From contig NW_024704743.1 in assembly GCF_018977255.1 (NCBI RefSeq), forward strand, positions 22,446,001 through 22,510,000: a stretch of DNA of 64,000 bases. The letters run 5' to 3'. The DNA comes from Callorhinchus milii. Lineage: Eukaryota. How positions within the stretch are numbered: position 1 is the stretch's first letter; each line of letters opens with the position of its first letter. The notes below the pieces were generated by a model. It saw nothing but the letters and a program-made list of their open reading frames with translations. It was not told the origin of the DNA and made no database searches. Positions 1 to 64,000 of this stretch are shown here, piece by piece. The position numbers and the translations under genes were made by a program.

Positions 1-99
1 ATTCCGGAGAATATTAGATGAAGGTTGGCAAGAGTCAAAGTTTCGGGACCCCAGAGCCAGCTAAAACTGTATAGCTTGGCATCGAAAACAGTTTCTGAC

Positions 100-1015
100 A
101 AACATCTCCTTGCTTGTCCAAGCCAGCCTGTCCATTAGCTCTTGACTTCCAGGGTTAAGTGGAGCTGAATGAGAATAATACAGCTGCCAGTGACTGTCTG
201 CCTCTCCAAGTCCTGCCGATGAGAGAACCTGGCTGGGCTGTCATCAGCAGTGCCCTGGCATACTTCAGACCTGCCTGCCTCAGGAATCGGATGACTAAAA
301 TTGCCACAGAGGATTCAAAAAAGCATCCTTTAGAGTCAGGATTGCTTCTCAAATTCTGCTTTCTGGAGGGAAACAACTATATAGAAAATGCTGATTGCTA
401 GGTTGTACAATGGCATTTTCCCCTTGGGCCAATAAAGAGATAATTATCAAGTCAAATTGTTGTAATTTGATAGAAAGCCTCCAAGGGCTGAGCTGGCTCC
501 AAGGTAATGTCGTCGGTGATAAAAGGTTGGAATTTTAGGAACCCTCCTTGGGCAATCTCAGTCTATTTCCTGAATCAGGTAGATCTGTTGTACTCCAAAG
601 CATAGCTGATGACAGACCAGCCAGCATGGTTCATTGAAAGACTTGAAGGGGAAATTAGAAAATGGGGATATAAATTCTTCCTACTCTTCCTTTGACATGC
701 TGTTAGCCCAGCAAGTCGAAGCCCCAATGTTTAGGGTGGTACTAGCTGGACAAACAGCAGGAAGCTTGAAAGACAGTGCTTTCAATGGCAAGTTATATGA
801 TTTTAGCTGATTAAACTCCAGCAGTATATCAATTCATGCACTGTGGTTCCCGAGCCTTTCTCTCTCGGCAACTTGTCCCTTTCCAGAGTAAGATAAGCAG
901 GACCACCCTTCAGGGAGAGAGAAAGTGTATGTTCCATTTTAGACACAGAGAAATTTTCATGGGTAGATGCCACCATATGTGAAATTCTCAATCTGGTTTG
1001 GATATTCCTCAGCAT
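100..1015 (-). mobile_element. Old unclassified interspersed repeat; parts are homologous to about 20400-20500, 47370-47680, 49930-50150 and 59150-59350
   Basis: Reverse complement of 150-330 aligns by eye with 49960-50150 and 59180-59340 (cagggcactg...caggacttgga.aggcagac.agtcac). Reverse complement of 730-1010 aligns with 47370-47675 (gctggagtttaatc.agctaaa...ttgccattga.agcactgtct...agcttcctg.tg.ttgtccagctag). Confidence 0.7.
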
Positions 1016-1464
1016 TCACATTTCTAAGACACCCAGCTGACCAAAAATCCCCACCAAGGCAGAGTGAGCACAGTGCAAAGCCACTTACTCGATCAATACA
1101 GTGTGCAAGACTCATCAGGGTTCTTCAAAGGAGCTGACCTGCCAGTGATTCCTACTGCAGAGGTCAGCTGGGTGATCTACGAGCTCGATTCTTGGGGACT
1201 CCATACTGCACACCATTCTCCACTTGGTGTCCAAGCTGCTATCAGGTTATCACCAATCCTCCCAGCCCTCTGCCAAAGTGATTCTGAAATCACTCACTGG
1301 GAATTGTGAAACAATGACTTTCCTCTCACTGTGGGAAGGGCTTGGTCTCAGTGGGCAGTCCTGAATTCAGTGTGGCTCTACATGTAAAGAGCAAGGAGCG
1401 TCAATGTGCACGTATGCCTCTGTACAGGTTATTTTGGATGTGTCAGCCATCTGGCTGACCAAAA

Positions 1465-1680
1465 ATCTCAGAAGCTCCCTCCACTCAGTGGGCTCCGGCC
1501 TGCTTCAAGTCCCCCGCCTTGCCCGCCCCACCATTGGCGGGTGGGCCTTCTGCCACTCTGCCCCTACCCTCTGGAACTCCCTCCAGCAGTCCCTTAGCCT
1601 CACCCTCTCCCTTGCCTCCTTCAAGACATCCTCCCAACATGAAAGTCGCTATACAAATGTAATTTTGTTGTTGTTTTGCT
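1465..1680 (+). mobile_element. L2-clade LINE 3' fragment
   Basis: Encodes LLQVPRLARPTIGGWAF..SAPTLWNSL (L2 ORF2 C-terminus) and ends in gctatacaaatgtaattt(gtt)n tail. Confidence 0.85.
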
Positions 1681-2559
1681 GATAAATTTTGTGTGCAAGA
1701 CCCATATAATTAATATTCTATTCGTAATATATTTTGTAAGTAGGTTTGTGTTCATCAAAGTTGTTTAATTTGAGTTTATTGCATTGGTAAAATCTTCAAA
1801 ATGAGCTTGAAAGGCGAAGTGGATGAACAGTTAACTAAAAGTGTCCATTAATCTGCTGACAATCTTTACATGAAATCGCTTAATTTGCATGTATGTTCAC
1901 AACCATTGGGCAAGGAAGTCCGTTACCATTAAATATAATGACTTTGAAATGCACACTTACAATAAGATTTTCCCAATGTGAAAGCAACTTGTTATTTCTA
2001 TTAGATAAATAGTAGTGGATTTCCATTCGACAGTGAATCAAATACCAAAGGGCAAAGTTTACAATATAAATTTATGATAATCATAAAAGGCATTATAGAG
2101 TTTAATAAATTGTCTTTACAAAGAAGATTGTTGGAATGTAAAATTCTCTGCTACAAACACTTATTGAACACAGTCTATCAATTCTATAAAGTAGGAGAGT
2201 GGAGAGTGGGATTAAACTGGTTCCTGTGGAGAAAAGCACCCGCACAGACTTGATGAGGCAAATATCTGCTTCTCAGCTGTAACATAGTTTAACATATCAT
2301 CTGACAAATATCTCCAACATTGCAGTAACTTCATCAGAACTGCATATTGGATGTTGGGTAATGAGCTCAAGTCCTGTTATGGAGCTCAAACCCACAAGTT
2401 TCAAAATCCAGCTGCAAAAATGCTACCAACTAAGTCAAACTGACACACAAAACCCTAGGTTTGGTCACAGCTTCGATAGCTCATGGCAGACAGGGAAGGA
2501 TGAAACGGTAGCAATAAATATGGGGTAGCACAATTAACATCTGGTCTTTATTTATATAG

Positions 2560-2815
2560 AATAGATTTACATGGACTGTACAGGATGGAAACAGGCCATT
2601 CAGCCCAATTAGTCCATGCTGGTTTATACTCCACGAGTTCTCCACCCTCTTCTTTCTCCCTGTCAAATCCTTCTATTCCATTCTCCCTCATGTGTATATC
2701 TAGCGTCCTCTTAAATGCATTTATACTATCTGATTCAACCACTGTTTTGGGCAGAGTGTTCCATATACCTCTGCATGAAGAAGTTGCTTCTAAATCCTCT
2801 TTTAGATTGCTCAGT
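2560..2815 (-). mobile_element. CR1-type LINE 3' fragment
   Basis: Minus strand reads VVESDSINAFKRTLDIHM, followed by the tgggctgaatggcctgtt 3'UTR motif. Confidence 0.75.
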
Positions 2816-2829
2816 TTGCTTACTCTCCA

Positions 2830-3090
2830 CTCCTCTACCTGGACCCTTCACTCACCTTGTTCTGGCCTTCTGCATGTCTCTCGTCCCCTCCCTTATGCCT
2901 TCAAACTCTGGAATACTTTGCCTCAATCCTTCCTCCATGCTTCTTTTCAGATCGCACTTGAAGACCTTCCTCTTTGACTGTGGCTAGAGTCACCTCCTCT
3001 CTTTCCCCAGCTCAGTGTTAAGCTTTGCCACTGTTAAGCTCTCCGAGACGCTGCTGCATGTGAAGGGCACCATATCAATGCAAATTGTTA
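2830..3090 (+). mobile_element. Decayed L2 3' fragment
   Basis: KLWNTLPQS...FRSHLKTFLF remnants and a gtgaagggcaccatatcaatgcaaattgtt tail. Confidence 0.7.
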
Positions 3091-3164
3091 TACTTATACT
3101 CACTTATCCGTGTTCTTACTTGTACTTGTTTTTATACTTGTATTCCCTGGTCATAGATTTACCA

Positions 3165-3360
3165 GAAAAAGGAAATGACAGTTCCTGCTCCTTATCACTA
3201 CCTAGTTACCCCCGCTGGGAAATGCATGTGTGTGGATGTCAAGTGGGAATAGATTCAAGCACAGCGATGATGTCCCAGGGTTGAAAACTCTACTGACGCT
3301 CACTGTTTGGCTCACGTATGAAATGGCCACTTCGGTGAGATATTGGAGAGATTCTTGGAA
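3165..3360 (+). mobile_element. Old SINE-like family 3 fragment (related copies at about 40700-41056 minus, 53745-53890 and 57390-57720)
   Basis: Shared motifs gtgtgtggatgtc.ggtg.g.a, cac.catga..aatg.ccact.gg.tga and ggaaaatcagccagg across copies. The 41056 copy has a tRNA-like head (tagctgagtggttaa...ggtttcaaatcc). Confidence 0.6.
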
Positions 3361-5104
3361 GAAAGAAAATGTTCCAATAATGCAGGGTATTGGGTGAAAT
3401 AATATGATGTGCTATAGAATATCAACTTGCATTAATGGTGAGTTTTCAATCTGCATCAGGGAGAAGGAAAGGAAACTAAAGAACAGGTCATGTTCATGCA
3501 CTTTATAATGATCAACTGCAGAGCAATTCCATGAGATCTAGAAAACATGTTTTCTCTCTCTTCCTTGGCTTGACATAGTAATTTTGCAACATCTTGAAAA
3601 TGAAAGTAAAATTAATTTACAAGTGAAAAAACAGCAAAAAATGATATACCTGGGAATAAATGCATAATTTCCCCTAATAAATCCTGCGGTAGCATTGGAG
3701 CAAGTCATAACAAAAATTGCAATCATAGTCTGTATGGTCTTTCTAAAAAGTATGAATTGATTGCTTTTACATCATATTGTTATTATTGTTCATTCTTGTT
3801 ATTAGTAGATGTTTCAAACCTATAATACCTTGAGAGCAATAATCTTTCACAGAAAGATCTATCCGGAACTGAAGCAATTTTACTTTCTTACTAATAGGAA
3901 GGTGGGATTGTGCCAATCTTGCATATTGACCCACTTTGCCATCATCAACAACATTTGCAAATTCACAGAAGCCAGAGAGGATTCCTTAAATTAGGAAACA
4001 AAAGATCCAGAACATATATCAGTCGGTCTAAACCAGTCGATCGCTATCAACTTCTTCGAGAGTCAAGAAGTAGTCCAACAAACACCCACACCAGTCCTGG
4101 CAAGTCAGTGCCAAAATTCCGGTTGCTACCAAGCCGTGATCCCCATGGCGATGCCATGGATGAAGAAAAATTCACTAAAGAAAATGCTATTTGGTTGGCC
4201 GACCATAAAGGTTGGCGACCACTTGTGTAGACCGAGAAAGATAAGTGTAAGTCATGAGAGACTTGACGGACTGAATGGCCTATATCTGCAGTGTAAAGCT
4301 ATGGTTTTAAGTGGAGCCAAGATAGACTAAGAAAGAATAAAGTGCAGACTGTAAGAAAGATTTAATCCAACGCATTGGGACCTCCTCTCAACGTGAAAGG
4401 CGCTAATACAAATTTAATTTGTTGCTGTTGTTATAACAGAATATAGAGATGGAAAGGAGAAAGAGAAATAAAGAGCTGGATCCAGCTCTTTATTTCTCTC
4501 TCTCCTTTCCCTCTCCTTATTCTGTTACAACAACAGCAACAAATTAAATTTGCATTAGCGCTGACATCAAAAGAAAAACCTTTCAACTGATACTAAATTA
4601 CTTATGTGAAGCTGACTGACTGAAAGTTAATTGAAAATTGGGCAGCTGCCTATCGAGTTCTTATTGATCATTAACTACTTAAATTTGATTAAAGTCAGTA
4701 ATGAGTGTGTCTTAACTGTACTTATTTTTATTTTAAAGAGTTTGCAATTGCCAAAAGACATCAGAGTCACTACTTATTAACGGATAATAAAGCCCTGGCA
4801 GATATCAATATATTTTAGATTTGATGTGATTCAAGTTTTCCAAATTATTTAAAGAGTGTGGAGAAAATATCTGTGCATACTCATAAGAGGATAAAAGCAT
4901 TTATTTATTGATGGGAAGGAATTGATTTTGTCTATTAAAGCGAGACAATACAGTGCTGAGGCATACAAACACTTCTAGCCAGTGCTCTACCGCAAATAGG
5001 TCCTCTAAACCCCACCTCAGAAAGTGTACTGCTGCTGTACCTGCGTCCATTTTCATTTCCTACATCAGCCATTCTTAGGGGCTCTTAATTAATTAATCAA
5101 ATTA

Positions 5105-5480
5105 ATAATCCTTGCATTTGGTATAGTACCGTATCATGTCAAAACATCTCAAAATGCTTCACAGGATTTTACTGTTACTGTACCGAGTATATAGATTAAT
5201 GCAGCAATCAAAGAACGTCTCACAAACAGCCATCAGGTGAATGATTAATTTCATCTGTGCGATTCAAACCAAGGCACTTTGAATTGTGCCTTGGATCTTT
5301 AATGTCCACTTGAACTGGCAGAAAGGACCTCGGTTTTAACATATCATTTTATGGGACGGCATCTCTGACAATGCAATATATCCACAACACTGCGGGATTA
5401 CTGCATTGTCAGAGGTGCTGTCCCTCAGTATCAGGCTAGACTATTAGCTCAAAGTTCTCCTAGGTTAGTGCAACCAACTG
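5105..5480 (-). mobile_element. Deu-domain SINE (SacSINE1/AmnSINE-like), degenerate
   Basis: Minus strand contains aaaaccgaggtcc...ttaaagatcc (Deu domain) and the shared caaatgcaaggattatt tail. Confidence 0.65.
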
Positions 5481-6184
5481 AAATAAGATGACATCTAATT
5501 TAAATTCATAGAATTGCTAATTTTGTGTAGCAATTTAAATCCGTTAGTTGACAGCCCAACCACTTCACTTAAAGCCATCAGACAGAGAAAAAAAATCAGT
5601 CTGGGCTCAATTCAAATCCCAGAAGTGAATGAACAGTTCAATCCTACTCCTCAGAATTTAAAGCATAATACTATAAAATAAGAAAATCTCAATTTAAGTA
5701 TGCCTTAATTAACTGCATGACACTTAAGATGTTTTAGCTTATGGAGACTTCAATGAGGAATTCAAAAATAAGCGGACGGGTTCTTGTTTTAATGCCACAA
5801 CAAGCTTGATGGGCAGAATGGCCTTGTTATGTTGTTATGTTCCTAAAATACAGACTTCGTGCTTGTAGTTAGAAATACTGTGCAACAATGTGTTATTTTG
5901 AAAATGTGTTGTGTACGTGTAGAAAGCTGTTAAAGTTATATTCTTGAGACAAAGTTCCAGATAAAATTAGGTTCATCTCAAACTCTGCTCAATAACAGGG
6001 CTTCTGAAATTAATTCTGGAATTGCTGATGAAATTAAATTGTTTAATCTGTGAAAACCTTATTGCAAATGTTAGTGCATTCAACTTTTATATGACAATAA
6101 AAAATAATGCAGAACTATTAATTTAAAGAGAAACATTAACGCAACTTCTTGTCATAGGTTGATATTTAAGATAAATATATTTTT

Positions 6185-6320
6185 GAGTTCTGACAAAAGG
6201 TCATCGACCTGAAAAGTTAACTCACTTTCCTTTCTTTATAGATGCTCCCTAACCTGCTGAGGGTTCCCAGCGACTTCAGTTTTTATTTCAGAATTCCAGC
6301 ATCTGCAGTATTTTGCCTTT
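6185..6320 (+). mobile_element. Penelope-like element terminal repeat with hammerhead-like motif
   Basis: gagttCTGACAAaaggtc-atc-gacctGAAAagttaactc...gatgct..c..acctgctgag...ccagc..cttc.gtttttatttcaga.ttccagcatctgcagtattttg. The same unit flanks the GIY-YIG remnant at 18760-19620. Confidence 0.8.
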
Positions 6321-6739
6321 TAAATAAATTTTTATATATTGAAAAGTTTGAGTCAGCAGATGAAAAAAGGCAGAAAGATATTGTCAAAAGTTATTAAGGG
6401 CAAGTGACTTAAGATTCTCACCAACATTAGGAGAAATGAATTTCTTGCACAGGTGAGATGCGCAAACTTTAGTCTTGCCCCAGTCAAGGCAAAGTCATGG
6501 AGGCTTTATTCATAACTGAATTGCAATGGATGGTGTAATCTGCACAATATCTGCATTACTGCACAGTTTATCATAAGTATAACTAATCTTTGTTGGAAGC
6601 AACAATCTGTACATGGATAATGAAATTGATAAAATGCTCAATTAAACTAAAAAAGTGTGTAAGAGCAGGATGAATGGAGATCAGAGTGAGAAATAAGTTG
6701 AGTGAAAAATGCTGTCAAAACTCTGCAATAAGATAATAA

Positions 6740-7122
6740 TAAATAATAATAATCCTTGCATTTGATATAGCGCCTTATCACGTCTTCGAGACGTCTCAAA
6801 GCACTTCACTATAATATACTGTAAAGAATACACTGTATATTTTGTGGACGAAACACAGCAGCTATTTGCACACAGCAGTGTCCCACAAACAATCGTGGAT
6901 TGAAGTGACCAATTTATTATTTTTAGTANTTTTTTAAGGGAATTATTACCTCTGGAAAAGCAATCCGCCAAATGACTAACAACTGGGTTCCTACTTACTG
7001 CTAGGTAAACGGAGAGGCGTGTGGAGTAAGGAAACTTGACCAACATTTCACCCTGCCGAGAATTGAACCCAGGTCTCTTGCTTGCAAGGTGAGTGTTCTA
7101 GCTACTGAACTACAGGAATCCA
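6740..7122 (-). mobile_element. tRNA-headed SINE family A, long form
   Basis: A/B-box head, tgggcaagtttccttactccacacgcctc core, 3' stem-loop and (ATT)n tail. Confidence 0.9.
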
Positions 7123-8205
7123 TCATGTATGATAATGAATTGAGTTGCAAAACAGTCTCTTCATACTTCATTTACAAACTCAATTTTGTTTAAATTGCCA
7201 CTACATAAATAAAATACATTGGCGTAAAGTACAATCCCAGCAAGCACGATCACTAAAGATACCTTCGACAAACATAAAAGTGAAAGCAGACATAAATAAT
7301 CTAAAAGCCATGTATAATATATAAAAGTACGAGGAGAAATTTAAAAATCTTACATATGCTTCTCATCAAGCTATAAATATTGCACAATGTATGGATTCAT
7401 TCTGTGCAGCATCTGTAAACATGTTTTCTCCCAACTTTCAAAACAAGGCAGCTACATAAATGAGTTGTAGTCTCCACTGGAAACATTCAATGAAGCACTT
7501 AATATAGCATTCACATGCTACAAACTAATGATTTTGCTTACTAAAAGGCCAGGTGAAAATGCTGAGCAGTACTTGTGATTCTAGTAAAATAGCTGTCATC
7601 TACAGAAAGGATTATTGCAAGTCTAATGCACTTTCCTTGCACAGTCCCCTGCCACTCTGTATTCAGTAAACTTTACTCATCGCAATTACTCCTTTGTTAT
7701 GTTGGACTATGTTTTGAAATACAGTACCATTGTAAAGAGAAGAGTGTACCATAATTGAATGATTCTGTAAATTTAGCATTCGATTCAGATTTATAATTCC
7801 CCGTGTATAGTATAGTATTTACTGTTTGTCCTTTTTTAATGTACCTTGTGGGAGACTTTAAACCACACTGAAAGAGTAATTAATATTGAAACTGTCATTT
7901 TTTTTCTTCTTTGCTGCAAATCTCCAGCCCCCTCACAAAGGTTGAGGGAACTACATGAACCTAAAATAAGCCTAAATCCCTGAGTAGTAGTTTGCTTCTG
8001 GACGCCTGCAGTTCAAATCCAGCACAGATGTTGGCAATTTAAGTTTGGACATCTTGAATCAACACGTTTCACCCACAAAATACACCAATCAAAATCCCTT
8101 TACAGTATCCTTGAAGCTCTTTGAAACGTCTCAACAACGTGATGTGGCGCAATTATTATTATTATTATTAGGTGGGAATGAACACCTTGTGTAATTGAAG
8201 AGCTT

Positions 8206-8571
8206 TGGAGTCCTGTAGCTCAGGGGTTAGGGCTCTTGCGTTGCAAGCGAGAGACCTGGGTTCGATTCCCGGCAGCACGAAATGTTGGGCAAGTTTTCTT
8301 ACTCCACACGCCTCCGTTTACCTAGCAGCAAGTAGGTTGTTGTTAGTCGGTTGGCGGTTTGCTTTTCTGGGGGTAATAATTTCCTCAAAAAAACCCAAAA
8401 TAATAATAATAAAACGGTCACTTCAATCCACGACTGTTTGTTGGACACTTGGCTGCCGCGTTTCGCCCACAAAATACAATTCACTTTCAAGTATTTTCTG
8501 TGAAGCGCTCATAGATGTCTCAAAGACGTGATAAAGCGATTTAGCAAATGGAAGGATTATTATTATTATTT
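8206..8571 (+). mobile_element. tRNA-headed SINE family A, long form
   Basis: ggagtcctgTAGCTCAGGGG...GGTTCGATTCC Pol III boxes, anticodon-like TTGCAA (Ala-like), (ATT)n tail. Confidence 0.92.
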
Positions 8572-9994
8572 TAAAGCGCATCTGCAATTCTCACATTTGA
8601 TATCGATGAACATGGTCCCAATTACATAGGATTGGCATCAAGTAGTATGCTTCATATTTACCCTTTCATCACACCAGAATAATTATTGAAACTTACATCT
8701 AAATGGTACTGATTATTAGGTTTGTTATTTGGATTACACAACTGTATAGAGTCAATTACCCAGGTTTCTTGTTTTTAATTGCCTAAAGATTGCCAATTAG
8801 CTTGCCCCTGATTTATAAACCGATCTTAACAGACAGTAAAACTGAAAACTCCCCCAGTGTAGGACACGGCTGCTGAATGCGGTGAACAATAAACCGTGAT
8901 GGACAGGTTATCTGTGAATGATCAGACTGATAATAAGTACTTCAGAACATTTACATTTCCAGAGAGCTACTCTTTTTTGCAGTGTTCAATCAGTTTTTCA
9001 TAGCTATTAGCTGGTAGGGTTAGAGATATATTCTGGATTATTTTTAGGGTTCGGACAGGAGAAACTAAGTTAATGTCAGTGTTATGGATTGATAAGAAAA
9101 TTACAGAAAATTTAGAATTCCTAATCCCACCATTTAATTAATGCAGAATCTTCAATAATACAATATTATTGCTTATTTTTAAAAAAGTTGCAAAATTAAT
9201 AGTAAATTGAACAGAATCTGAAATCAATGATTTGAATGCAATTATCACCCATTTAAAACATATTCAATATTGAAATTAAGTAAGAACTATGCTTTGTATC
9301 CACAGAATAATCAACAGTTAATATTCAGTAAATGTATGCAAAGAGATACAAGATAATATAAAAAGCCCTCCTCTATCCAGACATAAGGCGCTTTATCAAA
9401 TACAAGGATTATTATTATTATTATTATTATTATGCCAAATGACCAACTAACAAAAGACTATCCTTGTTGGAGGGAAATGAGGAAGCTGAGCTAGTTCTAA
9501 AGTAACATGCTTGACAAAAGATTATTGGGAGTTAACACTTTTGTACTCAGTAATCTGGATCTTAAGGCAGGAAGGTCCGCAGTATTTCAGCACTGCTATG
9601 CTGGCAGGTTAGGCGGATTCACCCCAAATTGGACGCATGGATTTCTCAGTTTGGTTTGAATACTCTGAAGCACGGTGATGGTGATTGCATGTGTCAGACA
9701 CCCGGCTAAACAAAAAAAATCACTGCAGCAGGAGGTGGGGTGTGTGCGCGAGTCACCCGGGGATAGACGCCCACTGGGGAGGAGCCGACAAGATGGGAAG
9801 TTGGACTAGTTGGCAGCTCTTCCCAAAGAGCCTGCACAGGCACGATGGGCCGAATGGCCTCCTTCTGTGCTGTAATACTCTATGATTCTATGATTCACTG
9901 GGGGCTGACCGGGGAAGGGCACGCTAGGACCCACTGGACCGTCTTGTCTTGAGTTTACTTACTTACACAGACCCTGAGCGTGAGTGGGGTTTGG

Positions 9995-10140
9995 GAGAGA
10001 TGGAGAGCGAGGGAAGGGAGAGAGAGAGAGAGGAAAGGGAGAGAGGTGGGGGGGGGGGGGGGAAGGGAGAGAGAGGGGAGAGAAAGCGATGGAAGGGAGA
10101 GAAAGCGATGGAAGGGAGAAAGAGGGCGGAAGGGAGAGAG

Positions 10141-10174
<34 letters not shown>

Positions 10175-10239
10175 AGGGAGAAGGGAGAGAGAGAGAAGGG
10201 AGAAGGGAGAGAGAGAACGAGAGGGAAGGAGAGAGAGGG

Positions 10240-10271
<32 letters not shown>

Positions 10272-10445
10272 TGGAGTGGAGAGAGAAGAGAGGGGGAAGG
10301 GATGGGCGAGAGCGCGAGAGAGAGCGCGAGAGAGAGCGAGAGAGAGAGCGAGAGAGCGAGAGAGAGCGCGAGAGAGAGCGAGAGAGCGAGAGCGCGAGAG
10401 AGCGAGAGAGGGGGAAGGGACAGGAGCGAGCGCAAGAGAGCGCGA
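9995..10445. repeat. Polypurine (GA)n / (GAGC)n microsatellite tract upstream of the promoter
   Basis: About 450 nt almost exclusively G/A, grading into GAGAGCGC units. Confidence 0.95.
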
Positions 10446-11323
10446 GGGGGTCGGTCCTGTCTCGTTCCCAACCGCTCGCTCGCTCGCCCGCTCGCTCGGC
10501 CCGAGCCCCCGGGGCCGGCCATTGGAAGAACGTGGCCAAACATCCCCCCCCACCAGACGCGCAGCGCACGCCCTTCGCCCCGGAGCGGCCGAGCGCTCCG
10601 CGTGTCGCAGCGCGGCCACCAATTTAGGTCAACGAAAAGAAACCTTGTAAGGAAAAGTTTACGCTCCCCCCACCCCCCCTCCCCCACACATACAGAAAGA
10701 GGTGTACATTTTATTTATTTTTTGTGTGGGGGGGAGGGGGGGGGGAGAGAGGGGAATGAGCCCCAAAAACCATCCCATTCACACGCAGCGAGGACAAAAA
10801 ACCCGCCCAATTACCCGCCCAAGGCTCTTTTTTTTTGGGGCGCGCGCGCGCGCGGGCGGGCGGGCGGTTTGTCGTCAGGCAGCAGCCAACCGCCCACACA
10901 AAAAAAAACCGCCCAATCGGGCGTGAACCCGCCCGCCCCGCCCCCCCGAAAACCTGGCGACGTTAGTGGTGGTTAGTGCGCAGGCGCGCCGGTTGCCCCT
11001 CCCCTCCCCGCCCCCCTCCCCCCCCCCCGGGCCGGGGCCGCCGTGTGAGCGCAGCGCTCAGTGTCCGGCGCGGAGTCAGGGACGTGTCTCCCTCTCTCTC
11101 TCTCTCTCTCTCCTCTCGGTGTGACTGTGTGTACAGTTACTCCCTCCTCCCCTCCCCTCCCCCCACAACAACAACAACAAACACCGCCCCCTCCCTCCCA
11201 CCCACCCACCCCGGGCCTCCCCCTCCCCCGGGCCTCCCCCCCCCCCGGGCCTCCCCCCCTCCCCCCGGGCCTCCCCCCCCCCCCCCCGGGCCCCCCCTTA
11301 ATAACCGTCACCAGTCACAGACC
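10440..11323 (+). promoter_or_regulatory. CpG-island, TATA-less promoter and 5'UTR of OSBPL10 with GC boxes, CCAAT boxes and an NRF1-type site
   Basis: Sharp CpG/GC enrichment against an AT-rich background. GGGCGG/CCGCCC repeats (about 10855-10945), CCAAT near 10619, 10807 and 10913, TGCGCAGGCGCG at 10977-10988. Confidence 0.85.
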
Positions 11324-11703
11324 ATGTTGGGCGCTGAGAAGGCTGGTCCGGGCGGCGGGGCCCCCCCCACCGCCGCCACCACCACCACCACCCTGTCTCC
11401 TGCCGGTAACGGGCACGGCAAGGCGAGCGTGAGAAGGCACTCCGCCTCCCCGGGGGAGCGGGCGGCACCGGCACCGGTACCGGTACCCGGGGCCGGCAAA
11501 GCGGGCAGCAACCGCAGCAGCGGCAGCCCCAGCCCCGGCTCCGGCTCAGGCTCAGGCTCCGGCTCCGGCTCAGCCCCCGGGAACATGGTGGAGGCGGCGA
11601 GGACACCGGGAGAGCAGCAGCAGCAGCAGCACCCGGAGGCTGGCAGAGTGGTGGAGGGTTTACTCAGCAAATACACCAACCTGATCCAGGGCTGGCAGAA
11701 CAG
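11324..11703 (+). CDS. OSBPL10: Oxysterol-binding protein-related protein 10, coding exon 1 (Gly/Ser/Thr/Gln low-complexity N-terminus plus start of PH domain, ...VEGLLSKYTNLIQGWQNR)
   Basis: ACCATG at 11321-11326 inside a CpG island. Translation ends EGLLSKYTNLIQGWQNR, matching recalled human ORP10 EGVLSKYTNLLQGWQNR. Donor AG|GTGAGG at 11703/11704, phase 2. Confidence 0.93.
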
Positions 11704-12025
11704 GTGAGGGGGTGAGGGGTGTGGGGAGGGGGTGAGGGAGGGGGTGAGGGGGGTGGGGAGGGGTGAGGGGGGTGTGGGGGGGGGAGAGAAGTTGCTTCGG
11801 TTTTAATCGGGAACTTCCCCTGCGGGAGGGGGAGAGGGAAGGGAGAGGGGGAGGTGGTGCAGAGGGAGGGAGAGGGAGGGAGAGGGGGAGGTGGTGCAGA
11901 GGGAGGGAGAGGGAGGGTGGGAGAGAGGGAGGGAGAAGGGGAGGAGGTGCAGAGGGAGGGAGAGGGAGGGAGAGGAGGCAGAGGGAGGGGGAGAGAGAGG
12001 GAGGGAGGGAGGGAAGGAAGGAAGT
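11704..12025 (+). repeat. G-rich low-complexity tract ((GGGGGTGA)n then GGGAGA/GGTGCAGA units) at the start of intron 1
   Basis: Visible directly. Confidence 0.9.
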
Positions 12026-13009
12026 GTGTGCACTCCCAACCACCTCTTCTCCAGGCTGAAAGGTTACTCCTTTTTGCACTGGATACATTATATATATATA
12101 TATATATATATTATTTATAGAGAGAGAGAAATACTTACTTATACTATTAAAAGGTGCCATTGCATAATGTCACAAATCCCAGCAAACACAACCACCCCAC
12201 CCCACCCCCACCCGAACTGCTTATTTTGTGACAGCAGCACCCAAAATGTTACCACTTGACATTGCAGATCAGGAATGCTGTCGCTGTTGTTTTGGTGGCG
12301 ATGCTGCCTTTTTGCACGATGCACAGTGTTTTGTTAATCGCTCAGCGCGGCGAGCGTGACTTAAACGGACTGCTCGGCACCGATCATTTTGCAGTGTGCT
12401 TCAAATTTAGCACGACTTCAATAGTCAAACGTAGAAACGTGCCACTCGCTGCCCATTCCAGCTTTGGTGAAATAGTCGTTTCAAATGCATTTGTGATTGT
12501 AGTTTGGGTCAGCTGGCAATCTCGAGCGTGCAGAAGCCCTTTGCAATACTTCCCAGAAAACTTAACAGGAGCAGTGTTTCTAGTTTCTGGAGTGAACAGA
12601 CTGCCCCTCAGATGGGGCATACGGGACTTGCTTACATCTAGAGGACATAAGTGCGGGATGGTAGAAGCCAAGGCATTAGGGAGCCAAACATGTGTATTGG
12701 GGTACTGCTGGATGAAGGATCTAAAACCGTGAAGGTTTTAGATCCTATAAGACAGCTTTTGATTTCTTGCCCAAGTTGGGTCTCTTTAGCCATTGGATCA
12801 TTGGCTTATCGTAAGTTGCGTGGGAAAATTCCTCCACTGTTCGCCTCTGGACAGAATTCTACCTACCTCCTCTTTTTGCCGCCTCGTACCATATAAGTGA
12901 ATGGCGTGTATATGGGTGGTGGATAATTATTGGCTTTGGTACTGACTGCATCGACTTGGATAGATGCTCACTCCACCGCATAGCGCTGGTCTGGAACCTC
13001 AGTATCTTT

Positions 13010-14630
13010 TTTGACCCTCAACTGTCATTCTAGCCTTATGAGAATTTCACTCGCTCAGTTTTCCCTCACCTCTACAACATTGCTTTCTTCCTTCTGTCTT
13101 CCTGGGCTGCTGAGATCCTCGTTTGCTCTTTCATCGCATCCAGACTTGACTGTTCCAATGTCCTGCGTGCCAGACTGTCCATCTCTTGCCCACACAAGCT
13201 GCAGAATATCCAGAACTCTAGGACTTGTGTCGTGTACCACACTGGCTTCTGCGAACCAATCAACCCCTCCTTGCTCAGCTGCAGGCACTCCCCATTCCCC
13301 CCAGCAGTGACTGCGAATCGACTAACAACTGGGATCCTACTTACTGCTAAGTAAACAGACTTAGGTGGAGTAAGGAAACCTGAATAGCATTTCGCCCTGC
13401 CGGGAATCAATCCCAGCTTCTCTCGCTTGCGAGGTAAGTGCTCTAAACACTAAGCAACAGGACTCCACAAATGGTAAACGCAGACTGGATTCTGCACTGC
13501 CCACAGCACTGAGACAGCGCTTGTCAAAGTCACAAATGACGTCCTCCCTTTTGTGTGTCCAGAGCTCCCTCTGCCTCCTTGTCCTCTCTGCAGCGTTCGA
13601 CAGTAGATCATGCCATTCTCCTTCACTGCCTCTCCCTCATACACCTCAGTGGGACTGCACTTGCCTGATTCGAGTCCTATTTAACCAATCACCATCACTT
13701 CGTCTCCACAGACATTTTTTCCTCCCGCCCCCTTTCGATTACCTGTGGTGTATCCCAAGTCTTCACCCTTGGCCCTTCCTTTTCCTTATTTACATGCTCT
13801 CTTTGGTGATGTCATCCGCAGACACGGTGTAAACTTCCACATGCATGTGGGACACCCAAATCTGCTTCTCCGGCCGCGACTCCAGGTCCGTTGATCTTCT
13901 GAGAGCTTGTTTGCTGGACATCAAGGCTGAGATGAGCACTAGGTTTCTGACTTATTCAACCTCTCGAGCTACCGAGCCTGTACATAACCTAGGCGTCAGA
14001 TTTGATCCCCGACTGTCCTTCCTACCCCACATCCCATTCCTAACCAGGAATGGTTTCCTCCACCCATATCATATTGCCCACCTCCGACTGTACCTTGTAC
14101 CCAATGTAGCCAAGACCCTCGTCCACGCTTTCTTCACCTCCCGCCTCGATTAATCCAATGCGCTCCTCGCTGGTCTTCACGGCTCTCCTGTGCACAAAAT
14201 CCAATTCATTCAGAACTCTGCTGCCCATATACTCACCCACGCCAGGTGCCATTGACTCCCTATCACGGAACAAATTGACTTCAAAGATCCTCATACTTGT
14301 CTACAAATCTCCTCATATCCTTGTATCTCCCTATCTTTTCGGCTTGCTCCTCCTCCTCACTCCACCACCCGTCACCTCTCCTCGGCTGACTGCTTGTCCT
14401 TTGTCCCCTCCGCTCCACCATTGGCGACCATCCTTTCAGTCACGATGTCCCCGAAAGTTTGGAACACTCTCCTTCAGTCTCTCTGCCTTGTCCCCTGCTT
14501 CCCCTTTTTGAGAGCACGGCTGGAGACCTTCCTCTTCAATTGTGCTTATGGTTGTCTCCTCCCTCCCCTCGGCTCGGCGCTCAGAGACCCCACATGAAGG
14601 GTTCTGTATAAATGCAAGTTGTTGTAAAAG
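13010..14630 (+). mobile_element. L2 LINE ORF2 fragments (decayed RT) interrupted by a minus-strand SINE-A 5' half at about 13312-13470
   Basis: HSTETALVKVTND, LSAAFD, LFLIYM, VHNLGVRFDPRLSFLPHI, KTLVHAFFTSRLD motifs in shifting frames; L2 tail at about 14610-14625. Confidence 0.9.
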
Positions 14631-14819
14631 CTTGCATGCATGTGATTGTACAGGAATTCGTATGCTGTGACCCCCATTATAATATAGCACCTCCTCAAAT
14701 ATTGGGAAGACTGCTTTGGTAAAAATAAGTAAGATAGTTGTTTTCACGTTTTTGTGATCGCGACTTAAAAAAAACATAGGAATAGAACTGAACAGTACTG
14801 GAGGTGGTCAATATATATT

Positions 14820-14960
14820 TATACTGTTGCCATGTTTACCTTTATATTTATTTTTATATCATGTCTTTTTTGTACTGTTGCCATGTTTACTTTTATGTTT
14901 ATTTTTATTTATATAATTTTTTTGTACTGTTGCCATGTTTACTTTTATGTTTATTTCTCA
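14820..14960. repeat. Three-copy minisatellite (tactgttgccatgtttacttttat.tttattt..., period about 52-55 nt) abutting a SINE 3' fragment (14960-15115)
   Basis: Unit starts at about 14822, 14874 and 14926. Confidence 0.85.
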
Positions 14961-15239
14961 CAATTGCTTGTGGGACACTGCTGTACGCAATTGGTTGCCG
15001 CATTTCGCCCACAAAATACAGTTAATTCACTTTACAGTATATTTTGTGAAGATCTTTGAGATATCTCAATTAATTGATAAGGTGCAATATCAAAAGCAAA
15101 GTTTAGTATTATTATTTGTTGTTTATATACTTGCTTTATATACTTCATATATTTCCCTTTCACTTGGAATAACTTTCATTTGCTTGAGTTTCTTTAGTAA
15201 GTATCAGCAATGTAGAAATGTCCTTTTTTTTAAAAAGAA

Positions 15240-16110
15240 AATTTGTATCGCGCTCTTCATGTTGGAAAGACGTCCCAGGGCGCTGGACAGTCGGGGATTT
15301 TTGGACCCGAGTTGGGGTCAGGAAGGGTGGAGGGGAGGTGGGGGTGGGAGGGTGGCTGAAGGCACCGTCGAAGCGGGAGGTCTTTAGACGGGACTTGCGG
15401 GGGGAGAGCTTTGGAGGGCTTTGAAGGTGAGAACGAGTGTTTTGTACTCGATTCTCTGAGGGATGGGGAGCCAGCGAAGCCGGGCAAGAACAGGGGTGAT
15501 CGGTTCGCAGAACCTGGTGCAGGAGAGGACATGAGCTGCAGAGTTCTGAATAATCTGTAGCTTGTGGAGGGAAGAGTTGGGAAGTCCAGCGAGCAGGCAG
15601 TTGGCGTAGTCAAGGACGCGATGAAAGCGTGGACACGGGGTCTCGGTCTTGGCGGCCTGCGGTAGGAGGCAGGGGCGGAGACGAGGAATGTTGCAGAGGT
15701 GGGGAAAGGTGGAACGGGTCACCGCGCGAATGTGGGGCTTGAAGGATAGCTGAGGGTCAAAAAGGACACCGAGGCTTTGTATTGGTGAGGAGTGCAGCTA
15801 TGAATAGTGATAATGTCAGCGGCTGACGTGAAGAGGCGTTGCCAGGAGCCAAGCAGGAGGGCCACTGTCTTGCCAACATTGAGCTGGAGGAAGTTGGCTC
15901 TCGCCCAGGGCTTGATGTCAGACAGTCAATTAGCCAGGACATCAATGGTCCTGGAGTCGAAGGTGGAGACGGTGAGTTAGAGTTGGGTGTCATCCGCATA
16001 CATGTGGAAATTGAACCCATGCCTGCGGTTGACATCACCGAGCGGAAGTATGTATGGATTGCAGAGGAGGGAGAGCGAGGACGGAGCCCCGAGGGACGCC
16101 CACAGCCCTT
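15240..16110 (-). mobile_element. L2 LINE ORF2 3' part
   Basis: [52 protein letters not shown] on the minus strand, with the L2 tail at the left end. Confidence 0.92.
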
Positions 16111-16584
16111 TTGGTCAAAGTTCCCATTGCTTGGGATCACTTCTGTTTTCAAAAGAGGAATCTGTTAGCTTTTGTTGCAGAGGTGGAACATTTCATTCAG
16201 CATCTATTATCATTGTGTCTATTCAAAAACAATTTTTAAAAAGTCCTTAAGGTGAAGTGTTAATAATACTCTTATCACCCATTATTAGAATTACCACTTA
16301 TTCTTTGGGACCTAGTTTTCAACCTACGTCAAAATCAGTTACTATAATAACTTTGCTTTGTGGTTCAACAGAAATATTTTAGTGTGATTTAGCTAAAATA
16401 AGTATCCGTTTGCTAATGCTAAATTTGGTCTCTTTTTGTTCCACTTCGAAAATGAAGCAAATCGTTCCTACTCGGGGAGGAAATTTAGCACCTTTCTTAA
16501 ATTTCTCATCTAATTAATTTAATCTAGAATTAAAGGTTGGTAATTTACTTTGGCAAAGTGGATATTTCGTCTTGGCAGCTCATG

Positions 16585-16875
16585 TTGTCAGGCTGACTCA
16601 GTTGGTAGCTTATCACTCTTGCTTCTGAGTCAGAACGTTGTGGGTTCAAGCTGCCTCTCAGGATTTTTAACTCAATCTGAGTTGACACTCCAATGCTGTG
16701 CTGGGAATGCGGCATTTTTGGAGGTTCAATCCTTCAGATAAACGAAGAAACCATCTGCATGTTCAGGTGGAGGTCAATATCCATTGGCACTATTTGAAAA
16801 GAGAAGGAAGCCATTAATCCTCGAGTTGATTTGTATCATAGCTGTGTGCAAATTGGCTGCTCTATTTGGCCATAT
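16585..16875 (+). mobile_element. Deu-domain SINE, degenerate
   Basis: ctcagttggtagc...ctgagtcagaacgttgtgggttcaag head, ccttcagataaacg / ttggcactatttgaaaagag Deu-like core. Confidence 0.65.
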
Positions 16876-17464
16876 TAAATTCAAGGATTGTTATCCCTGT
16901 TGAAATTTTGCATCGCTCTGACCACCCCAAGGCAATCAAACAAATTTCAAAATATCTTTCGTCCCTATGTCTGCACTGTTCATCTATAGGGAGGGAATCC
17001 ACACAGATGCTTACTTCCCTATTTCCAGCATCACTAAAACCTTTGTGCTCCACTGAATATTCAGTAAACTCTGTACATCTCTCTAACCTTTGATCCCATT
17101 CCTAACAGTTTGTGAGATCAGTTATAGTATTTGCACAAGAGGTAATTTATTCTGCATTTGTTACTTTTACTGGGAAATTGATTCACATATCTACCGTCCT
17201 GTTGGGGGAAGGGGGATTTCTTATCTTTAGTACTTGGCAACTTTGTACTTCGATCTTTTAGTTCTAGATTCGCATTCCACAATTTAAAAAAAACTGTTTA
17301 CATCCACAAAAATGCATTTTGGCTTTTGAACACCTATTTGTTCCAAGGAAAATAACAACAAAAATATGAAAGGACATTTGTATATTGCTAATATTTACTA
17401 AAGAAACAAAAGAAAATTAAAGTTATTCCCAGTGAAAGGGAAATAAAGAAAGTATATAAACGAA

Positions 17465-17690
17465 GAATAATAATCCTTGCATTTGATATAGCGCCTTATC
17501 ATGTCTTCGAGACATCTCAAAGCGCTTCACAGAATACACTGTCAAATTAATTAAATGTATATTTTGTGGGCAAAACGCGGCAGCCAATTACACACAGCAG
17601 TGTCCCACAAACTGTCGTGGACTGAGTGACCAGAATATTTTAAAATTTATTTTTTTGCGGGGATTATTATGACTGGAAAAGCGATCCGCT
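17465..17690 (-). mobile_element. SINE family A 3' portion
   Basis: Same tail and body as the 6740 copy. Confidence 0.85.
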
Positions 17691-18756
17691 TAACAATAAC
17701 AACTTGCATTTAAATAGTGCCCTGCATACAGGGTAGCGTTTCAGAGCGCAAATACAAAAATAAGTTTTGTATTTGTTCCACGTTCTGCATCTCGAATGCA
17801 TTGATGACCTTTTAAGCGATGAGATGCCACAAACTACACTATTTAAATGTAGCTTCACAAGTGATCTGAACAACTTCAGAATAACTTTAGTCTTTCAGAT
17901 TAATTCTGTCATTTATTTTGCTTCACATCAACTGGTAACATTTAGCGAAAGGTCAATCTATCCAGATCCATTTTTTATTAAATGGATATGAGACTTGTGC
18001 TTTTTTTGTTCCAATATTTAGTTACATTTATGTACGTAAAAGTCAGTCTTGCATTCCTTGCTTATTACCCAGTTGATTTGGACGTTGGCTGCACAACTTT
18101 GTGTTCAATATTGTTTATGAACAGTGTGAACAGTAGGGATTCCAGAATAACCCTCTGTTACTATCTCAGTCGCAGCCTTTTCCATTTATTATTCTCTGTT
18201 TCCTATTACCAAGTGAGATTCCAATCAGTTGGCTAATTTGCATCAATTCCATGAGGTTTAACACTTCCTTTTCAAAGTTTAAGTAATTTGAATCAATCTT
18301 CTTCATCTGCTAAATGTAGTTACAAATCTGTGGGGAAACTTTGAAAAAGTTTCAATGCCTTATTATTGCTTCTACATCAACAAGAGCAGACAAAATGGTA
18401 AAATTAACCATGTCAAGTCTTGACTATCTAAGAGTTTACCAGCAAATAAAAGATCAGCAATAAAGCTGATCACTGGGCAAACCGGACAGAACTATTGTCT
18501 GCTATGTCTTCATTGCTAACTTGTGTACATTTTGATTTTCCAGAATAATGGCTGATATATAACAAGAGGTGTGCTGTGTCAACTCAATTAACACTCCCAG
18601 CCCACACCCTTGGTTTAAGTTGACTTGTTCACAGGAGTGTTGAGCAATTTGCTGAGTTGTGTAGCCTTCGTATTTCTTTTCCTCCCTGTGGTAAAATGCC
18701 TAAGCTGTTAATCATTGCTCCCACTTAGCATACTGACTAAGCGAATGAGGTTAAAC

Positions 18757-19620
18757 AAAAGGCAAGGTACTGCAGATGCTGGAAATCTGTCATAAACACA
18801 GAAGTCGCTGGAAACATGCAACAGGAAAGGCAAAATCCATGGAGAGAGGAAAATGAGTTAAGATTTCAGGTCTATGACCTTTCGTCAGAACTAGGGGATG
18901 TTGGGAGTAGATTATAAGGACAAGCAGAGAAGGGGGCGGGGAAAGAAAGACAAAAGTAAACATTTTTAGATGGAGGACAGAAGATGATGATAATCATAAT
19001 CCTTGCCTTATGTAGAGCGCCTTATCATGTCTTCAAGACGTTTCAAAGCGCTTCACAGAATATACCGTAAAGTGAATTGACTGCATATTTTGCAGGTGAA
19101 ACGCAGCAGCCAGTTGCGCATAGCAATTGGAAAAACTGGAAAAGCGATCTGTCAATCGACTAACAACTGGGTTCCTACTTACTACTAGGTAAACAGAGGC
19201 GTGTGGAATAAGGAAACTTGTGTAACGTTTCGCCCTGCTGGGAATCAAACCCAGGTCTCTCGCTTGCGAGGCAAGTGTTCTAACCACTGAGCTACAGGAC
19301 TCCCACGAGTCATGATGAAATTAGAGGTGTTGATGGTGCAAGACAAGAGGCAATAGCGGAATTATAGAACGAATGCACATCTAAGAACCAGAGAATGTGT
19401 TAATTGGTTATAGAAGAGGATGCGGGGAGGCAAGGCTGAGAGAAGGTGGGAGCTGTGGTTAGGGTCCGAAGTGATTGAAATCAACGTTGAGGCCAGAGGG
19501 CTGTAAGGTGCCCAAGAGGTGGATGAACTGCTGTTCTTCGAGCTTGCGTTGAGCTTCGTTTGAACAGCGTAGGAGGCCATGGACAGAGAGGTCACAATAG
19601 GAGTGGGAAGGAGCAAATGA
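18757..19620 (-). mobile_element. Penelope-like retroelement 3' end (GIY-YIG endonuclease C-terminus plus terminal repeat), interrupted by SINE-A at about 18990-19305
   Basis: Minus strand about 19611-19459 translates PSHSYCDLSVHGLLRCSNEAQRKLEEQQFIHLLGTLQPSGLNVDFNHFGP*, the typical PLE GIY-YIG tail (E...I..LGTL.P.GLN). Terminal repeat at 18757-18893. Confidence 0.85.
18990..19305 (-). mobile_element. tRNA-headed SINE family A, long form with internal deletion, nested in Penelope
   Basis: Head ggagtcctgtagctcagtggttag at the right end, tail at the left. Confidence 0.9.
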
Positions 19621-20556
19621 GGTTGCGTGCGTGTCTTTTGGGGAATTGTGGATACAAACTCACATCCTCTATGGCTCAGCATATCAGTAGCCCAACGTTG
19701 CTGTGGCACCCTGCAGCCTAAATTACAAAAAGATAGTTCAGTTTATTTGTGACAAGACCAACGATAATAACTGTCTTGAGACAGACCTTGAAGGAGGTGA
19801 AGAAAGGGGTCAGGCAAAACTACTTAGAGATGGAGTTCCGGAGAGTGGAGGCTGATAGGCTGAAAAGCCGACAGCGAGGGTGGGCAGGGGTTGTGACGCA
19901 GGCTAGTGCCCGCTGAGTGAGGGCGCGTGTGGGTTGATAAATTTTAAGAATGGTGCAGAGGAAGCGTGTGGCCAAAGGGATGTAAAAGTGTGGATGAGGA
20001 TCTTGCGCTTCATCCTCTGGGGGACGGGGAGGCAATGGATCTGGGAGGGGGCAGGGGTGATTTTTAGAGCCTAGTTTTAAGGACCATGTCTATAATTTCT
20101 ATAGGTTTACCTTTTTTTCGTCAGCTGGGTATTTGACACACTTGGAAATTAATCTTGATTATGAATCTGCAAACCAAGCAAATTTCCATATGTAAGTATG
20201 GTAATCATTTGTCTGATATGGAGTGCACGCTCTTTTCCCAGAGGAATGCTCCTGCTTACCTAATCTTGGAAAGTTTAGATGCAGGTTGGCAAGAAGTATA
20301 GTTTGGGGATGCCAGATTGTACACCTAAAACTGCAGTTTACCATTGTGAATCCTGGTATGCTTCCTGCTGCTGTCCAGCTATAACCACCTTACTCATTAA
20401 GGGTTTTGACTTACAGTGTTAACAGGAGCTGAGTGGGAAGAATCCCATTCCCTGGGGGCTGGTTTGCCTCTCCAAGTGTTACTAACAAACCCGGTGGCTG
20501 GTCTAATATCAGTCGTGCCTTTGAGTATTGTGTACAAGCCTGACTGAACAACTGAA

Positions 20557-20798
20557 CGCAAAATACTGCAGATGCTGGAAATCTGAAACAAAAACCGAAG
20601 TCGCTGGGAATGCTCAGCAGGTCAGGCAACAGCTATGGAGAAAGGAAAGCAAGTAAGCGTTTCGGGTCCACAACCCTTCGTCAGAACCGAACTTCAGTTC
20701 TGATGAAGGGTCGCGGACCCAAAAGGTTGACTCACTTTCCTTTCTCCACAGGTGCTGCCTGAGCCGCTGAGTTTTCCCAGCGACTTCTGTTTTTATTG
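20557..20798. mobile_element. Inverted pair of Penelope terminal repeats forming a fold-back element
   Basis: Left arm (about 20585-20687) is the reverse complement of the right arm (20697-20798); 9-nt spacer. Confidence 0.85.
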
Positions 20799-21304
20799 GA
20801 CAACTGAAGACTGTCACAGAAGGAGAATGCTCAGCTGCAAAGATAATGGCATTTCAGTATCACAGAGCTAAATTTAAATGTGGACTTACCAGTTCATTTT
20901 TCAGGTTACATGATCCATTTTGACCTGACCCAATGCCCCCGAGGGGCATTGCAGTGCATGATTAGCTTTGCTGATGATTGCTTCACGTGGACTTCATTCT
21001 GTCAGTGACTGGTTAACAATGCATCCCAATCAGTCTTTGCTGTTGACATCCATCTGTTTTACGCTTGTTTCTTGTATGTACTATCTTGCAGTTGGCCATG
21101 TTATCTGCTTAATATCTCTTTGAATGCTATCATTTACCCATAAGCAAATAGTCTGATCATGTAAGCTGGAGACGTCAACTTTTATTAAAAAAATTAAATA
21201 CTTCTTGCCATTTTTTATGATGTATGTAAACAGCTGGGGATCCAAAGCAAATACTTGATGAATTCCTCAAGCTACTCTTTGCCCAACAAGCAAGCCCTCT
21301 TCAT

Positions 21305-21865
21305 CTTATCACCAGTTACCCATTCCGCCTTTCCCCACCTCTGCAACATTGCTCGCCTTCGCCACTGCCTCTCACTGCAGGCTGTCGAGACCCTGATCCA
21401 CGCTTTCATCGTGTCCTGGCTTGACTACGCCGACTGTTTGCTCGCTGGACTTCCCAACTCTTCCCTCCACAAGCTGCTGATTATTCAGAACTTTGCAGCT
21501 CGTGTCCTCTCCTGCACTAGGCTCTGCGAACCTGTTGCCCCCGTTCTTGCCTGGCTTCACTGGCTCCCCATCCCTCAGAGGATCGAGTACAAAACACTCC
21601 TTCTCACCTTCAACGCCCTCCACGGTCTTGCTCCCCCCTACATTTACGACCTCCTAACCCCATATCAGCCTGTCCGCTCCCTCCGCTCGGCAGACACCAG
21701 CCTACTTCAGGTCCCCCGCACTTCCTGCCCCACCATTGGCGGTCGGGCATTCAGCATCTCTGCCCCCACATTCTGGAACTCTATCCCCCAATCCCTCAGC
21801 CTCACCCCTCTCCTGCTTCCTTCAAGCCTTGTCTAAAGACCTTCCTCTTCGACTTTTCCTTCGGC
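21305..21865 (+). mobile_element. L2 LINE ORF2 C-terminal fragment, largely intact reading frame
   Basis: ETLIHAFIVSWLDYADCLLAGLP...PVLAWLHWLPIPQRIEYK...RSLRS...GGRAFS..APTFWNSIP. Confidence 0.93.
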
Positions 21866-21894
21866 CAGGTAGTACTGGTGTTATATTAATAATT

Positions 21895-22280
21895 AATAAT
21901 AATAAATCATCCTTGCACTTGATATAGCTCCTTACTTATCATGTTGCTGAGACTTCTCAAAGCACTTCACAGAATATATTGAAAAGTGGATTGACCATAT
22001 ATTTTGTGGATGAAACGCGCACAGCAGCTAATTGGGGACAGCAGCCTCCCACAAACAGTCGTGGATTGGGTGACCAAATTATTATTATTTTTTTGGGAAG
22101 GGATCATTACCCCCAGAAAGTGATCCACCAATTGACTAACAACTGGGTTCTTACTTACGGCTAGGTAAACAGAGGGTTGGAGTAAGGAAACTTGCCTAAG
22201 GTTGCGCCCTGCCAGGAATCAAACCCCAGTCCTCTCTTGAGGTGAGGCGAGTGCTCTAACCAATACACTACAGGACTCTA
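21895..22280 (-). mobile_element. tRNA-headed SINE family A, long form
   Basis: Alignment by eye to the 8206 copy. Confidence 0.88.
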
Positions 22281-22569
22281 TGCTGTTCTGCAGATATTTC
22301 CAATCCATATATATGTTCTGGTAATGATCATTGAAAACCATTTACCACCAAAGGAAATTCTAAATTGGCTGAAAAAGCACGATTGTAAAGATCTTCAATA
22401 CAATAGCGAAAGACCTTTTAAATTGTCTTTTAGTGGCAATCTCGCTGAATAATACATTGTTTTGGAAATCATTGTACATACATTTTACTTGTAAGATCTT
22501 CAATGGCACAAGATTTTTAGTAGAATTCAAATGAAACCAGGTCCAAAGTACACTTGAGACAACTATTGT

Positions 22570-23480
22570 GAGGATCCTAAGCACGATCGAAGAGGAAAGT
22601 TTTCAGGCAGAACTTGAAAGAGGGGGCAACACGGAGGGATTCGGGGAGAGAGTTCCAGAGTTTGGGGATGTAGTGGCTGAAAGCACCACCTCCGCTGGAG
22701 GGTACGAGGGACGAGCAGGAGGCTTGTGCCAATTGAGCGGAGGCACTGGGTGGTGGATTGGGGAGTGAGGAGATCGGAGCGGTAAGGAGATGCCAGGAAG
22801 TGAATGAATTTGAACACGAGAGTGAGAATCTTGAAGTTGATCCATTCGGTGATTGGGAGCCAGTGGAGCCTGGCCAGAACATGTGGACATTTACGCAGGG
22901 GGAGCATATAGATGAGGAAAAGAAGAGGATGGAGCCCTGGGGTACCCTGTAGATGACCGGGCGGGGGTGGGAGGAGAAACCATTTGCTGAGATTAAATGC
23001 AGGCGGTTGGTTAAGTAGGTCTCGAATCATGCGAGTGCAATCTCACTAAGGTAGATGAGGGAGGAGGGCTGATGGAGGAGAATGGCGTACTTGACTTTGT
23101 CGAACACGGCAGAGATCCAGGAGGACGAGGTGGCAGAGATAGAAAGAATGGAGTTTGTGACTTTGACAATTGCTGTCTCTGTGCTGTGGGCAGGGTGAAA
23201 ATCAGACTGCAGGGGCTCGAGGAGAAAGAGGTGTGACCGAAGTTGACCTTCAGCAATGCGTTCCAGGACTTTGGCAAGGAAGGGTATGTTGGAGATGGGA
23301 CGGTAGTGTGAGAGATTAGAGAGATCGAGGGTGGTTTTTTTGAGTAGAGGTGTGATGATAGTGGCTTTCAGGGGGTGTGGAACAGGGCCTGAGGAGAGAG
23401 ACTGGTTGACCGTGTCGACCAGCAGTGGGGAAAGAAGGGGGTGTTGGGGAGGATGATGCAGCCGAGCGGATGTTCTCAAT
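22570..23480 (-). mobile_element. L2 LINE ORF2 fragments with internal deletions
   Basis: ITPLLKK..LD.SNLSHYRPISNIPFLAKVLE, QSDFHPAHSTETAIVKVTN, HVLARLHWLPI. Confidence 0.92.
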
Positions 23481-23564
23481 TTTTACTCGGGCCTTTCCTG
23501 TTTCTTCTATGCATTAATGACCTGGATTTGCAGACAATGTAGGCTACTTAAAATTGCAAATGAG

Positions 23565-23815
23565 TTGGGGGAATTGTGGAATCAGGGGCGGTGGCAAATT
23601 TCTTGGAAAGAGAGCTTGGTAGGGTATGCAGATGGACTGGTAGCTGACAAATGAAGTTCAATAAACCGATGCTGCATATAAGAAGCAAGAATAGCAAATG
23701 CGTGTACTTCATGGATGGAATAGAACTTGTCAAGGGAGAGGCTAGAACAGATCTAGGGGTCTTAGTTGACTCAACACTCACCATATCAAAACAGTGGGAG
23801 GCAGCAAAAAAACAA
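23565..23815 (+). mobile_element. CR1-type LINE RT C-terminal fragment
   Basis: QMKFN...LHI...N...Y.MDG.EL......DLGVLVDS.L motif. Confidence 0.8.
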
Positions 23816-24214
23816 GACAAGCAGGATACTGGGCTAGTATCTGCACGATATCTATTCACCCGAGTAGGGTGCTTGATAGTTAGTAGCATGAAAATTAATT
23901 GCCAGTGTAGGCATGGTCTCGATGTGGTCTATCATTCAATCCATATAAAATGCTTATATTTTGAATATATAACTTGGGGAAATACATGGGTATCTGCTTT
24001 CCTTTTCTCCATATTGGAATTGGTTTACTGGTTATTTCCTAGCAACTGTCATCTAGTGATGATGAAATGATCTTATTTGGCACCTTTCATGTCGGAAGGA
24101 TCCCTGAAAGCGCTTTCCCAAAATTTACTGTAAATCGTGGTGACTGTACTTTGCACGTGAAAGCAATGGCCACTTTGTGCACAGTAGTGTGCCACAAACA
24201 ACCATGTATAATAT

Positions 24215-24585
24215 AATAATAATCCTTGCATTTTATATAGCGCCTTCTTAAAGTGCTTCACAGGATGTACTATAAGGTGGTGTGAATGTGCATTTTGTGG
24301 GTGAAACGCAGCAGCCAGTTGTGCACAGCATTGTCCCACAAATAACCATGAAGTAAGTGATGAATTTTATTTGGGGTATTTGTTGGCCAGGACCCTGGGA
24401 GAAACTCCCTCCTCTTTTTGAATAGTGACATGGCATCTTAATATCTATGCGCACAGGCAGATACGACCTCGGTTTAACGTCTCATCCGAAGGACTGAACC
24501 TCCAAGAATGCATCGCGGCCCCAGCACCTTTTGGAGTATCAGCTTAGACTGTGTGATTCCAAATCCCGACCAGAGCTGGAACCCA
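24215..24585 (-). mobile_element. Deu-domain SINE (best-preserved copy), flanked by further SINE/L2 tail pieces
   Basis: Minus strand gtccttcggatgagacgttaaaccgaggtc...ttaagatgccatgtcactattcaaaaagag...gggtcctggcc matches the recalled Deu domain of AmnSINE1/SINE3-type elements. Confidence 0.8.
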
Positions 24586-25544
24586 CAATAATAATAATAA
24601 TAATCCTTGCATTTGATATAGTGTCTTATCACCTTTTGTCTCAGAGGCAAGAGTGCCATCACTGAGCCAAGCTAACAGTGAAGTGAATGACAATTTGTTT
24701 TCCTCCGGGGAATTATTGGCTGTTAAAGTGAAAGGTAGACTGGCCCAAAACCACCCCAAAGGTACCTTGAGAACTTAATATGAATTCATTTCTGGTAATT
24801 ACAATATTTACAACCTTAAAAACTATGTCAGTGTAAACCAATTTCTTCTGTTTGGTTGTGCACTAGAACATTATTCACTTTTATTACACCAGTTAAACTG
24901 TCATGTTATCCATTTCCATTAAGCAAGTACACTCGTGTACTGCACAGTGGCACACATGGACTGGCTACTGCAGTTGAGTCTGTTCAGCTTAACAATAAAT
25001 CATGTTTGCTATTGGCAAGAAATGGATTAGACTGCCAAAGAGGTGTTGATTGGACTGTTTAGTAAAGCTGAAGAAATGACCTGAATGTACAACACAATAG
25101 ACTGACTGGAAACCTCGAAGTGTCGGCAGTTTCTCCCTCTCCCGTAGATTTTTGTTTATCACAGAATATTTTAGGGTGCACAGTGGGGGGTGTAAAATGC
25201 ATTTGTTACAAACTGGATTAGTTGCATTGCAAATTCTGGTTTGCAAACGTTGGATTGTGACATTTGCAAAATGGTACATCTTGAATCAAACGCCACAAGA
25301 TATCTCAAGTGGAAGTCACTGTAAATGCAGCCATTTCCAGTTAGCAAATATTTCGCTTTCAGCCCCAGTGTAGATTCTGTCTGCAGTGAATATATTAATA
25401 ATAATCCTTACATTTAGTATAGTGCATTTTAAGTCAGGAGGACATCCCAAAAGATTTGACAAGATGTACAGGATGTACTATGTAGTGCAGTGACTGTTTT
25501 GTCAGTGAATTTGCAGTCAATTTGTGCACAGCAATGTCCCACAA

Positions 25545-26195
25545 CAACAAGATTCCATTTATTGAGCGCCTTTCATGTCGGGAGGACGTCCCAAGGCGCT
25601 GTACAGTTGGGTCAGGACCCGAGCAGGGGGGAAATGGTCAGGGTGAGGGGAGGGAAGGGAGCAAGTTGGGGGGAAATGGTCAAGGTGAGGCGAGGGAAGG
25701 GAGGGAGCGAGGAGGGGGTAGAGAGTCGAGAGGGGAGCTGAAGGCTCGGTCAAAGAGAAAGGTCTTGAGACCGGCCTTGAAGGAGGAAAGGGAGGAGGCG
25801 GCGAAGGCACTGAGGGATGGAGTTCCAGAGCCTCGGGGCTGAGAGGCTGAAGGCCCGGCCACCGATGGTAGGGCAGTTGGGGTGGGGGATGTGGAGCAGA
25901 TCGTAGCCAGAGGAACGGAGGGTATGGCAGGTAAGTAACCATGAAGTGAGTGATCAATTTTATTTGGGGAGTTGTTGGAGAGGACCCTTCTCTTTTCAAA
26001 TAGTGCCCTGGGATCTTTAATTTATTAAAGGTAACTAGTTTAAAATTTTGTCTGAAGGATGGCACCTCCAACCAAGCAGCACACCCCCAGCACTGCAATG
26101 GAGTGTCACCTTAGAAGATATGAGTTTAAAGGCTTAACGTGGGGCTGGAACGCACAAACTTCTGACTCGTAGGTGAGTGTCACCGACTGAGACGA
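25545..26195 (-). mobile_element. L2 3' end (25545-25930) inserted within a Deu-SINE (25395-25545 plus 25930-26195)
   Basis: LWNSIPQ..FKAGLKTFLF and L2 tail. Deu-SINE body resumes at aaccatgaagtgagtga after the L2. Confidence 0.75.
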
Positions 26196-27487
26196 CCTGA
26201 TGCATATAAAGAATCAAGTTACTATCACCTGAATGCTTTCTTTCAGAATATCAAATGCACAAACTGGTGTAGCTGAAGTTGTTTCTTATGCTGCTGATTG
26301 ATATGTTGCACTTTACAGAGCACGTTTTGTGATGCGTGGAACTTTCCAAACTCCTTTGCATTGACGGTAGTTGAAATCTGAAAGTGAGCCTGGATATTCC
26401 AGTTTGTTTCTTCCTGTTTTTATTTCTCAGCTCTTTAAGGTGCTGGGATACAGTTTTTTGTCAACATTAGATATTTTTGGTGTGTGAAGCTTGTTAGTGG
26501 GTAATTGATTGTGAACCAGTCGTGGAAGTAGGACAGCTCAGGTGTGGATCCCTGACTGTCCAGCGCCTTGGGACGTCCTCCTGATGTGAAAGACCCTATA
26601 CAAATGTAAGTTGTTGTTGTTGTTTGACAGTGTTTCCCTTCCCAATTGCAGTGCTGCCTTAGTACTGCCCTGGAAGAGATCAGCCCCCATAGAATAGCTT
26701 CCAAGTGTGCACAGTCTGTATAAGCAGGTTCTCTGTTGGTTATTCTTTAGCTTTAACTCGTAGAAACATAGAAAAAAGTAAATCTACAGCATAGAAGGAT
26801 TTGGCTCATTGAGTCCACAGCGGCTCACAGAGCGCATGTCTTGTAATGTCCTTGATTTCGTAGAAGGTGGCCTGATCGAGTCCATCCCGTTATTATAATT
26901 ATTCATTTCAAATATTTCTTTGCTGGAAACTGAACTGTCACTTATCTCTGATATTGCTTTGGAACTCAATACAGGTGATGCATAAAAGGCTCTGGGTGAT
27001 TTAGCATAGAAGACAAGAAAGGCCAATCAAGCCAATTTCTTCCACAGAATAGGATTAATTTGCTTTACCAGGGGCTTAATCTGACAACTCTAATATCTTG
27101 AGGGTAAAAAAGGGAATTAAGTGAAGAATGTCCATCTCTAGCCCTTCATTATTTGATTGAATAATGAAACTGTGGCCGAACTGAAGCTTTCCATGCTCCT
27201 AGTAGCCCAGCCAAATCCTGCACCATGCAGAATTTTTCCCATTTTAGGTTAAATTTTTTGATATTTTTTTTCTCTCTCCACTTAATGTGGGAACGTAACT
27301 TGCTTTCATCGTTCTGTGATCTTAGCTGATGTAAAATAAGCAAGAATTTTATGGCGAGGATTTAGTTCTGCATTTGTACTCTTAAGACAAACAATAGCTG
27401 TAATTCCTTTTCCTCTTTGAAGACTAATGGATGCTTCAACGTCCCTTTGAAGGTAGCAGGCCCAAAATGACATCCAGTATCCTAAAC

Positions 27488-27625
27488 AAAAGGCAAAATA
27501 CTGCAGGTGCTGGAAATCTGAAACAAAAACAAAAGTCACTGGGAACACTCAGCAGGTCAGGCAGCATCTATGGAGAAAGGAAAGTGAGTCAACATTTCGG
27601 GTCCACGACACTTTGTCAGAACTGG
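27488..27625 (-). mobile_element. Penelope terminal repeat with hammerhead-like motif
   Basis: Same unit as 6185-6320 in reverse orientation. Confidence 0.8.
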
Positions 27626-27729
27626 GGCATGTTGGGAGGGAGGGGCTTTTAAGGGCTTACAGAGATGGGGGAAACAGGGCAAGGAAGGCAAAGGAGGAAA
27701 TGGAGTAGAGGAGAGGGGATGATGGATTA

Positions 27730-28123
27730 AAGAGGTGTTAAAGATCCTGGTCCTCACCTCAAAGCCCTCCACAGCCTCGCTCCTCTCTAATACTGTGACC
27801 TCCTAACCCCCTACCAACCTGTCCGCCTCTGGCCTGCTTCAGGTCCCCGCCTTGCCCGCCCCACCATTAGCGGGCGGACCTTCAGACTCTCTGGCCCAAC
27901 CTCTGGAACTCCATCCCACAGTCCCTCCACCTCACCCCCTCCCTTGCTTCCTTCAAGACCCATCTCAAGACCCTCCTCTTTAATCACCCACCCACCTCTA
28001 CCCTCCACGCCCTCCACCCCTCCTGATCCCAACCACCAGCTCGGGTGCAGATCCCTGACTTCCAGCGCCTTGGGACGTCCTCCTGACGTGAAAGGCGCTA
28101 TACAAATGTAATTTGTTGTTGTC
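27730..28123 (+). mobile_element. L2 LINE 3' end with intact terminal stem-loop and (GTT)n tail
   Basis: KILVLTSKALHSLAP...TISGRTF..LWNSIPQ. AGCGCCTT-gggACGTC-ctcct-GACGT-gaAAGGCGCT at 28064-28099. Confidence 0.9.
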
Positions 28124-28451
28124 ATACATGGAGATTTAGCAAATGAGAAGTATATTCCTGGGTTAGGATTATTTTACTTGTTCTTTGAAAATAATTTGGT
28201 CTCCACATACAGAGTTCACTCCCAGTCTTCCTGCTGACGCTTTCTTGCCTACTCATGTTAGTTATTCTGTTAAAATTTGTTTTGCATATGTTTATGCTCT
28301 CCAGTTCCTACTTGCTGTGTCTTGTGGCTTAACAAGGCCTTGTATTAAGATAACTGGGACGACGACCCTAACAAGGGGTTTTGTCTTATTTGATCTCATT
28401 CTCCCAGATTACCAACCGTGGAGTCTTCCCATTGCAGCATTAAACTATGTG

Positions 28452-28932
28452 CAGTCCTATAGCTCAGTGGTTAGAGTATTTGCCTTGGAAGTGAGAGACC
28501 TGAGTTCAATTCCAGGCAGGGCGAAACCTTGGGCAAGTTTCCTTACTCCACACGCCTAATAATAATCCCTCCGAAACCAAAAACAATAATAAATTGGTCA
28601 TTTTCAATCCATGACTTTGTGGGACATTGCTGTGCGCAATTGGCTTCCGCGTTCGCCCACAAATATACAGTCAATTCACTTTACAGTATATTCTGTGAAG
28701 CACTTTGGGACGTCTAGAAGACGTGAAAAGTGCTATATCAAATGCAAGGATTATTATTATAATAATAAAATTGGTCATTTTCAATCCACGACTGTTTGTG
28801 GGACACTGCTGTGCGCAATTGGCTGCCGCGTTTCGCCCACAAGTATCGTCAATTCACTTTACAGTATATTCTGTGAAGCGCTTTGAGACATCTAGAAAAC
28901 GTGAAAAGTGCTATATCAAATGCTATTATTAT
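28452..28932 (+). mobile_element. SINE family A short form with tandemly repeated 3' half
   Basis: Head at 28452. The 3' half (aattggtcattttcaatcc...tatcaaatgc) occurs at 28592-28760 and again at 28769-28932. Confidence 0.9.
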
Positions 28933-30349
28933 ATCTGATGTTAAATGTTTAAAGAATAGTGTCACAAAAGTTTTTTTGATGATATATTGAATGTAAAGAT
29001 TGAACTCTGTTCAGGCAAAGTTTGGGGACAAACCTCTCTGCAACAGAAGTATCAGCTTCTATTCAATTGAATATTTAGGCTCGTCCTTAATCCTTCTGGA
29101 ATATATACACTTCTGACATCTTGACGTGACACTGACTAACTGTATCTAATACAGAGGAGCTAAAAATGTTTCATTAAGCTGAAATTTGTAAGAATAGTAG
29201 ATTTTTTTTATTTTTGTAGGGCAGGACTCATTTGGGGAAAACCTCTCTCTGCAGCAGAATAATTAGATTCTGTTCAATTGAATATTTAAGCTAGCCCTCA
29301 GTCCTCCTGGAATTTATACATATATTTTTATTGGCAGATAACAAGTATATTGCATTTACTTTCAGGCAGTGTAGCCCTTTACGTTCCAGAACATTAATTT
29401 AAACAGTATTGGGAACAGGATGCTTGTGTGGGGGGATATAGCCTTGTACAGTATCTGCAAAACCCTGAGCCCTTCTTGAGACCCAAATTAAAACAGCAGA
29501 TCTGGCAAAAAAAATGGGTGAACATTCTTGATTATTTAACTATACTTTTGTAGCTGATTATAAGTTTTGTGATGTGTAGTGTTACAGTAGAAAATAGTAA
29601 GTAGATTATTATGAGATGCTGTGCTGCACTTGAGCTTTTATAGCTGTACAGACAGTGAGGATGCTCTGGGTGATAATAAGGCAAATGTTTGTTGTATGCA
29701 GTATTTTAAATTAATTGTTAAATCATATTTGAGGTTTCATTTTTCAAAGAATATTTAGGCAGGTCCTTAGTCCTCTCTTTTTCAAAGAAATCTTGCTCTA
29801 TTATAATTACAGCTTCTGAATGATGGTCCATTTTGCCAAACGTATTTAAAAATCTAAATAGTGTAAAGCAAAAAATTAGAGTGAAAATTAAATTTTTTAA
29901 AAAAAAGCCAAACTTCAGGACACAAAATACAAGGAGATGCTTAGAAAAAAGCACAACTTGCACTTACATAGAGCCTTTCATTTATAATTTGTAATGTCCT
30001 GGTGAGGATAGGCTTGCAAAGCCTGGTATGGTTACAAAAATAGTGTCACTGCAGTATTACATAATATCTTGTGAAGGAAGAGCTTTGAGATGTCCTTGAT
30101 TTTATAGGCCCTGTATTAAATATAAGTATTATGTAAAAGGCTGTGGAGCCGTGGGCCTTGTGGATGGTTGCACTGTGAATGCTGACAAGACAGGCATTGT
30201 AAGATGACAAGGGTGTTTATGAGGGTTTTGTTCTACTTTGGGGGAATGTTAGGAATGAAACTGGACTTGGCCAAGGACCATATGAATGTCTTACAGAAGA
30301 TCTGAGGGTTGAAAATTCCAGGATTGTGCAAGAATGAGTAGTTGGGGAG

Positions 30350-30800
30350 GTTGATACGGTCGGTCAGATGCGTTGTGGCACTGATTGGAGCCATGCAGGT
30401 TGACTTCTTGACATTTCAGTTGAATGAAGGTGAGGTTCATCCGGGTCTTGATGTTTATCAGGGTCCTAGATTCCAAATTAGATGGAACAGTTGAGTTGCA
30501 TATCTTCTGTATACATTTGAAAGTGAACCCTGTTTGAGCATGTCACCAAGGAGAATATGTCGACAAGGAAAATGACAGGGCTAAGGACAGAGCCCTGAGT
30601 GTGACCATGCAGAGACATAGTGAAGACATTGGGGCAGGTAAATGGTCCAGTGGAGGAAGATGATGGAGAAGGATGTAGTGGAAGACTGTCAAAGGTACAG
30701 AGAGTAACCTCTGGTTGCAGACTGAGGATGTCATTGGTAATTTCGACTGAGTCCATCTCAATATTGTGTGCTGGTGGAATCAAGATTGGAGATCATCATA
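30350..30800 (-). mobile_element. Old L2 RT fragment
   Basis: Minus strand QGSVLSPVIFLVDI...FQMYTEDMQL. Confidence 0.7.
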
Positions 30801-31714
30801 CAGAGTGAGGGAGTTAGGAGTTTGCATGTGTGATCTGAATGGCCTGTGAGGATAATGTGAAAAACAGATTATTTTAGAGGAAAGAGAAAATTAACTGCTC
30901 CCACTTCTAGACTTTGGGTCAATTACACATCATTATAATTACAATGAAACCTGTCTTCCAACAGCCTCTCAGGGGACTGGGCCAAAGTGGCCTTTATATA
31001 AGTTTGGTCTCCGAGTAAAGGCTTGTTGGTGTGTGACCGCATAATAAAGGGACTGTTCCAGGGTGGTTGTTAACTAAAAATTATGCAGTCAAACCGGTTC
31101 AATCGAGTTGAACTGGTTTGACTATAATTTTTAGTTCACAAGTTTGGTTCAGATGAAGAAGGCCTTTCGATCCATTTGAGCTCATCCTTCCAGAATACAC
31201 ACCCTACAATTTTCCCATCACAACATCAAGCTGTTTCTTAACAATAATAATTATTATTAACAGTACTGTGGGTAAGTAAATAATTTCATGGTCTCTGTCC
31301 TGTAATTGCCTTTTGCTACCCTGAACCTTTGTCCTCCCTTTCTGCCATGGCATATCTGAATATTATTTTCAATTTACATTTTCAATCTTCAGTTTACAAT
31401 CTTAAATATACCCTATAAAGACCCCTCTCAGATATTTTCAAGGCTCTCTTATACCTGTCTATTCCCTCTCCTTCATGTCTGCATGAAGTCTCTTATACCT
31501 GTCTATTCCTTCTATCTTCTATATCCCTCCCACACTCCCGTTGACTTCAACATCCAGCTTGGGTGCAAAACCCTTGAGTGTCCAGTGCCTTGGGATGTCT
31601 TCCCGATGTGGAAGATGCTATATAAATACAATTTGTAGTTGTCTACTTGGCATAGTTGGTGTACAAAATCAGTGGCTTCATATGCTCTTTCCACTTGTTG
31701 GTATGTCCAAAGAA

Positions 31715-32125
31715 AGGACATAAACTTGTATATGATAGCTTGATGCAGATCTGAAAGGAAGTTTAGGAAGAACCGCTTTATGCAGGGGATGTGAGAATGT
31801 GGAACTCCCTGCCAGGAACTGTGATTCAAGCAAAATGCCTCAATGTATTTAAAGGGAAACTTCATGCATACATGAAGGAGAGGGAATAGACAGGTATAAG
31901 AGAGACAATTAGAAATGTGGAGTATAATTTCTGGCACAGACTAGTTGGGCCAAATGGCCTATTTCTGTGTGGTATCATTTTGTGTATATTAGACAAGTGC
32001 ATACAGAAGAAACATATCCAAGCCTAAAGGGAAAGAGCAGGGAATTGGGGTTTAGAAGGAGCAAACATGGAAAACATGGGTCAGATGGCCTCCTGTTGTG
32101 CTGTACTTTTAAATGGTTCTATGAT
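31715..32125 (+). mobile_element. CR1-type LINE 3' fragments
   Basis: RKNRFMQG...MWNSLP..VI.A.....FKGKL motif and tgggccaaatggcct 3'UTR. Confidence 0.75.
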
Positions 32126-32671
32126 AGGCCATGAATTTTATCATCTCTTTTTCAGTCTTCCTCCTACTTTCATTCTCCATTGTTCTCACTCAGCATCTCC
32201 CACCTACTTCTACTGTAGTTTGTAGGGACAAGATTGCAATACTTCATCGTAGGGCACAAAGTTTGACTGACTAAGCTATATGAGGTGAAATGGCCAATCA
32301 CTTTCTTTGATCACGATCCTTTCTCTGAAAAACACCTAGTATTTTTTTTAAAAATGACTCAATACTCGGCTTCCTAGTAATAAGTAGCCAAATGCATACA
32401 GAAGAAGGGTATCAAAGGGTAAAGGGAAAGATCAGGGAATCGGGGTTTTGAATACCGGTAGGTTACTGTGCTAATATACCAAAGATGGATTTCTGTTGCA
32501 TGCTGCTATGGATGCAATTGTACAAATGTACTTAAGCTAGATTCTGGGTTTGCTGTGAAATATCTGATTGCGACTGATTGTAATTTATAAATGTGCTTTT
32601 CTAATTAACAATAATTGTTTTTAATCTTTTCTCTCCTGTTTTTATTTATGGATATTGGCCCTGTGACATAG

Positions 32672-32737
32672 TCATTTTGAACATATACAGGGTTATCTTA
32701 TGAAATATACCAACCTTGTGAGCGGATGGCAGTACCG
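32672..32737 (+). CDS. OSBPL10: Putative alternative cassette exon (66 nt, phase 2-2) encoding (S)HFEHIQGYLMKYTNLVSGWQY(R), an OSBPL11-type PH beta1-beta2 segment
   Basis: Acceptor TAG at 32669-32671 follows a pyrimidine tract and an AG-free zone (32541-32669). Donor CG|GTAGGT at 32737/32738. Length is a multiple of 3 and phases fit exon 1 and the 42179 exon. Peptide paralogous to the end of exon 1. Confidence 0.85.
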
Positions 32738-35700
32738 GTAGGTACATGCACAATATAATGACTGTTGATTGTCCTTCATGATCATGGCTTTCTGTCTTGA
32801 AGCTAGCTCCTTCATCTTTCATTTGCTACAATATATAGTATTTTATTCTATAGGTGGCATTACTGTAGAGATTATGAAATTAAATCTATGAGGCTGTAAA
32901 GCACTTACTCAGTTGATTTTTATGTGAAATGAGCCTTTTACATTTTATGCTTTCAAGATATAGGGATGTATGTGATAGACAGTGAGTTGTCTGCTTTATT
33001 CATTGTGTGGAAGGGGAATTTAGTTATGAAATCCTCAAGCTTTTGAATAAGTATCATTGGGCTCCTTGGGCCTTGCACTAAAAGCATCTAAGAGGAAAGA
33101 CTGACATGCTGTTCCCAGGCTTCTGCTAAGTCAGCCATTACTAAACACTTGAGAGTCCTTTGAATGATGTTTCTTCCATATACCAGTGTATGATTGAGAA
33201 CTTGGCACTGACCCACAGTTATACAGGTTTTTTTAAAAACTCTTAATAGACTATATAAAATAAACATTGGGGGTTCTTCCCCAAAATGGTTTTCAGATGA
33301 GATGCAAAGTACCAAAAAAAAATCATCGGCATTCATTTATCCATATTTTCAAGTATGTGTTCGGTTTAATATTTGGGAAGAAGAGTGACTTCCAAGTGGG
33401 TGTAATATGGAGGTATTGTGCAGCTCAACACACTCAACAACAACTTGCATTTATTTAATGCTCTTCACGCGGGGCAGCACCTCGGTGCGCTTCAGGGACT
33501 GGCATTATGTTTTGGCCCTAAAGAAAAATGACCAATTTATATCTTGGGGATTGTCCTCTTTTTAAATAGTCTCATGGAATCTTTATCATCCACCTGAACA
33601 GGCAGATGAGACCTTGATTTAACGCCCTGCCTAGTAGTTACAGACCTGAAAGGAACAGATACCTTAACACTTTAACGCTTTAACACTTTCCCACTTCCTT
33701 TCATTCTTTCTGGTGTGTGGCACTTGGAACCCTGAAAATGAAGGACAGTAACTCTGACAGTGCAGGTCCAGCCTAGACCGAGATGAAAGACCCAATGTGG
33801 GGCTTGAGCACACTCTTCTGAGTCTGAGGTGCAAGTACTACTAGCTGAGCCAGTCTGACACCAGGAATGCGTGAAACTGGCATCCGATGACTCATTCCAG
33901 CCCCTTGGAGAAGGAAGGCAGATTGGAGTTGGGTCAATAGCTGGAAAGCGTGGAAGGGTTGGGTGAGGAATTCTTGACAAGGTGCGTGATGATGGGAGGC
34001 ACTGTGCCAATGAATAGGGAGAGAGTGATGTCAGCCAGCAGGAGAGTGAGGAGGGGAAACTGGGCGGCTAGGAATGGTGTGTGGATGGGGTTCAAGGGAG
34101 CAGGTGGTTGGTTTCATGTGAGAGTTGAAGAAAAGCTCAGTGGAGGCCAGGGTGGCGAGTGGCAGAGGAGGTGGCAAAGGCAGCTGAGCGAATCTGCTTG
34201 AATACCTCGATAGTTTTCAGGCCTCAAATGTTTTTCATGAAAAATGTCGGGGTGAGTCACGCTCAGCTATAATTGTATACCTTCTCACACTGTAGTCAGT
34301 TACAGACCTGAAAGGAGCAGCTTACCTCCCTTCCCCACTTCCCTTCATTCTTACTGGGGTGTGGCATGTGGAACCCTGAAAAATAAGGAAGGCAAAAAAA
34401 AATTACTTGTGAGATCAAATGGGATTGTGCATTGTATTTGCTGCAGAGAACTACTTATGGTTCAACAATAATTGATAGTCTTACCCTAAGGATGATGTAG
34501 GGAATAAAAATTCTCAGTGACACAGTTGGGTGGTAATCTAAAGTAAATTACCGCAGTGGCTTGGATATGCAAATTGTACTTAAATTTTACTCTTGAAGTA
34601 CAATTTGCATATGCAAACAATGTGAGGTTTTTATCCAGTTGAACAGAACTGACTTTGTTCCTTCTAGTTCCATATTGCCTTCAATTCTGAATCCATAACA
34701 TCACAAGATTTTGTTGTGGAACTATTTAAATGTCTAGAATGCTAAGTGACCTTTGTTGAATTTGCACATTTTATCACACTTCTACTAAACATAATATTGG
34801 GATCAATTAAATAAAAAATTGGCTCACTCAATCCATGGCTGTTGTGGGACACTGCCATGCAGTTGCTGCCGCGTTTCGCCCACAAAATATACAGTCAATT
34901 CACTTTATACAGCTGACTTTAAAGATCCCATGGCATAATTCGGAAATAGAAGGGAGTTCCTCCCGGTTGTCCTGACAATCCTGACAAGTGCTGTGAAACA
35001 CTTTGCGACGTCTTGAAGTTGAGATAAGCGCTAAATCAAATGCAAGGATTATTATATTAAAATGTAATAGTACATTAAAATTTGGTCCATTAAATATACC
35101 CAGATTTGTGTGTGGTCCAAGATTTCAAGCTGCAAGTTGTGAATTAATGACTGGTTGGATTTTGCCATTGAGATCAGATTCAAGGGAGGAGAAGCCTATG
35201 TTTTGAATGTACTGCTAAATTGTCCCCATTGTTTCTCATTAGACGGTGTTCATTTAAATGTCAAATGGATTGAAAAATGTAGCTGCATATGTTAATGAAC
35301 CATCAAATGCTGATTTGCGACCTTCAATAGTTGAAGGCCATATTTCAGATAAATGAATGAGTGACTTTGTTTCCGTAGACGTTAGATCTTCAAGCAAGAA
35401 GCATGGTGTCTACTTTGTTTTGCATGTATGATCACTAAGTTAAGGTTCATGCAAAACACTCATGTTGTTGCCACATGGTTACTTGGCTATATAGAGCCAA
35501 TCATGTGATACTTTTATTGCATGAAGGAATAATTGGGATGTCTATTTTCAAAACTTTGTTCATATTTAGTTTTGAGGCTGAATTTCAGACAGGTAAGATT
35601 GGGAAAGTTGGTGGAATTTGAAGCAATCTTGTGGCATCAAACTATGTGTGCTATGGCTCATTTGGCCCGTCATGCTTGTGCTTAGAGTTGCTTTGGGTGG

Positions 35701-35929
35701 ATGTGCCTGTCCTTTCTTAAAATACTGTAATTTTCTTTTCCTTGCCTCCTCATTTTGCCTCAGGTGGATCAGATGAGATGTGGGGATTGAGAGAGCAGAG
35801 ATTATTTTCTTGTTGTTGTTACTGCTGGAATGTACTTATTATAACATAAAAGTTGCTGATTATACCAAAGATTGTGGGAAAGTGAATGGTATAAGAAGGA
35901 TAAAAAGCATTCAGAAGATTTTTGGGTAA

Positions 35930-36210
35930 GGCGTTAAACTGAGGTCCCGCCTACATGTCCGGCTGACGTTAAAGATCCCATGACATTATTCGAAAATAGA
36001 AGGGAGTTTCTCCCGGTTGCCCTGACAATCCCTTGAATAAAATTGGTTATTCACTCCATAGCTGTTTATGGGAAATGTACAAATTAACTATCACATTCAC
36101 CCTGAAATGCACATTGTCACATCACTTTGCAGTAAATCTTGTGAAGCACTTTTGAGGCTTCTCGATGTCGTGGTAAGGCACTATATGAAATGCAAACATT
36201 AGTATTATTT
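35930..36210 (+). mobile_element. Deu-domain SINE 3' two-thirds
   Basis: gcgttaaactgaggtccc...ttaaagatcccatgacattattcgaaaatagaagggagtttctcccggttgccctgac. Confidence 0.75.
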
Positions 36211-37124
36211 ATGTAGGTCAAGGAGTAGAAGATGGATTTTTACACAGATAATGTAATATTGAACCAGAAAACAAACATGTACACAATAAATAGTTCCCAT
36301 TAGCAGGGGAAAAGAATCGAAAGGAATTGGATGTAATTATTGATCATATACTGAAGGGTTCCAGTCAATGTGAAACGCTGTCAACAAAAAGGGCATTTGA
36401 CTCCATTCTAACCTTGTGGAAATCACTGTGCGCATGGTTGAAAATTCACGATAGGGTTTTGAATGGTCCACAAGGAGTAGGCTAAATTTATTTTTCCATT
36501 TCACATTATGTTCTGTAACACTGGGAGTGGTAACTAGATAATACTTGGTGCTCTGCAAATTGGAGTGTGGCTTTTATATGCAGTGGAGCTGAAACCTCCT
36601 GGCTCAAATGGCAGAGAAAATCTTTAATTGCATACGTTATATATTTTTATATATATATGTGTATGTTTAAATGCAGTGCCTCACAATGATTTACCCAAAT
36701 CATTTAACTACAGCGCTTTCTTAAATAATCTGGTTAAACTATATCGGTGTCTTTGTGCTACAATACTGATATTATGATGAATTCTGGTTAAAGATTGGGT
36801 CTTTGGAAGGTCTTTACCCTGCTGTATTATTGAAGAAGGTACCAGAAATAAAAGTTGGGAATATCTTACTGCAGGCAGCAGGATAATGCCTTAGGCTTAT
36901 AAATGGTCAGACTCCGCCACTGTTAAGCGCTCCAGGATACCACCCGGCGTGAAGGGCGCTACATAAATGCAAGTTGTTGTTGATTGTGACACTTGCACAT
37001 GGTAAATCTTGAATCGAACGCCACAAAGTGTCTCAAGTGGAAGTCACTATAAATGCAATCATTTTCAGTTAGCAAATATTTTGCTTGTGGCCCCAATGTG
37101 TAGATTCTGTCTACAGGGGAAATA

Positions 37125-37480
37125 TTAATAACAATCCCTGCATTTGATATAGTGCCTTACCACGTCTCCGAGAAGACTCGAAACACTTCACAGAATATAC
37201 TGCAAAGTGAAGTGACTGTATATTTTTTGCAAGAAACAGCAGCCAAATTCGCAAGGCAGTGTCCCACAAACAATTGTGGATTGGGTGACCCAATGATTTA
37301 ANTTTTTTTTAAAGAATTATTGCTCCCGGAAGAGCGATCCACTAATTGACTAACAACCGGGTTCCTATTTACTGCGAGGTAAACAGAGATGTGTGGAGTA
37401 AGGAAACTTGCCTAACATTTTGTTCTGCCCGGTTATCAAACCCAAGGCGAGTGCTCGAAGCACTAAGCTACACGACTTCT
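37125..37480 (-). mobile_element. SINE family A, long form
   Basis: Alignment by eye to the family. Confidence 0.87.
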
Positions 37481-39017
37481 TAAAGCAGATACTCCATTTT
37501 TCATATTTTACTAATGTATCCTGATTGGCCTAAGAACTTCCTAAATGCCATTCAACTGTCATTTCATAAACCAGTTAAAAGTGTGAAAATATGATTTATT
37601 TTATGTGATTATCTTTGGACTATTAAGATCACATTGATTGGTTATAACATTGGTCAAAAATGATGTTTTTTCCCCTCTCCTTAAATATGGATATCAAGTG
37701 CGTACATTTAGTGCATAATTTAGTGGACCTACAGCTAATTGAGTAAGGAATACAAAAAACATAGATTTTTGAGATTAGGTGGCACACTGGTTAGCAAACT
37801 GTACTTTTGTCCTGCTTCATGTCCCCCGCCCGCCCGCCCGCCCCACCATCGGCAGTCGGGCCGGGCCATCAGCATTTCTGCCTCCACCGTTTGGAACTCC
37901 TTCGGTTACCCTCCAAATCCCAACCCCCCATCTCAGGTCCAAATCCTTGACTGTCCAGCCTCTTGGGACATCCTCCCGACGTGAAAGGCGCTTTACAAAT
38001 GCAATTTGTTATTGCTGTTTCACTTTGGAGACATGAATCCGGTCCATACTGTGGGGATGAATGTCTTCTGTTACGCTTGCTGTAAGGTTCTGATTGTGTT
38101 GAATTTGAACAGTTTCAATCTGGTTTGTAGTAGGAACAGGTGTAGTAATTCAATTATGTGCATGCTGGCAGTCTCGTGCAAATAGACCGCAAGGATATGC
38201 GTGGGAAATGGAAAAGTCATTCTGCTACAATCAGGATATCTCCCCTCAAGTTGGAGCTGTCACATTGTTGTTGCAGAGTTGACGGAATTGTAGCTATGCT
38301 GATGGTTACAATAGATATTGAAGAACTGAAAACACTTAACATCGCTCACTCTATTATCCACCTCATACATTTCAAACGTGTGTAATTTACAGTACTTCAG
38401 AAAGTCTTTGTGGATCAGGGATCGTAAGAAAACAGGAATAGGAGGTAACCATTGAGCCTATCCTGTGTATTCTACCAGTTTGATACACCTCTTAGTTCTA
38501 ATGCTCCATTCACCACATCCCTCAATATCTCTACCACCCAAGTATCTATTTCAATTTTAAACATCCCATTAATTTTGGCAGAGCATTTATGGCCCTTTGT
38601 GTTAAGAAATGCTGTTTTTTTTTATTTACTCGACTACATTTTTTTCTTTTCTAAATAATTTAACAGATGTGTGTGTGGTGTTCACACAGGTTTTTACTTC
38701 TAAAATCGTTCTATTTTTATTTCAATGTCATTTTGTTACATTTGTTTATCTCTTTTTCATGTTCAATAAACTGATTGCTTTGGTTCATTTTTGCTAAGCC
38801 AAATTAATTCCTAGATATCCTGAAATAATCTGTCCTGCAACAAGGTTAATTGTTCTGACTGTTACCGCACCTGAGAAATTGCCAGAGTTTCTATGCCACA
38901 GATTATATAGATTATAAAAGAGATGATGCTCATTAAATTTCATCCATCTTATCTAAGGACCTGGGAGTTCCCCAAAAAAAATTCTTTTTTGATTTACTTC
39001 TTTTTGCAGAAGCCATA

Positions 39018-39345
39018 GTACAACAGCAACGACTTGCATTTATATAGCACCCTTCATTTTGACAGTGTCTCGGAGACGCTGAGCTGTGAGAACGGTGGCA
39101 CAGTCAAAGAGGAAGGGCTTCAGATGCGATCTGAAGACAGGCAAGGTGGGGGGAGTGAGGCAGGGAGTTCCAGAGTTCAGGGCATAGTGGCTGAAGGCAC
39201 AGGCACCAAAGGTGGAGCGTATAGAAGGACGGAGCCAGCTGAGCAAAATGGAGTGGAGTGTAAACAGGTCGAAGAGGTAGCACAGTGCTAGGACGTGAAT
39301 TGATTTATAAGTAAGTGTAAAGATCTTGAAATCAATCTGTTCTGC
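39018..39345 (-). mobile_element. L2 3' fragment
   Basis: IDFKIFTLTYKSIH...FRSHLKPFLF and tail. Confidence 0.8.
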
Positions 39346-40099
39346 AAATAGTAGTATCAATACAAATACACTATAGCATATAGTGTAAATCGTGACAATA
39401 TAGGGTACAACATGTTTCTTGTAGTTTGTTAAAGGGAGACTTGTAATACAACTAACATTGGTACTTGGTTCTAGGTCAAGAATGTTGCATTTTGCCTAAA
39501 ATACCAAAAATCTACTGTCAGAAAGAATAATCTGCAATTTATAAATTTCTCAAAGCATTTTACAAAATATAAATATTTTGAAATTAAAGTGAATGTTATA
39601 TAGGCAAATCTAACCGCCAACATGCACAAGCAAAGTCCCACAAACAATGAGGTGGAACAGCCACTTAATTTAAGTTAAATAGTAAAATTGGAAGCTGAGG
39701 AACATTAACCAGAAAAAATACTTATTTTTAAAACATCACCTACATCAAAAGATCTGGAAATAAACACTCACATATCATAGAGAATACTACATAGTATAAA
39801 CTTTGTAGTAATAAATTTAAAGTTATATAATCAGATTTTTAAAGCATTTAATTAAAATTACCTCCTTACAAACTCATTGATAGCATCTTGTCATGTTGAA
39901 CTACGGTTGCAATTGTGCATCGTACTCAACAACAACTTGCATTTATATAGCGCCCCTCATGCAGGGTAGCGTCCCAGAGCAACTCAAGTTGCAGATGAAT
40001 AATTCCAGCTCATGTTTTGTGTTTACTGTTCACAGTCCTGCAATTATATAAACACACACACAGAGATTAGAAAGAAAACAATTTAGTTGATTTATATTA

Positions 40100-40615
40100 T
40101 AATAACTTGCATTTGATAGAGCTTTTGATGTTGGGAAGATGTATCAAAGTGCTTCCCATATATACTGCAATGTGTTGTGACTGTACTTTATAGGAGAATG
40201 TAGCAGCTAATTTACACACAGCAGTGTCCCACATACAGCCACAAAGTGAATGACTCATTTTATTTGGGGGATTGTTTTACCAGGAACCTGGGAGAAACTC
40301 CCTTCTCTTTTTCAATGGTGCCATGGGATCTTTAACATCCAGCTTGACTGGCGGATGGAAACTCGGGTTAATATCTCAACTGAAGGGCCACATGCATTAT
40401 TGCACTATACGTAATTATCCCGTCAAAATAAATAATAATAATTTGATCACTCAATCCACGACTGTTTGTGGGACACTGCTGTGCGCAATTGGTTGCCACG
40501 TTTCGCCCAGAAAATATACAGTCAATTTACTTTACAGTATATTCTGTGAAGCGCTTTGAGAAGTCTCAAAAGACGTGACAAGGCACTATATCAAATGCAA
40601 GGATTATTATTATTA
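40100..40615. mobile_element. Deu-SINE fragment (minus, about 40100-40390) joined to a SINE-A 3' half (plus, about 40430-40615)
   Basis: Motif matches to the copies above. Confidence 0.75.
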
Positions 40616-41559
40616 TGCAAGAAATCTGTGTTATTGCATATGTAAGCTAACAGGATAATATTTTGATTTTGTTTCACTGCTGCTGCTATGGTCTGTTTTC
40701 CTTATGCTCGAATCCGGTTCCTTTGGTGCCCACTGTACCTTGCTGAAATGGTCATTTTTCATATTTGAGCCTTACCCGTAAGGGATGGCTACCTATTCAA
40801 CCATCACAGCCGATAGCATTCACTCAACTATTGTTGAAACGTGCACAACTTCCAGTGGTGTTCTCTCGACTCGCGAGCAGCAGCAACCCTGGCTGATTTT
40901 CCCCTCCTCAACCCAAAGTGCTGAGACCAATTGTAAAGGCTCTCCTGCTGCACCATCTGAGATCCATTAATGCCACAAACTGGATTTGAAACCTGGCGCC
41001 TTCCGTTCTTGATGGTATAGAGCTCACCGGGTGGTACTTTTAACCACTCAGCTATGAGAGTGCCACTTGCATCGGTTTTCAAAACTAAAAATTATATACA
41101 AACAGAATGATTACAATTTATGATTGAGTTTAATCCATTGCACACTTCCCACTGCAGTCTGTTTTCCAAGCTATTCACATCATATTCATGTGTCATCGTG
41201 AGAGTTCGTAGAGCTCATCATTCCTGAATTCCAATCAACCTGTTTCGCAACAGAATTTAAGATACTATGTGACTAATCGTGTGTAAGATTATCACTTCTG
41301 CCTCTGCGACTTTCAGTTCAAAGAAAGGCAGCAGGTCTACACCATGGGTACTAATTTTGATCGAATTTGTAAAGAGTTCAAACTTTCAGGACAAAATTAG
41401 ATCACCTGGTGATGGCCAAACAGAAAAGCATGGCCCTGCACCATTCTTCTCAGACATTAAGGATTAATGTACCTGCAGAGAAAACTCTGCCTGTGATTTT
41501 TTTCAAGCTGTGCTCAGAGTACTGTCATGAAATGTTGGTGTATGGCATAATGATGATGA

Positions 41560-41930
41560 TGATAATAATAATAATCCTTGCATTTCATATAGCACTATTT
41601 CACGTCTTCAAGACGTCTCAAAGTGCTTCACAGGATTATAGTGTAAAGTGTAAAGTGAATTGACTGCATATTTTGTGGGTGAACAAGGCAGCCAGTTGCG
41701 CACAGCAGTGTCCTACAAACAGTTGTGGGTATTATTAACTCTTGAAGGCATTATTACCCCTGAAAAAGCGATCCGACAATCGACTAACAACTGGGTTCCT
41801 ACTTACTGATAGGTAAACAGAGGCATATGGAGTAAGGAAACTTGCCCAACGTTTCACCCTGCCGGGTTTTGAACCCAGGTCTCCCACTTGTGAGGCGAGT
41901 GCTCTAACCACTGAGCTACAGGACTCCATA
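41560..41930 (-). mobile_element. SINE family A, long form
   Basis: Full head, core and tail. Confidence 0.9.
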
Positions 41931-42178
41931 ATGATCACCATTTCTTGTTATAAACACCAAACGAACGAATCGCTGTTAGCGAATAATGTGTGATAGATGC
42001 CATCGATTGCTAAATTTATTTTATTTGTAGAATTAAGTTCTTTGTCATCTATTTGTTATGGTTTGATATGCAAGATCTAACTGTGTTTATTACTGAAACT
42101 AGCAAATTGGTTATTTAATGTATATTACAGTATAACTAGTCAAGCAAATGATTAACATGAAATATTTTTGTGGTACAG

Positions 42179-42354
42179 GTATTTTGTTCTGAACTCGGAG
42201 TTGGGTGTGCTGCAGTACTTTGTAAACGAACAATGCAAAGGTCAGAAGCCAAGAGGAGTCCTGCATTTGTCTGGCGCCTTGATCTCACCCAGTGATGAAG
42301 TTTCCCACATGTTTGTAGTCCAAGCTGCCAATGGTGAACTGTATAAACTCCGAG
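42179..42354 (+). CDS. OSBPL10: OSBPL10 canonical exon 2, PH domain core ([58 protein letters not shown])
   Basis: Acceptor tacAG at 42177-78, donor G|GTATTG at 42354/55, 176 nt, phase 2 to 1. Strong match to ORP10/ORP11 PH domain. Confidence 0.96.
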
Positions 42355-44939
42355 GTATTGCAAACATGTCCTGCATTTTCATGACTGAAATAATGAATAT
42401 GTTTTGCTCTATTAGTAATTAGAGATACATTTAGAAAATATGAGCAGCTTCCCACATGGTTGATTTAATACAGACCTGACTTGGCATCTCTCCGGTTTGG
42501 GCCAAAACGTATGTAACTTTGTTGTTGAATGAGACGTGTACAATGTATATGTCTATATCAGTAGGTCAGAGAGTTGACCTAACGTGAAATCCATGCTTTC
42601 CTGCCACCTGAATGCACTCACTCCTATAATCAGGAAGGGAAAGAAAAGATAAGTTTGGTTGTCGCCTTATGGTGTTTGATCATGGAGTAACATAGGTAGT
42701 TATGAAGATATTGGCCTTGAAATAGCAAATTATGCTATTAATTACATTCACGTTTAATAGTGACTTGCACTTTTAATATAAAATGTGCTCTTTTATCCAG
42801 GAATGTATTTTACTGCTGAAGTACCAGAAATTAATTGCATATTATAATTTGTTCTGATTACCTGATCTGGAGTACCAAAAACACTCTCTGGGCTCCCCAA
42901 GCTTTGACACTTGTCAACTTGCGTCTAACGCTCTCTGGAATTAGGTAAGCAGGGAAAGAGTACGCATTACATTCTAATAAATATCTTGGGAATTTCAATG
43001 TGTAGGTGGGATGTATGGAACTCTGTTTAGTTTGGATATTCTTACGTGTGCATATCTGCATGTGTCAGAAACCTGGCTGACCGAAAAAAAGTATAATGAA
43101 TATTAAAAATTTAAGGCACTCCCATAATAAAATAGCAATTCTGCTATGTGCCACAATATTGTTGAGATGTTCAATCATTAAAATAGTGTGTGTAACACAA
43201 ATTGTTACAATACCGTTGCATTTTTAAAAAAAAGGCAATTTCTGACCTATACATAAAAATAGCCTGAGAAAGGAAGTTGTTAGATAACTTATTGCCTTCA
43301 CTGTTAGTTGGTAATTGCACATTTAGAACAATAACAGGATGTATTTCTGCAGATGTAAGTTACTAAATAGATCATCTCATTGGCTGTTATAAAACGTTTC
43401 AGTACAAGTATCTCAGTCATGTTTAAAAGGAACGAGATGAAGGCAAATGATAATGAGGTAAACATATTAGTGGTCATATTGAGATTCCTGTTGGGGGTAG
43501 GAGGGGGTTTTACTGACTAACTCATTCCAGTTGTTACTGCAATGTATTAATGTGCTTTTTTTAATATAGAGTGGTTGCATGTTGCTCTGTTCCTTCAGTT
43601 GCTAACAGTGAGGGTTTCAATCTTGGCTGGTGCATGTAATGCTTAGTCACTATTGTGATCCAGCCGATGTTAGCGGTTTACAGAGTATGATTTTTTTTCA
43701 GAACAGCTCGCTTACTGCCTACTCTTTCTGGAAGTGCTGCAAATAAGATATCTCCACGTGGCAGGAACCAAAATGTCCAAATTAGGGGAAAAATGAATAT
43801 TTCAAATGTTGCTAAAATTCTCATTTTAGAATAGATATGGCTTCTGCTCAAAAATGAACAATATTAAAAAAACACAGGAAATATGCAACCACTATGAAAA
43901 GATGGGGATAAATTTCAGATGTCATTTGGTGACCAGATGCTCTTTATTATATGTGCCTTTTTTGATATATCACGTTGTCAAGTTGGCTCAAAGTACAACA
44001 CAGGATTTTACTGTGAAATGTGGTAACTTTGTATTTGTAGACAAACATGGCAGTTAATTTACAAACAGTAACGTTTCACAAACAACCATGAAATGAGTGA
44101 CCATTTTTAAATTTAGCTGGATCATTGGCCAGGACACTGGAAGAAGCTCTTCTATGATCAGTCGAATCTATCATCCACTTGCTTAAAAATAGGTTTGTTT
44201 CTCGTTTATAAATGAGGAATGAAAAAAAAGTTGGTTTGAATTGGTGAAAAACAGCACTGCATAAACTCAGAATTAATTGCTGCTGTGTTACAAAATCAGT
44301 AAGCTCCTTCTATCTTAGCATTACAGGAATATACTGTGTAAGTCTATACTGTATTCACGATGTGTAAAAAATCAACTCAACACTCAGCTAACCAGATTTC
44401 AAGTATCCAGAATTCAGACTTATTNAAAAAAATCTTCGAGCCAAAAGCCCACCTGCGTGTAAAATTGATTTTTTTTCAATTTATAACTGTGACTTGCATT
44501 TATATAGCGCCCTTCACGCGGGTAGCGTCCCGGAGCGCTTTACAGTGGTGGAGTCGAATTTAAATATTAAGGAGGATTTATTTTAAGTAGATTTACAAGG
44601 TGTATTTTATTACACAGTATTTATTTTAAATGCATTAACACTTAAAAGGGAGATCTGGTCTGGCTAGGCAGACCAGATCTCCCTTTTAAATGGGTTTGCC
44701 AGGGGTTGGGTACATTTTTAATGTAAGTTTTAAAACGTTTAATATTAATAGTGTATTTTTATATATAAAACAACATTTATATTTTGTTCCAAGAGTGTGT
44801 GCACTGTGTCCTTGCATGTTGCAAGTCTTCATCTTATTTTATACTTTACCCATTGGATATCATGTTCAGTTTGGATCATTCGATGAATGGCTCTGGCCCT
44901 AATGGTGTACACTTATACACATTCCACCTCAAAACCAAA

Positions 44940-46150
44940 ACACCACCAACAGCAACTTGCACTTATATAGCGCCTTCCATGCAGGGTAGCGTCTTAGAGC
45001 GCTTAACAGTGGCGGAGCCTGACTCTGAGCCAGAGGGTTGGTGGCCGTAAGCACGGTTGAAGAGGAAAGTTTTCAGGCGGGACTTGAAAGGGAGGAGAGA
45101 GGGGGCAAGGTGGAGGGATTGAGGGAGAGTGTTCCAGAGTTTTGGGGTGTAGTGGCCGAAAGCACGACCTCCGATGGTAGGGTGGAGGGTCGAGCGGAAG
45201 TGCCAGATGGTAGATTGGGAAATGAGGAGGTCGGAGAGGTAGGGAGGTGCTAGGGAGTGAATGGATTTCAACACGAGAATGAGGATCTTGAAGCCGTTCC
45301 GTTCAGTGATGGGGAACCAGTGGAAACTGGCCAGAACTGGAGAGATGTGGGCATGGAATTTGGTCTGAGTTAGTGTGCGGGCAGCAGAGTTTTGAATAAA
45401 CTGGATCTTATGAATGTGGGAGCTGGGGAGACCGTTGCGGAGTGCGTTTAAGTAATCCAGCGTGGAGGTGAGAAATGCATGCACGGGGTTTTGGCTGCAT
45501 TTGGAGTAAGGTACGGTTGGAGGTGGACAATGTGCCGGAGGTGGATGAAGGTGGTCCTGGTCAGGGACCGGATGTGGGGGAGGAAGGACAGCTGGGGGTC
45601 AAACCGGACGCCTAGGTTGCACACTGGTTGGGAGAGTGTGAGGGAGAGCCCAGGGAGGTTAAGGGGTTCAGATCCACAGGAGTGAAGACGTTGACCGAAG
45701 CCAAGGAATATGGTTTCCGTCTTGTCCATATTCAGCTGCAGGAAGTTAAGTAGGACTCGAACCATGCGAGTGGGGTCCCACTAAGGTAGATGAAGGAGGA
45801 GAGCCAATGGAGGAAGATGGCGTAGTCGACTGTGTCGAACTCGGCAGAGAAAATCCAGGAGGAAGAGGAGACAGAGGAAGCCCTGTTCACAGATAGAGAG
45901 GACGTTGTTTGTGACTTTGACAAGCGCTGTCTCTGTGCTGTGGGCAGGGCGAAAACCAGACTGCAGGGGCTCGTGGAGGGAAAGGTGTGTCCGAAGTTGA
46001 CCTGCAACAACGTGTTCCAGGATTTTGCAAGGAGGATAGGTTGGAGATGGGATGGTAGTGGAGAGATTAGAGGGATCGATGGTGGTTTTTTTGAGGTGGA
46101 ATGTGATGACAGCGGTTTTCAGGGGGAGTGGAACAGAGCCTGAGGAGAGA
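44940..46150 (-). mobile_element. L2 LINE ORF2 (second subfamily tail), internally deleted
   Basis: QSGFRPAHSTETALVKVTN, NFLQLNMDKTE, VCNLGVRFDPQLSF, HISPVLASFHWFPI. Tail gacgctaccctgcatggaaggcgctatataagtgcaag(ttg)n. Confidence 0.92.
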
Positions 46151-46534
46151 GATATTGCAGAGTAAAGTGTTACATACTCCCTCCTCATTGTCCAATTTAA
46201 ATTTTCATTGAACTCAACAGGAAAATTTGATCAACATGTTATGTGAGTTTGATGTGAATCTTCTGTCTTGCATTCCTAGTTACCCCACAGTGAAGCTGCA
46301 TTTGGGTTTTTATTTTGAAATTAAGAAATGTGCTCAATTGGCCGCTGTGATTTTGTTGCTGATTTATAAATTCAAATCTTGTAATATGTATAAACCGAGA
46401 GGGAAATACATGCATTGAATCGTCTTATAACTGGTAGATAGGGATTGGGTGGCATTACACCTAAAAAGGTTACAATTAACTATTAAACCAACAGCATTAT
46501 TTCTGGAGCGAGCCTTGAATGGTTAATGTTTTTG

Positions 46535-46708
46535 ATGATAATAATCCTTGCAATTGATATAGTGCCTTATCATGTCTTCGAGACGTCTTAAAGCACTTCA
46601 CAGAATATACTGTAAAGTGAATTAACTGTATATTTTGTGGGTGACACACGGCAGCCAATTGCGCACGGCAGTGTCCCACAAACAGTTGTGGATTGAGTGA
46701 CCAATTGG
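46535..46708 (-). mobile_element. SINE family A 3' half
   Basis: Tail and body match. Confidence 0.85.
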
Positions 46709-48469
46709 AAGTTAGTGCTTTTCGTATCAACATCATGCCTTATTTTCCTCCCCAAAATCTGGTGTTTTAACCTTAATAGGAGCAAAATCCACCAGAATTT
46801 TTTTTTAAAAGTGACTTGTAAATCAATATCTAATTTTTGCAGCATATTGATTAATTTGTAAATACTATATTACAAATTTAAAAGAAAAGTATGCAATATA
46901 CTCATTTTGAGTATGGAATCGGCTACAAATTATCAAAGAAAACATTGGCATTGTTTATAGCACCTTATCAAATTGAAATGTTACAGCGTGCAATATAATG
47001 CAGCCCTGTTATAATGTTTCTTTATACTGATTTGGGTTTGGTGTAATGCAGTTTTCACCGTGCTTTTGGTCATCTTTTCCCCTTTCTAACCTTCCTCGGC
47101 TCCCACTGCAGCTTGAATGCCCAGGCAGTACTGTTAAATGATTTGGGACATCCTGTCCACAACCCTGTATAAATATTAATTTGTCATGTCATTTGTATTG
47201 TGCTGTGAGGACACAATTTACTACCATGTCAGCCCAGCCAGCGCACTCAATTCCACTTGGCAACCGGCTCTTGTGTTGAAATGACAGACTTCCAGGTCCT
47301 TAGGTCAATTATCTTTTGTCAGCCGGGTGTCTGATGCATGCAGAAACACATCACCATATCACCATGCATAAGAGTATCCAAACCAGACTGAATTCCATGT
47401 TTGTCTGTCACCTACTAATGTAATTTGTACTGTGTCTTGAATGGAATGCTCTCTTTCTCTCCTCTCTCTCTCTCTCTCTGAAGGGACGTGTCCTCCTATC
47501 TTAATTCCAGAGAGTATTATGCATATGTTTGCAAGAGTTAAGGTAAGAGCTCAGCCAAGGATGTGTGTTGGAGTCAGCTGGAGTTTAATCCAGCTAAATC
47601 CACAGTTTGCCATTGACAGCACTGTCTGGTGAGCTTCCTGTTGCTTGTCCAGCTAGGACTACACCACCCATTGGGACGTTACCCTCCCCCATCACTGGAA
47701 GATAGTCACTAGTTGGCAATTTGATATCCGACAAGCAAGCACCAGTTTGAGCCCTCACGAGGTGAATAGCAGATACCGGGAACTCCCTGTGAGCTTCCCC
47801 AATAGCAGCATCAGAATTATTTTATAAACATTTACAGTAATTCCTACATGTCTGCACAGTAACTGTAGGTATGTTCTTGCCAATTCTTTTTTAAAATAAT
47901 TTATATGTATCCAAGTTATGAAGACTGACTAGAACAATTGATTTTACATTACATCAAAGCAGCATATGTGTAAAACAATAAATTGATGTTTAGCTCCTTT
48001 GATGGAATATTTCATTCCCAATTGGTGAGCTTGAGTGTTAAACTTATTGTTCGACTTAAAAAGCCTTATACAGTGAGTTATCTCATGTCAGTCTATTATT
48101 GTAATTGAGACCAAACCAAATCTTCACAAGGAAGTCAGTCGATTGTAATACTTTTAGGTGGCACATTTATTTATTTTCTGACAAAAGTTTGTGTTCAAAA
48201 TAGTTGCTGTCTAAGAAGGCTTTGTGATAAGCTCTCTTAGAAGCTTATCACAAAGTCCTCTTAAGAGTATTAGGCGGCTGAACCTTGACTTCCTAAGGAA
48301 GGATTTTTTAAATTCAAAAACCTTACATATGAGTCTATACTGATATTTATAAATCTTTTACTAACATGCAAATTGCATGAGTTGTGTAAAGCATTTGTTG
48401 AATAGTGTTAAAAAGAAGAATGATTTGTTTTCCTTCTTGTTAAAATACATGTCTGCTTCTGCACTGCAG

Positions 48470-48549
48470 CTGGAGATGCCAAAGAAAGACTCTACTGGGT
48501 GAACCAGCTTCAGGCTTCTGCGAAATACCACACTGAAAGTAATGTCAAG
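48470..48549 (+). CDS. OSBPL10: OSBPL10 canonical exon 3, PH C-terminal helix (AGDAKERLYWVNQLQASAKYHTESNVK)
   Basis: Acceptor ctgcAG at 48468-69, donor AAG|GTAAAA at 48549/50, 80 nt, phase 1 to 0. Contains the invariant PH helix Trp. Not in the ORF track. Confidence 0.95.
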
Positions 48550-49454
48550 GTAAAATGTCGTTGATGTAAAGCACTGAATTTCTGAGTCTCAGTTGGATAT
48601 TGATTGCCTCACTGAAATTCCCGTTGGTAACATTTAAAGCGAGAATATCCCAGTTTTTGTTTTTTAACAAAGGGCAGCTCTATTAGAATGTGCCCTAGTT
48701 AAGCACAGATTCCCGTAGAGCACAGTTGACCTGTGCTGGTACTGGAATTGCAGCAAGCCCAGCTTCCGTTGTTGACTTGCCAGCTTCCTGCACTAAAAAT
48801 GACTTATTTCTAGGTTGTCAGGTCATCTCCGCCATCACTTCCTCCATGCTGACCATGCACGCTATGTGCAAGAAGCAGCACCAACATCACTTTGTGAAGG
48901 CAATGCCGTCAGCAGTGACTTGATGGCCTGGAAATGGTCACTTTTTTGCACTGCGTTCTGATGTAGAGGGGTGGCAGGGTTAATTTTTATTCATTTTATA
49001 ACTTGTCTTCTGGGTCAGTGAAGAAATTGGGCATAGTTAGGTAGTTGGCTACTAACAAATTTTATGATAGAGCCATTGTGTGTTCCATGGGAGCTCAACA
49101 TGCAAAGGTTCTCCCCGGATGACTTTCCAGAGCATTTTCCTGATGCATCAATGCTCGAAACTGGCCGCAAGAATCCTTGGTCTGATCATAGAAAATAAGA
49201 ACCTAATCAGAAAGAGTCTCAGAAACAGCTGAGATTATTATTGCACTCAATGAAGCCAAGTGTTAGATAAAAGTATGCATTCCATTCTTTGTTAATTTAT
49301 ACTTAATTATAGTTATATGTGTTGCAGTAATGATATCTAATTGCTGTTGCTGTTCTATGAATTCAAATGATGTGGAAGTGTCCTGACCAACATCCCATAA
49401 ATAAAATTGGTCATTCACTTCATGGCTGTTTGTGGCACAAGGCTTTCCGAACTC

Positions 49455-49900
49455 GCACGATCACCTACAGTGTACTCCAAGGCTCTATCCTCGGCCCCCT
49501 TCTTTTCCTCATTTACATGCTCCATCTCGCAATATCATCCGCAGACACTGGGTCAACTTCCATATGACACTCAAATCTACTCCAGGTCCGCAGATGTTCT
49601 GTTGGCTTGTCTGGCAGACATCAGGGTACGGCTGAGCGCAAACTTCTTGTAACCCTGACTCCTGTCAACGNTTTTTGTCCTGCGGTCTGACCTCCTCACC
49701 CTCTCCGGCCTATCTCTCAGACTTACTGTACTTGTGTGTAACTTTGTAACTTAAGAGACAGATTCTATCCTCCGCTGTCCTTACCCCACATCCAATCCCC
49801 GTCCAGGATCACTTTCCTTCACCTCCGTCACATTGTCTGCTTCCGACCGTACCTCACATCCAATGCAGCCCAAACTCTCGTCCACGCTTTCGTCGCCTTG
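49455..49900 (+). mobile_element. L2 RT fragment
   Basis: VLQGSILGPLLFLIYML; AAQTLVHAF. Confidence 0.85.
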
Positions 49901-51525
49901 GGGGTGACAGGGTGGGGACTGGCTCCAAGGCAACATGTTTTGTTGGGCAGTGGAATGTTGGAATCGAGCCAGCCCTCTGGCAGTCTTGGCAATCCAGTTT
50001 CTGAGCCAGACTGGTCTGCAATCCTCCAGGGCACTGACTGCTAGTGACAGCGCAGTTAGCTTAGCTCTTGGAAGTTGGAAGGTTACAGGACTTGGAAGGG
50101 CAGACCAGTCACTGGGTGCAGGGTCTTTTCCCACTCAGTTCCCATTAACTGACTGAGGGGACATTTACTGCAGTATATGACTCGTATTATATTTATAAAA
50201 TTTGTTGATAATCCTGCATTGAGCTGAACTGTAGATCTTGTTTTAAAATAGCAATTTATTGAAGGCTGTGTGAAGTCGATTGAAACATTCCAGAAAAATG
50301 AAAAAAGCTCTGAGAGGAGCTTTGCCATTACCATTTTACATTTTCTGGCAGAGGTCAGCTATTTTAGTACTTGTTGAGATCCTATTTTCAATTTTAAAGG
50401 GAGAGAACAAATACCAGAAAATTCACCATGTTAGAAAAGTTGTGCAAGTTTGCCTATTGCTAAGTTTTTATATTTTTCTTTGTCAAATATTTGTCCAATT
50501 CCTTTCTAAAATACCGTGTTTGATAGGCCATTCCATTACTTAAAAAGTAGGAATACATTGAAAAAATTAGTTCATATTTCAGGTTACTTTCAGTAGATGT
50601 CAAGACATAAGTGTTTGATTTTTGGAGATTGAAAAATCATGTTGTAACATATGGAATATTCTGGTCTCAGTAATGTAGCAACTATAAAAAGTGCAATTAA
50701 AATAAATCTGGGAGCAGAACTGGAAGCAATTGTTAAACCATCTAGTTTGCTCTACTTAAATTGGAGAGCTCATATTTGTAGTAGTAGTAATAATAATAAT
50801 ACTTGCATTTGATATAGTGCCTTATCATGTCATCTAGGTGTCTCAAACCGCTTCACAGAATATACTGTAAAATGAATTGACTGTATCTTTTGGGGGTGAA
50901 ACGCGGCAGCCAATTGCCACAGCGGGTTGGCATTTAAAATTACGAGAGCGAACATGATGTTTTTTTCTATATTCGTAGCTCAAAGAGCATAACTTTCGGA
51001 TCCTCAAGAAAATGTAACCAGATATTTGATTCTAGAGAATCAACTAAATTAAGTACTATTTTTCCAAGTGTCTAAATCGTTACTTAACATTTTTTTAACA
51101 AATTTTAATTTTTACAACTGGATTATAAATTTTGCATATAGAGAGTGTTAAGAATAATTTACATTTGGAGGGTGCTTTTATGAGTACTGAAATACGAATA
51201 CCTTTAGAATATATTTTCCTTGGCAGGCTTGAAAGACTAGATTTAAAAAGACAATTTTTGGATGGAAGTTAGGCACTATTGTTTTACAAATGTTATTAGC
51301 ATGTAATAATAATAATAATCCGTGCATTTGATATAGCACTTTTCACGTCTTCTAGATGTCTCAAAGCACTTCACAGAATATATGATTTTGAGAAAACATG
51401 GTCAACTCATAACTTATGCTTCATCAAATGTGGAATTAACTTAGCTAAAAATAGGTTTGTTGAAATGGAGGCAGATGAACATTGAGGAACTGTTCAACGC
51501 TAATACCTTTTTTTGTTTGTTTTAG

Positions 51526-51717
51526 AGTACTCCATCTGTACGGGCTAGAAGTTTATCGTTACTGCCTCATGGGGTATCAAACTCAACATCTCCTGGTAGC
51601 CAAAAACATCTGTCATCCAGTGGACCAGGTATTGTCACCATTACCCATCACAAATCTCCAGCAACTGCCCGACGTGCCAAGAACCAGTGCCCAGAACGTC
51701 TTCTGGATGTCAAAGAG
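51526..51717 (+). CDS. OSBPL10: OSBPL10 canonical exon 4 (STPSVRARSLSLLPHGVSNSTSPGSQKHLSSSGPGIVTITHHKSPATARRAKNQCPERLLDVKE)
   Basis: Poly-T acceptor ttttAG at 51524-25, donor GAG|GTACGT at 51717/18, 192 nt, phase 0-0. The VTITHHKSPA.ARRAK motif is ORP10-specific as recalled and distinguishes it from ORP11. Confidence 0.95.
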
Positions 51718-51762
51718 GTACGTTCCAGAAACTTAACAAAGGATAGTTTTCTTTTGATGGTT

Positions 51763-51950
51763 ACGGTAAACTCCTGGTATATCGTCAATCAAGGGAAAAG
51801 AGCTCATTGACGATATCTGGGATGACTATGTCGACATGAGACCTCTAGGAACACCAGTCCTGGAGGACCGACACTAAAATGCACTGCGCCTGCGCAGAGC
51901 GAGCAGCTGTCGGTGTGATACAGCGGCCCTAGCCGCCACAACTGTCAATT
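51763..51950 (+). mobile_element. Possible Tigger/pogo-type DNA transposon (MITE) end
   Basis: TA-CGGTAAACTCC start with internal inverted repeat ATATCGTCAAT...ATTGACGATAT; locally CpG-rich. No matching right end found. Confidence 0.4.
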
Positions 51951-52169
51951 TATCTGTTAAAACACGTTTAAGTTAAGTAACCAGTATATGTGTCAGTTTA
52001 TGATAGGCATCTGTGTCTGTAAAAGTAACTATTCATTTTAACAACTTGAATCACTCTGACTAACAATCAGGCAGAACCCTACGGAAGGCAAAGTCTAAAA
52101 TGTCTACTCACCGAGATCTTGCCACAACAGTCTACAAATACTATCAAGTTCCTGTTGTTTGTGCTTAAT

Positions 52170-52483
52170 AAATAATAATAATAATCCTTGCATTTGATAT
52201 AGGGCTTTTCACTTCTAGACGTCTCAAAGTACTTCACAGAATATACTGTAAAGTGAATTGACTGTATATTTTGTGGGCAAAACGCGGCAGCAAATTGCAC
52301 ACAGCAGTGTCCCACAAACAGTCGTGGATTGAGTGACCAAATTATTATTGTTTTTTTTTTCTTGAGGGATTATTATCAGACTTGTGGAGTAAGGAAACTT
52401 GCCCAAGGTTTCACCCTGCTGGGAATCGAACCCAGGTCTCTCGCTTGCAAGACGAGTGCTCTAACCACTGAATTATAGGACTG
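52170..52483 (-). mobile_element. SINE family A, short form
   Basis: Head to tail, lacks the internal block of the long form. Confidence 0.9.
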
Positions 52484-54517
52484 ACTTATGTAAGAGGTGC
52501 ATATTTTTGATGAAAATATGTTTGGACTTTCCAATTTTCCTTGCAAAATGTCACCATCCGTCAACCCATTTAGCAGATGCTGAAACTTTAGCAGACTTGC
52601 AGAGCTCACCATCAGTCTACACCTGTACTGGCAGAGACATATTCTCTGAATGTCAGTAAATTTAGTGACCAGAACAGAATAATTGTTCTCCTGCCAAATA
52701 TTATTGTAATATTTCAATATTTTAAACATTAAAATTGTGATCATGTTCTTGTTCTATGCACACAATACACATCAAGGATTGATATTTTGTGGAAAGTCAA
52801 ACCACTTATGCCAGTCTATCTTATTTTTCATAAATACTGATTTCCCCTGTGTCTATGTACTTGTAAACTGTTTTTTTGTTATTGAAGTGACAAGAATATT
52901 TCGCTTAACACTTGTATAGTGTAAGATCTGCTGCGTGAGAGTTTCCAGATATGAAACTGTTTAGTATGTGATTACTAAAGCTGTGTCCAACATATACTTC
53001 AGTATAATACAGTATATATTTATATAGCCCCTTTCACATTGGGAAACGTTTCAACACGATGGCTGAGGATAGGAGCCCAAACAGGTAGTGGTGAGGGGAA
53101 AGATGTCTGTTGATGTCTGAAAGATTTCCCTGAATTTTGTTTACTTTGACACCCAGTAAGAAGTTTTGAATAAGAGATGCACATCTGCAATAACTGGCTT
53201 CTTGTAGATTATTTTTAATGACCTGGTGAAAACTTGATTAGTTATACACTGAATCCATCTTATTATACAAGTACTTTGTTTACTTTTCTAAAATGTTGTG
53301 CCCTTGAAATTGTCAAAAGGGATGTCACCTGATGAGAATTTTTGGGATGTGGTGAAGGGATTTTCTGGTAAACATTTGCTCTCTTAAATATGAGAATCTG
53401 CCCATTATTCTCTTAATCTCTTTTATTGAATGTATAGAATAATTGCATTGTTCTGTTGTGTAATTTCCTTTTGATGTGAATGTTAATATGGTTCTTATAC
53501 GATAACTGACTAGGTTTTAAGAATGTTTTGTTGCTGTACATATTGCACAATAAATAGATTAATGTTAAAGCTGACTATTATGAATTGAGTTACTTGTGTA
53601 GGTCAAGCTAACCTTAAAAAATAAAGAGATATTGAAAAGTGAACTATTGTTAAACATACACGTCAGAAATTTGAAAATCAAAGTGGAGGATGTTGGTATT
53701 CAGTGAAGCACCAGATCTTAAAGACAAAAATGTTGCAGACTTGAAATCTGGTCTGTACTAAATTTAGTTGATTTCATTAGGCAGTAGGTGGGTTGCTCCA
53801 ATTGACCGTAGCACTAAGGTGTTAGCAAGTGCAAAAATTACCAGGTTTCTTATTCACGATTGCTATACAGAGTGCCTTGCTGCACAATAGCACATGCTCA
53901 CCAAAGTTAGACTAACTCATGGAAGGATCTTGGAGCAAGGAAGGAGGCAGGAGTGTGTGTTTAGTGCCCAATAATGCCTTCCATTAACCGGGAGAGGTGC
54001 TTTCCCCAAATGGAAATGCCCAGACATCCCTGCAGAGGAAGACTGAGGGACATTCTAGGTGTGCATAAGCTCAGTCAGGCAAGGAACCTGAGTGAATGTA
54101 GATTCTCTCTTAGATTGACAATTTATACTCTATAAGAGACAATACACCTAATTGCGTGTGTGTAACGGGTATACTGCATGTCTACTAAGTAGGCTTTGTT
54201 CCACCTTGGCTCAAACCCTCTATGTTCCCCTTGGGAGTGGTGGAAAGAAAGATGAAGAAACATTGGCAAAAGAGATTGTTTTAATATCAAAACAAAATTA
54301 AAGTGATCTGGAAAATATTGGAGTATATGGGGAAATGAAGCAAATTTGTGAATGTGGGAATGTTCACACACTGGTATTTATTATCAGTAAAAAACAAAAC
54401 TGAACGGAATTGCTTATTTTAACCTTTAATCACCTCACTGATTTTGATGACTGCTTGTTTTTGTGTGGAAAATGGTGCTGTGTTCAGTTGGCAATTTAAC
54501 TATCCTAGATTCACTAT

Positions 54518-55481
54518 CTTTGAGTGCTGGTTAAATATTGTTAATCGAGGATTTTCCTCTTAGGACCTTTCCCCAGATGTTTCAACTTGTTAAGGGTAGA
54601 AGACTGTTAAGTGATGGCCTTCTACTCTTAGTGACAGATTTACTCTTGGTAACATAACATGTACTCTCTAGTGGAGTCCTGTAGCTCAGTGGTTAGAGCA
54701 CTCGCTTTGCAAGTGAGAGACCTGAGTTCAATTCCTGGCAGGGCGAAACCTTGGGCAAGTTTCCTTACTCCACACGCCGAATAATAATCCCTCCAAAAAC
54801 CAAAAACAATAATAAATTGGTCATTTTCAATCCACGACTGTTTGTGGGACATTGCTGTGCGCCATTGGCTGCCGCGTTCGCCCACAAATATACAGTCAAT
54901 TCACTTTACAGTGTGTTCTGTGAAGCGCTTTGGTACGTCCTCCCGACGTGAAAAGTGCTATATCAAATGCAAGGATTATTATTAAAGATTTGTTTTATGA
55001 TCCTGGGACAGCTGTTTTATAGTCATAAATTATGCAAAGTCTTTACAGCTCCAACGGTCTTTGTTGCAAAACTTGTTTCATCAGTGATTCACACCTTCCT
55101 AACCATTGCATCCTTTCGCCCACTTGTTGATGGAAAGTCCAGATACCTGAGCAAGCCTGTATTCTGCAATGGATTTGGACCTTTGAGTGCTGGTTAAATA
55201 TTGTTAATCGAGCATTTTCCTCTTAGGACCTTTCCCCAGATGTTTCAACTTGTTAAGGGTAGCAGACTGTTAAGTGATGGCCTTCTACTCTTAGTGACAG
55301 ATTTACTCTTGGCAACATAACATGTACTCTCTAATGAGAGATTTGTTTTATGATCCTGGGACAGCTGTTTTATAGTCATAAATTATGCAAAGTCTTTACA
55401 GCTCCAACAGTCTTTGTTTGCAAAACTTGTTTCATCAGTGATTCACACCTTCCTAACCATTGTATCCTTTCTCCCACTTGT
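54518..55481. repeat. Local tandem duplication of about 300 nt (54518-54670 plus 54986-55128 versus 55181-55481)
   Basis: Near-identical blocks read directly. Confidence 0.92.
54671..54985 (+). mobile_element. SINE family A, short form
   Basis: ggagtcctgtagctcagtggttagagcactcgctttgcaagtgagagacctgagttcaattcc head; (ATT)n tail. Confidence 0.93.
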
Positions 55482-55484
55482 TCA

Positions 55485-55790
55485 TGGAGTCCTGTAGCTC
55501 AGTGGTTAGAGCACTTGCCTTGGGTTCAGTTCCAGGCAGGGCAAAACCTTGGACAAGTTTTCCTTACTCCACACGCCTAATAATAATCCCTCCAAAAAAC
55601 AAAACAATAATAAATTGGTCATTTTCAGTCCACGACTGTTTGTGGGACATTGCTGTGTGCAATTGGCTGCCACGTTTTGCCTATAAATATACAGTCAATT
55701 TACTTTGCAGCATATTCTGTGAAGCGCTTTGGGACGTCCAGAAGACGTGAAAAGCGGTATATCAAATGCAAGGATTATTATTATTATTAA
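55485..55790 (+). mobile_element. SINE family A, short form (anticodon arm partly deleted)
   Basis: As above. Confidence 0.9.
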
Positions 55791-55799
55791 ATCTTTCAA

Positions 55800-56760
55800 C
55801 AACTGACAACAACTTGCACTTGTATAGCATCTCTCACGAAGGATACCGTCCAAGAGTGCTTGACAGTGGCGGAGCACGACGCTTAGCTGTAGGGAGGTGG
55901 GAGATGATCGTAGGCATGGTTGAAGAGGAAGGTCTTCAGGCGCGATCTGAAGATGGGGGAAGGGGCATGCATGGTGGAGGTATAGAGGAAGTGGGCTCCA
56001 AAGTTTTGGGGGACTAGTGGCTGAAAGCATGGTCAACAATGGTGGAAGAGGGCATGAGGGACATGCCAAAGGCTTGGTAGACATGTAATATACCTGTCAC
56101 ACTTAAATTAGGTATATTAGGAGGCCGGAGCCAGTCGAGCGGAGACAGCAGGTAGTGGGTTGACGAGTAAGCAGGTCATACAGGTGGGGAGGAGCCAGGA
56201 CATGAAGGGATCTTAAAGTTGATCCATTCAGCGATAAGGAACCAGTGGAGCCTGGCCAGAACTGGTGTGATGGGGGTACAGAGTTTAGTACGGATGCGTA
56301 TGCAGGTGGCGGAGTTTTGGATCAGCTGGATCCTGTGTATGGTGGTGTTGGGGAGACTGGTAAAGAGGGCATTTGAGAAGTCGAGTCGGGAAATGATGAA
56401 CGCATGGACGAGTGTTTCGGTTGTGTCTGGGGAAAGGTACGGTCGGAGGCAGGCAATGTAGCGGAGGTGGAGGAAGGCGGTCCTGGTAAGGGACCGGATG
56501 TGGGGAAGGAAGGACAACTGGGTCTAACCTGACGCCTAGGTTACACACCGGTTCAGTGTCTTCCAAGGAGCTGAGGAGCAAAGGGATTTGGGAGTGCAGT
56601 CCGTGAAAGTGGAGTGGAGCTGTGGGTGACCATAGGTGAGGTCGAAGAGGTGGGATTTCAAGACGGATAGAGACAGGATGAGTTGGAGGATAGTGCAGGA
56701 AGTTCCAGGATTGGGGGCATTATGTTTGAAGGCTTAGCCATTGTTGGCGCATAGAGGGAC
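55800..56760 (-). mobile_element. L2 LINE ORF2 3' fragments
   Basis: ETLVHAFIISRLDFSN...PITPVLARLHWF...INFKI and the L2 tail near 55805-55860. Confidence 0.88.
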
Positions 56761-59700
56761 AGGAGCATGTAGCAGGAGAGAGGGAGAAAGCTGCTAACGC
56801 ATGAAGTGATTTATATAATAAATAAAAGGAGCATTTTTTTTGCAAAGTCATAGAAAGTGGTGTGCAGGTAAATATGGTCAGCAAAATTAAACAGATTAGT
56901 ATAATTTTAATCTCAAACCGCAGTATAGTACATGACTCAAAGTCTCAAAGCTGGAAAGTAGTAACTTTGGATAACGCTCACAGTGGTTCTATATCTGTAT
57001 CTTAAGTTGGCATGATTCCAGTGTAGATGAGTCTGTGTGGCAAAAACAGCCTTGAATTTGTGAAGGTGCCAATTGGCAAGAATCCTGCCACAACAATTGT
57101 AATGATGTTTGCAATCTGTTCTTGAACCCGATTAACCCTGAGAATATTTTTGTCAACTCTACTGAATTCTGGACAGTACTGGCTGTGAATTCGTTTTTTA
57201 TACAGAACACAGTATTTCAAAATCTGCGCGGATGATTAACCCCAGAGCAATAAATTGCTGCATTCTATGAAGATTCAAAAAATCCAGAAGCAATAATGAT
57301 GAAGGGATTTAAAATTTGAAAGATATAACTCTTCCAATGACGTGTAAAAGCACCAGCCAATGAAGACTAGGCTAGACAGATTAGAGAGTTATAGATTCAA
57401 ATCCAGGTGTTTGTTGGTGATGATAATAATAATCGATCTAGCTGATCATGGCAAAAGTACTAGTTGGCAATACAATTGAACCCAGCATCCCTGAGTTACG
57501 GAGAGGAAAATCAACCGTAAATCCTGGCCCTCGTGCAGAAATCTATATCAGATTAAATGCGTGTGTATGTGTGCGTGGATGTCGGGTGAGGACATGGTTG
57601 AGCTTCTTCTGTGACGCACTTGGGCAGCCTCCCAACACTCAGTCAAAGCTTACATGAATAATGACCACGTGGGTGAATATTGCATGTAGAATTGTACCCC
57701 AGTAGAAGGATGAAGTAGTCTGATGGCTTCATGAGATTGGCCATAGGAGAAAACTGAAGTTTTTTTTTAAAAAAAGTAAATGTTTTGCTGAAGGATTAGG
57801 CTCTCCAAGACTGGAGCTGTTTAGAAGTGGATTTGCTTTTTAGGCATAAAACACAAAAAAAAATGTGCTGCTATAACTCCTTAGTTTAATAGATTAATGT
57901 GACTTGTGCATTTGGTAGAGGCAGTGTGCTATTTTTAAAATAATTATTTTGACCTGAAGCCGACCTTGGTTAAATTAAGAGCATGTTACATACACTTGTT
58001 GTGGTTGCAGATGGGAGTTTTTCGTGGAAACTTGGATGTTTTTCCTGTTGCTTGCTGGCATTTGTCCTAGAAAATATTTGACAGCATTCCACATAAGATC
58101 AGAAACAATTGACTGCATCTTATCTGACGAACTGTTACTGTTTAAACAACCTTTCTGATTTTGGTCTCTTCTTTCCATTGGTTGATGATGTGCTCATGTA
58201 ATTTGTACACTCATGGCACTGATTCAGCTCTTCCAGTGAATGTGGGAAAAAAAACTTGCAGCAGTAAAGCTCCTCAGTCGAAAATTATCATAGAATAATA
58301 AAGAATCCTAACCCACTATAAAACAGATAAAATCAAACAATTCAATTAGAAGTAAAACATAACTTTTAAAAATAATAATTTATCTATCCTCGCTCTGGTA
58401 TAATTGCCTTCCAGCAATTTATAGTGGGCTACATTTGAGAATGCAAGATTTTTTTGTCCTATTTAATCTAATTCAATATTTTGCCTGTATGATCTTTTTT
58501 CCAAAAAATTGCAAAGTTTGTTATTATAAATTATTTAAATTCAGAAATTTTCATTACAATTTACATGCTTACATTTTATGTTGGGTGGATGTCTCATATC
58601 GCTCCCACAACTGCCTTCATGGAGGGTGGGGAGAGAAAGGAAAATGACAGCTGACTGGGAGCCCAATTAATCTGTCGTTGTATCAATAATGTAAAATTAC
58701 ATTCTACATATAAACAGATCATCTACTTTCAGATATTGAATTCTTTTCAAGAAGGGACACATCTTGGAATGAGACTTGGATAATAAATCTTGGATTATCC
58801 TTTAAACTATCCAAGATGCTACCTCATGTGAAAGCCTCTATATAAATGCAAGTTGTTGCATTTGATATAGTGCCTTTCATGTCATGTGGATATTTCCAAG
58901 TGCTTCGTGGGACTTACAGTTGATGTGTAGTGACTGTGTAATTGTATACTCCTTGGAGGTGTTAAGTGCATCTCCCTGGTGCTGAATTGGCTCCAAGGTG
59001 CCGTGCTTGGTAATGAAATGTTGGAATTGAGTCAGTCCTTTGTGGCTCACATTTGTGTTGTCACGATGATTCCCTTCTATTGCTGCACTACACATTCCAA
59101 GGGGGGATATAAGTGGGATCTCCTTGAAGCAGGCTGTTGTAAGGCTACGTGCTTGGCATGGAGTGTCGGAATTGGGTTGATCCAATGTGGCGGTCTCTAT
59201 GGTTCTGTTTCTGAGCCTGGCAGGCCTGCAGTACTCTCGCCCAGCCAGCCTGGCTCATCAATAGGACTTGGAAAGGCGGACTAGTCACCAGGAGCAGGTA
59301 TTCTTCCCATTGAGTTCCTGTTAACCCTGTAAGCCAAAGCCCTACCTGTGGTATAGGGGTTCTAGTGGTGGAAAACTTTTATACGTTCAAGCATGGCGAA
59401 GGGTTACTTTCAACCATGGCATGTGTTAGACCAAAAAAAGATGTATTCATAGGTGAACAAATGCTTTATCACATTGAAACGTCCAGAAGTGCTTCAGAGT
59501 TTTCTGTGTAGTGACAGTGTGTATGGACAAAGTTCACCTCTGTAAAACATTATGCGGTGCCATATTTTGTTGGCAGTGTCACCAAACTCAACAAATAATG
59601 TCCTGTCGTCTTTTGTTATTTCAGTTACTTAGCATAAAATATATGGTTAAAATTACAATAGGAGGAAAGCATAGATGCAGTGAGAGAGGGAGATTGCAAA

Positions 59701-59964
59701 TTTGAACTTGAATTTTGTAAGAGTACTGCATGTAGAGAGGTGTTAATTACATGATCTGGCGACTTGAAAGTTAGGTATTTGTTCATGAACTGTTCATTTG
59801 TGTTAGTTTGCGCCCCGTATCAGAATCGGGTATTTGCAAACCAGATTACACCACGTTTTGGATTCAGTGCAGTTATAATTATGTTCCCTGTCCAGATGTT
59901 TGCATCAAAATAGCTTTTTCAAATAACTTGTTGGGGTACAAAATGTAGGCTGTGCAATTGCAGT

Positions 59965-60480
59965 TTATTATACGCTGAACTGCAAAGCGAAGTGACTGTG
60001 TATTTTGTGGGCGAAACGCGGCAGCCAGTTGTGACCAGCGACGTCCCCACAAACAGTCGCGGATTGGAATGACTGATTTATTATTTATTTATTTTTGTGG
60101 GAGTATTCTCTCCTCTCGCAATCGTTGAATGTCGTTTTCACCCGGACACAATCTTGGCTGCTGCGCACACTCACCGCTATTCGCCCACAAATATACAGTC
60201 AATTCACTTTACAGTATTTTCTGTGAAGCGCTTTGAGACATCGAGAAGATGTGAAAAGCACTATATCAAATGCAAGGATAATTATTATTATATTAGAAAC
60301 CTTGTACTTGATCTAATGCCTTATCATGCCAGTGAAACATCTCAAAGCGCCTCACAAGATTTACTGTAGGCTGTAGTGACTGTGTATTTATGTAGGTGAA
60401 CGTGGTGACCAAATTTCGCACAGCAAATTCGCACAGCACATCAAACAGTCAGCCATGAACTGAAATGACCAATTTTATCT
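59965..60480. mobile_element. Cluster of SINE 3' fragments in alternating orientation
   Basis: Minus 59975-60085, plus 60180-60292, minus 60300-60480. Confidence 0.75.
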
Positions 60481-61122
60481 GGGTAATTTTTGACCAGTAC
60501 CATTTTCAAATATTGCCATAGGATGTTTAACATTCATCTGAATGGGATTTGATTTAATGTCTTACTTCCCATTGTCTCTTTGCATGACACTCTTAAGCTC
60601 CTTGAATGAGATTTTTTGAACTGGTTGTTTGTTATGCTATAAATAGCACAGTGTATATGTCCATAATAAAGTGGATTGAGGCTGGCCACACTATATGCAC
60701 TTAAAACTCTTAACTATATCACTTCATGCAGAGAATGAAGCAGTTCTTAACTGTTAAAACCATTAGGAGAATGGTTTTAAATGTACCAGGAATTCAAAAC
60801 AATCTTTCCCGAGACATTTATTTGAACAGAAATCTTTAATTGGCCAACAGTTTGATGCAAATTGTTAAGCTTTTGTTTGGTGCCATTGTCATGGCATCCT
60901 TGCTAATTCTCAATTTTTATTTTATGACTTTCTTGCCAATGTAGGAAAACTATTAATATGTAGATAATCTGGTGGTGCTTGAAGTGCACTGAGCCATAGG
61001 GTAGAGGAGGTGCTGTTTGGTTGTTTTTAAACATTGGTCTATTTTGCACATTGTTACCTGCTTATGTACAATATAAAGCAGCAAAGCCCACAGAGTTTTA
61101 AACTGCTACATTTTTTTGTTAG

Positions 61123-61330
61123 ATAATGAGCCAAGCCGAGGGACAACAGAGAAGTCTTGTGCAGTCGATAGAATCCCTCCCAACTTCTGGCCCAATGTCT
61201 GCATTGGATCAAGATTTGCTGCTTTTGAAAGCGACCTCAGCTGCTACTATGAGCTGTCTTGGTGAATGCCTGAATATTCTCCAGCAGAGTGTACAGCCAG
61301 CAGTCCAAAACAACAGAAGAACTCCATCAG
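61123..61330 (+). CDS. OSBPL10: OSBPL10 canonical exon 5, coiled-coil/dimerisation region ([58 protein letters not shown]...)
   Basis: Acceptor ttgttAG at 61121-22, donor G|GTTAGT at 61330/31, 208 nt, phase 0 to 1. [12 protein letters not shown] motif of ORP10/11. Confidence 0.95.
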
Positions 61331-62499
61331 GTTAGTGTGATGGTGTCAGACTAGCAGGGCGTAGTGTATTTAGATAGTTTTCTTTTAGGAAATAACATTA
61401 TGGGATACAGTACATAGATAGTTTGGGACATATGTGCATGCAACCGCCAGGAAGGTGGAGGGCAAACTAGATGGACCTTGGTCTTTTTTTTGTCTAGCAT
61501 TTCTTATGTTCTTATATATCTCACCCTTTTAGTTTTACATTTTCTCATAACTGCTAGCAATGCTGCTCTGATAAGTTCACTGCCTTCACCCACACCCACC
61601 CCGACTTTTTGACCTCTAACCGTTGTAGTCTTCTATCGAGTAGATCAAATAAAAGTTTGCGTCTATTTAAAAGCTTCACAGATTCAGGCACTGCTGCGAC
61701 AGTTGTTATATGTTGTAATTCTTTGGCAGTTGTTATACATTGTTATTCTTCTCCTGTTACCAATAAAACGGTTTCAGATGTTCTGGGATTTCTGCAGTTC
61801 TTCCTGAAATTGCTGGAGTTAATGAAAGTTGATGGAATAGTCTTTAATCTAATGGATTTTAACCCCGAAGTCAACACATTTGCTTCATCAGTTCATATCG
61901 TTGCATGAAAGATAGCTTTTGCGTGGACAGCACCTGAAATGCTATGTCCTAGGCAGAACAAAGTATAGTTCAGCCATATTTCTTTTATAATTGATTTTCA
62001 ACTGGCAGGATAAGAATAAACAACCTTTCCTTTCTTACATCCATGAAGTAATTATCTCACATAAAAAGAATAATAAAATACAATCTGCAGATTTGTTATA
62101 GAAGACTTTAACATAATATTGATTAAAACTTGAATTTGTTATGGACAAAGATCTTCAACAATCTTTAGCTACAATGACAAGTCATCTTGACATTTTTCTC
62201 GTTACATCACCATTTTTAACCATTAATCAAAATGGTGTCTAATCGTCATAAGCATTTCTTAACCATTGATTAAAATAATTATTTCGACTACATGGGTTAA
62301 CATATTCACAATTTCAATTATGAAGCGGGATTACATGTGTGTATTATATTATATATATATATAGATTTGTTTGGGTGCGCACACAGATGGCCACACACAA
62401 ATTTGCACTCTTCTGTAATATGGCAAGGCACACATTGTGCTTTTAAGAGTTAGTTTTGCTGTTCAAAGTTGAACATCTATAATAATCCTGGCATTTGAT

Positions 62500-62820
62500 A
62501 TAATAATAATACTAATAATAATAATAATCCTTGCATTTGATATAGCGCTTTTCACGTCGGGAGGACGTCCCAAAGCGCTTCACAGAATATACTGTAAAGT
62601 GAATTGACTGTATATTTGTGGGTGAAACGCAGCAGCGAATTGCGCACAGCAGTGTCCCACCAACACTCGTGGATTGAAGTGACCAATTTTTTTTTCTTGA
62701 GGGATTATTATTAGGTGTGTGGAGTAAGGAAATTTGCCGAAGGTTTCACCCTGCTGGGAATCAAACCCAGGTCTCTCACTCGAGAGGCGAGTGCTCTAAC
62801 CACTGAGCTACAGGACTCCA
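62500..62820 (-). mobile_element. SINE family A, short form with L2-type terminal loop
   Basis: Head at the right end. Reverse complement of 62544-62579 is agcgctttgggACGTC-ctccc-GACGTgaaaagcgct. Confidence 0.92.
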
Positions 62821-63469
62821 CAAATATTCTAAGGAAGTCTAAAATAGGCACAAAAAAGAGATCTTTTCTCTATCCCAAAAGTCGATGGACGCACCTCTGA
62901 TAATTCAGCACTCACTAGACATTTCACTGGACTGTCAGTCTAGACTATTAATCTCAAGACCTAATATTGGGCTTTGAGCTCACAACCTTCTAACCCAGAA
63001 GTCAGGGAGGAGCAATTCCTACTGAGCCACACTGATTTCCTAAAATACTAGAAAATCAGCACTAAACATTTAAACATTCCATTAGAGCGTAATCTTAACC
63101 AAACAGTTGTTTTCTTTAAAATAGGCAAGACACATTAAATGACTAAGAGCCTGAACAACAAAGTCAGCAACAAAATTCATTGTCACATCTTAGGGATATT
63201 GATCAGATCCACTGGCATATCAAAAACTACCACATTTCATTTGGTTGTCAGTCTGGTGAAGGAACAATATTATTGTAGCTTATATATGTATTAAATTTAA
63301 TTAGCTGAAATACTTTTCAAGTTCTGAAGCAGAGATTTAACACACTTTAAATAGAGAAATGTAGGCCTGGAATAAAGAATTGATCAATCCGAAACACTTG
63401 TCCAAAATCTAGAAAATTTAAATTGGTTGATCTGCAGATGAGAGTTCAGGACTTGCTGCTACCTTCAGC

Positions 63470-63525
63470 ACCTTAACACGTCATGTTGAATGTATTAGTA
63501 CCTTAACACGTCATGTTGAATGTAT
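63470..63525. repeat. Two-copy direct repeat accttaacacgtcatgttgaatgtat (period 30)
   Basis: Visible directly. Confidence 0.9.
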
Positions 63526-64000
63526 AGTCAAGCAGCTGTTGCTTGATTTGCTGTCCAATAACTGTCATTGAGTGACAAAATAGTGCTTGATTGCCATTTC
63601 TTTTGTGTAGCTGATTGTTATACAGTGCAAATATAGCTCCACAGATCACGCATCAGTGTAGATAATTGTGTTTCTTACCATTCTCCGTTCCATTCACTAA
63701 GCAAAATTGTTTCTTTTTTAAATGTTTTGTAAGTGTCTGTGAGAAGTGGGTTCCTATTACATAACTTGCTTCTCATTCATTCTTTCTGTCATTTTTGACG
63801 GTTTTAAGACTTTTATCTGAATATTTATTACCCTGCAATTTATCAAAAATGAGTCATTGTGTCTTGGATGGGGAATGAACAATCTACAGTAGGTCAACCC
63901 ATCATTGTGGTCACAGGCCTTCACGGTTCATCGGTGAAGTAGAATCTATGTTATACAGAATGTCAGTGTCATACAGAATCTACTTATAATGATTTTTTTA

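What the first reader, a model, noticed from the sequence alone, without database searches (positions are those of the whole stretch)
6185..27623. Five minimal type-I hammerhead-ribozyme-like motifs in Penelope termini, with stem II covariation
Seen at 6185-6223 (+), 18855-18892 (-), 20652-20687 (-), 20696-20732 (+) and 27586-27623 (-). Consensus AGUU-CUGAYGA-A-(G/A)GGUC-nnn-GACC(C/U)-GAAAC-GUU-RACU. Stem I is (G)AGUU/RACU(C). Stem II covaries (AGGUC/GACCU in two copies, GGGU(C/U)/GACCC in two). Stem III is reduced to the palindrome ACGU, which could only form in a dimer. Knowledge: Penelope-like elements carry minimal hammerheads with palindromic stem III that cleave as dimers. Unusual points are the GUU cleavage triplet and an extra A after the CUGANGA box. 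Every copy here has at least one core or triplet change (several at CpG positions), so these copies are probably inactive while the consensus may be active.
Basis: partly seen in the sequence, partly recalled or inferred. Interest (0 to 1): 0.7.

Follow-up and report, generated by a model that had tools for sequence, protein, structure and literature searches.

The report
Decayed Penelope-retroelement minimal hammerheads

Summary
All five motifs are present. They form four insertions of one very abundant Penelope-like element (PLE) family, apparently in a cartilaginous fish. Copy 2 lies downstream of a GIY-YIG endonuclease C-terminus, inside one 9-bp target-site duplication (TSD). Copies 3 and 4 are a single head-to-head insertion with its own 9-bp TSD. 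Thousands of contigs from public runs restore an intact core (G8 82%, C15.2 76-78%, GUU fixed), so the stated refutation test is passed in silico. Each local copy carries a lesion. The motif is the published PLE minimal type-I hammerhead. In Cervera 2014 Fig. S3 the extra nucleotide occurs in 54 of 56 examples and GUU is the commonest triplet (15 of 56), so neither is unusual. The G-C/A-U change is real in this species but marks one subfamily split. Family copies end at two sites about 38 nt apart (the known tail). Many begin at the motif's first bases rather than at its cut site, which suggests uncut templates. This scan has noted the same thing many times: 284 notes in at least 27 genomes, 103 in this genome. 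Cleavage is untested.

The parts
6186..6222 (+). c1 minimal hammerhead, A-U stem II subfamily; G8A and C15.2A
6186..6321 (+). c1 stub: hammerhead plus long-form tail, starting at the motif's first base; no clean TSD
18753..19615 (-). c2 whole 5'-truncated PLE insertion: endonuclease end, pLTR, nested SINE, hammerhead, tail
   Evidence: 9-bp direct repeats at both ends; tblastn
19459..19614 (-). last ~50 codons and stop of a GIY-YIG endonuclease of PLE type
   Evidence: E 1e-9 to 2e-13
18985..19303 (-). tRNA-derived SINE nested in the pLTR of c2 (ends approximate)
18856..18892 (-). c2 minimal hammerhead, A-U subfamily; core intact, stem III palindrome lost
18744..18752 (.). TSD of c2, left copy (AATGAGGTT)
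19616..19624 (.). TSD of c2, right copy
20557..20688 (-). c3 stub with long tail; hammerhead 20652-20688, G-C subfamily, U16.1C
20696..20797 (+). c4 stub with short end (no tail), head-to-head with c3; hammerhead 20696-20732, G12A and C15.2G
20548..20556 (.). TSD of the c3+c4 insertion, left copy (ACAACTGAA)
20800..20808 (.). TSD of the c3+c4 insertion, right copy
27587..27623 (-). c5 minimal hammerhead, G-C subfamily; G8A, G10.2U, C15.2U
27483..27724 (-). c5 fragment: about 100 bp of upstream pLTR shared with c2, hammerhead, long tail; no TSD found

Best explanation
The five motifs are mutated end-pieces, in four separate insertions, of a very abundant endonuclease-bearing Penelope-like retroelement whose end repeat carries the known minimal type-I hammerhead, predicted to cut 3' of GUU only when two copies pair through ACGU. 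Shown: family relationship, endonuclease linkage in c2, TSDs for c2 and c3+c4, intact family-majority core, lesions in every local copy, and discrete 3' and 5' end clusters. Inferred from published PLE work: the element's GIY-YIG domain nicks the target, and reverse transcription starts inside the element RNA about 100 or 140 nt downstream of the motif's start, giving the short and long ends. It then runs back through an uncut hammerhead. Some cDNAs continue upstream (c2, c5); many stop at the motif's first bases (c1, c3, c4), sometimes yielding a head-to-head pair (c3+c4). In the parent element the ribozyme likely acts weakly, as a dimer or with help from the element's protein. The genomic copies here likely do nothing.
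For: c2's upstream peptide matches 54 proteins at E<=0.001. Of 9 of them scanned, 5 carry a GIY-YIG match and 2 an RT match. P0054 has RT, a DKG motif, a Cys linker and GIY-YIG. The endonuclease match starts at 19614 and the TSD starts at 19616. On c5, 12,517 contigs of run X1 and 26,405 of X11 were laid; depth-weighted majority letters in X1 are G8 82%, G10.2 96% and C15.2 78%, and U16.1 and U17 are not listed as variable. On c1, C15.2 is 76% in X2. 3' loose ends cluster at 27483/27487 and 27521/27525 (145, 136, 148, 191 contigs in X1), 38 nt apart. This matches the 30-40-bp tail between two RT start sites in PMC11167929 and the one-sided tail on inverted insertions in Craig 2021 and PMC3846280. 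5' loose ends with low-agreement flanks lie at 27622 (100 in X1, 165 in X11) and at 6187/6188 (63 and 43 in X2). The motif is no better conserved than the tail across the five copies (24 of 185 against 43 of 459 differences).
Against: No full-length element was seen: only about 50 codons lie in the window. Endonuclease linkage is shown for 1 of 4 insertions. No exact TSD was found for c1 (best 7-mer, in AT-rich DNA) or c5. Pfam does not hit the window peptide itself. Rfam does not recognise the motifs. The restored motif folds best as a rod in which GACG pairs with CGUU (-10.8 kcal/mol against -8.2 for the hammerhead frame), and the active dimer (-14.5) is far less stable than a stem-II-swapped dimer (-28.3). 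Percentages from contigs are depth-weighted and are not copy counts.
Confidence: 0.88

Rival explanations
1. The 100-140-bp stubs are an independent non-autonomous family, SINE- or retrozyme-like, that is transcribed and copied on its own, rather than by-products of the full PLE RNA.
For: Sharp shared 5' start in c1, c3 and c4 and in many contigs. Retrozymes are reported to derive from PLE pLTRs (preprint 10.64898/2026.07.22.740005).
Against: c2 and c5 continue into the same upstream pLTR, and so does the consensus of the 99 loose ends at 6186 in X2. There is no head-to-tail tandem in the window. A retrozyme monomer would begin at the cut site (established model), not at stem I.
Confidence: 0.12
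2. The motif has lost catalysis in this lineage and is kept as a plain hairpin or protein-binding signal.
For: The predicted inhibitory rod fold. Many copies start upstream of the cut site, so their templates were uncut. In the Anolis PLE, ribozyme mutants did not affect insertion in vitro and no RNA-seq ends mapped to the cut site (PMC11167929).
Against: All catalytic positions are intact in the family majority in organisms A and B. The G-C/A-U swap keeps stem II paired. The Anolis motif does cleave once protein is added.
Confidence: 0.2
3. The fixed 5' boundary is a splice junction, not a transcript start: a pyrimidine tract plus YAG precedes the motif, as in D. virilis Penelope, where the intron ends at helix I.
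For: c5 and c2 read CCCCAG and CCCTAG directly before UUCUGA. D. virilis precedent. 43 (X2) and 62 (X14) contigs start at 6188, just after the AG.
Against: No shared upstream exon appears in the loose-end consensus (agreement 0.36-0.39), and 63 contigs in X2 start at 6187, on the G.
Confidence: 0.15
4. One of these copies has been domesticated as a regulator of the host OSBP-related gene.
For: Four motifs lie downstream of the gene's apparent first exon. c3+c4 could form a roughly 100-bp hairpin (-138 kcal/mol).
Against: Every copy is lesioned, the motif decays as fast as the tail, and only c4 (G12A) lies on the gene's strand.
Confidence: 0.02

Closest known systems
[quoted passage not shown]
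   Same: Type I topology, CUGANGAH core with the extra nucleotide, short stem I, palindromic 15.2-16.2, NUH triplet including GUU, mostly dispersed single copies, and opposite-strand pairs close together.
   Different: No cartilaginous fish appears among the 56 rows of Fig. S3. One subfamily here has A10.1-U11.1 in place of the usual G-C; that pair appears in 2-3 of the 56 rows. Stem II is short (5 bp, 3-nt loop).
PAc, Poseidon PLE of Anolis carolinensis, Frangieh et al. 2024, PMC11167929 (read: parts 1-2 of 4)
   Same: Hammerhead about 100-130 nt upstream of two internal RT start sites that define an optional 30-40-bp tail; unprocessed RNA used as template.
   Different: Probably another clade: homologues here carry a Cys linker between RT and EN, described for Neptune/Nematis. 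A fixed 5' stop at the motif's first bases was not in the parts I read.
Inverted-pLTR insertions of EN+ PLEs: Pen2a_Av, PMC3846280 (passages); Craig et al. 2021, 10.1101/2021.04.23.441226 (passages)
   Same: Head-to-head inverted end repeats, a tail on one end only, 8-10-bp TSDs, and a pLTR plus tail that overlaps the ORF start.
   Different: Here the whole c3+c4 insertion is only 241 bp and has no ORF between the repeats.
Non-LTR retrozymes of animals (preprint 10.64898/2026.07.22.740005; part 1 of 5 and passages)
   Same: Type I hammerhead, PLE-related, reported from one chondrichthyan genome.
   Different: Those are head-to-tail tandem repeats; these copies are dispersed or head-to-head.

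Membership tests
PLE minimal hammerhead (min-HHR) | Type I order with stems I and II | tested here: met
   Stem I 3-4 of 4 pairs and stem II 4-5 of 5 pairs in all five copies
PLE minimal hammerhead (min-HHR) | Intact CUGANGA and GAAA boxes | tested here: met
   Met by the family majority (G8 82%, G12 88% in X1; one G>A place in X1 not shown). Boxes intact in 2 of 5 local copies, c2 and c3
PLE minimal hammerhead (min-HHR) | Extra nucleotide between 9 and 10.1 | tested here: met
   A in 5 of 5 copies; published trait
PLE minimal hammerhead (min-HHR) | G10.1-C11.1 pair, highly conserved but not universal | tested here: inconclusive
   Met in c3, c4, c5; A-U in c1, c2 and their subfamily; A-U has precedent in 2-3 of 56 rows
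PLE minimal hammerhead (min-HHR) | Palindromic 15.2-16.2, no monomeric stem III | tested here: met
   Family majority C15.2 76-78%, G16.2 about 89%; ACGU is self-complementary; 0 of 5 local copies keep exact ACGU
PLE minimal hammerhead (min-HHR) | NUH cleavage triplet | tested here: met
   U16.1 and U17 show no variant at 5% or more in the four runs or in X1; GUU is listed among active NUH sites in a passage of PMC3138052
PLE minimal hammerhead (min-HHR) | Self-cleavage as a dimer or with protein | not testable with these tools
   Needs an in vitro assay; folding favours inactive forms
EN+ Penelope-like element | GIY-YIG endonuclease at the ORF end, upstream of the pLTR | tested here: met
   c2 only
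EN+ Penelope-like element | RT in the same ORF | tested here: inconclusive
   Seen in homologues P0054, P0175; no PLE RT in the window
EN+ Penelope-like element | Optional 30-40-bp tail, inverted 5'-truncated copy, short TSD | tested here: met
   38-nt spacing of 3' ends; c3+c4 inverted with tail on one side; 9-bp TSDs for 2 of 4 insertions
Neptune clade of PLEs | Cys Zn-finger linker between RT and EN; RT phylogeny | tested here: inconclusive
   Linker seen by eye in homologues P0008, P0054, P0175, not in the window; no tree built; Nematis shares the linker
Non-LTR retrozyme | Head-to-tail tandem units, each with a hammerhead | tested here: not met
   No tandem among the 5 copies in the window; not tested genome-wide
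Rfam hammerhead families | Match to a covariance model | tested here: not met
   No hammerhead family among 48 matches at E<=5

The most novel reading that the evidence does not exclude
The element's RNA is capped at the first base of the hammerhead (CCAGTTC fits an initiator). The abundant 100/140-bp stubs are then strong-stop-like cDNAs: copies of the uncut RNA front end from the internal RT start back to the cap, inserted alone or folded back. The ribozyme would sit at +1 to +33 of the transcript, where cutting would remove the cap and switch the RNA from message to something else, and the genome would hold a base-precise record of the first step of PLE reverse transcription.
Probability: 0.35. 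Interest if true: 0.5.

Novelty: new member of a known kind. Interest (0 to 1): 0.18.

Why it matters
As a catch it extends a known ribozyme class to a cartilaginous-fish PLE family that is absent from the 2014 alignment; my search for shark + Penelope + hammerhead ribozyme returned one paper, which uses 'shark' only for the shape. That is a modest addition. The only part that touches an open question, what PLE hammerheads do, is the end pattern: many copies start at the motif's first bases, not at its cut site, so they were made from uncut RNA. Earlier notes of this scan already record that pattern in this and other genomes.

Tried and rejected
No whole genome is held, so family statistics come from contigs of public runs, not from a genome-wide copy count. 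Exact-pattern scans of viral and metagenome contigs found 0 matches each. The word-based protein search with the 43-aa peptide found nothing. One search was wasted: P0001 is a receptor gene model with a PLE fragment at its end. No RNA holder was listed; the runs guessed to be RNA show the same loose ends as DNA-like runs and say nothing on expression, splicing or cleavage. I could not confirm that the frame opening at the ATG after the motif (MLPDLL...) is the PLE ORF start: no match among 175 proteins on hand or in the Atlas. The alignment of c2 upstream of its SINE with c5 was unconvincing. No TSD was found for c5; for c1 only an AT-rich near-repeat. My chance figure for a shared 9-mer (0.00065) is for 15-nt flanks, while the searches used 37-100-nt flanks, where chance is roughly 1-4% each; the support comes from the repeats lying directly at independently defined ends. 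Two acceptor-like tracts downstream of the cut site were considered as intron ends: the first AG is missing in c2 and in about 20% of depth in organisms B and C, and splicing was not testable. A 5' end cluster at the cut site was not among the loose ends shown, but 879 and 703 rows were hidden. Lunse et al. 2017 (PMC5785218) was not available; I saw only its citation and a review's summary. Supplements of the two bioRxiv papers are closed, and those of PMC11167929 were not read; they may bear on shark families and on 5' ends.
Full report
Observation. The five motifs are in the sequence at the stated places, and c3 starts one base further out, at 20688. Each heads a shared body of 100-136 bp, 73-87% identical between copies, and no sixth copy exists in the window. 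A structural descriptor hits 3 of the 5 with up to two mismatches, against 0.08 hits per composition-matched random window (12 trials). Rfam has no matching hammerhead model at E up to 5. Split by hammerhead numbering, every copy has a lesion: c1 G8A and C15.2A; c2 C15.2U and G16.2C; c3 U16.1C; c4 G12A and C15.2G; c5 G8A, G10.2U and C15.2U. Five of these are CpG-type changes. The motif differs from the five-copy majority at 24 of 185 positions and the tail at 43 of 459, so nothing suggests selection on these copies.

What carries the motif. About 570 bp upstream of c2, beyond a nested tRNA-derived SINE, lies a 50-codon frame ending in a stop at 19459. It matches 54 proteins at E<=0.001. Of 9 scanned, 5 carry GIY-YIG and 2 an RT match; the peptide aligns to their extreme C-termini. 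Of 7 looked up, the 5 with an organism name are skate and ray gene models, and a longer relative is from a shark, so the host is likely a cartilaginous fish. An earlier scan note calls it a chimaera; I did not check that. A 9-bp direct repeat lies at 18744 and 19616, directly outside the tail end and the start of the endonuclease match. c2 is therefore one 5'-truncated PLE insertion, which ties the motif to the endonuclease. c3 and c4 are head-to-head inside another 9-bp repeat (20548 and 20800), with the tail on c3 only. The same layout, including a 9-bp TSD and a one-sided 31-bp tail, is described for Pen2a_Av (PMC3846280, passages) and in general by Craig et al. (passages). c5 shares about 100 bp of upstream pLTR with c2. 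No clean TSD was found for c1 or c5. Homologues carry a Cys linker between RT and EN, which points to the Neptune type, but no tree was built.

Family consensus. No genome is held, so I laid contigs of public runs on c5 and c1 at 80% likeness. On c5, 12,517 contigs were laid from X1 (the window's species) and 26,405 from X11 (another species). Depth-weighted majority letters in X1 are G8 82%, G10.2 96% and C15.2 78%; CpG sites show 11-14% decay; U16.1 and U17 are not variable at 5%. On c1, C15.2 is 76% in X2 and 68-86% across the four runs, and U16.1 and U17 again show no variant. The majority is thus AGUU CUGACGA A GGGUC GUG GACCC GAAA C G U U GACU, with an intact core. These figures are depth-weighted and are not copy counts.

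Covariation. In the window's species, contigs that follow c5 through stem II keep G10.1 (no variant at 5% in X1). A second class breaks off at 27603 with a consensus that reads A10.1 and an AUC loop (91, 41 and 12 contigs in X1, X5, X7). Contigs that follow c1 through stem II keep U11.1. So G-C and A-U are two subfamilies, not CpG decay. The limits: this is one event, tied to loop changes; I could not count the pair per molecule; and one loose-end consensus in X11 (256 contigs, agreement 0.59) reads A10.1 with C11.1, which may be column mixing or a real mismatch class.

Are the unusual points unusual? No. Cervera and De la Pena 2014 (PMC4209133; main text parts 1-2 of 4) name the nucleotide between 9 and 10.1 and the palindromic 15.2-16.2 as conserved traits, and they mention opposite-strand pairs. 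My hand count of the 56 rows of Fig. S3 gives an extra nucleotide in 54 rows (A in 30), GUU in 15 and GUC in 14. The less common trait is A10.1-U11.1, present in 2-3 rows. No cartilaginous fish is among the rows. A search for shark + Penelope + hammerhead ribozyme gave one irrelevant paper; a 2026 preprint reports retrozymes in one chondrichthyan (passages).

How it likely works. 3' loose ends cluster at 27483/27487 and 27521/27525 in X1, and at mostly the same places in the other three runs, 38 nt apart. c4 has the short end and the other four the long end. In the Anolis PLE, RT starts internally at two sites that define this tail, uncut RNA is the main template, and the hammerhead cleaves only with protein (PMC11167929, parts 1-2 of 4). 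By inference the same holds here. 5' loose ends with unrelated flanks cluster at the motif's first bases (27622: 100 in X1, 165 in X11; 6187 and 6188: 63 and 43 in X2, beside 99 at 6186 whose consensus continues into the upstream pLTR). Of the 15 joints shown, 8 are strand switches that use 27618-27624. Such copies contain the whole motif, so their template was not cut. Folding agrees with weak or gated activity: the restored motif prefers a rod in which GACG pairs with CGUU (-10.8 against -8.2 kcal/mol), and the active dimer is less stable than a stem-II-swapped one. c3 and c4 lie on opposite strands and cannot form the dimer.

Why the 5' boundary? I favour a transcript start at the motif: CCAGTTC fits an initiator (consensus recalled), and c1 has one G between an AT-rich near-repeat and the motif, which could be a copied cap (n=1). 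A splice junction is the rival: YAG precedes the motif, and in D. virilis the intron ends at helix I, with the start about 120 nt upstream. RT stalling at the hairpin is also open. Contigs cannot decide this. A search for Penelope + pLTR + transcription start listed two papers; I saw no statement of this boundary in the passages read.

Earlier scan notes. 284 notes in at least 27 genomes hold the same key words, and 103 in this genome. Several give the same verdict and the same 5'-boundary reading. I had noted the boundary and the initiator fit before reading them; the word 'capped' came from one of them. They are not independent support.

Verdict. The claimed oddities are the norm for the class. 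New member of a known kind; interest 0.18.

Noticed in passing
window 11300-11707 (+): GC-rich apparent first exon of an OSBP-related gene; its last 22 codons match the start of the ORP11 PH domain (E 0.007). Three of the four downstream motifs are antisense to it.
   Followed up: partly
window 20587-20797: c3+c4 can form a hairpin of about 100 bp (-138 kcal/mol) in the gene's likely first intron, a possible RNA-editing substrate.
   Followed up: no
window 20689-20695: The 7-nt spacer between c3 and c4 repeats the motif's first bases (GTTC-G-GTTC on the minus strand); the loose-end consensus at 27622 hints at the same short repeat (low agreement). It may record RT slippage at the template's 5' end.
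   Followed up: no
window 27484-27567 (-) and equivalents: An ATG about 20 nt after the motif opens a frame (MLPDLL...) without a stop through the tail in all long copies; it may be the PLE ORF start.
   Followed up: partly
window 6220-6290 (+) and equivalents: Two acceptor-like tracts (pyrimidine run plus YAG) follow the cut site; they could exonize in host genes.
   Followed up: partly
window, e.g. 7048-7119, 8209-8280, 19230-19301, 41854-41925, 54675-54746, 62746-62817: At least ten copies of a tRNA-derived SINE of about 320 bp score as tRNA in Rfam.
   Followed up: no
P0001, P0004, P0008 (database gene models): Skate and ray gene models with host names (neuromedin-U receptor 1, ATP synthase subunit C3) end in this PLE endonuclease fragment: annotation error or exonization.
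   Followed up: no
window 33221-33265 (+): Weak Rfam histone 3' stem-loop match below the gathering score, probably chance.
   Followed up: no

Follow-up and report, generated by a model that had tools for sequence, protein, structure and literature searches.

A duplicated PH-domain exon in a chimaera OSBPL10 gene and the probable origin of OSBPL10 and OSBPL11 as splice forms of one ancestral gene

The paralogues OSBPL10 and OSBPL11 very probably go back to alternative splice forms of a single ancestral gene, each of which was later fixed in a gene of its own, the exon concerned having been duplicated in stem vertebrates, since lamprey models carry both copies in tandem, invertebrate proteins contain only the exon-1 type, and a second cyclostome gene contains only the cassette type. 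The window analysed here, a stretch of 64,000 nucleotides of the Callorhinchus milii genome, contains the 5' half of a cartilaginous-fish OSBPL10 gene, and the presence of a second copy of the PH beta1-beta2 segment in OSBPL10 intron 1 is confirmed. This cassette repeats the beta1-beta2 segment of exon 1 and is delimited by an AG acceptor and a CG/gtaggt donor (Table 1).

In a tree calculated without the duplicated segment, the locus protein falls within the ORP10 clade with a support of 100/100, sister to sharks and rays, which bears out the earlier identification of the locus as ORP10. The careful tree comprised 19 rows, with ORP9-like rows, long invertebrate branches and near-duplicate vertebrates left out, and a 35-row tree was used as a quick tree only. 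The Oxysterol_BP exons are located at C2:22.557-22.569 Mb, so OSBPL10 encodes both a PH domain and an oxysterol-binding domain, and six more coding exons follow past the end of the window, to about C2:22569700. STT3 exons lie downstream on the minus strand (C2:22.598-22.613 Mb), and an STT3 gene placed downstream and tail-to-tail is presumably also found in the human OSBPL10 neighbourhood. The start codon of OSBPL10 was taken as the first ATG in the open frame, and exon 1 ends at 11703 with a phase 2 donor (AG/gtgagg) and the peptide ...LSKYTNLIQGWQN.

Table 1. Features of the OSBPL10 gene in the window (positions of the 64,000-nucleotide stretch).
Feature	Positions	Strand	Remarks
OSBPL10 coding exon 1	11324..11703	+	Low-complexity N-terminus and PH beta1-beta2 copy 1; aligns with shark ORP10 N-termini
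PH beta1-beta2 copy 1, ancestral type	11648..11703	+	VVEGLLSKYTNLIQGWQN-R; 0-1 residue different from elasmobranch ORP10
Cassette acceptor region	32541..32671	+	129-nt AG-free zone, pyrimidine tract set back from AG
Cassette exon, PH beta1-beta2 copy 2	32672..32737	+	66 nt, phase 2-2, S-HFEHIQGYLMKYTNLVSGWQY-R; homologue of OSBPL11 exon 2 by position and sequence
Constitutive exon 3	42179..42354	+	176 nt; second half of beta2 (R/YFVL) and PH body; spliced contigs in three runs
Exon 4	48470..48549	+	80 nt; PH C-terminal helix; spliced to exon 3 in contigs
Exon 5	51526..51717	+	192 nt
Exon 6	61123..61330	+	208 nt

Counted to exon 6 of the window, the skipped reading contains no stop in 345 codons and the included reading none in 367 codons. 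A degenerate pattern of the segment has three matches in the 991.5-Mb genome, namely exon 1, the cassette and OSBPL11 exon 2, with none for the reversed control pattern in the same genome, and the DNA flanking the cassette is single-copy. Intron 1 holds 243 stop-free, frame-keeping AG..GT pieces of 60-78 nt, and KY.N occurs in three of them, two being the cassette with two possible donors and the third unrelated. The zone free of AG extends over 129 nt before the cassette, against 25-49 nt at four neighbouring constitutive acceptors, and this region may play a role in regulation. A sequence near 32450 that resembles the cassette donor was dismissed as chance, as the best match to the cassette region in intron 1 scores 28, a value reached by 92 of 100 shuffles.

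In the same genome, OSBPL11 has a 69-nt phase 2-2 exon 2 at the matching place, following an exon 1 that ends in KGWQY, and exon 2 also measures 69 nt in a second OSBPL11 locus on the bony-fish-like contig L040. Such an exon, of 66-69 nt after GWQY-S, had been predicted by the sequence-only reading, and the intron at the GWQYS position is present in both loci. All intron positions and phases of the OSBPL10 and OSBPL11 exon maps agree, with the cassette at the position of OSBPL11 exon 2. The cassette is identical to OSBPL11 exon 2 in 16 of 21 residues, versus 10 of 21 to its own exon-1 copy, and the DNA identity to OSBPL11 exon 2 is 67%. Between these two exons pN is 0.15 and pS 1.11 (18 codons), similar to the pair formed by constitutive exon 3 of both genes (pN 0.19, pS 0.91); thus, the cassette is old and under selection, since 16 residues match while the synonymous sites are saturated. 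Against the own exon-1 copy, pS is 0.56, a value that does not favour the grouping with OSBPL11 and comes from about ten synonymous sites only.

Profile scores place the cassette with OSBPL11 exon 2 (52.1 versus 24.3 bits), and the segment tree (21 columns) likewise groups it with OSBPL11 exon 2 (97/90), as had been anticipated, and recovers a less well supported clade of all copy-2 segments (89/87). A grouping of the cassette with its own exon-1 copy, the outcome that had been named as contradicting this history, is rejected (p-AU 8e-6), as is one with chondrichthyan copy 1 (p-AU 0.009), whereas a grouping with all ORP10 exon-1 copies stays compatible with the 21 columns (p-AU 0.10). The mammalian ORP11 sequence given in the sequence-only reading agrees with retrieved mammalian ORP11 proteins (e.g., P0083); the statement that the included junction reproduces ORP11 almost residue for residue was overstated, with matches at 11 of 17 aligned positions and one gap.

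A lamprey protein cluster of ten members includes six with both copies, three of the skipped form, which is 25 residues shorter, and one shortened model. Included and skipped isoform models are both listed for Petromyzon marinus, Lampetra planeri, and Lethenteron reissneri; according to their sources these are predicted models, and their exon borders were deduced from differences between isoforms rather than from DNA. Predicted in three species, they indicate that the ancestral exon copies were alternatively spliced. Of the two lamprey copies, the first has its highest score with the invertebrate profile and the second with that of ORP11 exon 2, and an independent duplication in lampreys, placing the lamprey copies together, is rejected (p-AU 0.005). 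The second cyclostome gene contains a cassette-type copy only. ORP10 and ORP11 are grouped against the cyclostome genes with a support of 97/94 in the 19-row tree and 67 after 4-state recoding. On amino acids, the two-copy lamprey gene is rejected as a one-to-one orthologue of ORP10 or of ORP11, and so is the copy-2-only cyclostome gene as one of ORP11 (p-AU 0.007, 0.007 and 0.013), but after recoding the rejection is only marginal (p-AU 0.036; SH 0.17), and such orthology may still hold. All tested placements of the cyclostome genes require both copies at the ORP10/ORP11 split, and the proposed two-copy state before the ORP10/ORP11 duplication is upheld by the lamprey protein models, the segment tree, and the AU tests.

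The loss of a copy in other lineages and its absence from invertebrates are read from protein models rather than from genomes. A single copy is found in all 116 gnathostome ORP11-type proteins, and WQY before the junction is kept in 144 of 168 ORP11 proteins. Among 60 ORP10-type proteins of birds, lungfish, teleosts, and elasmobranchs, which stand in for mammalian OSBPL10, 40 have one copy, the region is absent from 20, and none has two. Screening of 151 proteins from a representative search found 53 with one motif copy and none with two; in a search ranked by the two-copy segment alone, the lamprey query was the only two-copy protein among 90 matches (96 candidates, cluster representatives only), and the 21 elasmobranch ORP10 models whose N-terminus is intact include none of the included form. 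The single-copy proteins of Styela, Ptychodera, Pomacea, Hydractinia, and Haemaphysalis have the exon-1-type copy, in most cases with KGWQ, from which the upstream GWQYS of ORP11 is likely to stem, in keeping with the proposal that this motif is the vestige of an exon-1 PH strand. The idea of one copy per paralogue holds for OSBPL11 (two genomic loci and the 116 proteins) and for the ORP10 protein models, but not for OSBPL10 in this genome, which keeps both. Since OSBPL11 is already resolved here while OSBPL10 retains both copies, the duplication was not accompanied by a reciprocal separation.

The history would begin in stem vertebrates, in which the terminal part of exon 1 of the single ORP10/11 gene, encoding PH strand beta1, the loop that follows it and beta2 up to its middle, would have been copied together with its donor site into intron 1, where the copy would have gained a phase-2 acceptor. 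Either copy spliced to exon 3 would build a PH domain, since the next exon completes beta2: skipping would give a PH domain with copy 1, while inclusion would give one with copy 2 and leave copy 1 as a loose N-terminal tail. By its inclusion the cassette would thus exchange one version of the PI4P-binding, membrane-wedge motif for another. The copies seem to be mutually exclusive at the level of the fold, yet behave as a cassette at the level of splicing, with copy 1 in exon 1 and both in tandem in the lamprey models. The gene would then have been duplicated within a chromosome-scale block; the large contigs that hold OSBPL10 and OSBPL11 (C2 and C6) also carry Hox-type clusters, which may correspond to HoxA and HoxD. 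An ohnologue pair from the first vertebrate genome duplication (1R) would be expected on such chromosomes, but with cyclostome genes that group by copy, whereas the tree sets ORP10 and ORP11 together against the cyclostome genes. In OSBPL11, inclusion would have become constitutive and copy 1 would have decayed to (K/R)xWQY. OSBPL10 would have retained both copies, a state that persists here and in one lamprey gene, and its cassette may have been lost or nearly silenced later, after the split of cartilaginous and bony fish, since the other jawed-vertebrate OSBPL10 models represent the skipped form only.

When the included form of the lamprey protein is modelled with AlphaFold, beta1-beta2 is built from copy 2 and residues 25-54 lie below pLDDT 50, a result biased by an alignment that placed nearly all single-copy rows on copy 2; the single-sequence prediction of the lamprey protein, with a mean pLDDT of 42, was uninformative. 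The alignment with the solved human ORP11 PH domain, 2D9X, starts at copy 2, and a protein atlas lookup returned generic PH clusters only.

This kind of process is already known (MARVELD3, PGM1/5), and no description of the OSBPL10/11 case was found in the openly readable literature. Separation of splice isoforms after gene duplication is described for MARVELD3, CALU, CACNA1S/1F, and U2AF1 (Abascal et al. 2015, PMC4494069), where, as in OSBPL10/11, homologous exons were duplicated in a vertebrate ancestor and then kept one per paralogue; MARVELD3 is presented there with the same staggered order, one paralogue resolving first and the other later and only in some lineages, with the intermediate state kept in a few species. 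As described in that paper, these cases are mutually exclusive exons, CUX1 apart, whereas here a constitutive first-exon copy is combined with a cassette, the OSBPL10 copies are translated together with the upstream one displaced, and in OSBPL11 it was the constitutive copy that decayed, of which a conserved remnant is left. In PGM1/PGM5, according to Martinez-Gomez et al. (2022, PMC9741552), one duplicate has two exon copies and the other one, like OSBPL10 and OSBPL11 here and like the two cyclostome genes. However, unlike PGM1/PGM5, no human OSBPL10/11 gene seems to retain both copies and, thus, human-centred catalogues would miss this case. Helix 2 of COE/EBF, as reported by Daburon et al. 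(2008, PMC2394523), also derives from a tandem exon duplication predating the cyclostome-gnathostome split, with a new splice site creating a symmetric cassette that later became compulsorily included; in COE, neither helix is lost and the exon is included in every gnathostome paralogue, whereas here the paralogues had opposite fates and the new copy, when included, takes the place of the old one in the folded domain. The main text of PMC4494069 mentions no OSBP gene, the supplementary table of PMC8373072 contains no OSBP rows, and in the PMC4417111 supplements, file 1 aside, OSBPL1A is the only OSBPL gene named; no description of a splicing-made alternative of the beta1-beta2 motif in ORP9, ORP10 or ORP11 was found in the literature. 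OSBPL10/11 adds a case of isoforms becoming genes with living intermediates, in a form, first-exon copy plus cassette, that is invisible to surveys starting from human mutually exclusive exons.

A later origin of the cassette in this lineage, either as a copy of its own exon 1 that then converged or as an OSBPL11 exon 2 transferred into the OSBPL10 intron, together with a separate duplication in lampreys, could draw on the lower pS against the own exon-1 copy and on the survival of the grouping with all ORP10 exon-1 copies in the short tree. Nevertheless, this origin is extremely improbable in view of the AU rejections given above for the own copy 1, chondrichthyan copy 1, and the lamprey copies together, and it would require identical L>Y, S>M, I>V and N>Y changes as well as the same position and phases, while the DNA identity to OSBPL11 exon 2 is too low to suggest a recent transfer. 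A stronger contender, with chances a little short of even, is that the history holds with no functional partition, the copies being equivalent PI4P-binding loops, the paralogues being kept for dosage or expression, and the splice pattern drifting; the same reservation on strict subfunctionalisation is made in PMC4494069. Both copies retain the whole LxK(aromatic)TN(hydrophobic)2xGWQxR consensus, including Lys and Arg, and match the beta1-beta2 consensus for PI4P and micelle contacts of the FAPP1/CERT/OSBP-type PH wedge (Lenoir et al. 2010, PMC2854595), and human ORP10 and ORP11 are both reported to pair with ORP9 and not to be differentially expressed in cell lines (PMC11302984). However, lampreys and this genome have maintained the two copies together, each with its own fixed residues, their differences include the wedge tip (L-I/L-Q versus L-V-S/T), and the sphingolipid change of the ORP11 knockout is described as absent from the ORP10 knockout in the same 2024 paper, which poses the question of what sets ORP11 apart from ORP10. 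A functional difference between the two copies can be proposed only tentatively. The history proposed here would mark the 21-residue PI4P/membrane-wedge PH loop as the oldest ORP10/ORP11 difference, with the lamprey and chimaera genes, able to make both versions on one backbone, as a natural control. The fullest version of this history, in which a wedge-swapping cassette of stem-vertebrate age is regulated in lampreys and chimaeras and was frozen twice in parallel (in OSBPL11 of jawed vertebrates and in the second cyclostome gene), its 21 residues explain a real difference in membrane targeting between human ORP10 and ORP11, and the WQY remnant has acquired a new role that preserved it throughout jawed-vertebrate evolution, is doubtful.

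It has also to be considered whether the cassette is spliced from an alternative first exon in intron 1, the two copies never being in one protein of this species. The 24 of 168 ORP11 models without WQY before exon 2 would allow for other upstream partners, but intron 1 lacks a second GC-rich, CpG-rich island, with 29-33 kb being CpG-poor, and copy 1 is followed directly by copy 2 in the lamprey models, just as ORP11 joins exon 1 to exon 2, which makes such a promoter very unlikely. RNA was checked in assembled contigs from four runs (X1-X4) on window positions 30000-49999. In X2, X3, and X4, the contigs over exon 3 look as an exon 1-exon 3 join would make them look and none covers the cassette, which is not evidence of silence, as contigs drop rare variants; X1 covers the cassette by an unspliced contig. 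The cassette could be an ancestral but silent relic, no longer spliced in, as the skipped form alone in three of the four runs and the 21 elasmobranch models mentioned above might suggest. This is rather unlikely, however, given that rare variants escape the contigs, that non-synonymous conservation is at the level of a constitutive exon with synonymous sites saturated, and that the frame, AG, GT, and long AG-free zone are all intact; the ancestral cassette is probably still included today in this species. The depth of X1, with a mean of 10.6 in the bin 32668-33334 versus 8 for the unspliced contig, was set aside as a sign of inclusion, since any short piece could explain it. The excess in depth is what a contig covering the 66-nt exon at a depth of about 26 would produce.

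OSBPL10 and OSBPL11, which encode ORP10 and ORP11, very probably divided between them two splice isoforms of a common ancestor that carried the PH-domain β1–β2 segment as tandem exon copies, OSBPL10 keeping the copy in exon 1 (at this locus together with the cassette copy) and OSBPL11 fixing the cassette copy. The window locus is ORP10, as the sequence-only reading had it: its exon 3 is 88–95% identical to that of shark and ray ORP10 and, in a tree built without the duplicated segment, the gene lies inside the ORP10 clade (100/100), outside sharks and rays, which makes a chimaera the most likely source. Downstream, an STT3 gene lies tail-to-tail, as at human OSBPL10. The duplicated exon is real: the segment pattern gave three matches in the own genome and the reversed control none, and the included reading (both copies in tandem) and the skipped one (exon 1 joined to exon 3) are both open. 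The included junction does resemble that of ORP11, but not "almost residue for residue", with 11 of 17 positions equal. Exon 1 lies in a promoter region rich in GC and CpG, where long tracts of (GA)n and simple repeats rich in G stand to either side of it. A short interspersed repeat with many intron copies is very deep in all four RNA runs, and the four single N bases touch no exon.

Features of the OSBPL10 and OSBPL11 loci (unprefixed positions, window; G000, own genome, with contigs C2 and C6; L, DNA stretches)
Feature	Position	Strand	Description
OSBPL10	G000:C2:22446001-22510000	+	first six coding exons of ORP-family gene
Exon 1 end	11703	+	phase 2, after LSKYTNLIQGWQN
Cassette exon	32672-32737	+	66 nt, AG/GT borders, phase 2-2, S-HFEHIQGYLMKYTNLVSGWQY-R
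Promoter region	9928-12100		
Short interspersed repeat	22186, 28542, 52393, 54764, 62728, others		
Single N bases	6929, 37302, 44425, 49671		
WQY remnant of copy 1	L028:4805-4819		
Partial copy of OSBPL11 exon 6	L030:2289-2360 (G000:C6:10812289-10812360)		LMLKATTMATINCLNDCFHI
GPD1-family gene	L026:7265-7504 (G000:C6:10777265-10777504)	-	

The third genome match is the OSBPL11 paralogue on C6, where exon 1 ends in KGWQY + AG|gt and exon 2 has 69 nt in phase 2-2. A bony-fish-like OSBPL11 gene (L040), the sole match of the metagenome scan, has the same layout, with KSWQY + AG|gt before a 69-nt exon, so that the predicted phase 2-2 exon of 66–69 nt at the WQY junction is found in both. The next ten internal exons of OSBPL10 and OSBPL11 are identical in phase and equal or nearly so in length (176/176, 80/80, 192/186, 208/205, 158/149, 147/141, 496/499, 187/187, 183/183, and 154/154 nt), which puts the cassette at the position of OSBPL11 exon 2. 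Some mammalian ORP11 models (P0183, P0417) carry other sequence joined at S-DHMEN, which indirectly indicates the same junction in mammalian OSBPL11. Some 360 bases into the intron that follows OSBPL11 exon 6, part of this exon is repeated almost identically, apparently through a more recent duplication within the paralogue.

The cassette groups with OSBPL11 exon 2, as had been predicted, sharing 16 of 21 residues with it vs 10 of 21 with its own exon-1 copy; it scores 52.1 bits on the ORP11 exon 2 profile, against 24.3 on that of ORP10 exon 1 and 27.5 on the invertebrate one, and a 21-column tree unites it with ORP11 exon 2 in a set supported at 97/90. AU tests on that tree reject placing the cassette with its own exon-1 copy (p-AU 8e-6) or with chondrichthyan copy 1 (p-AU 0.009), but not with all ORP10 exon-1 copies (p-AU 0.10). 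Between cassette and OSBPL11 exon 2, pN is 0.15 and pS 1.11, similar to the constitutive exon 3 pair (0.19 and 0.91), which points to purifying selection on the cassette. Its pS against the own exon-1 copy (0.56, about 10 sites) gives the model no support.

The proposed ancestral two-copy state survives in one lamprey gene, in which six of ten protein models carry EGGLSKYTNVVKGWQS and then SDANQLESVQG(A/P)LMKYTNLVQGWQYR in tandem, three lack 25 residues, and one is truncated; included and skipped forms are both listed for three species. By profile, lamprey copy 1 is of invertebrate type and copy 2 of ORP11 type, and the 21-column tree argues against the lamprey copies having arisen on their own (p-AU 0.005, rejected). 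Among 151 proteins screened from a search of 50% representatives, none had two copies and 53 had one; among 60 ORP10-type proteins, none had two, 40 had one, and 20 lacked the region, the outgroup and ORP10 sets holding no identified mammalian ORP10 or amphioxus protein. The exon-1 type, mostly with KGWQ, is what the named proteins of tunicate, hemichordate, mollusc, cnidarian, and tick origin have, which probably explains the WQY before the junction in 144 of 168 ORP11-type proteins (K two residues earlier in 138) and fits the reading of ORP11 GWQYS as a vestige of the exon-1 PH strand. This remnant is conserved from sharks to mammals beyond the need of splice-site constraint and may itself be functional. 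Copy 2 alone is present in a second cyclostome gene (lamprey P0386, hagfishes P0235 and P0257), possibly by parallel fixation of inclusion; the proteins of this gene (also P0240) have GYL and LVT, like ORP11, and a single Ser at the junction distinguishes its lamprey isoforms, as with tandem acceptors.

Skipping of the cassette is supported in C. milii. In three RNA runs (X2, X3, X4), contigs join exon 3 to exon 4, their upstream part being absent from window 30000-49999, and their match begins at 42175 with zero mismatch, as predicted by an exon 1 join and not by a cassette join. These contigs give the cassette no cover; in run X1 it is covered by an unspliced contig.

Inclusion would act as a substitution, with copy 2 supplying the strands and copy 1 left out of the fold. 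In the alignment-based AlphaFold model of the lamprey included form, which is biased by the alignment, copy 2 forms strands 59-66 and 73-81 and copy 1 has pLDDT <50; the alignment with 2D9X (human ORP11 PH domain) begins at copy 2. The segment corresponds to the β1–β2 motif to which PMC2854595 assigns the majority of contacts with PI4P and micelles in the PH domains of FAPP, CERT, and OSBP. This motif ends in R and aromatic-hydrophobic residues that exon 3 supplies, which leaves a copy incomplete unless it is joined to that exon. Lys and Arg would be retained, neighbours altered, and the wedge tip changed from LIQ to LVS. Human ORP10 is described in PMC8624802 as targeted to endosomes via a PI4P-dependent PH domain. 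We tentatively suggest that the substitution tunes membrane choice.

The process is already known as splice isoform separation (PMC4494069, PMC9741552, PMC4417111); here it differs in form, with a first-exon copy and a cassette in place of a mutually exclusive pair. MARVELD3 (PMC4494069) is closest in staggered order, PGM1/5 (PMC9741552) resembles OSBPL10/OSBPL11 as now found in this genome, and COE (PMC2394523) is like OSBPL11 in compulsory inclusion. The sections seen of an ORP-family phylogeny (PMC10243569) mention neither exons nor splicing, and the literature searched yielded no description of this case, which papers or supplements beyond it could contain.

Both copies were present at the ORP10/ORP11 split, whichever timing holds. 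C2 (ORP10) and C6 (ORP11) bear two of four Hox-type clusters, with another Oxysterol_BP gene near each ORP gene; HoxA/B and HoxC/D are reported to have parted in 1R (PMC12198301), which cyclostomes share (PMC10972751). The gene tree is at odds with this 1R picture, uniting ORP10 and ORP11 (97/94) against the cyclostome genes (83/73). One-to-one pairings of cyclostome genes with ORP10 or ORP11 are rejected, after recoding only weakly, and composition is biased in the rows from lamprey; if the tree is correct, inclusion was fixed twice. A GPD1-family gene lies head-to-head with C6 OSBPL11, 17 kb upstream, and GPD1L adjoins human OSBPL10 in the corresponding position, which suggests an ancestral GPD1/OSBPL linkage kept on different copies.

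Follow-up and report, generated by a model that had tools for sequence, protein, structure and literature searches.

A candidate cassette exon in intron 1 of Callorhinchus milii OSBPL10 looks like the survivor of an ancestral splicing switch

The OSBPL10 locus and a segment in its first intron

The stretch of DNA that we analysed, hereafter the window, comprises 64,000 nucleotides of contig NW_024704743.1 of Callorhinchus milii (positions 22,446,001 to 22,510,000, forward strand) and contains exons 1-5 of an OSBPL10-like gene, as located by tblastn. The exons and splicing signals described here lie on the plus strand, and positions are given in window coordinates. The coding part of exon 1 (11324..11703) begins with an ATG at 11324 and ends in a phase 2 donor. 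Its last 65 nt (11639-11703), referred to as module A, encode the first strand, the loop, and the start of the second strand of a PH domain in an ancestral-type form, and 21 of the 22 residues are the same as in skate and shark OSBPL10. Exon 2 (42179..42354; 176 nt) supplies the remainder of strand β2 through β7, is common to both predicted isoforms, and is 88-95% identical to shark OSBPL10; by itself it gives a weak Pfam match to PH_8 (E 0.003, below the cut-off). The C-terminal helix of the PH domain is encoded by exon 3 (48470..48549), a tblastn match with its acceptor and donor present. Exon 4 (51526..51729) and exon 5 (61123..61320), the latter encoding a helical linker region, were found with tblastn at 81% and 80% identity, respectively, to Carcharodon OSBPL10, and their 3' ends are approximate. 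A feature of ORP10, according to the accessible text of PMC8264513, is its C-terminal ORD with the EQVSHHPP motif, and this domain lies beyond the window.

A tree of 30 rows built on exons 2-5 groups the gene with five OSBPL10 proteins of sharks and rays, to which it is sister (support 99/93), within a 13-row OSBPL10 clade (100/100); it leaves the relation of cyclostomes, OSBPL10, and OSBPL11 as a three-way split. By its sequence, the gene is the holocephalan OSBPL10, grouping apart from OSBPL11. The surrounding DNA is rich in repeats: C-rich tandem repeats lie just 5' of the start codon (11205-11297), a Gly-Ser hexamer repeat lies inside exon 1 (11535-11580), and introns 1-4 carry many short dispersed repeats. 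Broken reading frames at 44963-46230, 49750-50134, and 55695-56719 resemble pieces of LINE reverse transcriptases.

An earlier note on this DNA had proposed a hidden cassette exon in the 30-kb intron 1, and the 66-nt segment in question (32672..32737), lying between TAG and GTAGGT, is present in the sequence codon for codon, as is the in-frame TGA at 32664-66 that the note had pointed out. The reading frame behaves as proposed. Exon 1 ends in phase 2 at 11703 and the segment, being phase 2/2, shares this donor phase; skipping would create an Arg codon where exons 1 and 2 meet, and inclusion would create a Ser codon at the upstream junction and an Arg codon at the downstream one, preserving the frame. 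The segment thus has the canonical AG and GT and the frame-keeping length (66 nt, phase 2/2) of a cassette exon. Two repeat features lie upstream of it: a pair of 49-nt inverted repeats, 96% alike and about 460 nt apart (31444-31904), which resembles the ends of a small DNA transposon and lies 0.8 kb from the segment, and a 68-nt direct repeat (31990-32057 and 32385-32452).

The segment encodes PH strand β1, the loop, and the start of strand β2, in a form referred to here as module B. It was said to be of OSBPL11 type, and this holds: 16 of 21 residues are shared with exon 2 of OSBPL11 in the same genome, a 69-nt exon (G000:C6:10807144-10807212) that encodes the same module at the same place in the gene and likewise has phase 2/2. 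The N-terminal sequence of this paralogue, on contig C6, agrees with that of the named Callorhinchus milii OSBPL11 protein. The further proposal that the segment is a paralogue of the end of exon 1 stands in part, in that 10 of 21 residues are shared with module A, but OSBPL11 exon 2 is much closer, and so the segment is not a recent duplicate of exon 1. When 67 homologue N-termini and the exon 1 end of the paralogue were used as tblastn queries against intron 1, the segment was the only strong match (best E about 1e-8; next best 0.008). Judged on sequence, its resemblance to a PH module is not due to chance. Compared with solved structures, its peptide matches the ORP11 PH domain best (2d9x; E 2.2e-7) and FAPP1 next; the 22-residue peptide by itself matched no Pfam family.

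Coding history, splice signals, and RNA

Comparison of the 66-nt exon with its OSBPL11 counterpart in the same genome revealed 21 nucleotide differences, distributed 5/2/14 over codon positions 1/2/3. The corresponding values of pS and pN are 1.11 and 0.17, as compared to 0.91 and 0.19 for the constitutive PH exon. Silent sites are therefore saturated between the two exons, with 16 of 21 residues retained, and when 21 changes were placed at random 200,000 times, no trial kept both an open frame and at least 16 of 21 residues. Saturated silent sites combined with a conserved protein imply an old exon that, during most of its existence, was maintained as coding sequence by purifying selection. 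Of 16 sites in the exon that are the same in lamprey and OSBPL11, 1 deviates here, as compared to 10 of 48 such sites in exon 2. In a module tree of 22 columns, which is weak as such, the exon joins lamprey module B, hagfish, and OSBPL11 (SH-aLRT 97), and its end branch is short (0.075). Taken as a coding sequence, the segment is almost certainly an ancient exon homologous to OSBPL11 exon 2.

Two further observations bear on how the exon was used. Five codons that precede the single Met of the exon (His, Glu, Gly, Tyr, Leu) are conserved, and in four of them the residue has been kept despite silent changes; because these residues lie 5' of the only Met, their conservation implies that the exon was translated from an upstream exon. 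At four positions, three of them at its 5' end, the exon also differs from residues that are almost invariant in OSBPL11: an Asp is missing, Met is replaced by Phe, Asn by His, and Thr by Ser.

The signals flanking the exon, an intact AG and GT, a weak pyrimidine tract, and a zone free of AG, are compatible with a regulated exon. The AG-free zone upstream of the acceptor (32541..32669) spans 129 nt and is one of only 5 AG-to-AG gaps, among 2009 in intron 1, with a length of at least 128 nt. Branch-point-like words occur in it at 32601 and 32605, about 65-70 nt upstream of the exon, with a pyrimidine tract at about 32622-32649, and the zone may hold a distant branch point. Human exons preceded by AG-free zones of at least 100 nt are more often cassettes, as reported in the accessible text of PMC1431707. 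The acceptor itself is weak, with 50% pyrimidine at -25 to -4, as compared to 82% for the OSBPL11 exon and 45% for exon 2 of the same gene. Candidate regulatory words nearby were discarded as evidence for splicing. Four YCAY words downstream of the donor (32776..32822), which we take to be a possible Nova-type site, are not significant, as this count is matched in 11% of the 152 blocks of 200 nt sampled from the intron; a TGCATG at 32497 is one of 11 within the intron.

Available RNA was examined as the contigs of 4 of 12 runs (X1, X2, X8, and X9) over 32300-42600, an interval that excludes exon 1, 21 kb upstream. A 349-nt contig of run X9 covers 42175-42354, and its 73 preceding letters are known only as fitting nowhere in 32300-42600. 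The match begins 4 nt inside the acceptor, as the joint of exon 1 with exon 2 predicts: the start at 42175 fits skipping because the last four bases of exon 1 are identical to those at the end of the intron, whereas for the cassette only the last base is. The contig is thus an indirect sign of the skipping junction 11703-42179. None of the 15 contig joints listed, of 499, falls at the 66-nt exon, all of them arising from repeats, nor does any of the 24 loose contig ends listed, of 1778; repeats dominate these listings, and the blank at the exon weighs neither for nor against inclusion. Contigs of X8 and X9 give no cover in the bin 32644-32987, and one X1 contig runs unspliced over 32300-33530, across both borders of the exon, and represents either pre-mRNA or DNA. 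A ceiling on inclusion of 11-14% in X1 and X2, obtained from a rough sum of depths, was set aside because contig depth cannot rank parts of a gene. On balance, we lean towards the view that the 66-nt exon is a live minor cassette in this species.

Modules A and B across vertebrates

The distribution of the two modules was counted by pattern over 575 proteins, of which 188 are of OSBPL10 type and 197 of OSBPL11 type; these two counts exclude 11 lamprey rows and rows with no recognisable PH exon. The named rows include no OSBPL10 from gar, bichir, sturgeon, or coelacanth, and the OSBPL10 protein of C. milii is likewise absent. Among OSBPL10-type proteins, which are gene models rather than genome scans, 164 of 188 have module A only and 24 of 188 are truncated or have neither module. 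The conservation in other jawed vertebrates that the earlier note had put forward as a check did not appear in these annotations: module B was found in 0 of 188, including 0 of the 21 shark and ray rows that reach the region.

The OSBPL11-type proteins have the opposite arrangement. Module B is present in 178 of 197, an intact module A in none of the 197, and a single protein skips module B. What remains of module A is a stump, Trp-Gln-Tyr-Ser, seen before module B in 134 of 197. The two genes therefore differ in that OSBPL11 almost always includes the exon and has reduced module A to a stump, whereas chimaera OSBPL10 has an intact module A and an exon one codon shorter. They differ also in the form for which there is support, namely skipping (indirectly) in chimaera OSBPL10 and inclusion in the OSBPL11 models, with one skipping protein among the 197. 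That protein (P0464; CAH6792281.1, Osbpl11 of Phodopus roborovskii) omits exon 2 and joins the stump to the rest of β2; its PH domain would lack β1, and the model may be an artefact of annotation.

At the end of OSBPL11 exon 1 (G000:C6:10794800-10794822), the Trp-Gln-Tyr of the stump is unchanged from sharks to mammals, and the β1 that preceded it is gone. The idea that the stump packs on the PH domain received no support from an AlphaFold2 model of an OSBPL11 N-terminal fragment, in which the stump had a block pLDDT of 56 and no confident structure. Three proteins named sorting nexin-4 also sit inside OSBPL11 clusters, probably through a fused gene model.

Outside the jawed vertebrates, invertebrate relatives have one module. 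A single A-like module is present in representatives from tunicate, acorn worm, snail, barnacle, and horseshoe crab, and none of the 150 representatives listed from the 50%-identity library, many of them invertebrate, has two modules. Two hagfish models (P0180 and P0182; Eptatretus and Myxine) have a B-type module and no intact module A, a pattern that would be a loss of A independent of the one in OSBPL11.

The lamprey gene has both modules intact and in tandem. For each of Petromyzon marinus, Lampetra planeri, and Lethenteron reissneri, the gene models include an isoform X1 with A and B and an isoform X2, 25 amino acids shorter, with A only (XP_032807586.1 / XP_075922177.1; XP_078454029.1 / XP_078454030.1; XP_061410826.1 / XP_061410827.1); Lampetra fluviatilis is listed in the same 10-member cluster of gene models with the inclusion form only, so that the pair is annotated in 3 of 4 species. 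Both isoforms contain a full PH domain according to Pfam; in X1 it begins at residue 60, within module B, and in X2 at residue 35, within module A. An AlphaFold2 model of X1 folds module B as the β1-β2 pair (strands 59-66 and 73-81) and leaves module A as coil (pLDDT below 50); the underlying alignment had 33 rows, mostly of B type, which favours B as the folded pair. These lamprey isoforms, which are named OSBPL11, have the layout predicted for the chimaera gene: module A lies intact in exon 1, and module B, downstream of it, is optional. The differences are that the lamprey module B exon has 25 codons and the chimaera exon 22, that the isoform pair is annotated in lamprey and only predicted in the chimaera, and that the tree, with its three-way split, does not assign the lamprey gene to OSBPL10 or to OSBPL11.

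A possible history of the switch and its consequences

The presence of A+B isoforms in lamprey, a single module in invertebrates, module B with a stump of A in OSBPL11, and no module B in OSBPL10 leads to the reading of a split ancestral switch. Comparative data of this kind make it most likely that an ancestral vertebrate cassette switch was divided between ORP10 and ORP11, with the chimaera gene keeping both halves. On the vertebrate stem, before lampreys and jawed vertebrates separated, the end of exon 1 of a single ORP10/11 gene would have been duplicated into a small downstream exon. With the exon skipped, module A of exon 1 would supply β1 and the start of β2; with the exon included, module B, now beside the rest of β2, would build the domain and leave module A as a floppy N-terminal tail. 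After duplication of the gene, OSBPL11 would have fixed inclusion, its module A decaying to a stump, and OSBPL10 would have fixed skipping in most lineages. The chimaera OSBPL10 would have kept both modules, the exon still being included in a minority of transcripts or in particular tissues, and inclusion would give an ORP10 body an ORP11-type membrane wedge. The account as a whole, from ancestral duplication and partition to retention and present minority or tissue-specific inclusion in the chimaera, is the one that we moderately favour; within it, we infer the order of events, the present-day inclusion, and the effects on lipid binding and localisation.

The most serious rival is that the exon, long functional as a cassette over the greater part of its history, is now an unspliced relic, silenced so recently that decay has not begun. 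Holocephalans evolve slowly, and in such a genome a dead exon could look intact for some time. Such a late death would fit the complete lack of module B in 188 OSBPL10 annotations, the weak acceptor, the four departures from the OSBPL11 consensus with three at the 5' end, and the RNA sign, indirect as it is, that favours the skipping form. Against it, neither splice dinucleotide has been lost, and the frame and the AG-free zone are undamaged. About 38 constrained sites in the exon have 0 to 1 damaging change, which limits neutral drift since any silencing to about 0.08-0.13 per site or less, as compared to saturated silent sites; if the exon is dead, it therefore died late, and silencing is confined to a small late interval. 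We consider a recent relic somewhat unlikely.

A promoter inside intron 1 would make the modules alternative rather than tandem, with the 66-nt exon spliced to some other first exon. The idea draws on OSBPL11, many of whose models begin with the homologous exon or immediately ahead of it; module B appears without the stump, by pattern, in 44 of 197 rows, including isoform X4 of the OSBPL11 of this species. The start Met of those models, however, is Phe here, the only Met of the exon falls inside β1, and the in-frame TGA stops any read-in from upstream. Moreover, the neighbourhood of the exon has no second strong match to a homologue and no CpG-rich bin, and the lamprey inclusion models join the module B exon to exon 1. 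An internal promoter is accordingly improbable. A later arrival of the segment in the intron as a piece of OSBPL11, through gene conversion, segmental copying, or retro-insertion, such that it never served OSBPL10 as an exon, is a reading that would explain why the exon is closer to OSBPL11 than to anything in OSBPL10 and falls among the OSBPL11 and hagfish rows rather than apart from them in the module tree (few columns), but it is largely refuted and very improbable, given the saturated silent sites and the conserved protein, the gene position and phase in common with OSBPL11 and lamprey, the single genome match of the 501-nt region around the exon, which is itself, and the unrelated flanks, the only significant blastn alignment of the two 2-kb neighbourhoods being 44 nt within the exon.

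Returning to the split ancestral switch, its form can be compared with known cases of splicing evolution. The partition of ancestral splice alternatives between duplicates is known, with 11 cases described in the accessible text of Abascal et al. (2015, PMC4494069; see also PMC4417111). As in the cases of MARVELD3, CACNA1C/D, and FYN in the former, homologous alternatives reside here in separate paralogues, and the ancestral choice persists in some lineages. Both alternatives occur in one outgroup gene, the lamprey X1/X2 pair (annotation, 3 of 4 species), and each paralogue has a different one, A in OSBPL10 and B in OSBPL11 (protein models), which is the pattern of isoform separation. The cases of Abascal et al. 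are, however, mutually exclusive exons; in the lamprey models module A, as part of exon 1, stays in the inclusion form, and the ORP10/11 module is an added cassette that displaces an upstream copy retained in the protein. The same distinction applies to the tandem exon duplication-derived substitutions, of which 236 events were catalogued from human annotation (PMC8373072, PMC9741552, in the text accessible): these also involve an ancient duplicated coding exon that offers a homologous part of a domain, but they swap one region for another, and the ORP10/11 cassette adds a copy.

The OSBP genes receive no mention in the main text of PMC4494069, and human OSBPL10 and OSBPL11 do not occur in the main texts of PMC8373072 and PMC9741552 or in one supplementary file of the latter. 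An OSBP-family phylogeny places the split of ORP9 from ORP10/11 early in animals, and its accessible text mentions neither exons nor lampreys nor sharks (PMC10243569). We found no published description of the 66-nt exon or the lamprey switch in a search that covered literature outside subscription papers; supplementary exon tables may bear on the matter. The partition of splice alternatives is thus known, and the displacing-cassette form is a variant that we did not find in print. The 66-nt exon has the look of a remnant of an ancestral splicing switch, still present in lamprey gene models, whose halves other jawed vertebrates appear to have divided between OSBPL10 and OSBPL11. It would add a case from the base of the vertebrates to a short list of splice-isoform separations, with an unusual mechanism in which an insertion displaces strands in place of a mutually exclusive swap.

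A stronger version, which we regard as doubtful, holds that the chimaera gene is a living intermediate that makes ORP10-type and ORP11-type wedges by tissue-regulated splicing, the two differing in affinity for Golgi and endosomal PI4P. If true, human ORP10 and ORP11 would represent splice isoforms of a common ancestor that have become frozen, part of the distinction between them would rest on 22 residues, and inclusion would displace strands of a domain that stay in the protein as a spare tail. That distinction is posed as an open question in the accessible text of PMC11302984, which attributes a partial trans-Golgi localisation of ORP11 to its PH domain. For the human ORP10 PH domain, PI4P-dependent membrane binding has been measured, and the domain directs ORP10 to PI4P-positive endosomes (PMC8624802, accessible text); it has also been reported at the Golgi (PMC8264513).

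The proposal in the earlier note that splicing swaps the lipid pocket is overstated, as modules A and B have the same residues at the Lys, Tyr, Thr-Asn-Leu, Gly-Trp-Gln, and Arg positions. The modules differ at the wedge tip (Ile-Gln versus Val-Ser), at two positions of β1, and at the residue before the Arg. In FAPP1, as described in the accessible text of PMC2854595, Lys7 positions the 4-phosphate, residues 9-16 make up a wedge inserted into the membrane, and Arg18 contributes positive charge. Lys7, Trp8, the wedge from Thr9 to residue 16, and Arg18 align with both modules, so that A and B resemble the wedges of the FAPP1/CERT/OSBP type; both keep the Lys and the Arg and vary at the tip and three neighbouring positions. 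Because Lys and Arg are kept in both, any functional change from inclusion would probably be modest, and a change of ligand is not predicted. Inclusion would thus probably alter the strength or the context of membrane binding and leave the ligand the same. An isoform pair that differs only in the β1-β2 module, as in lamprey and probably in the chimaera, provides a clean test of the contribution of the module, for which the expected effect is small.
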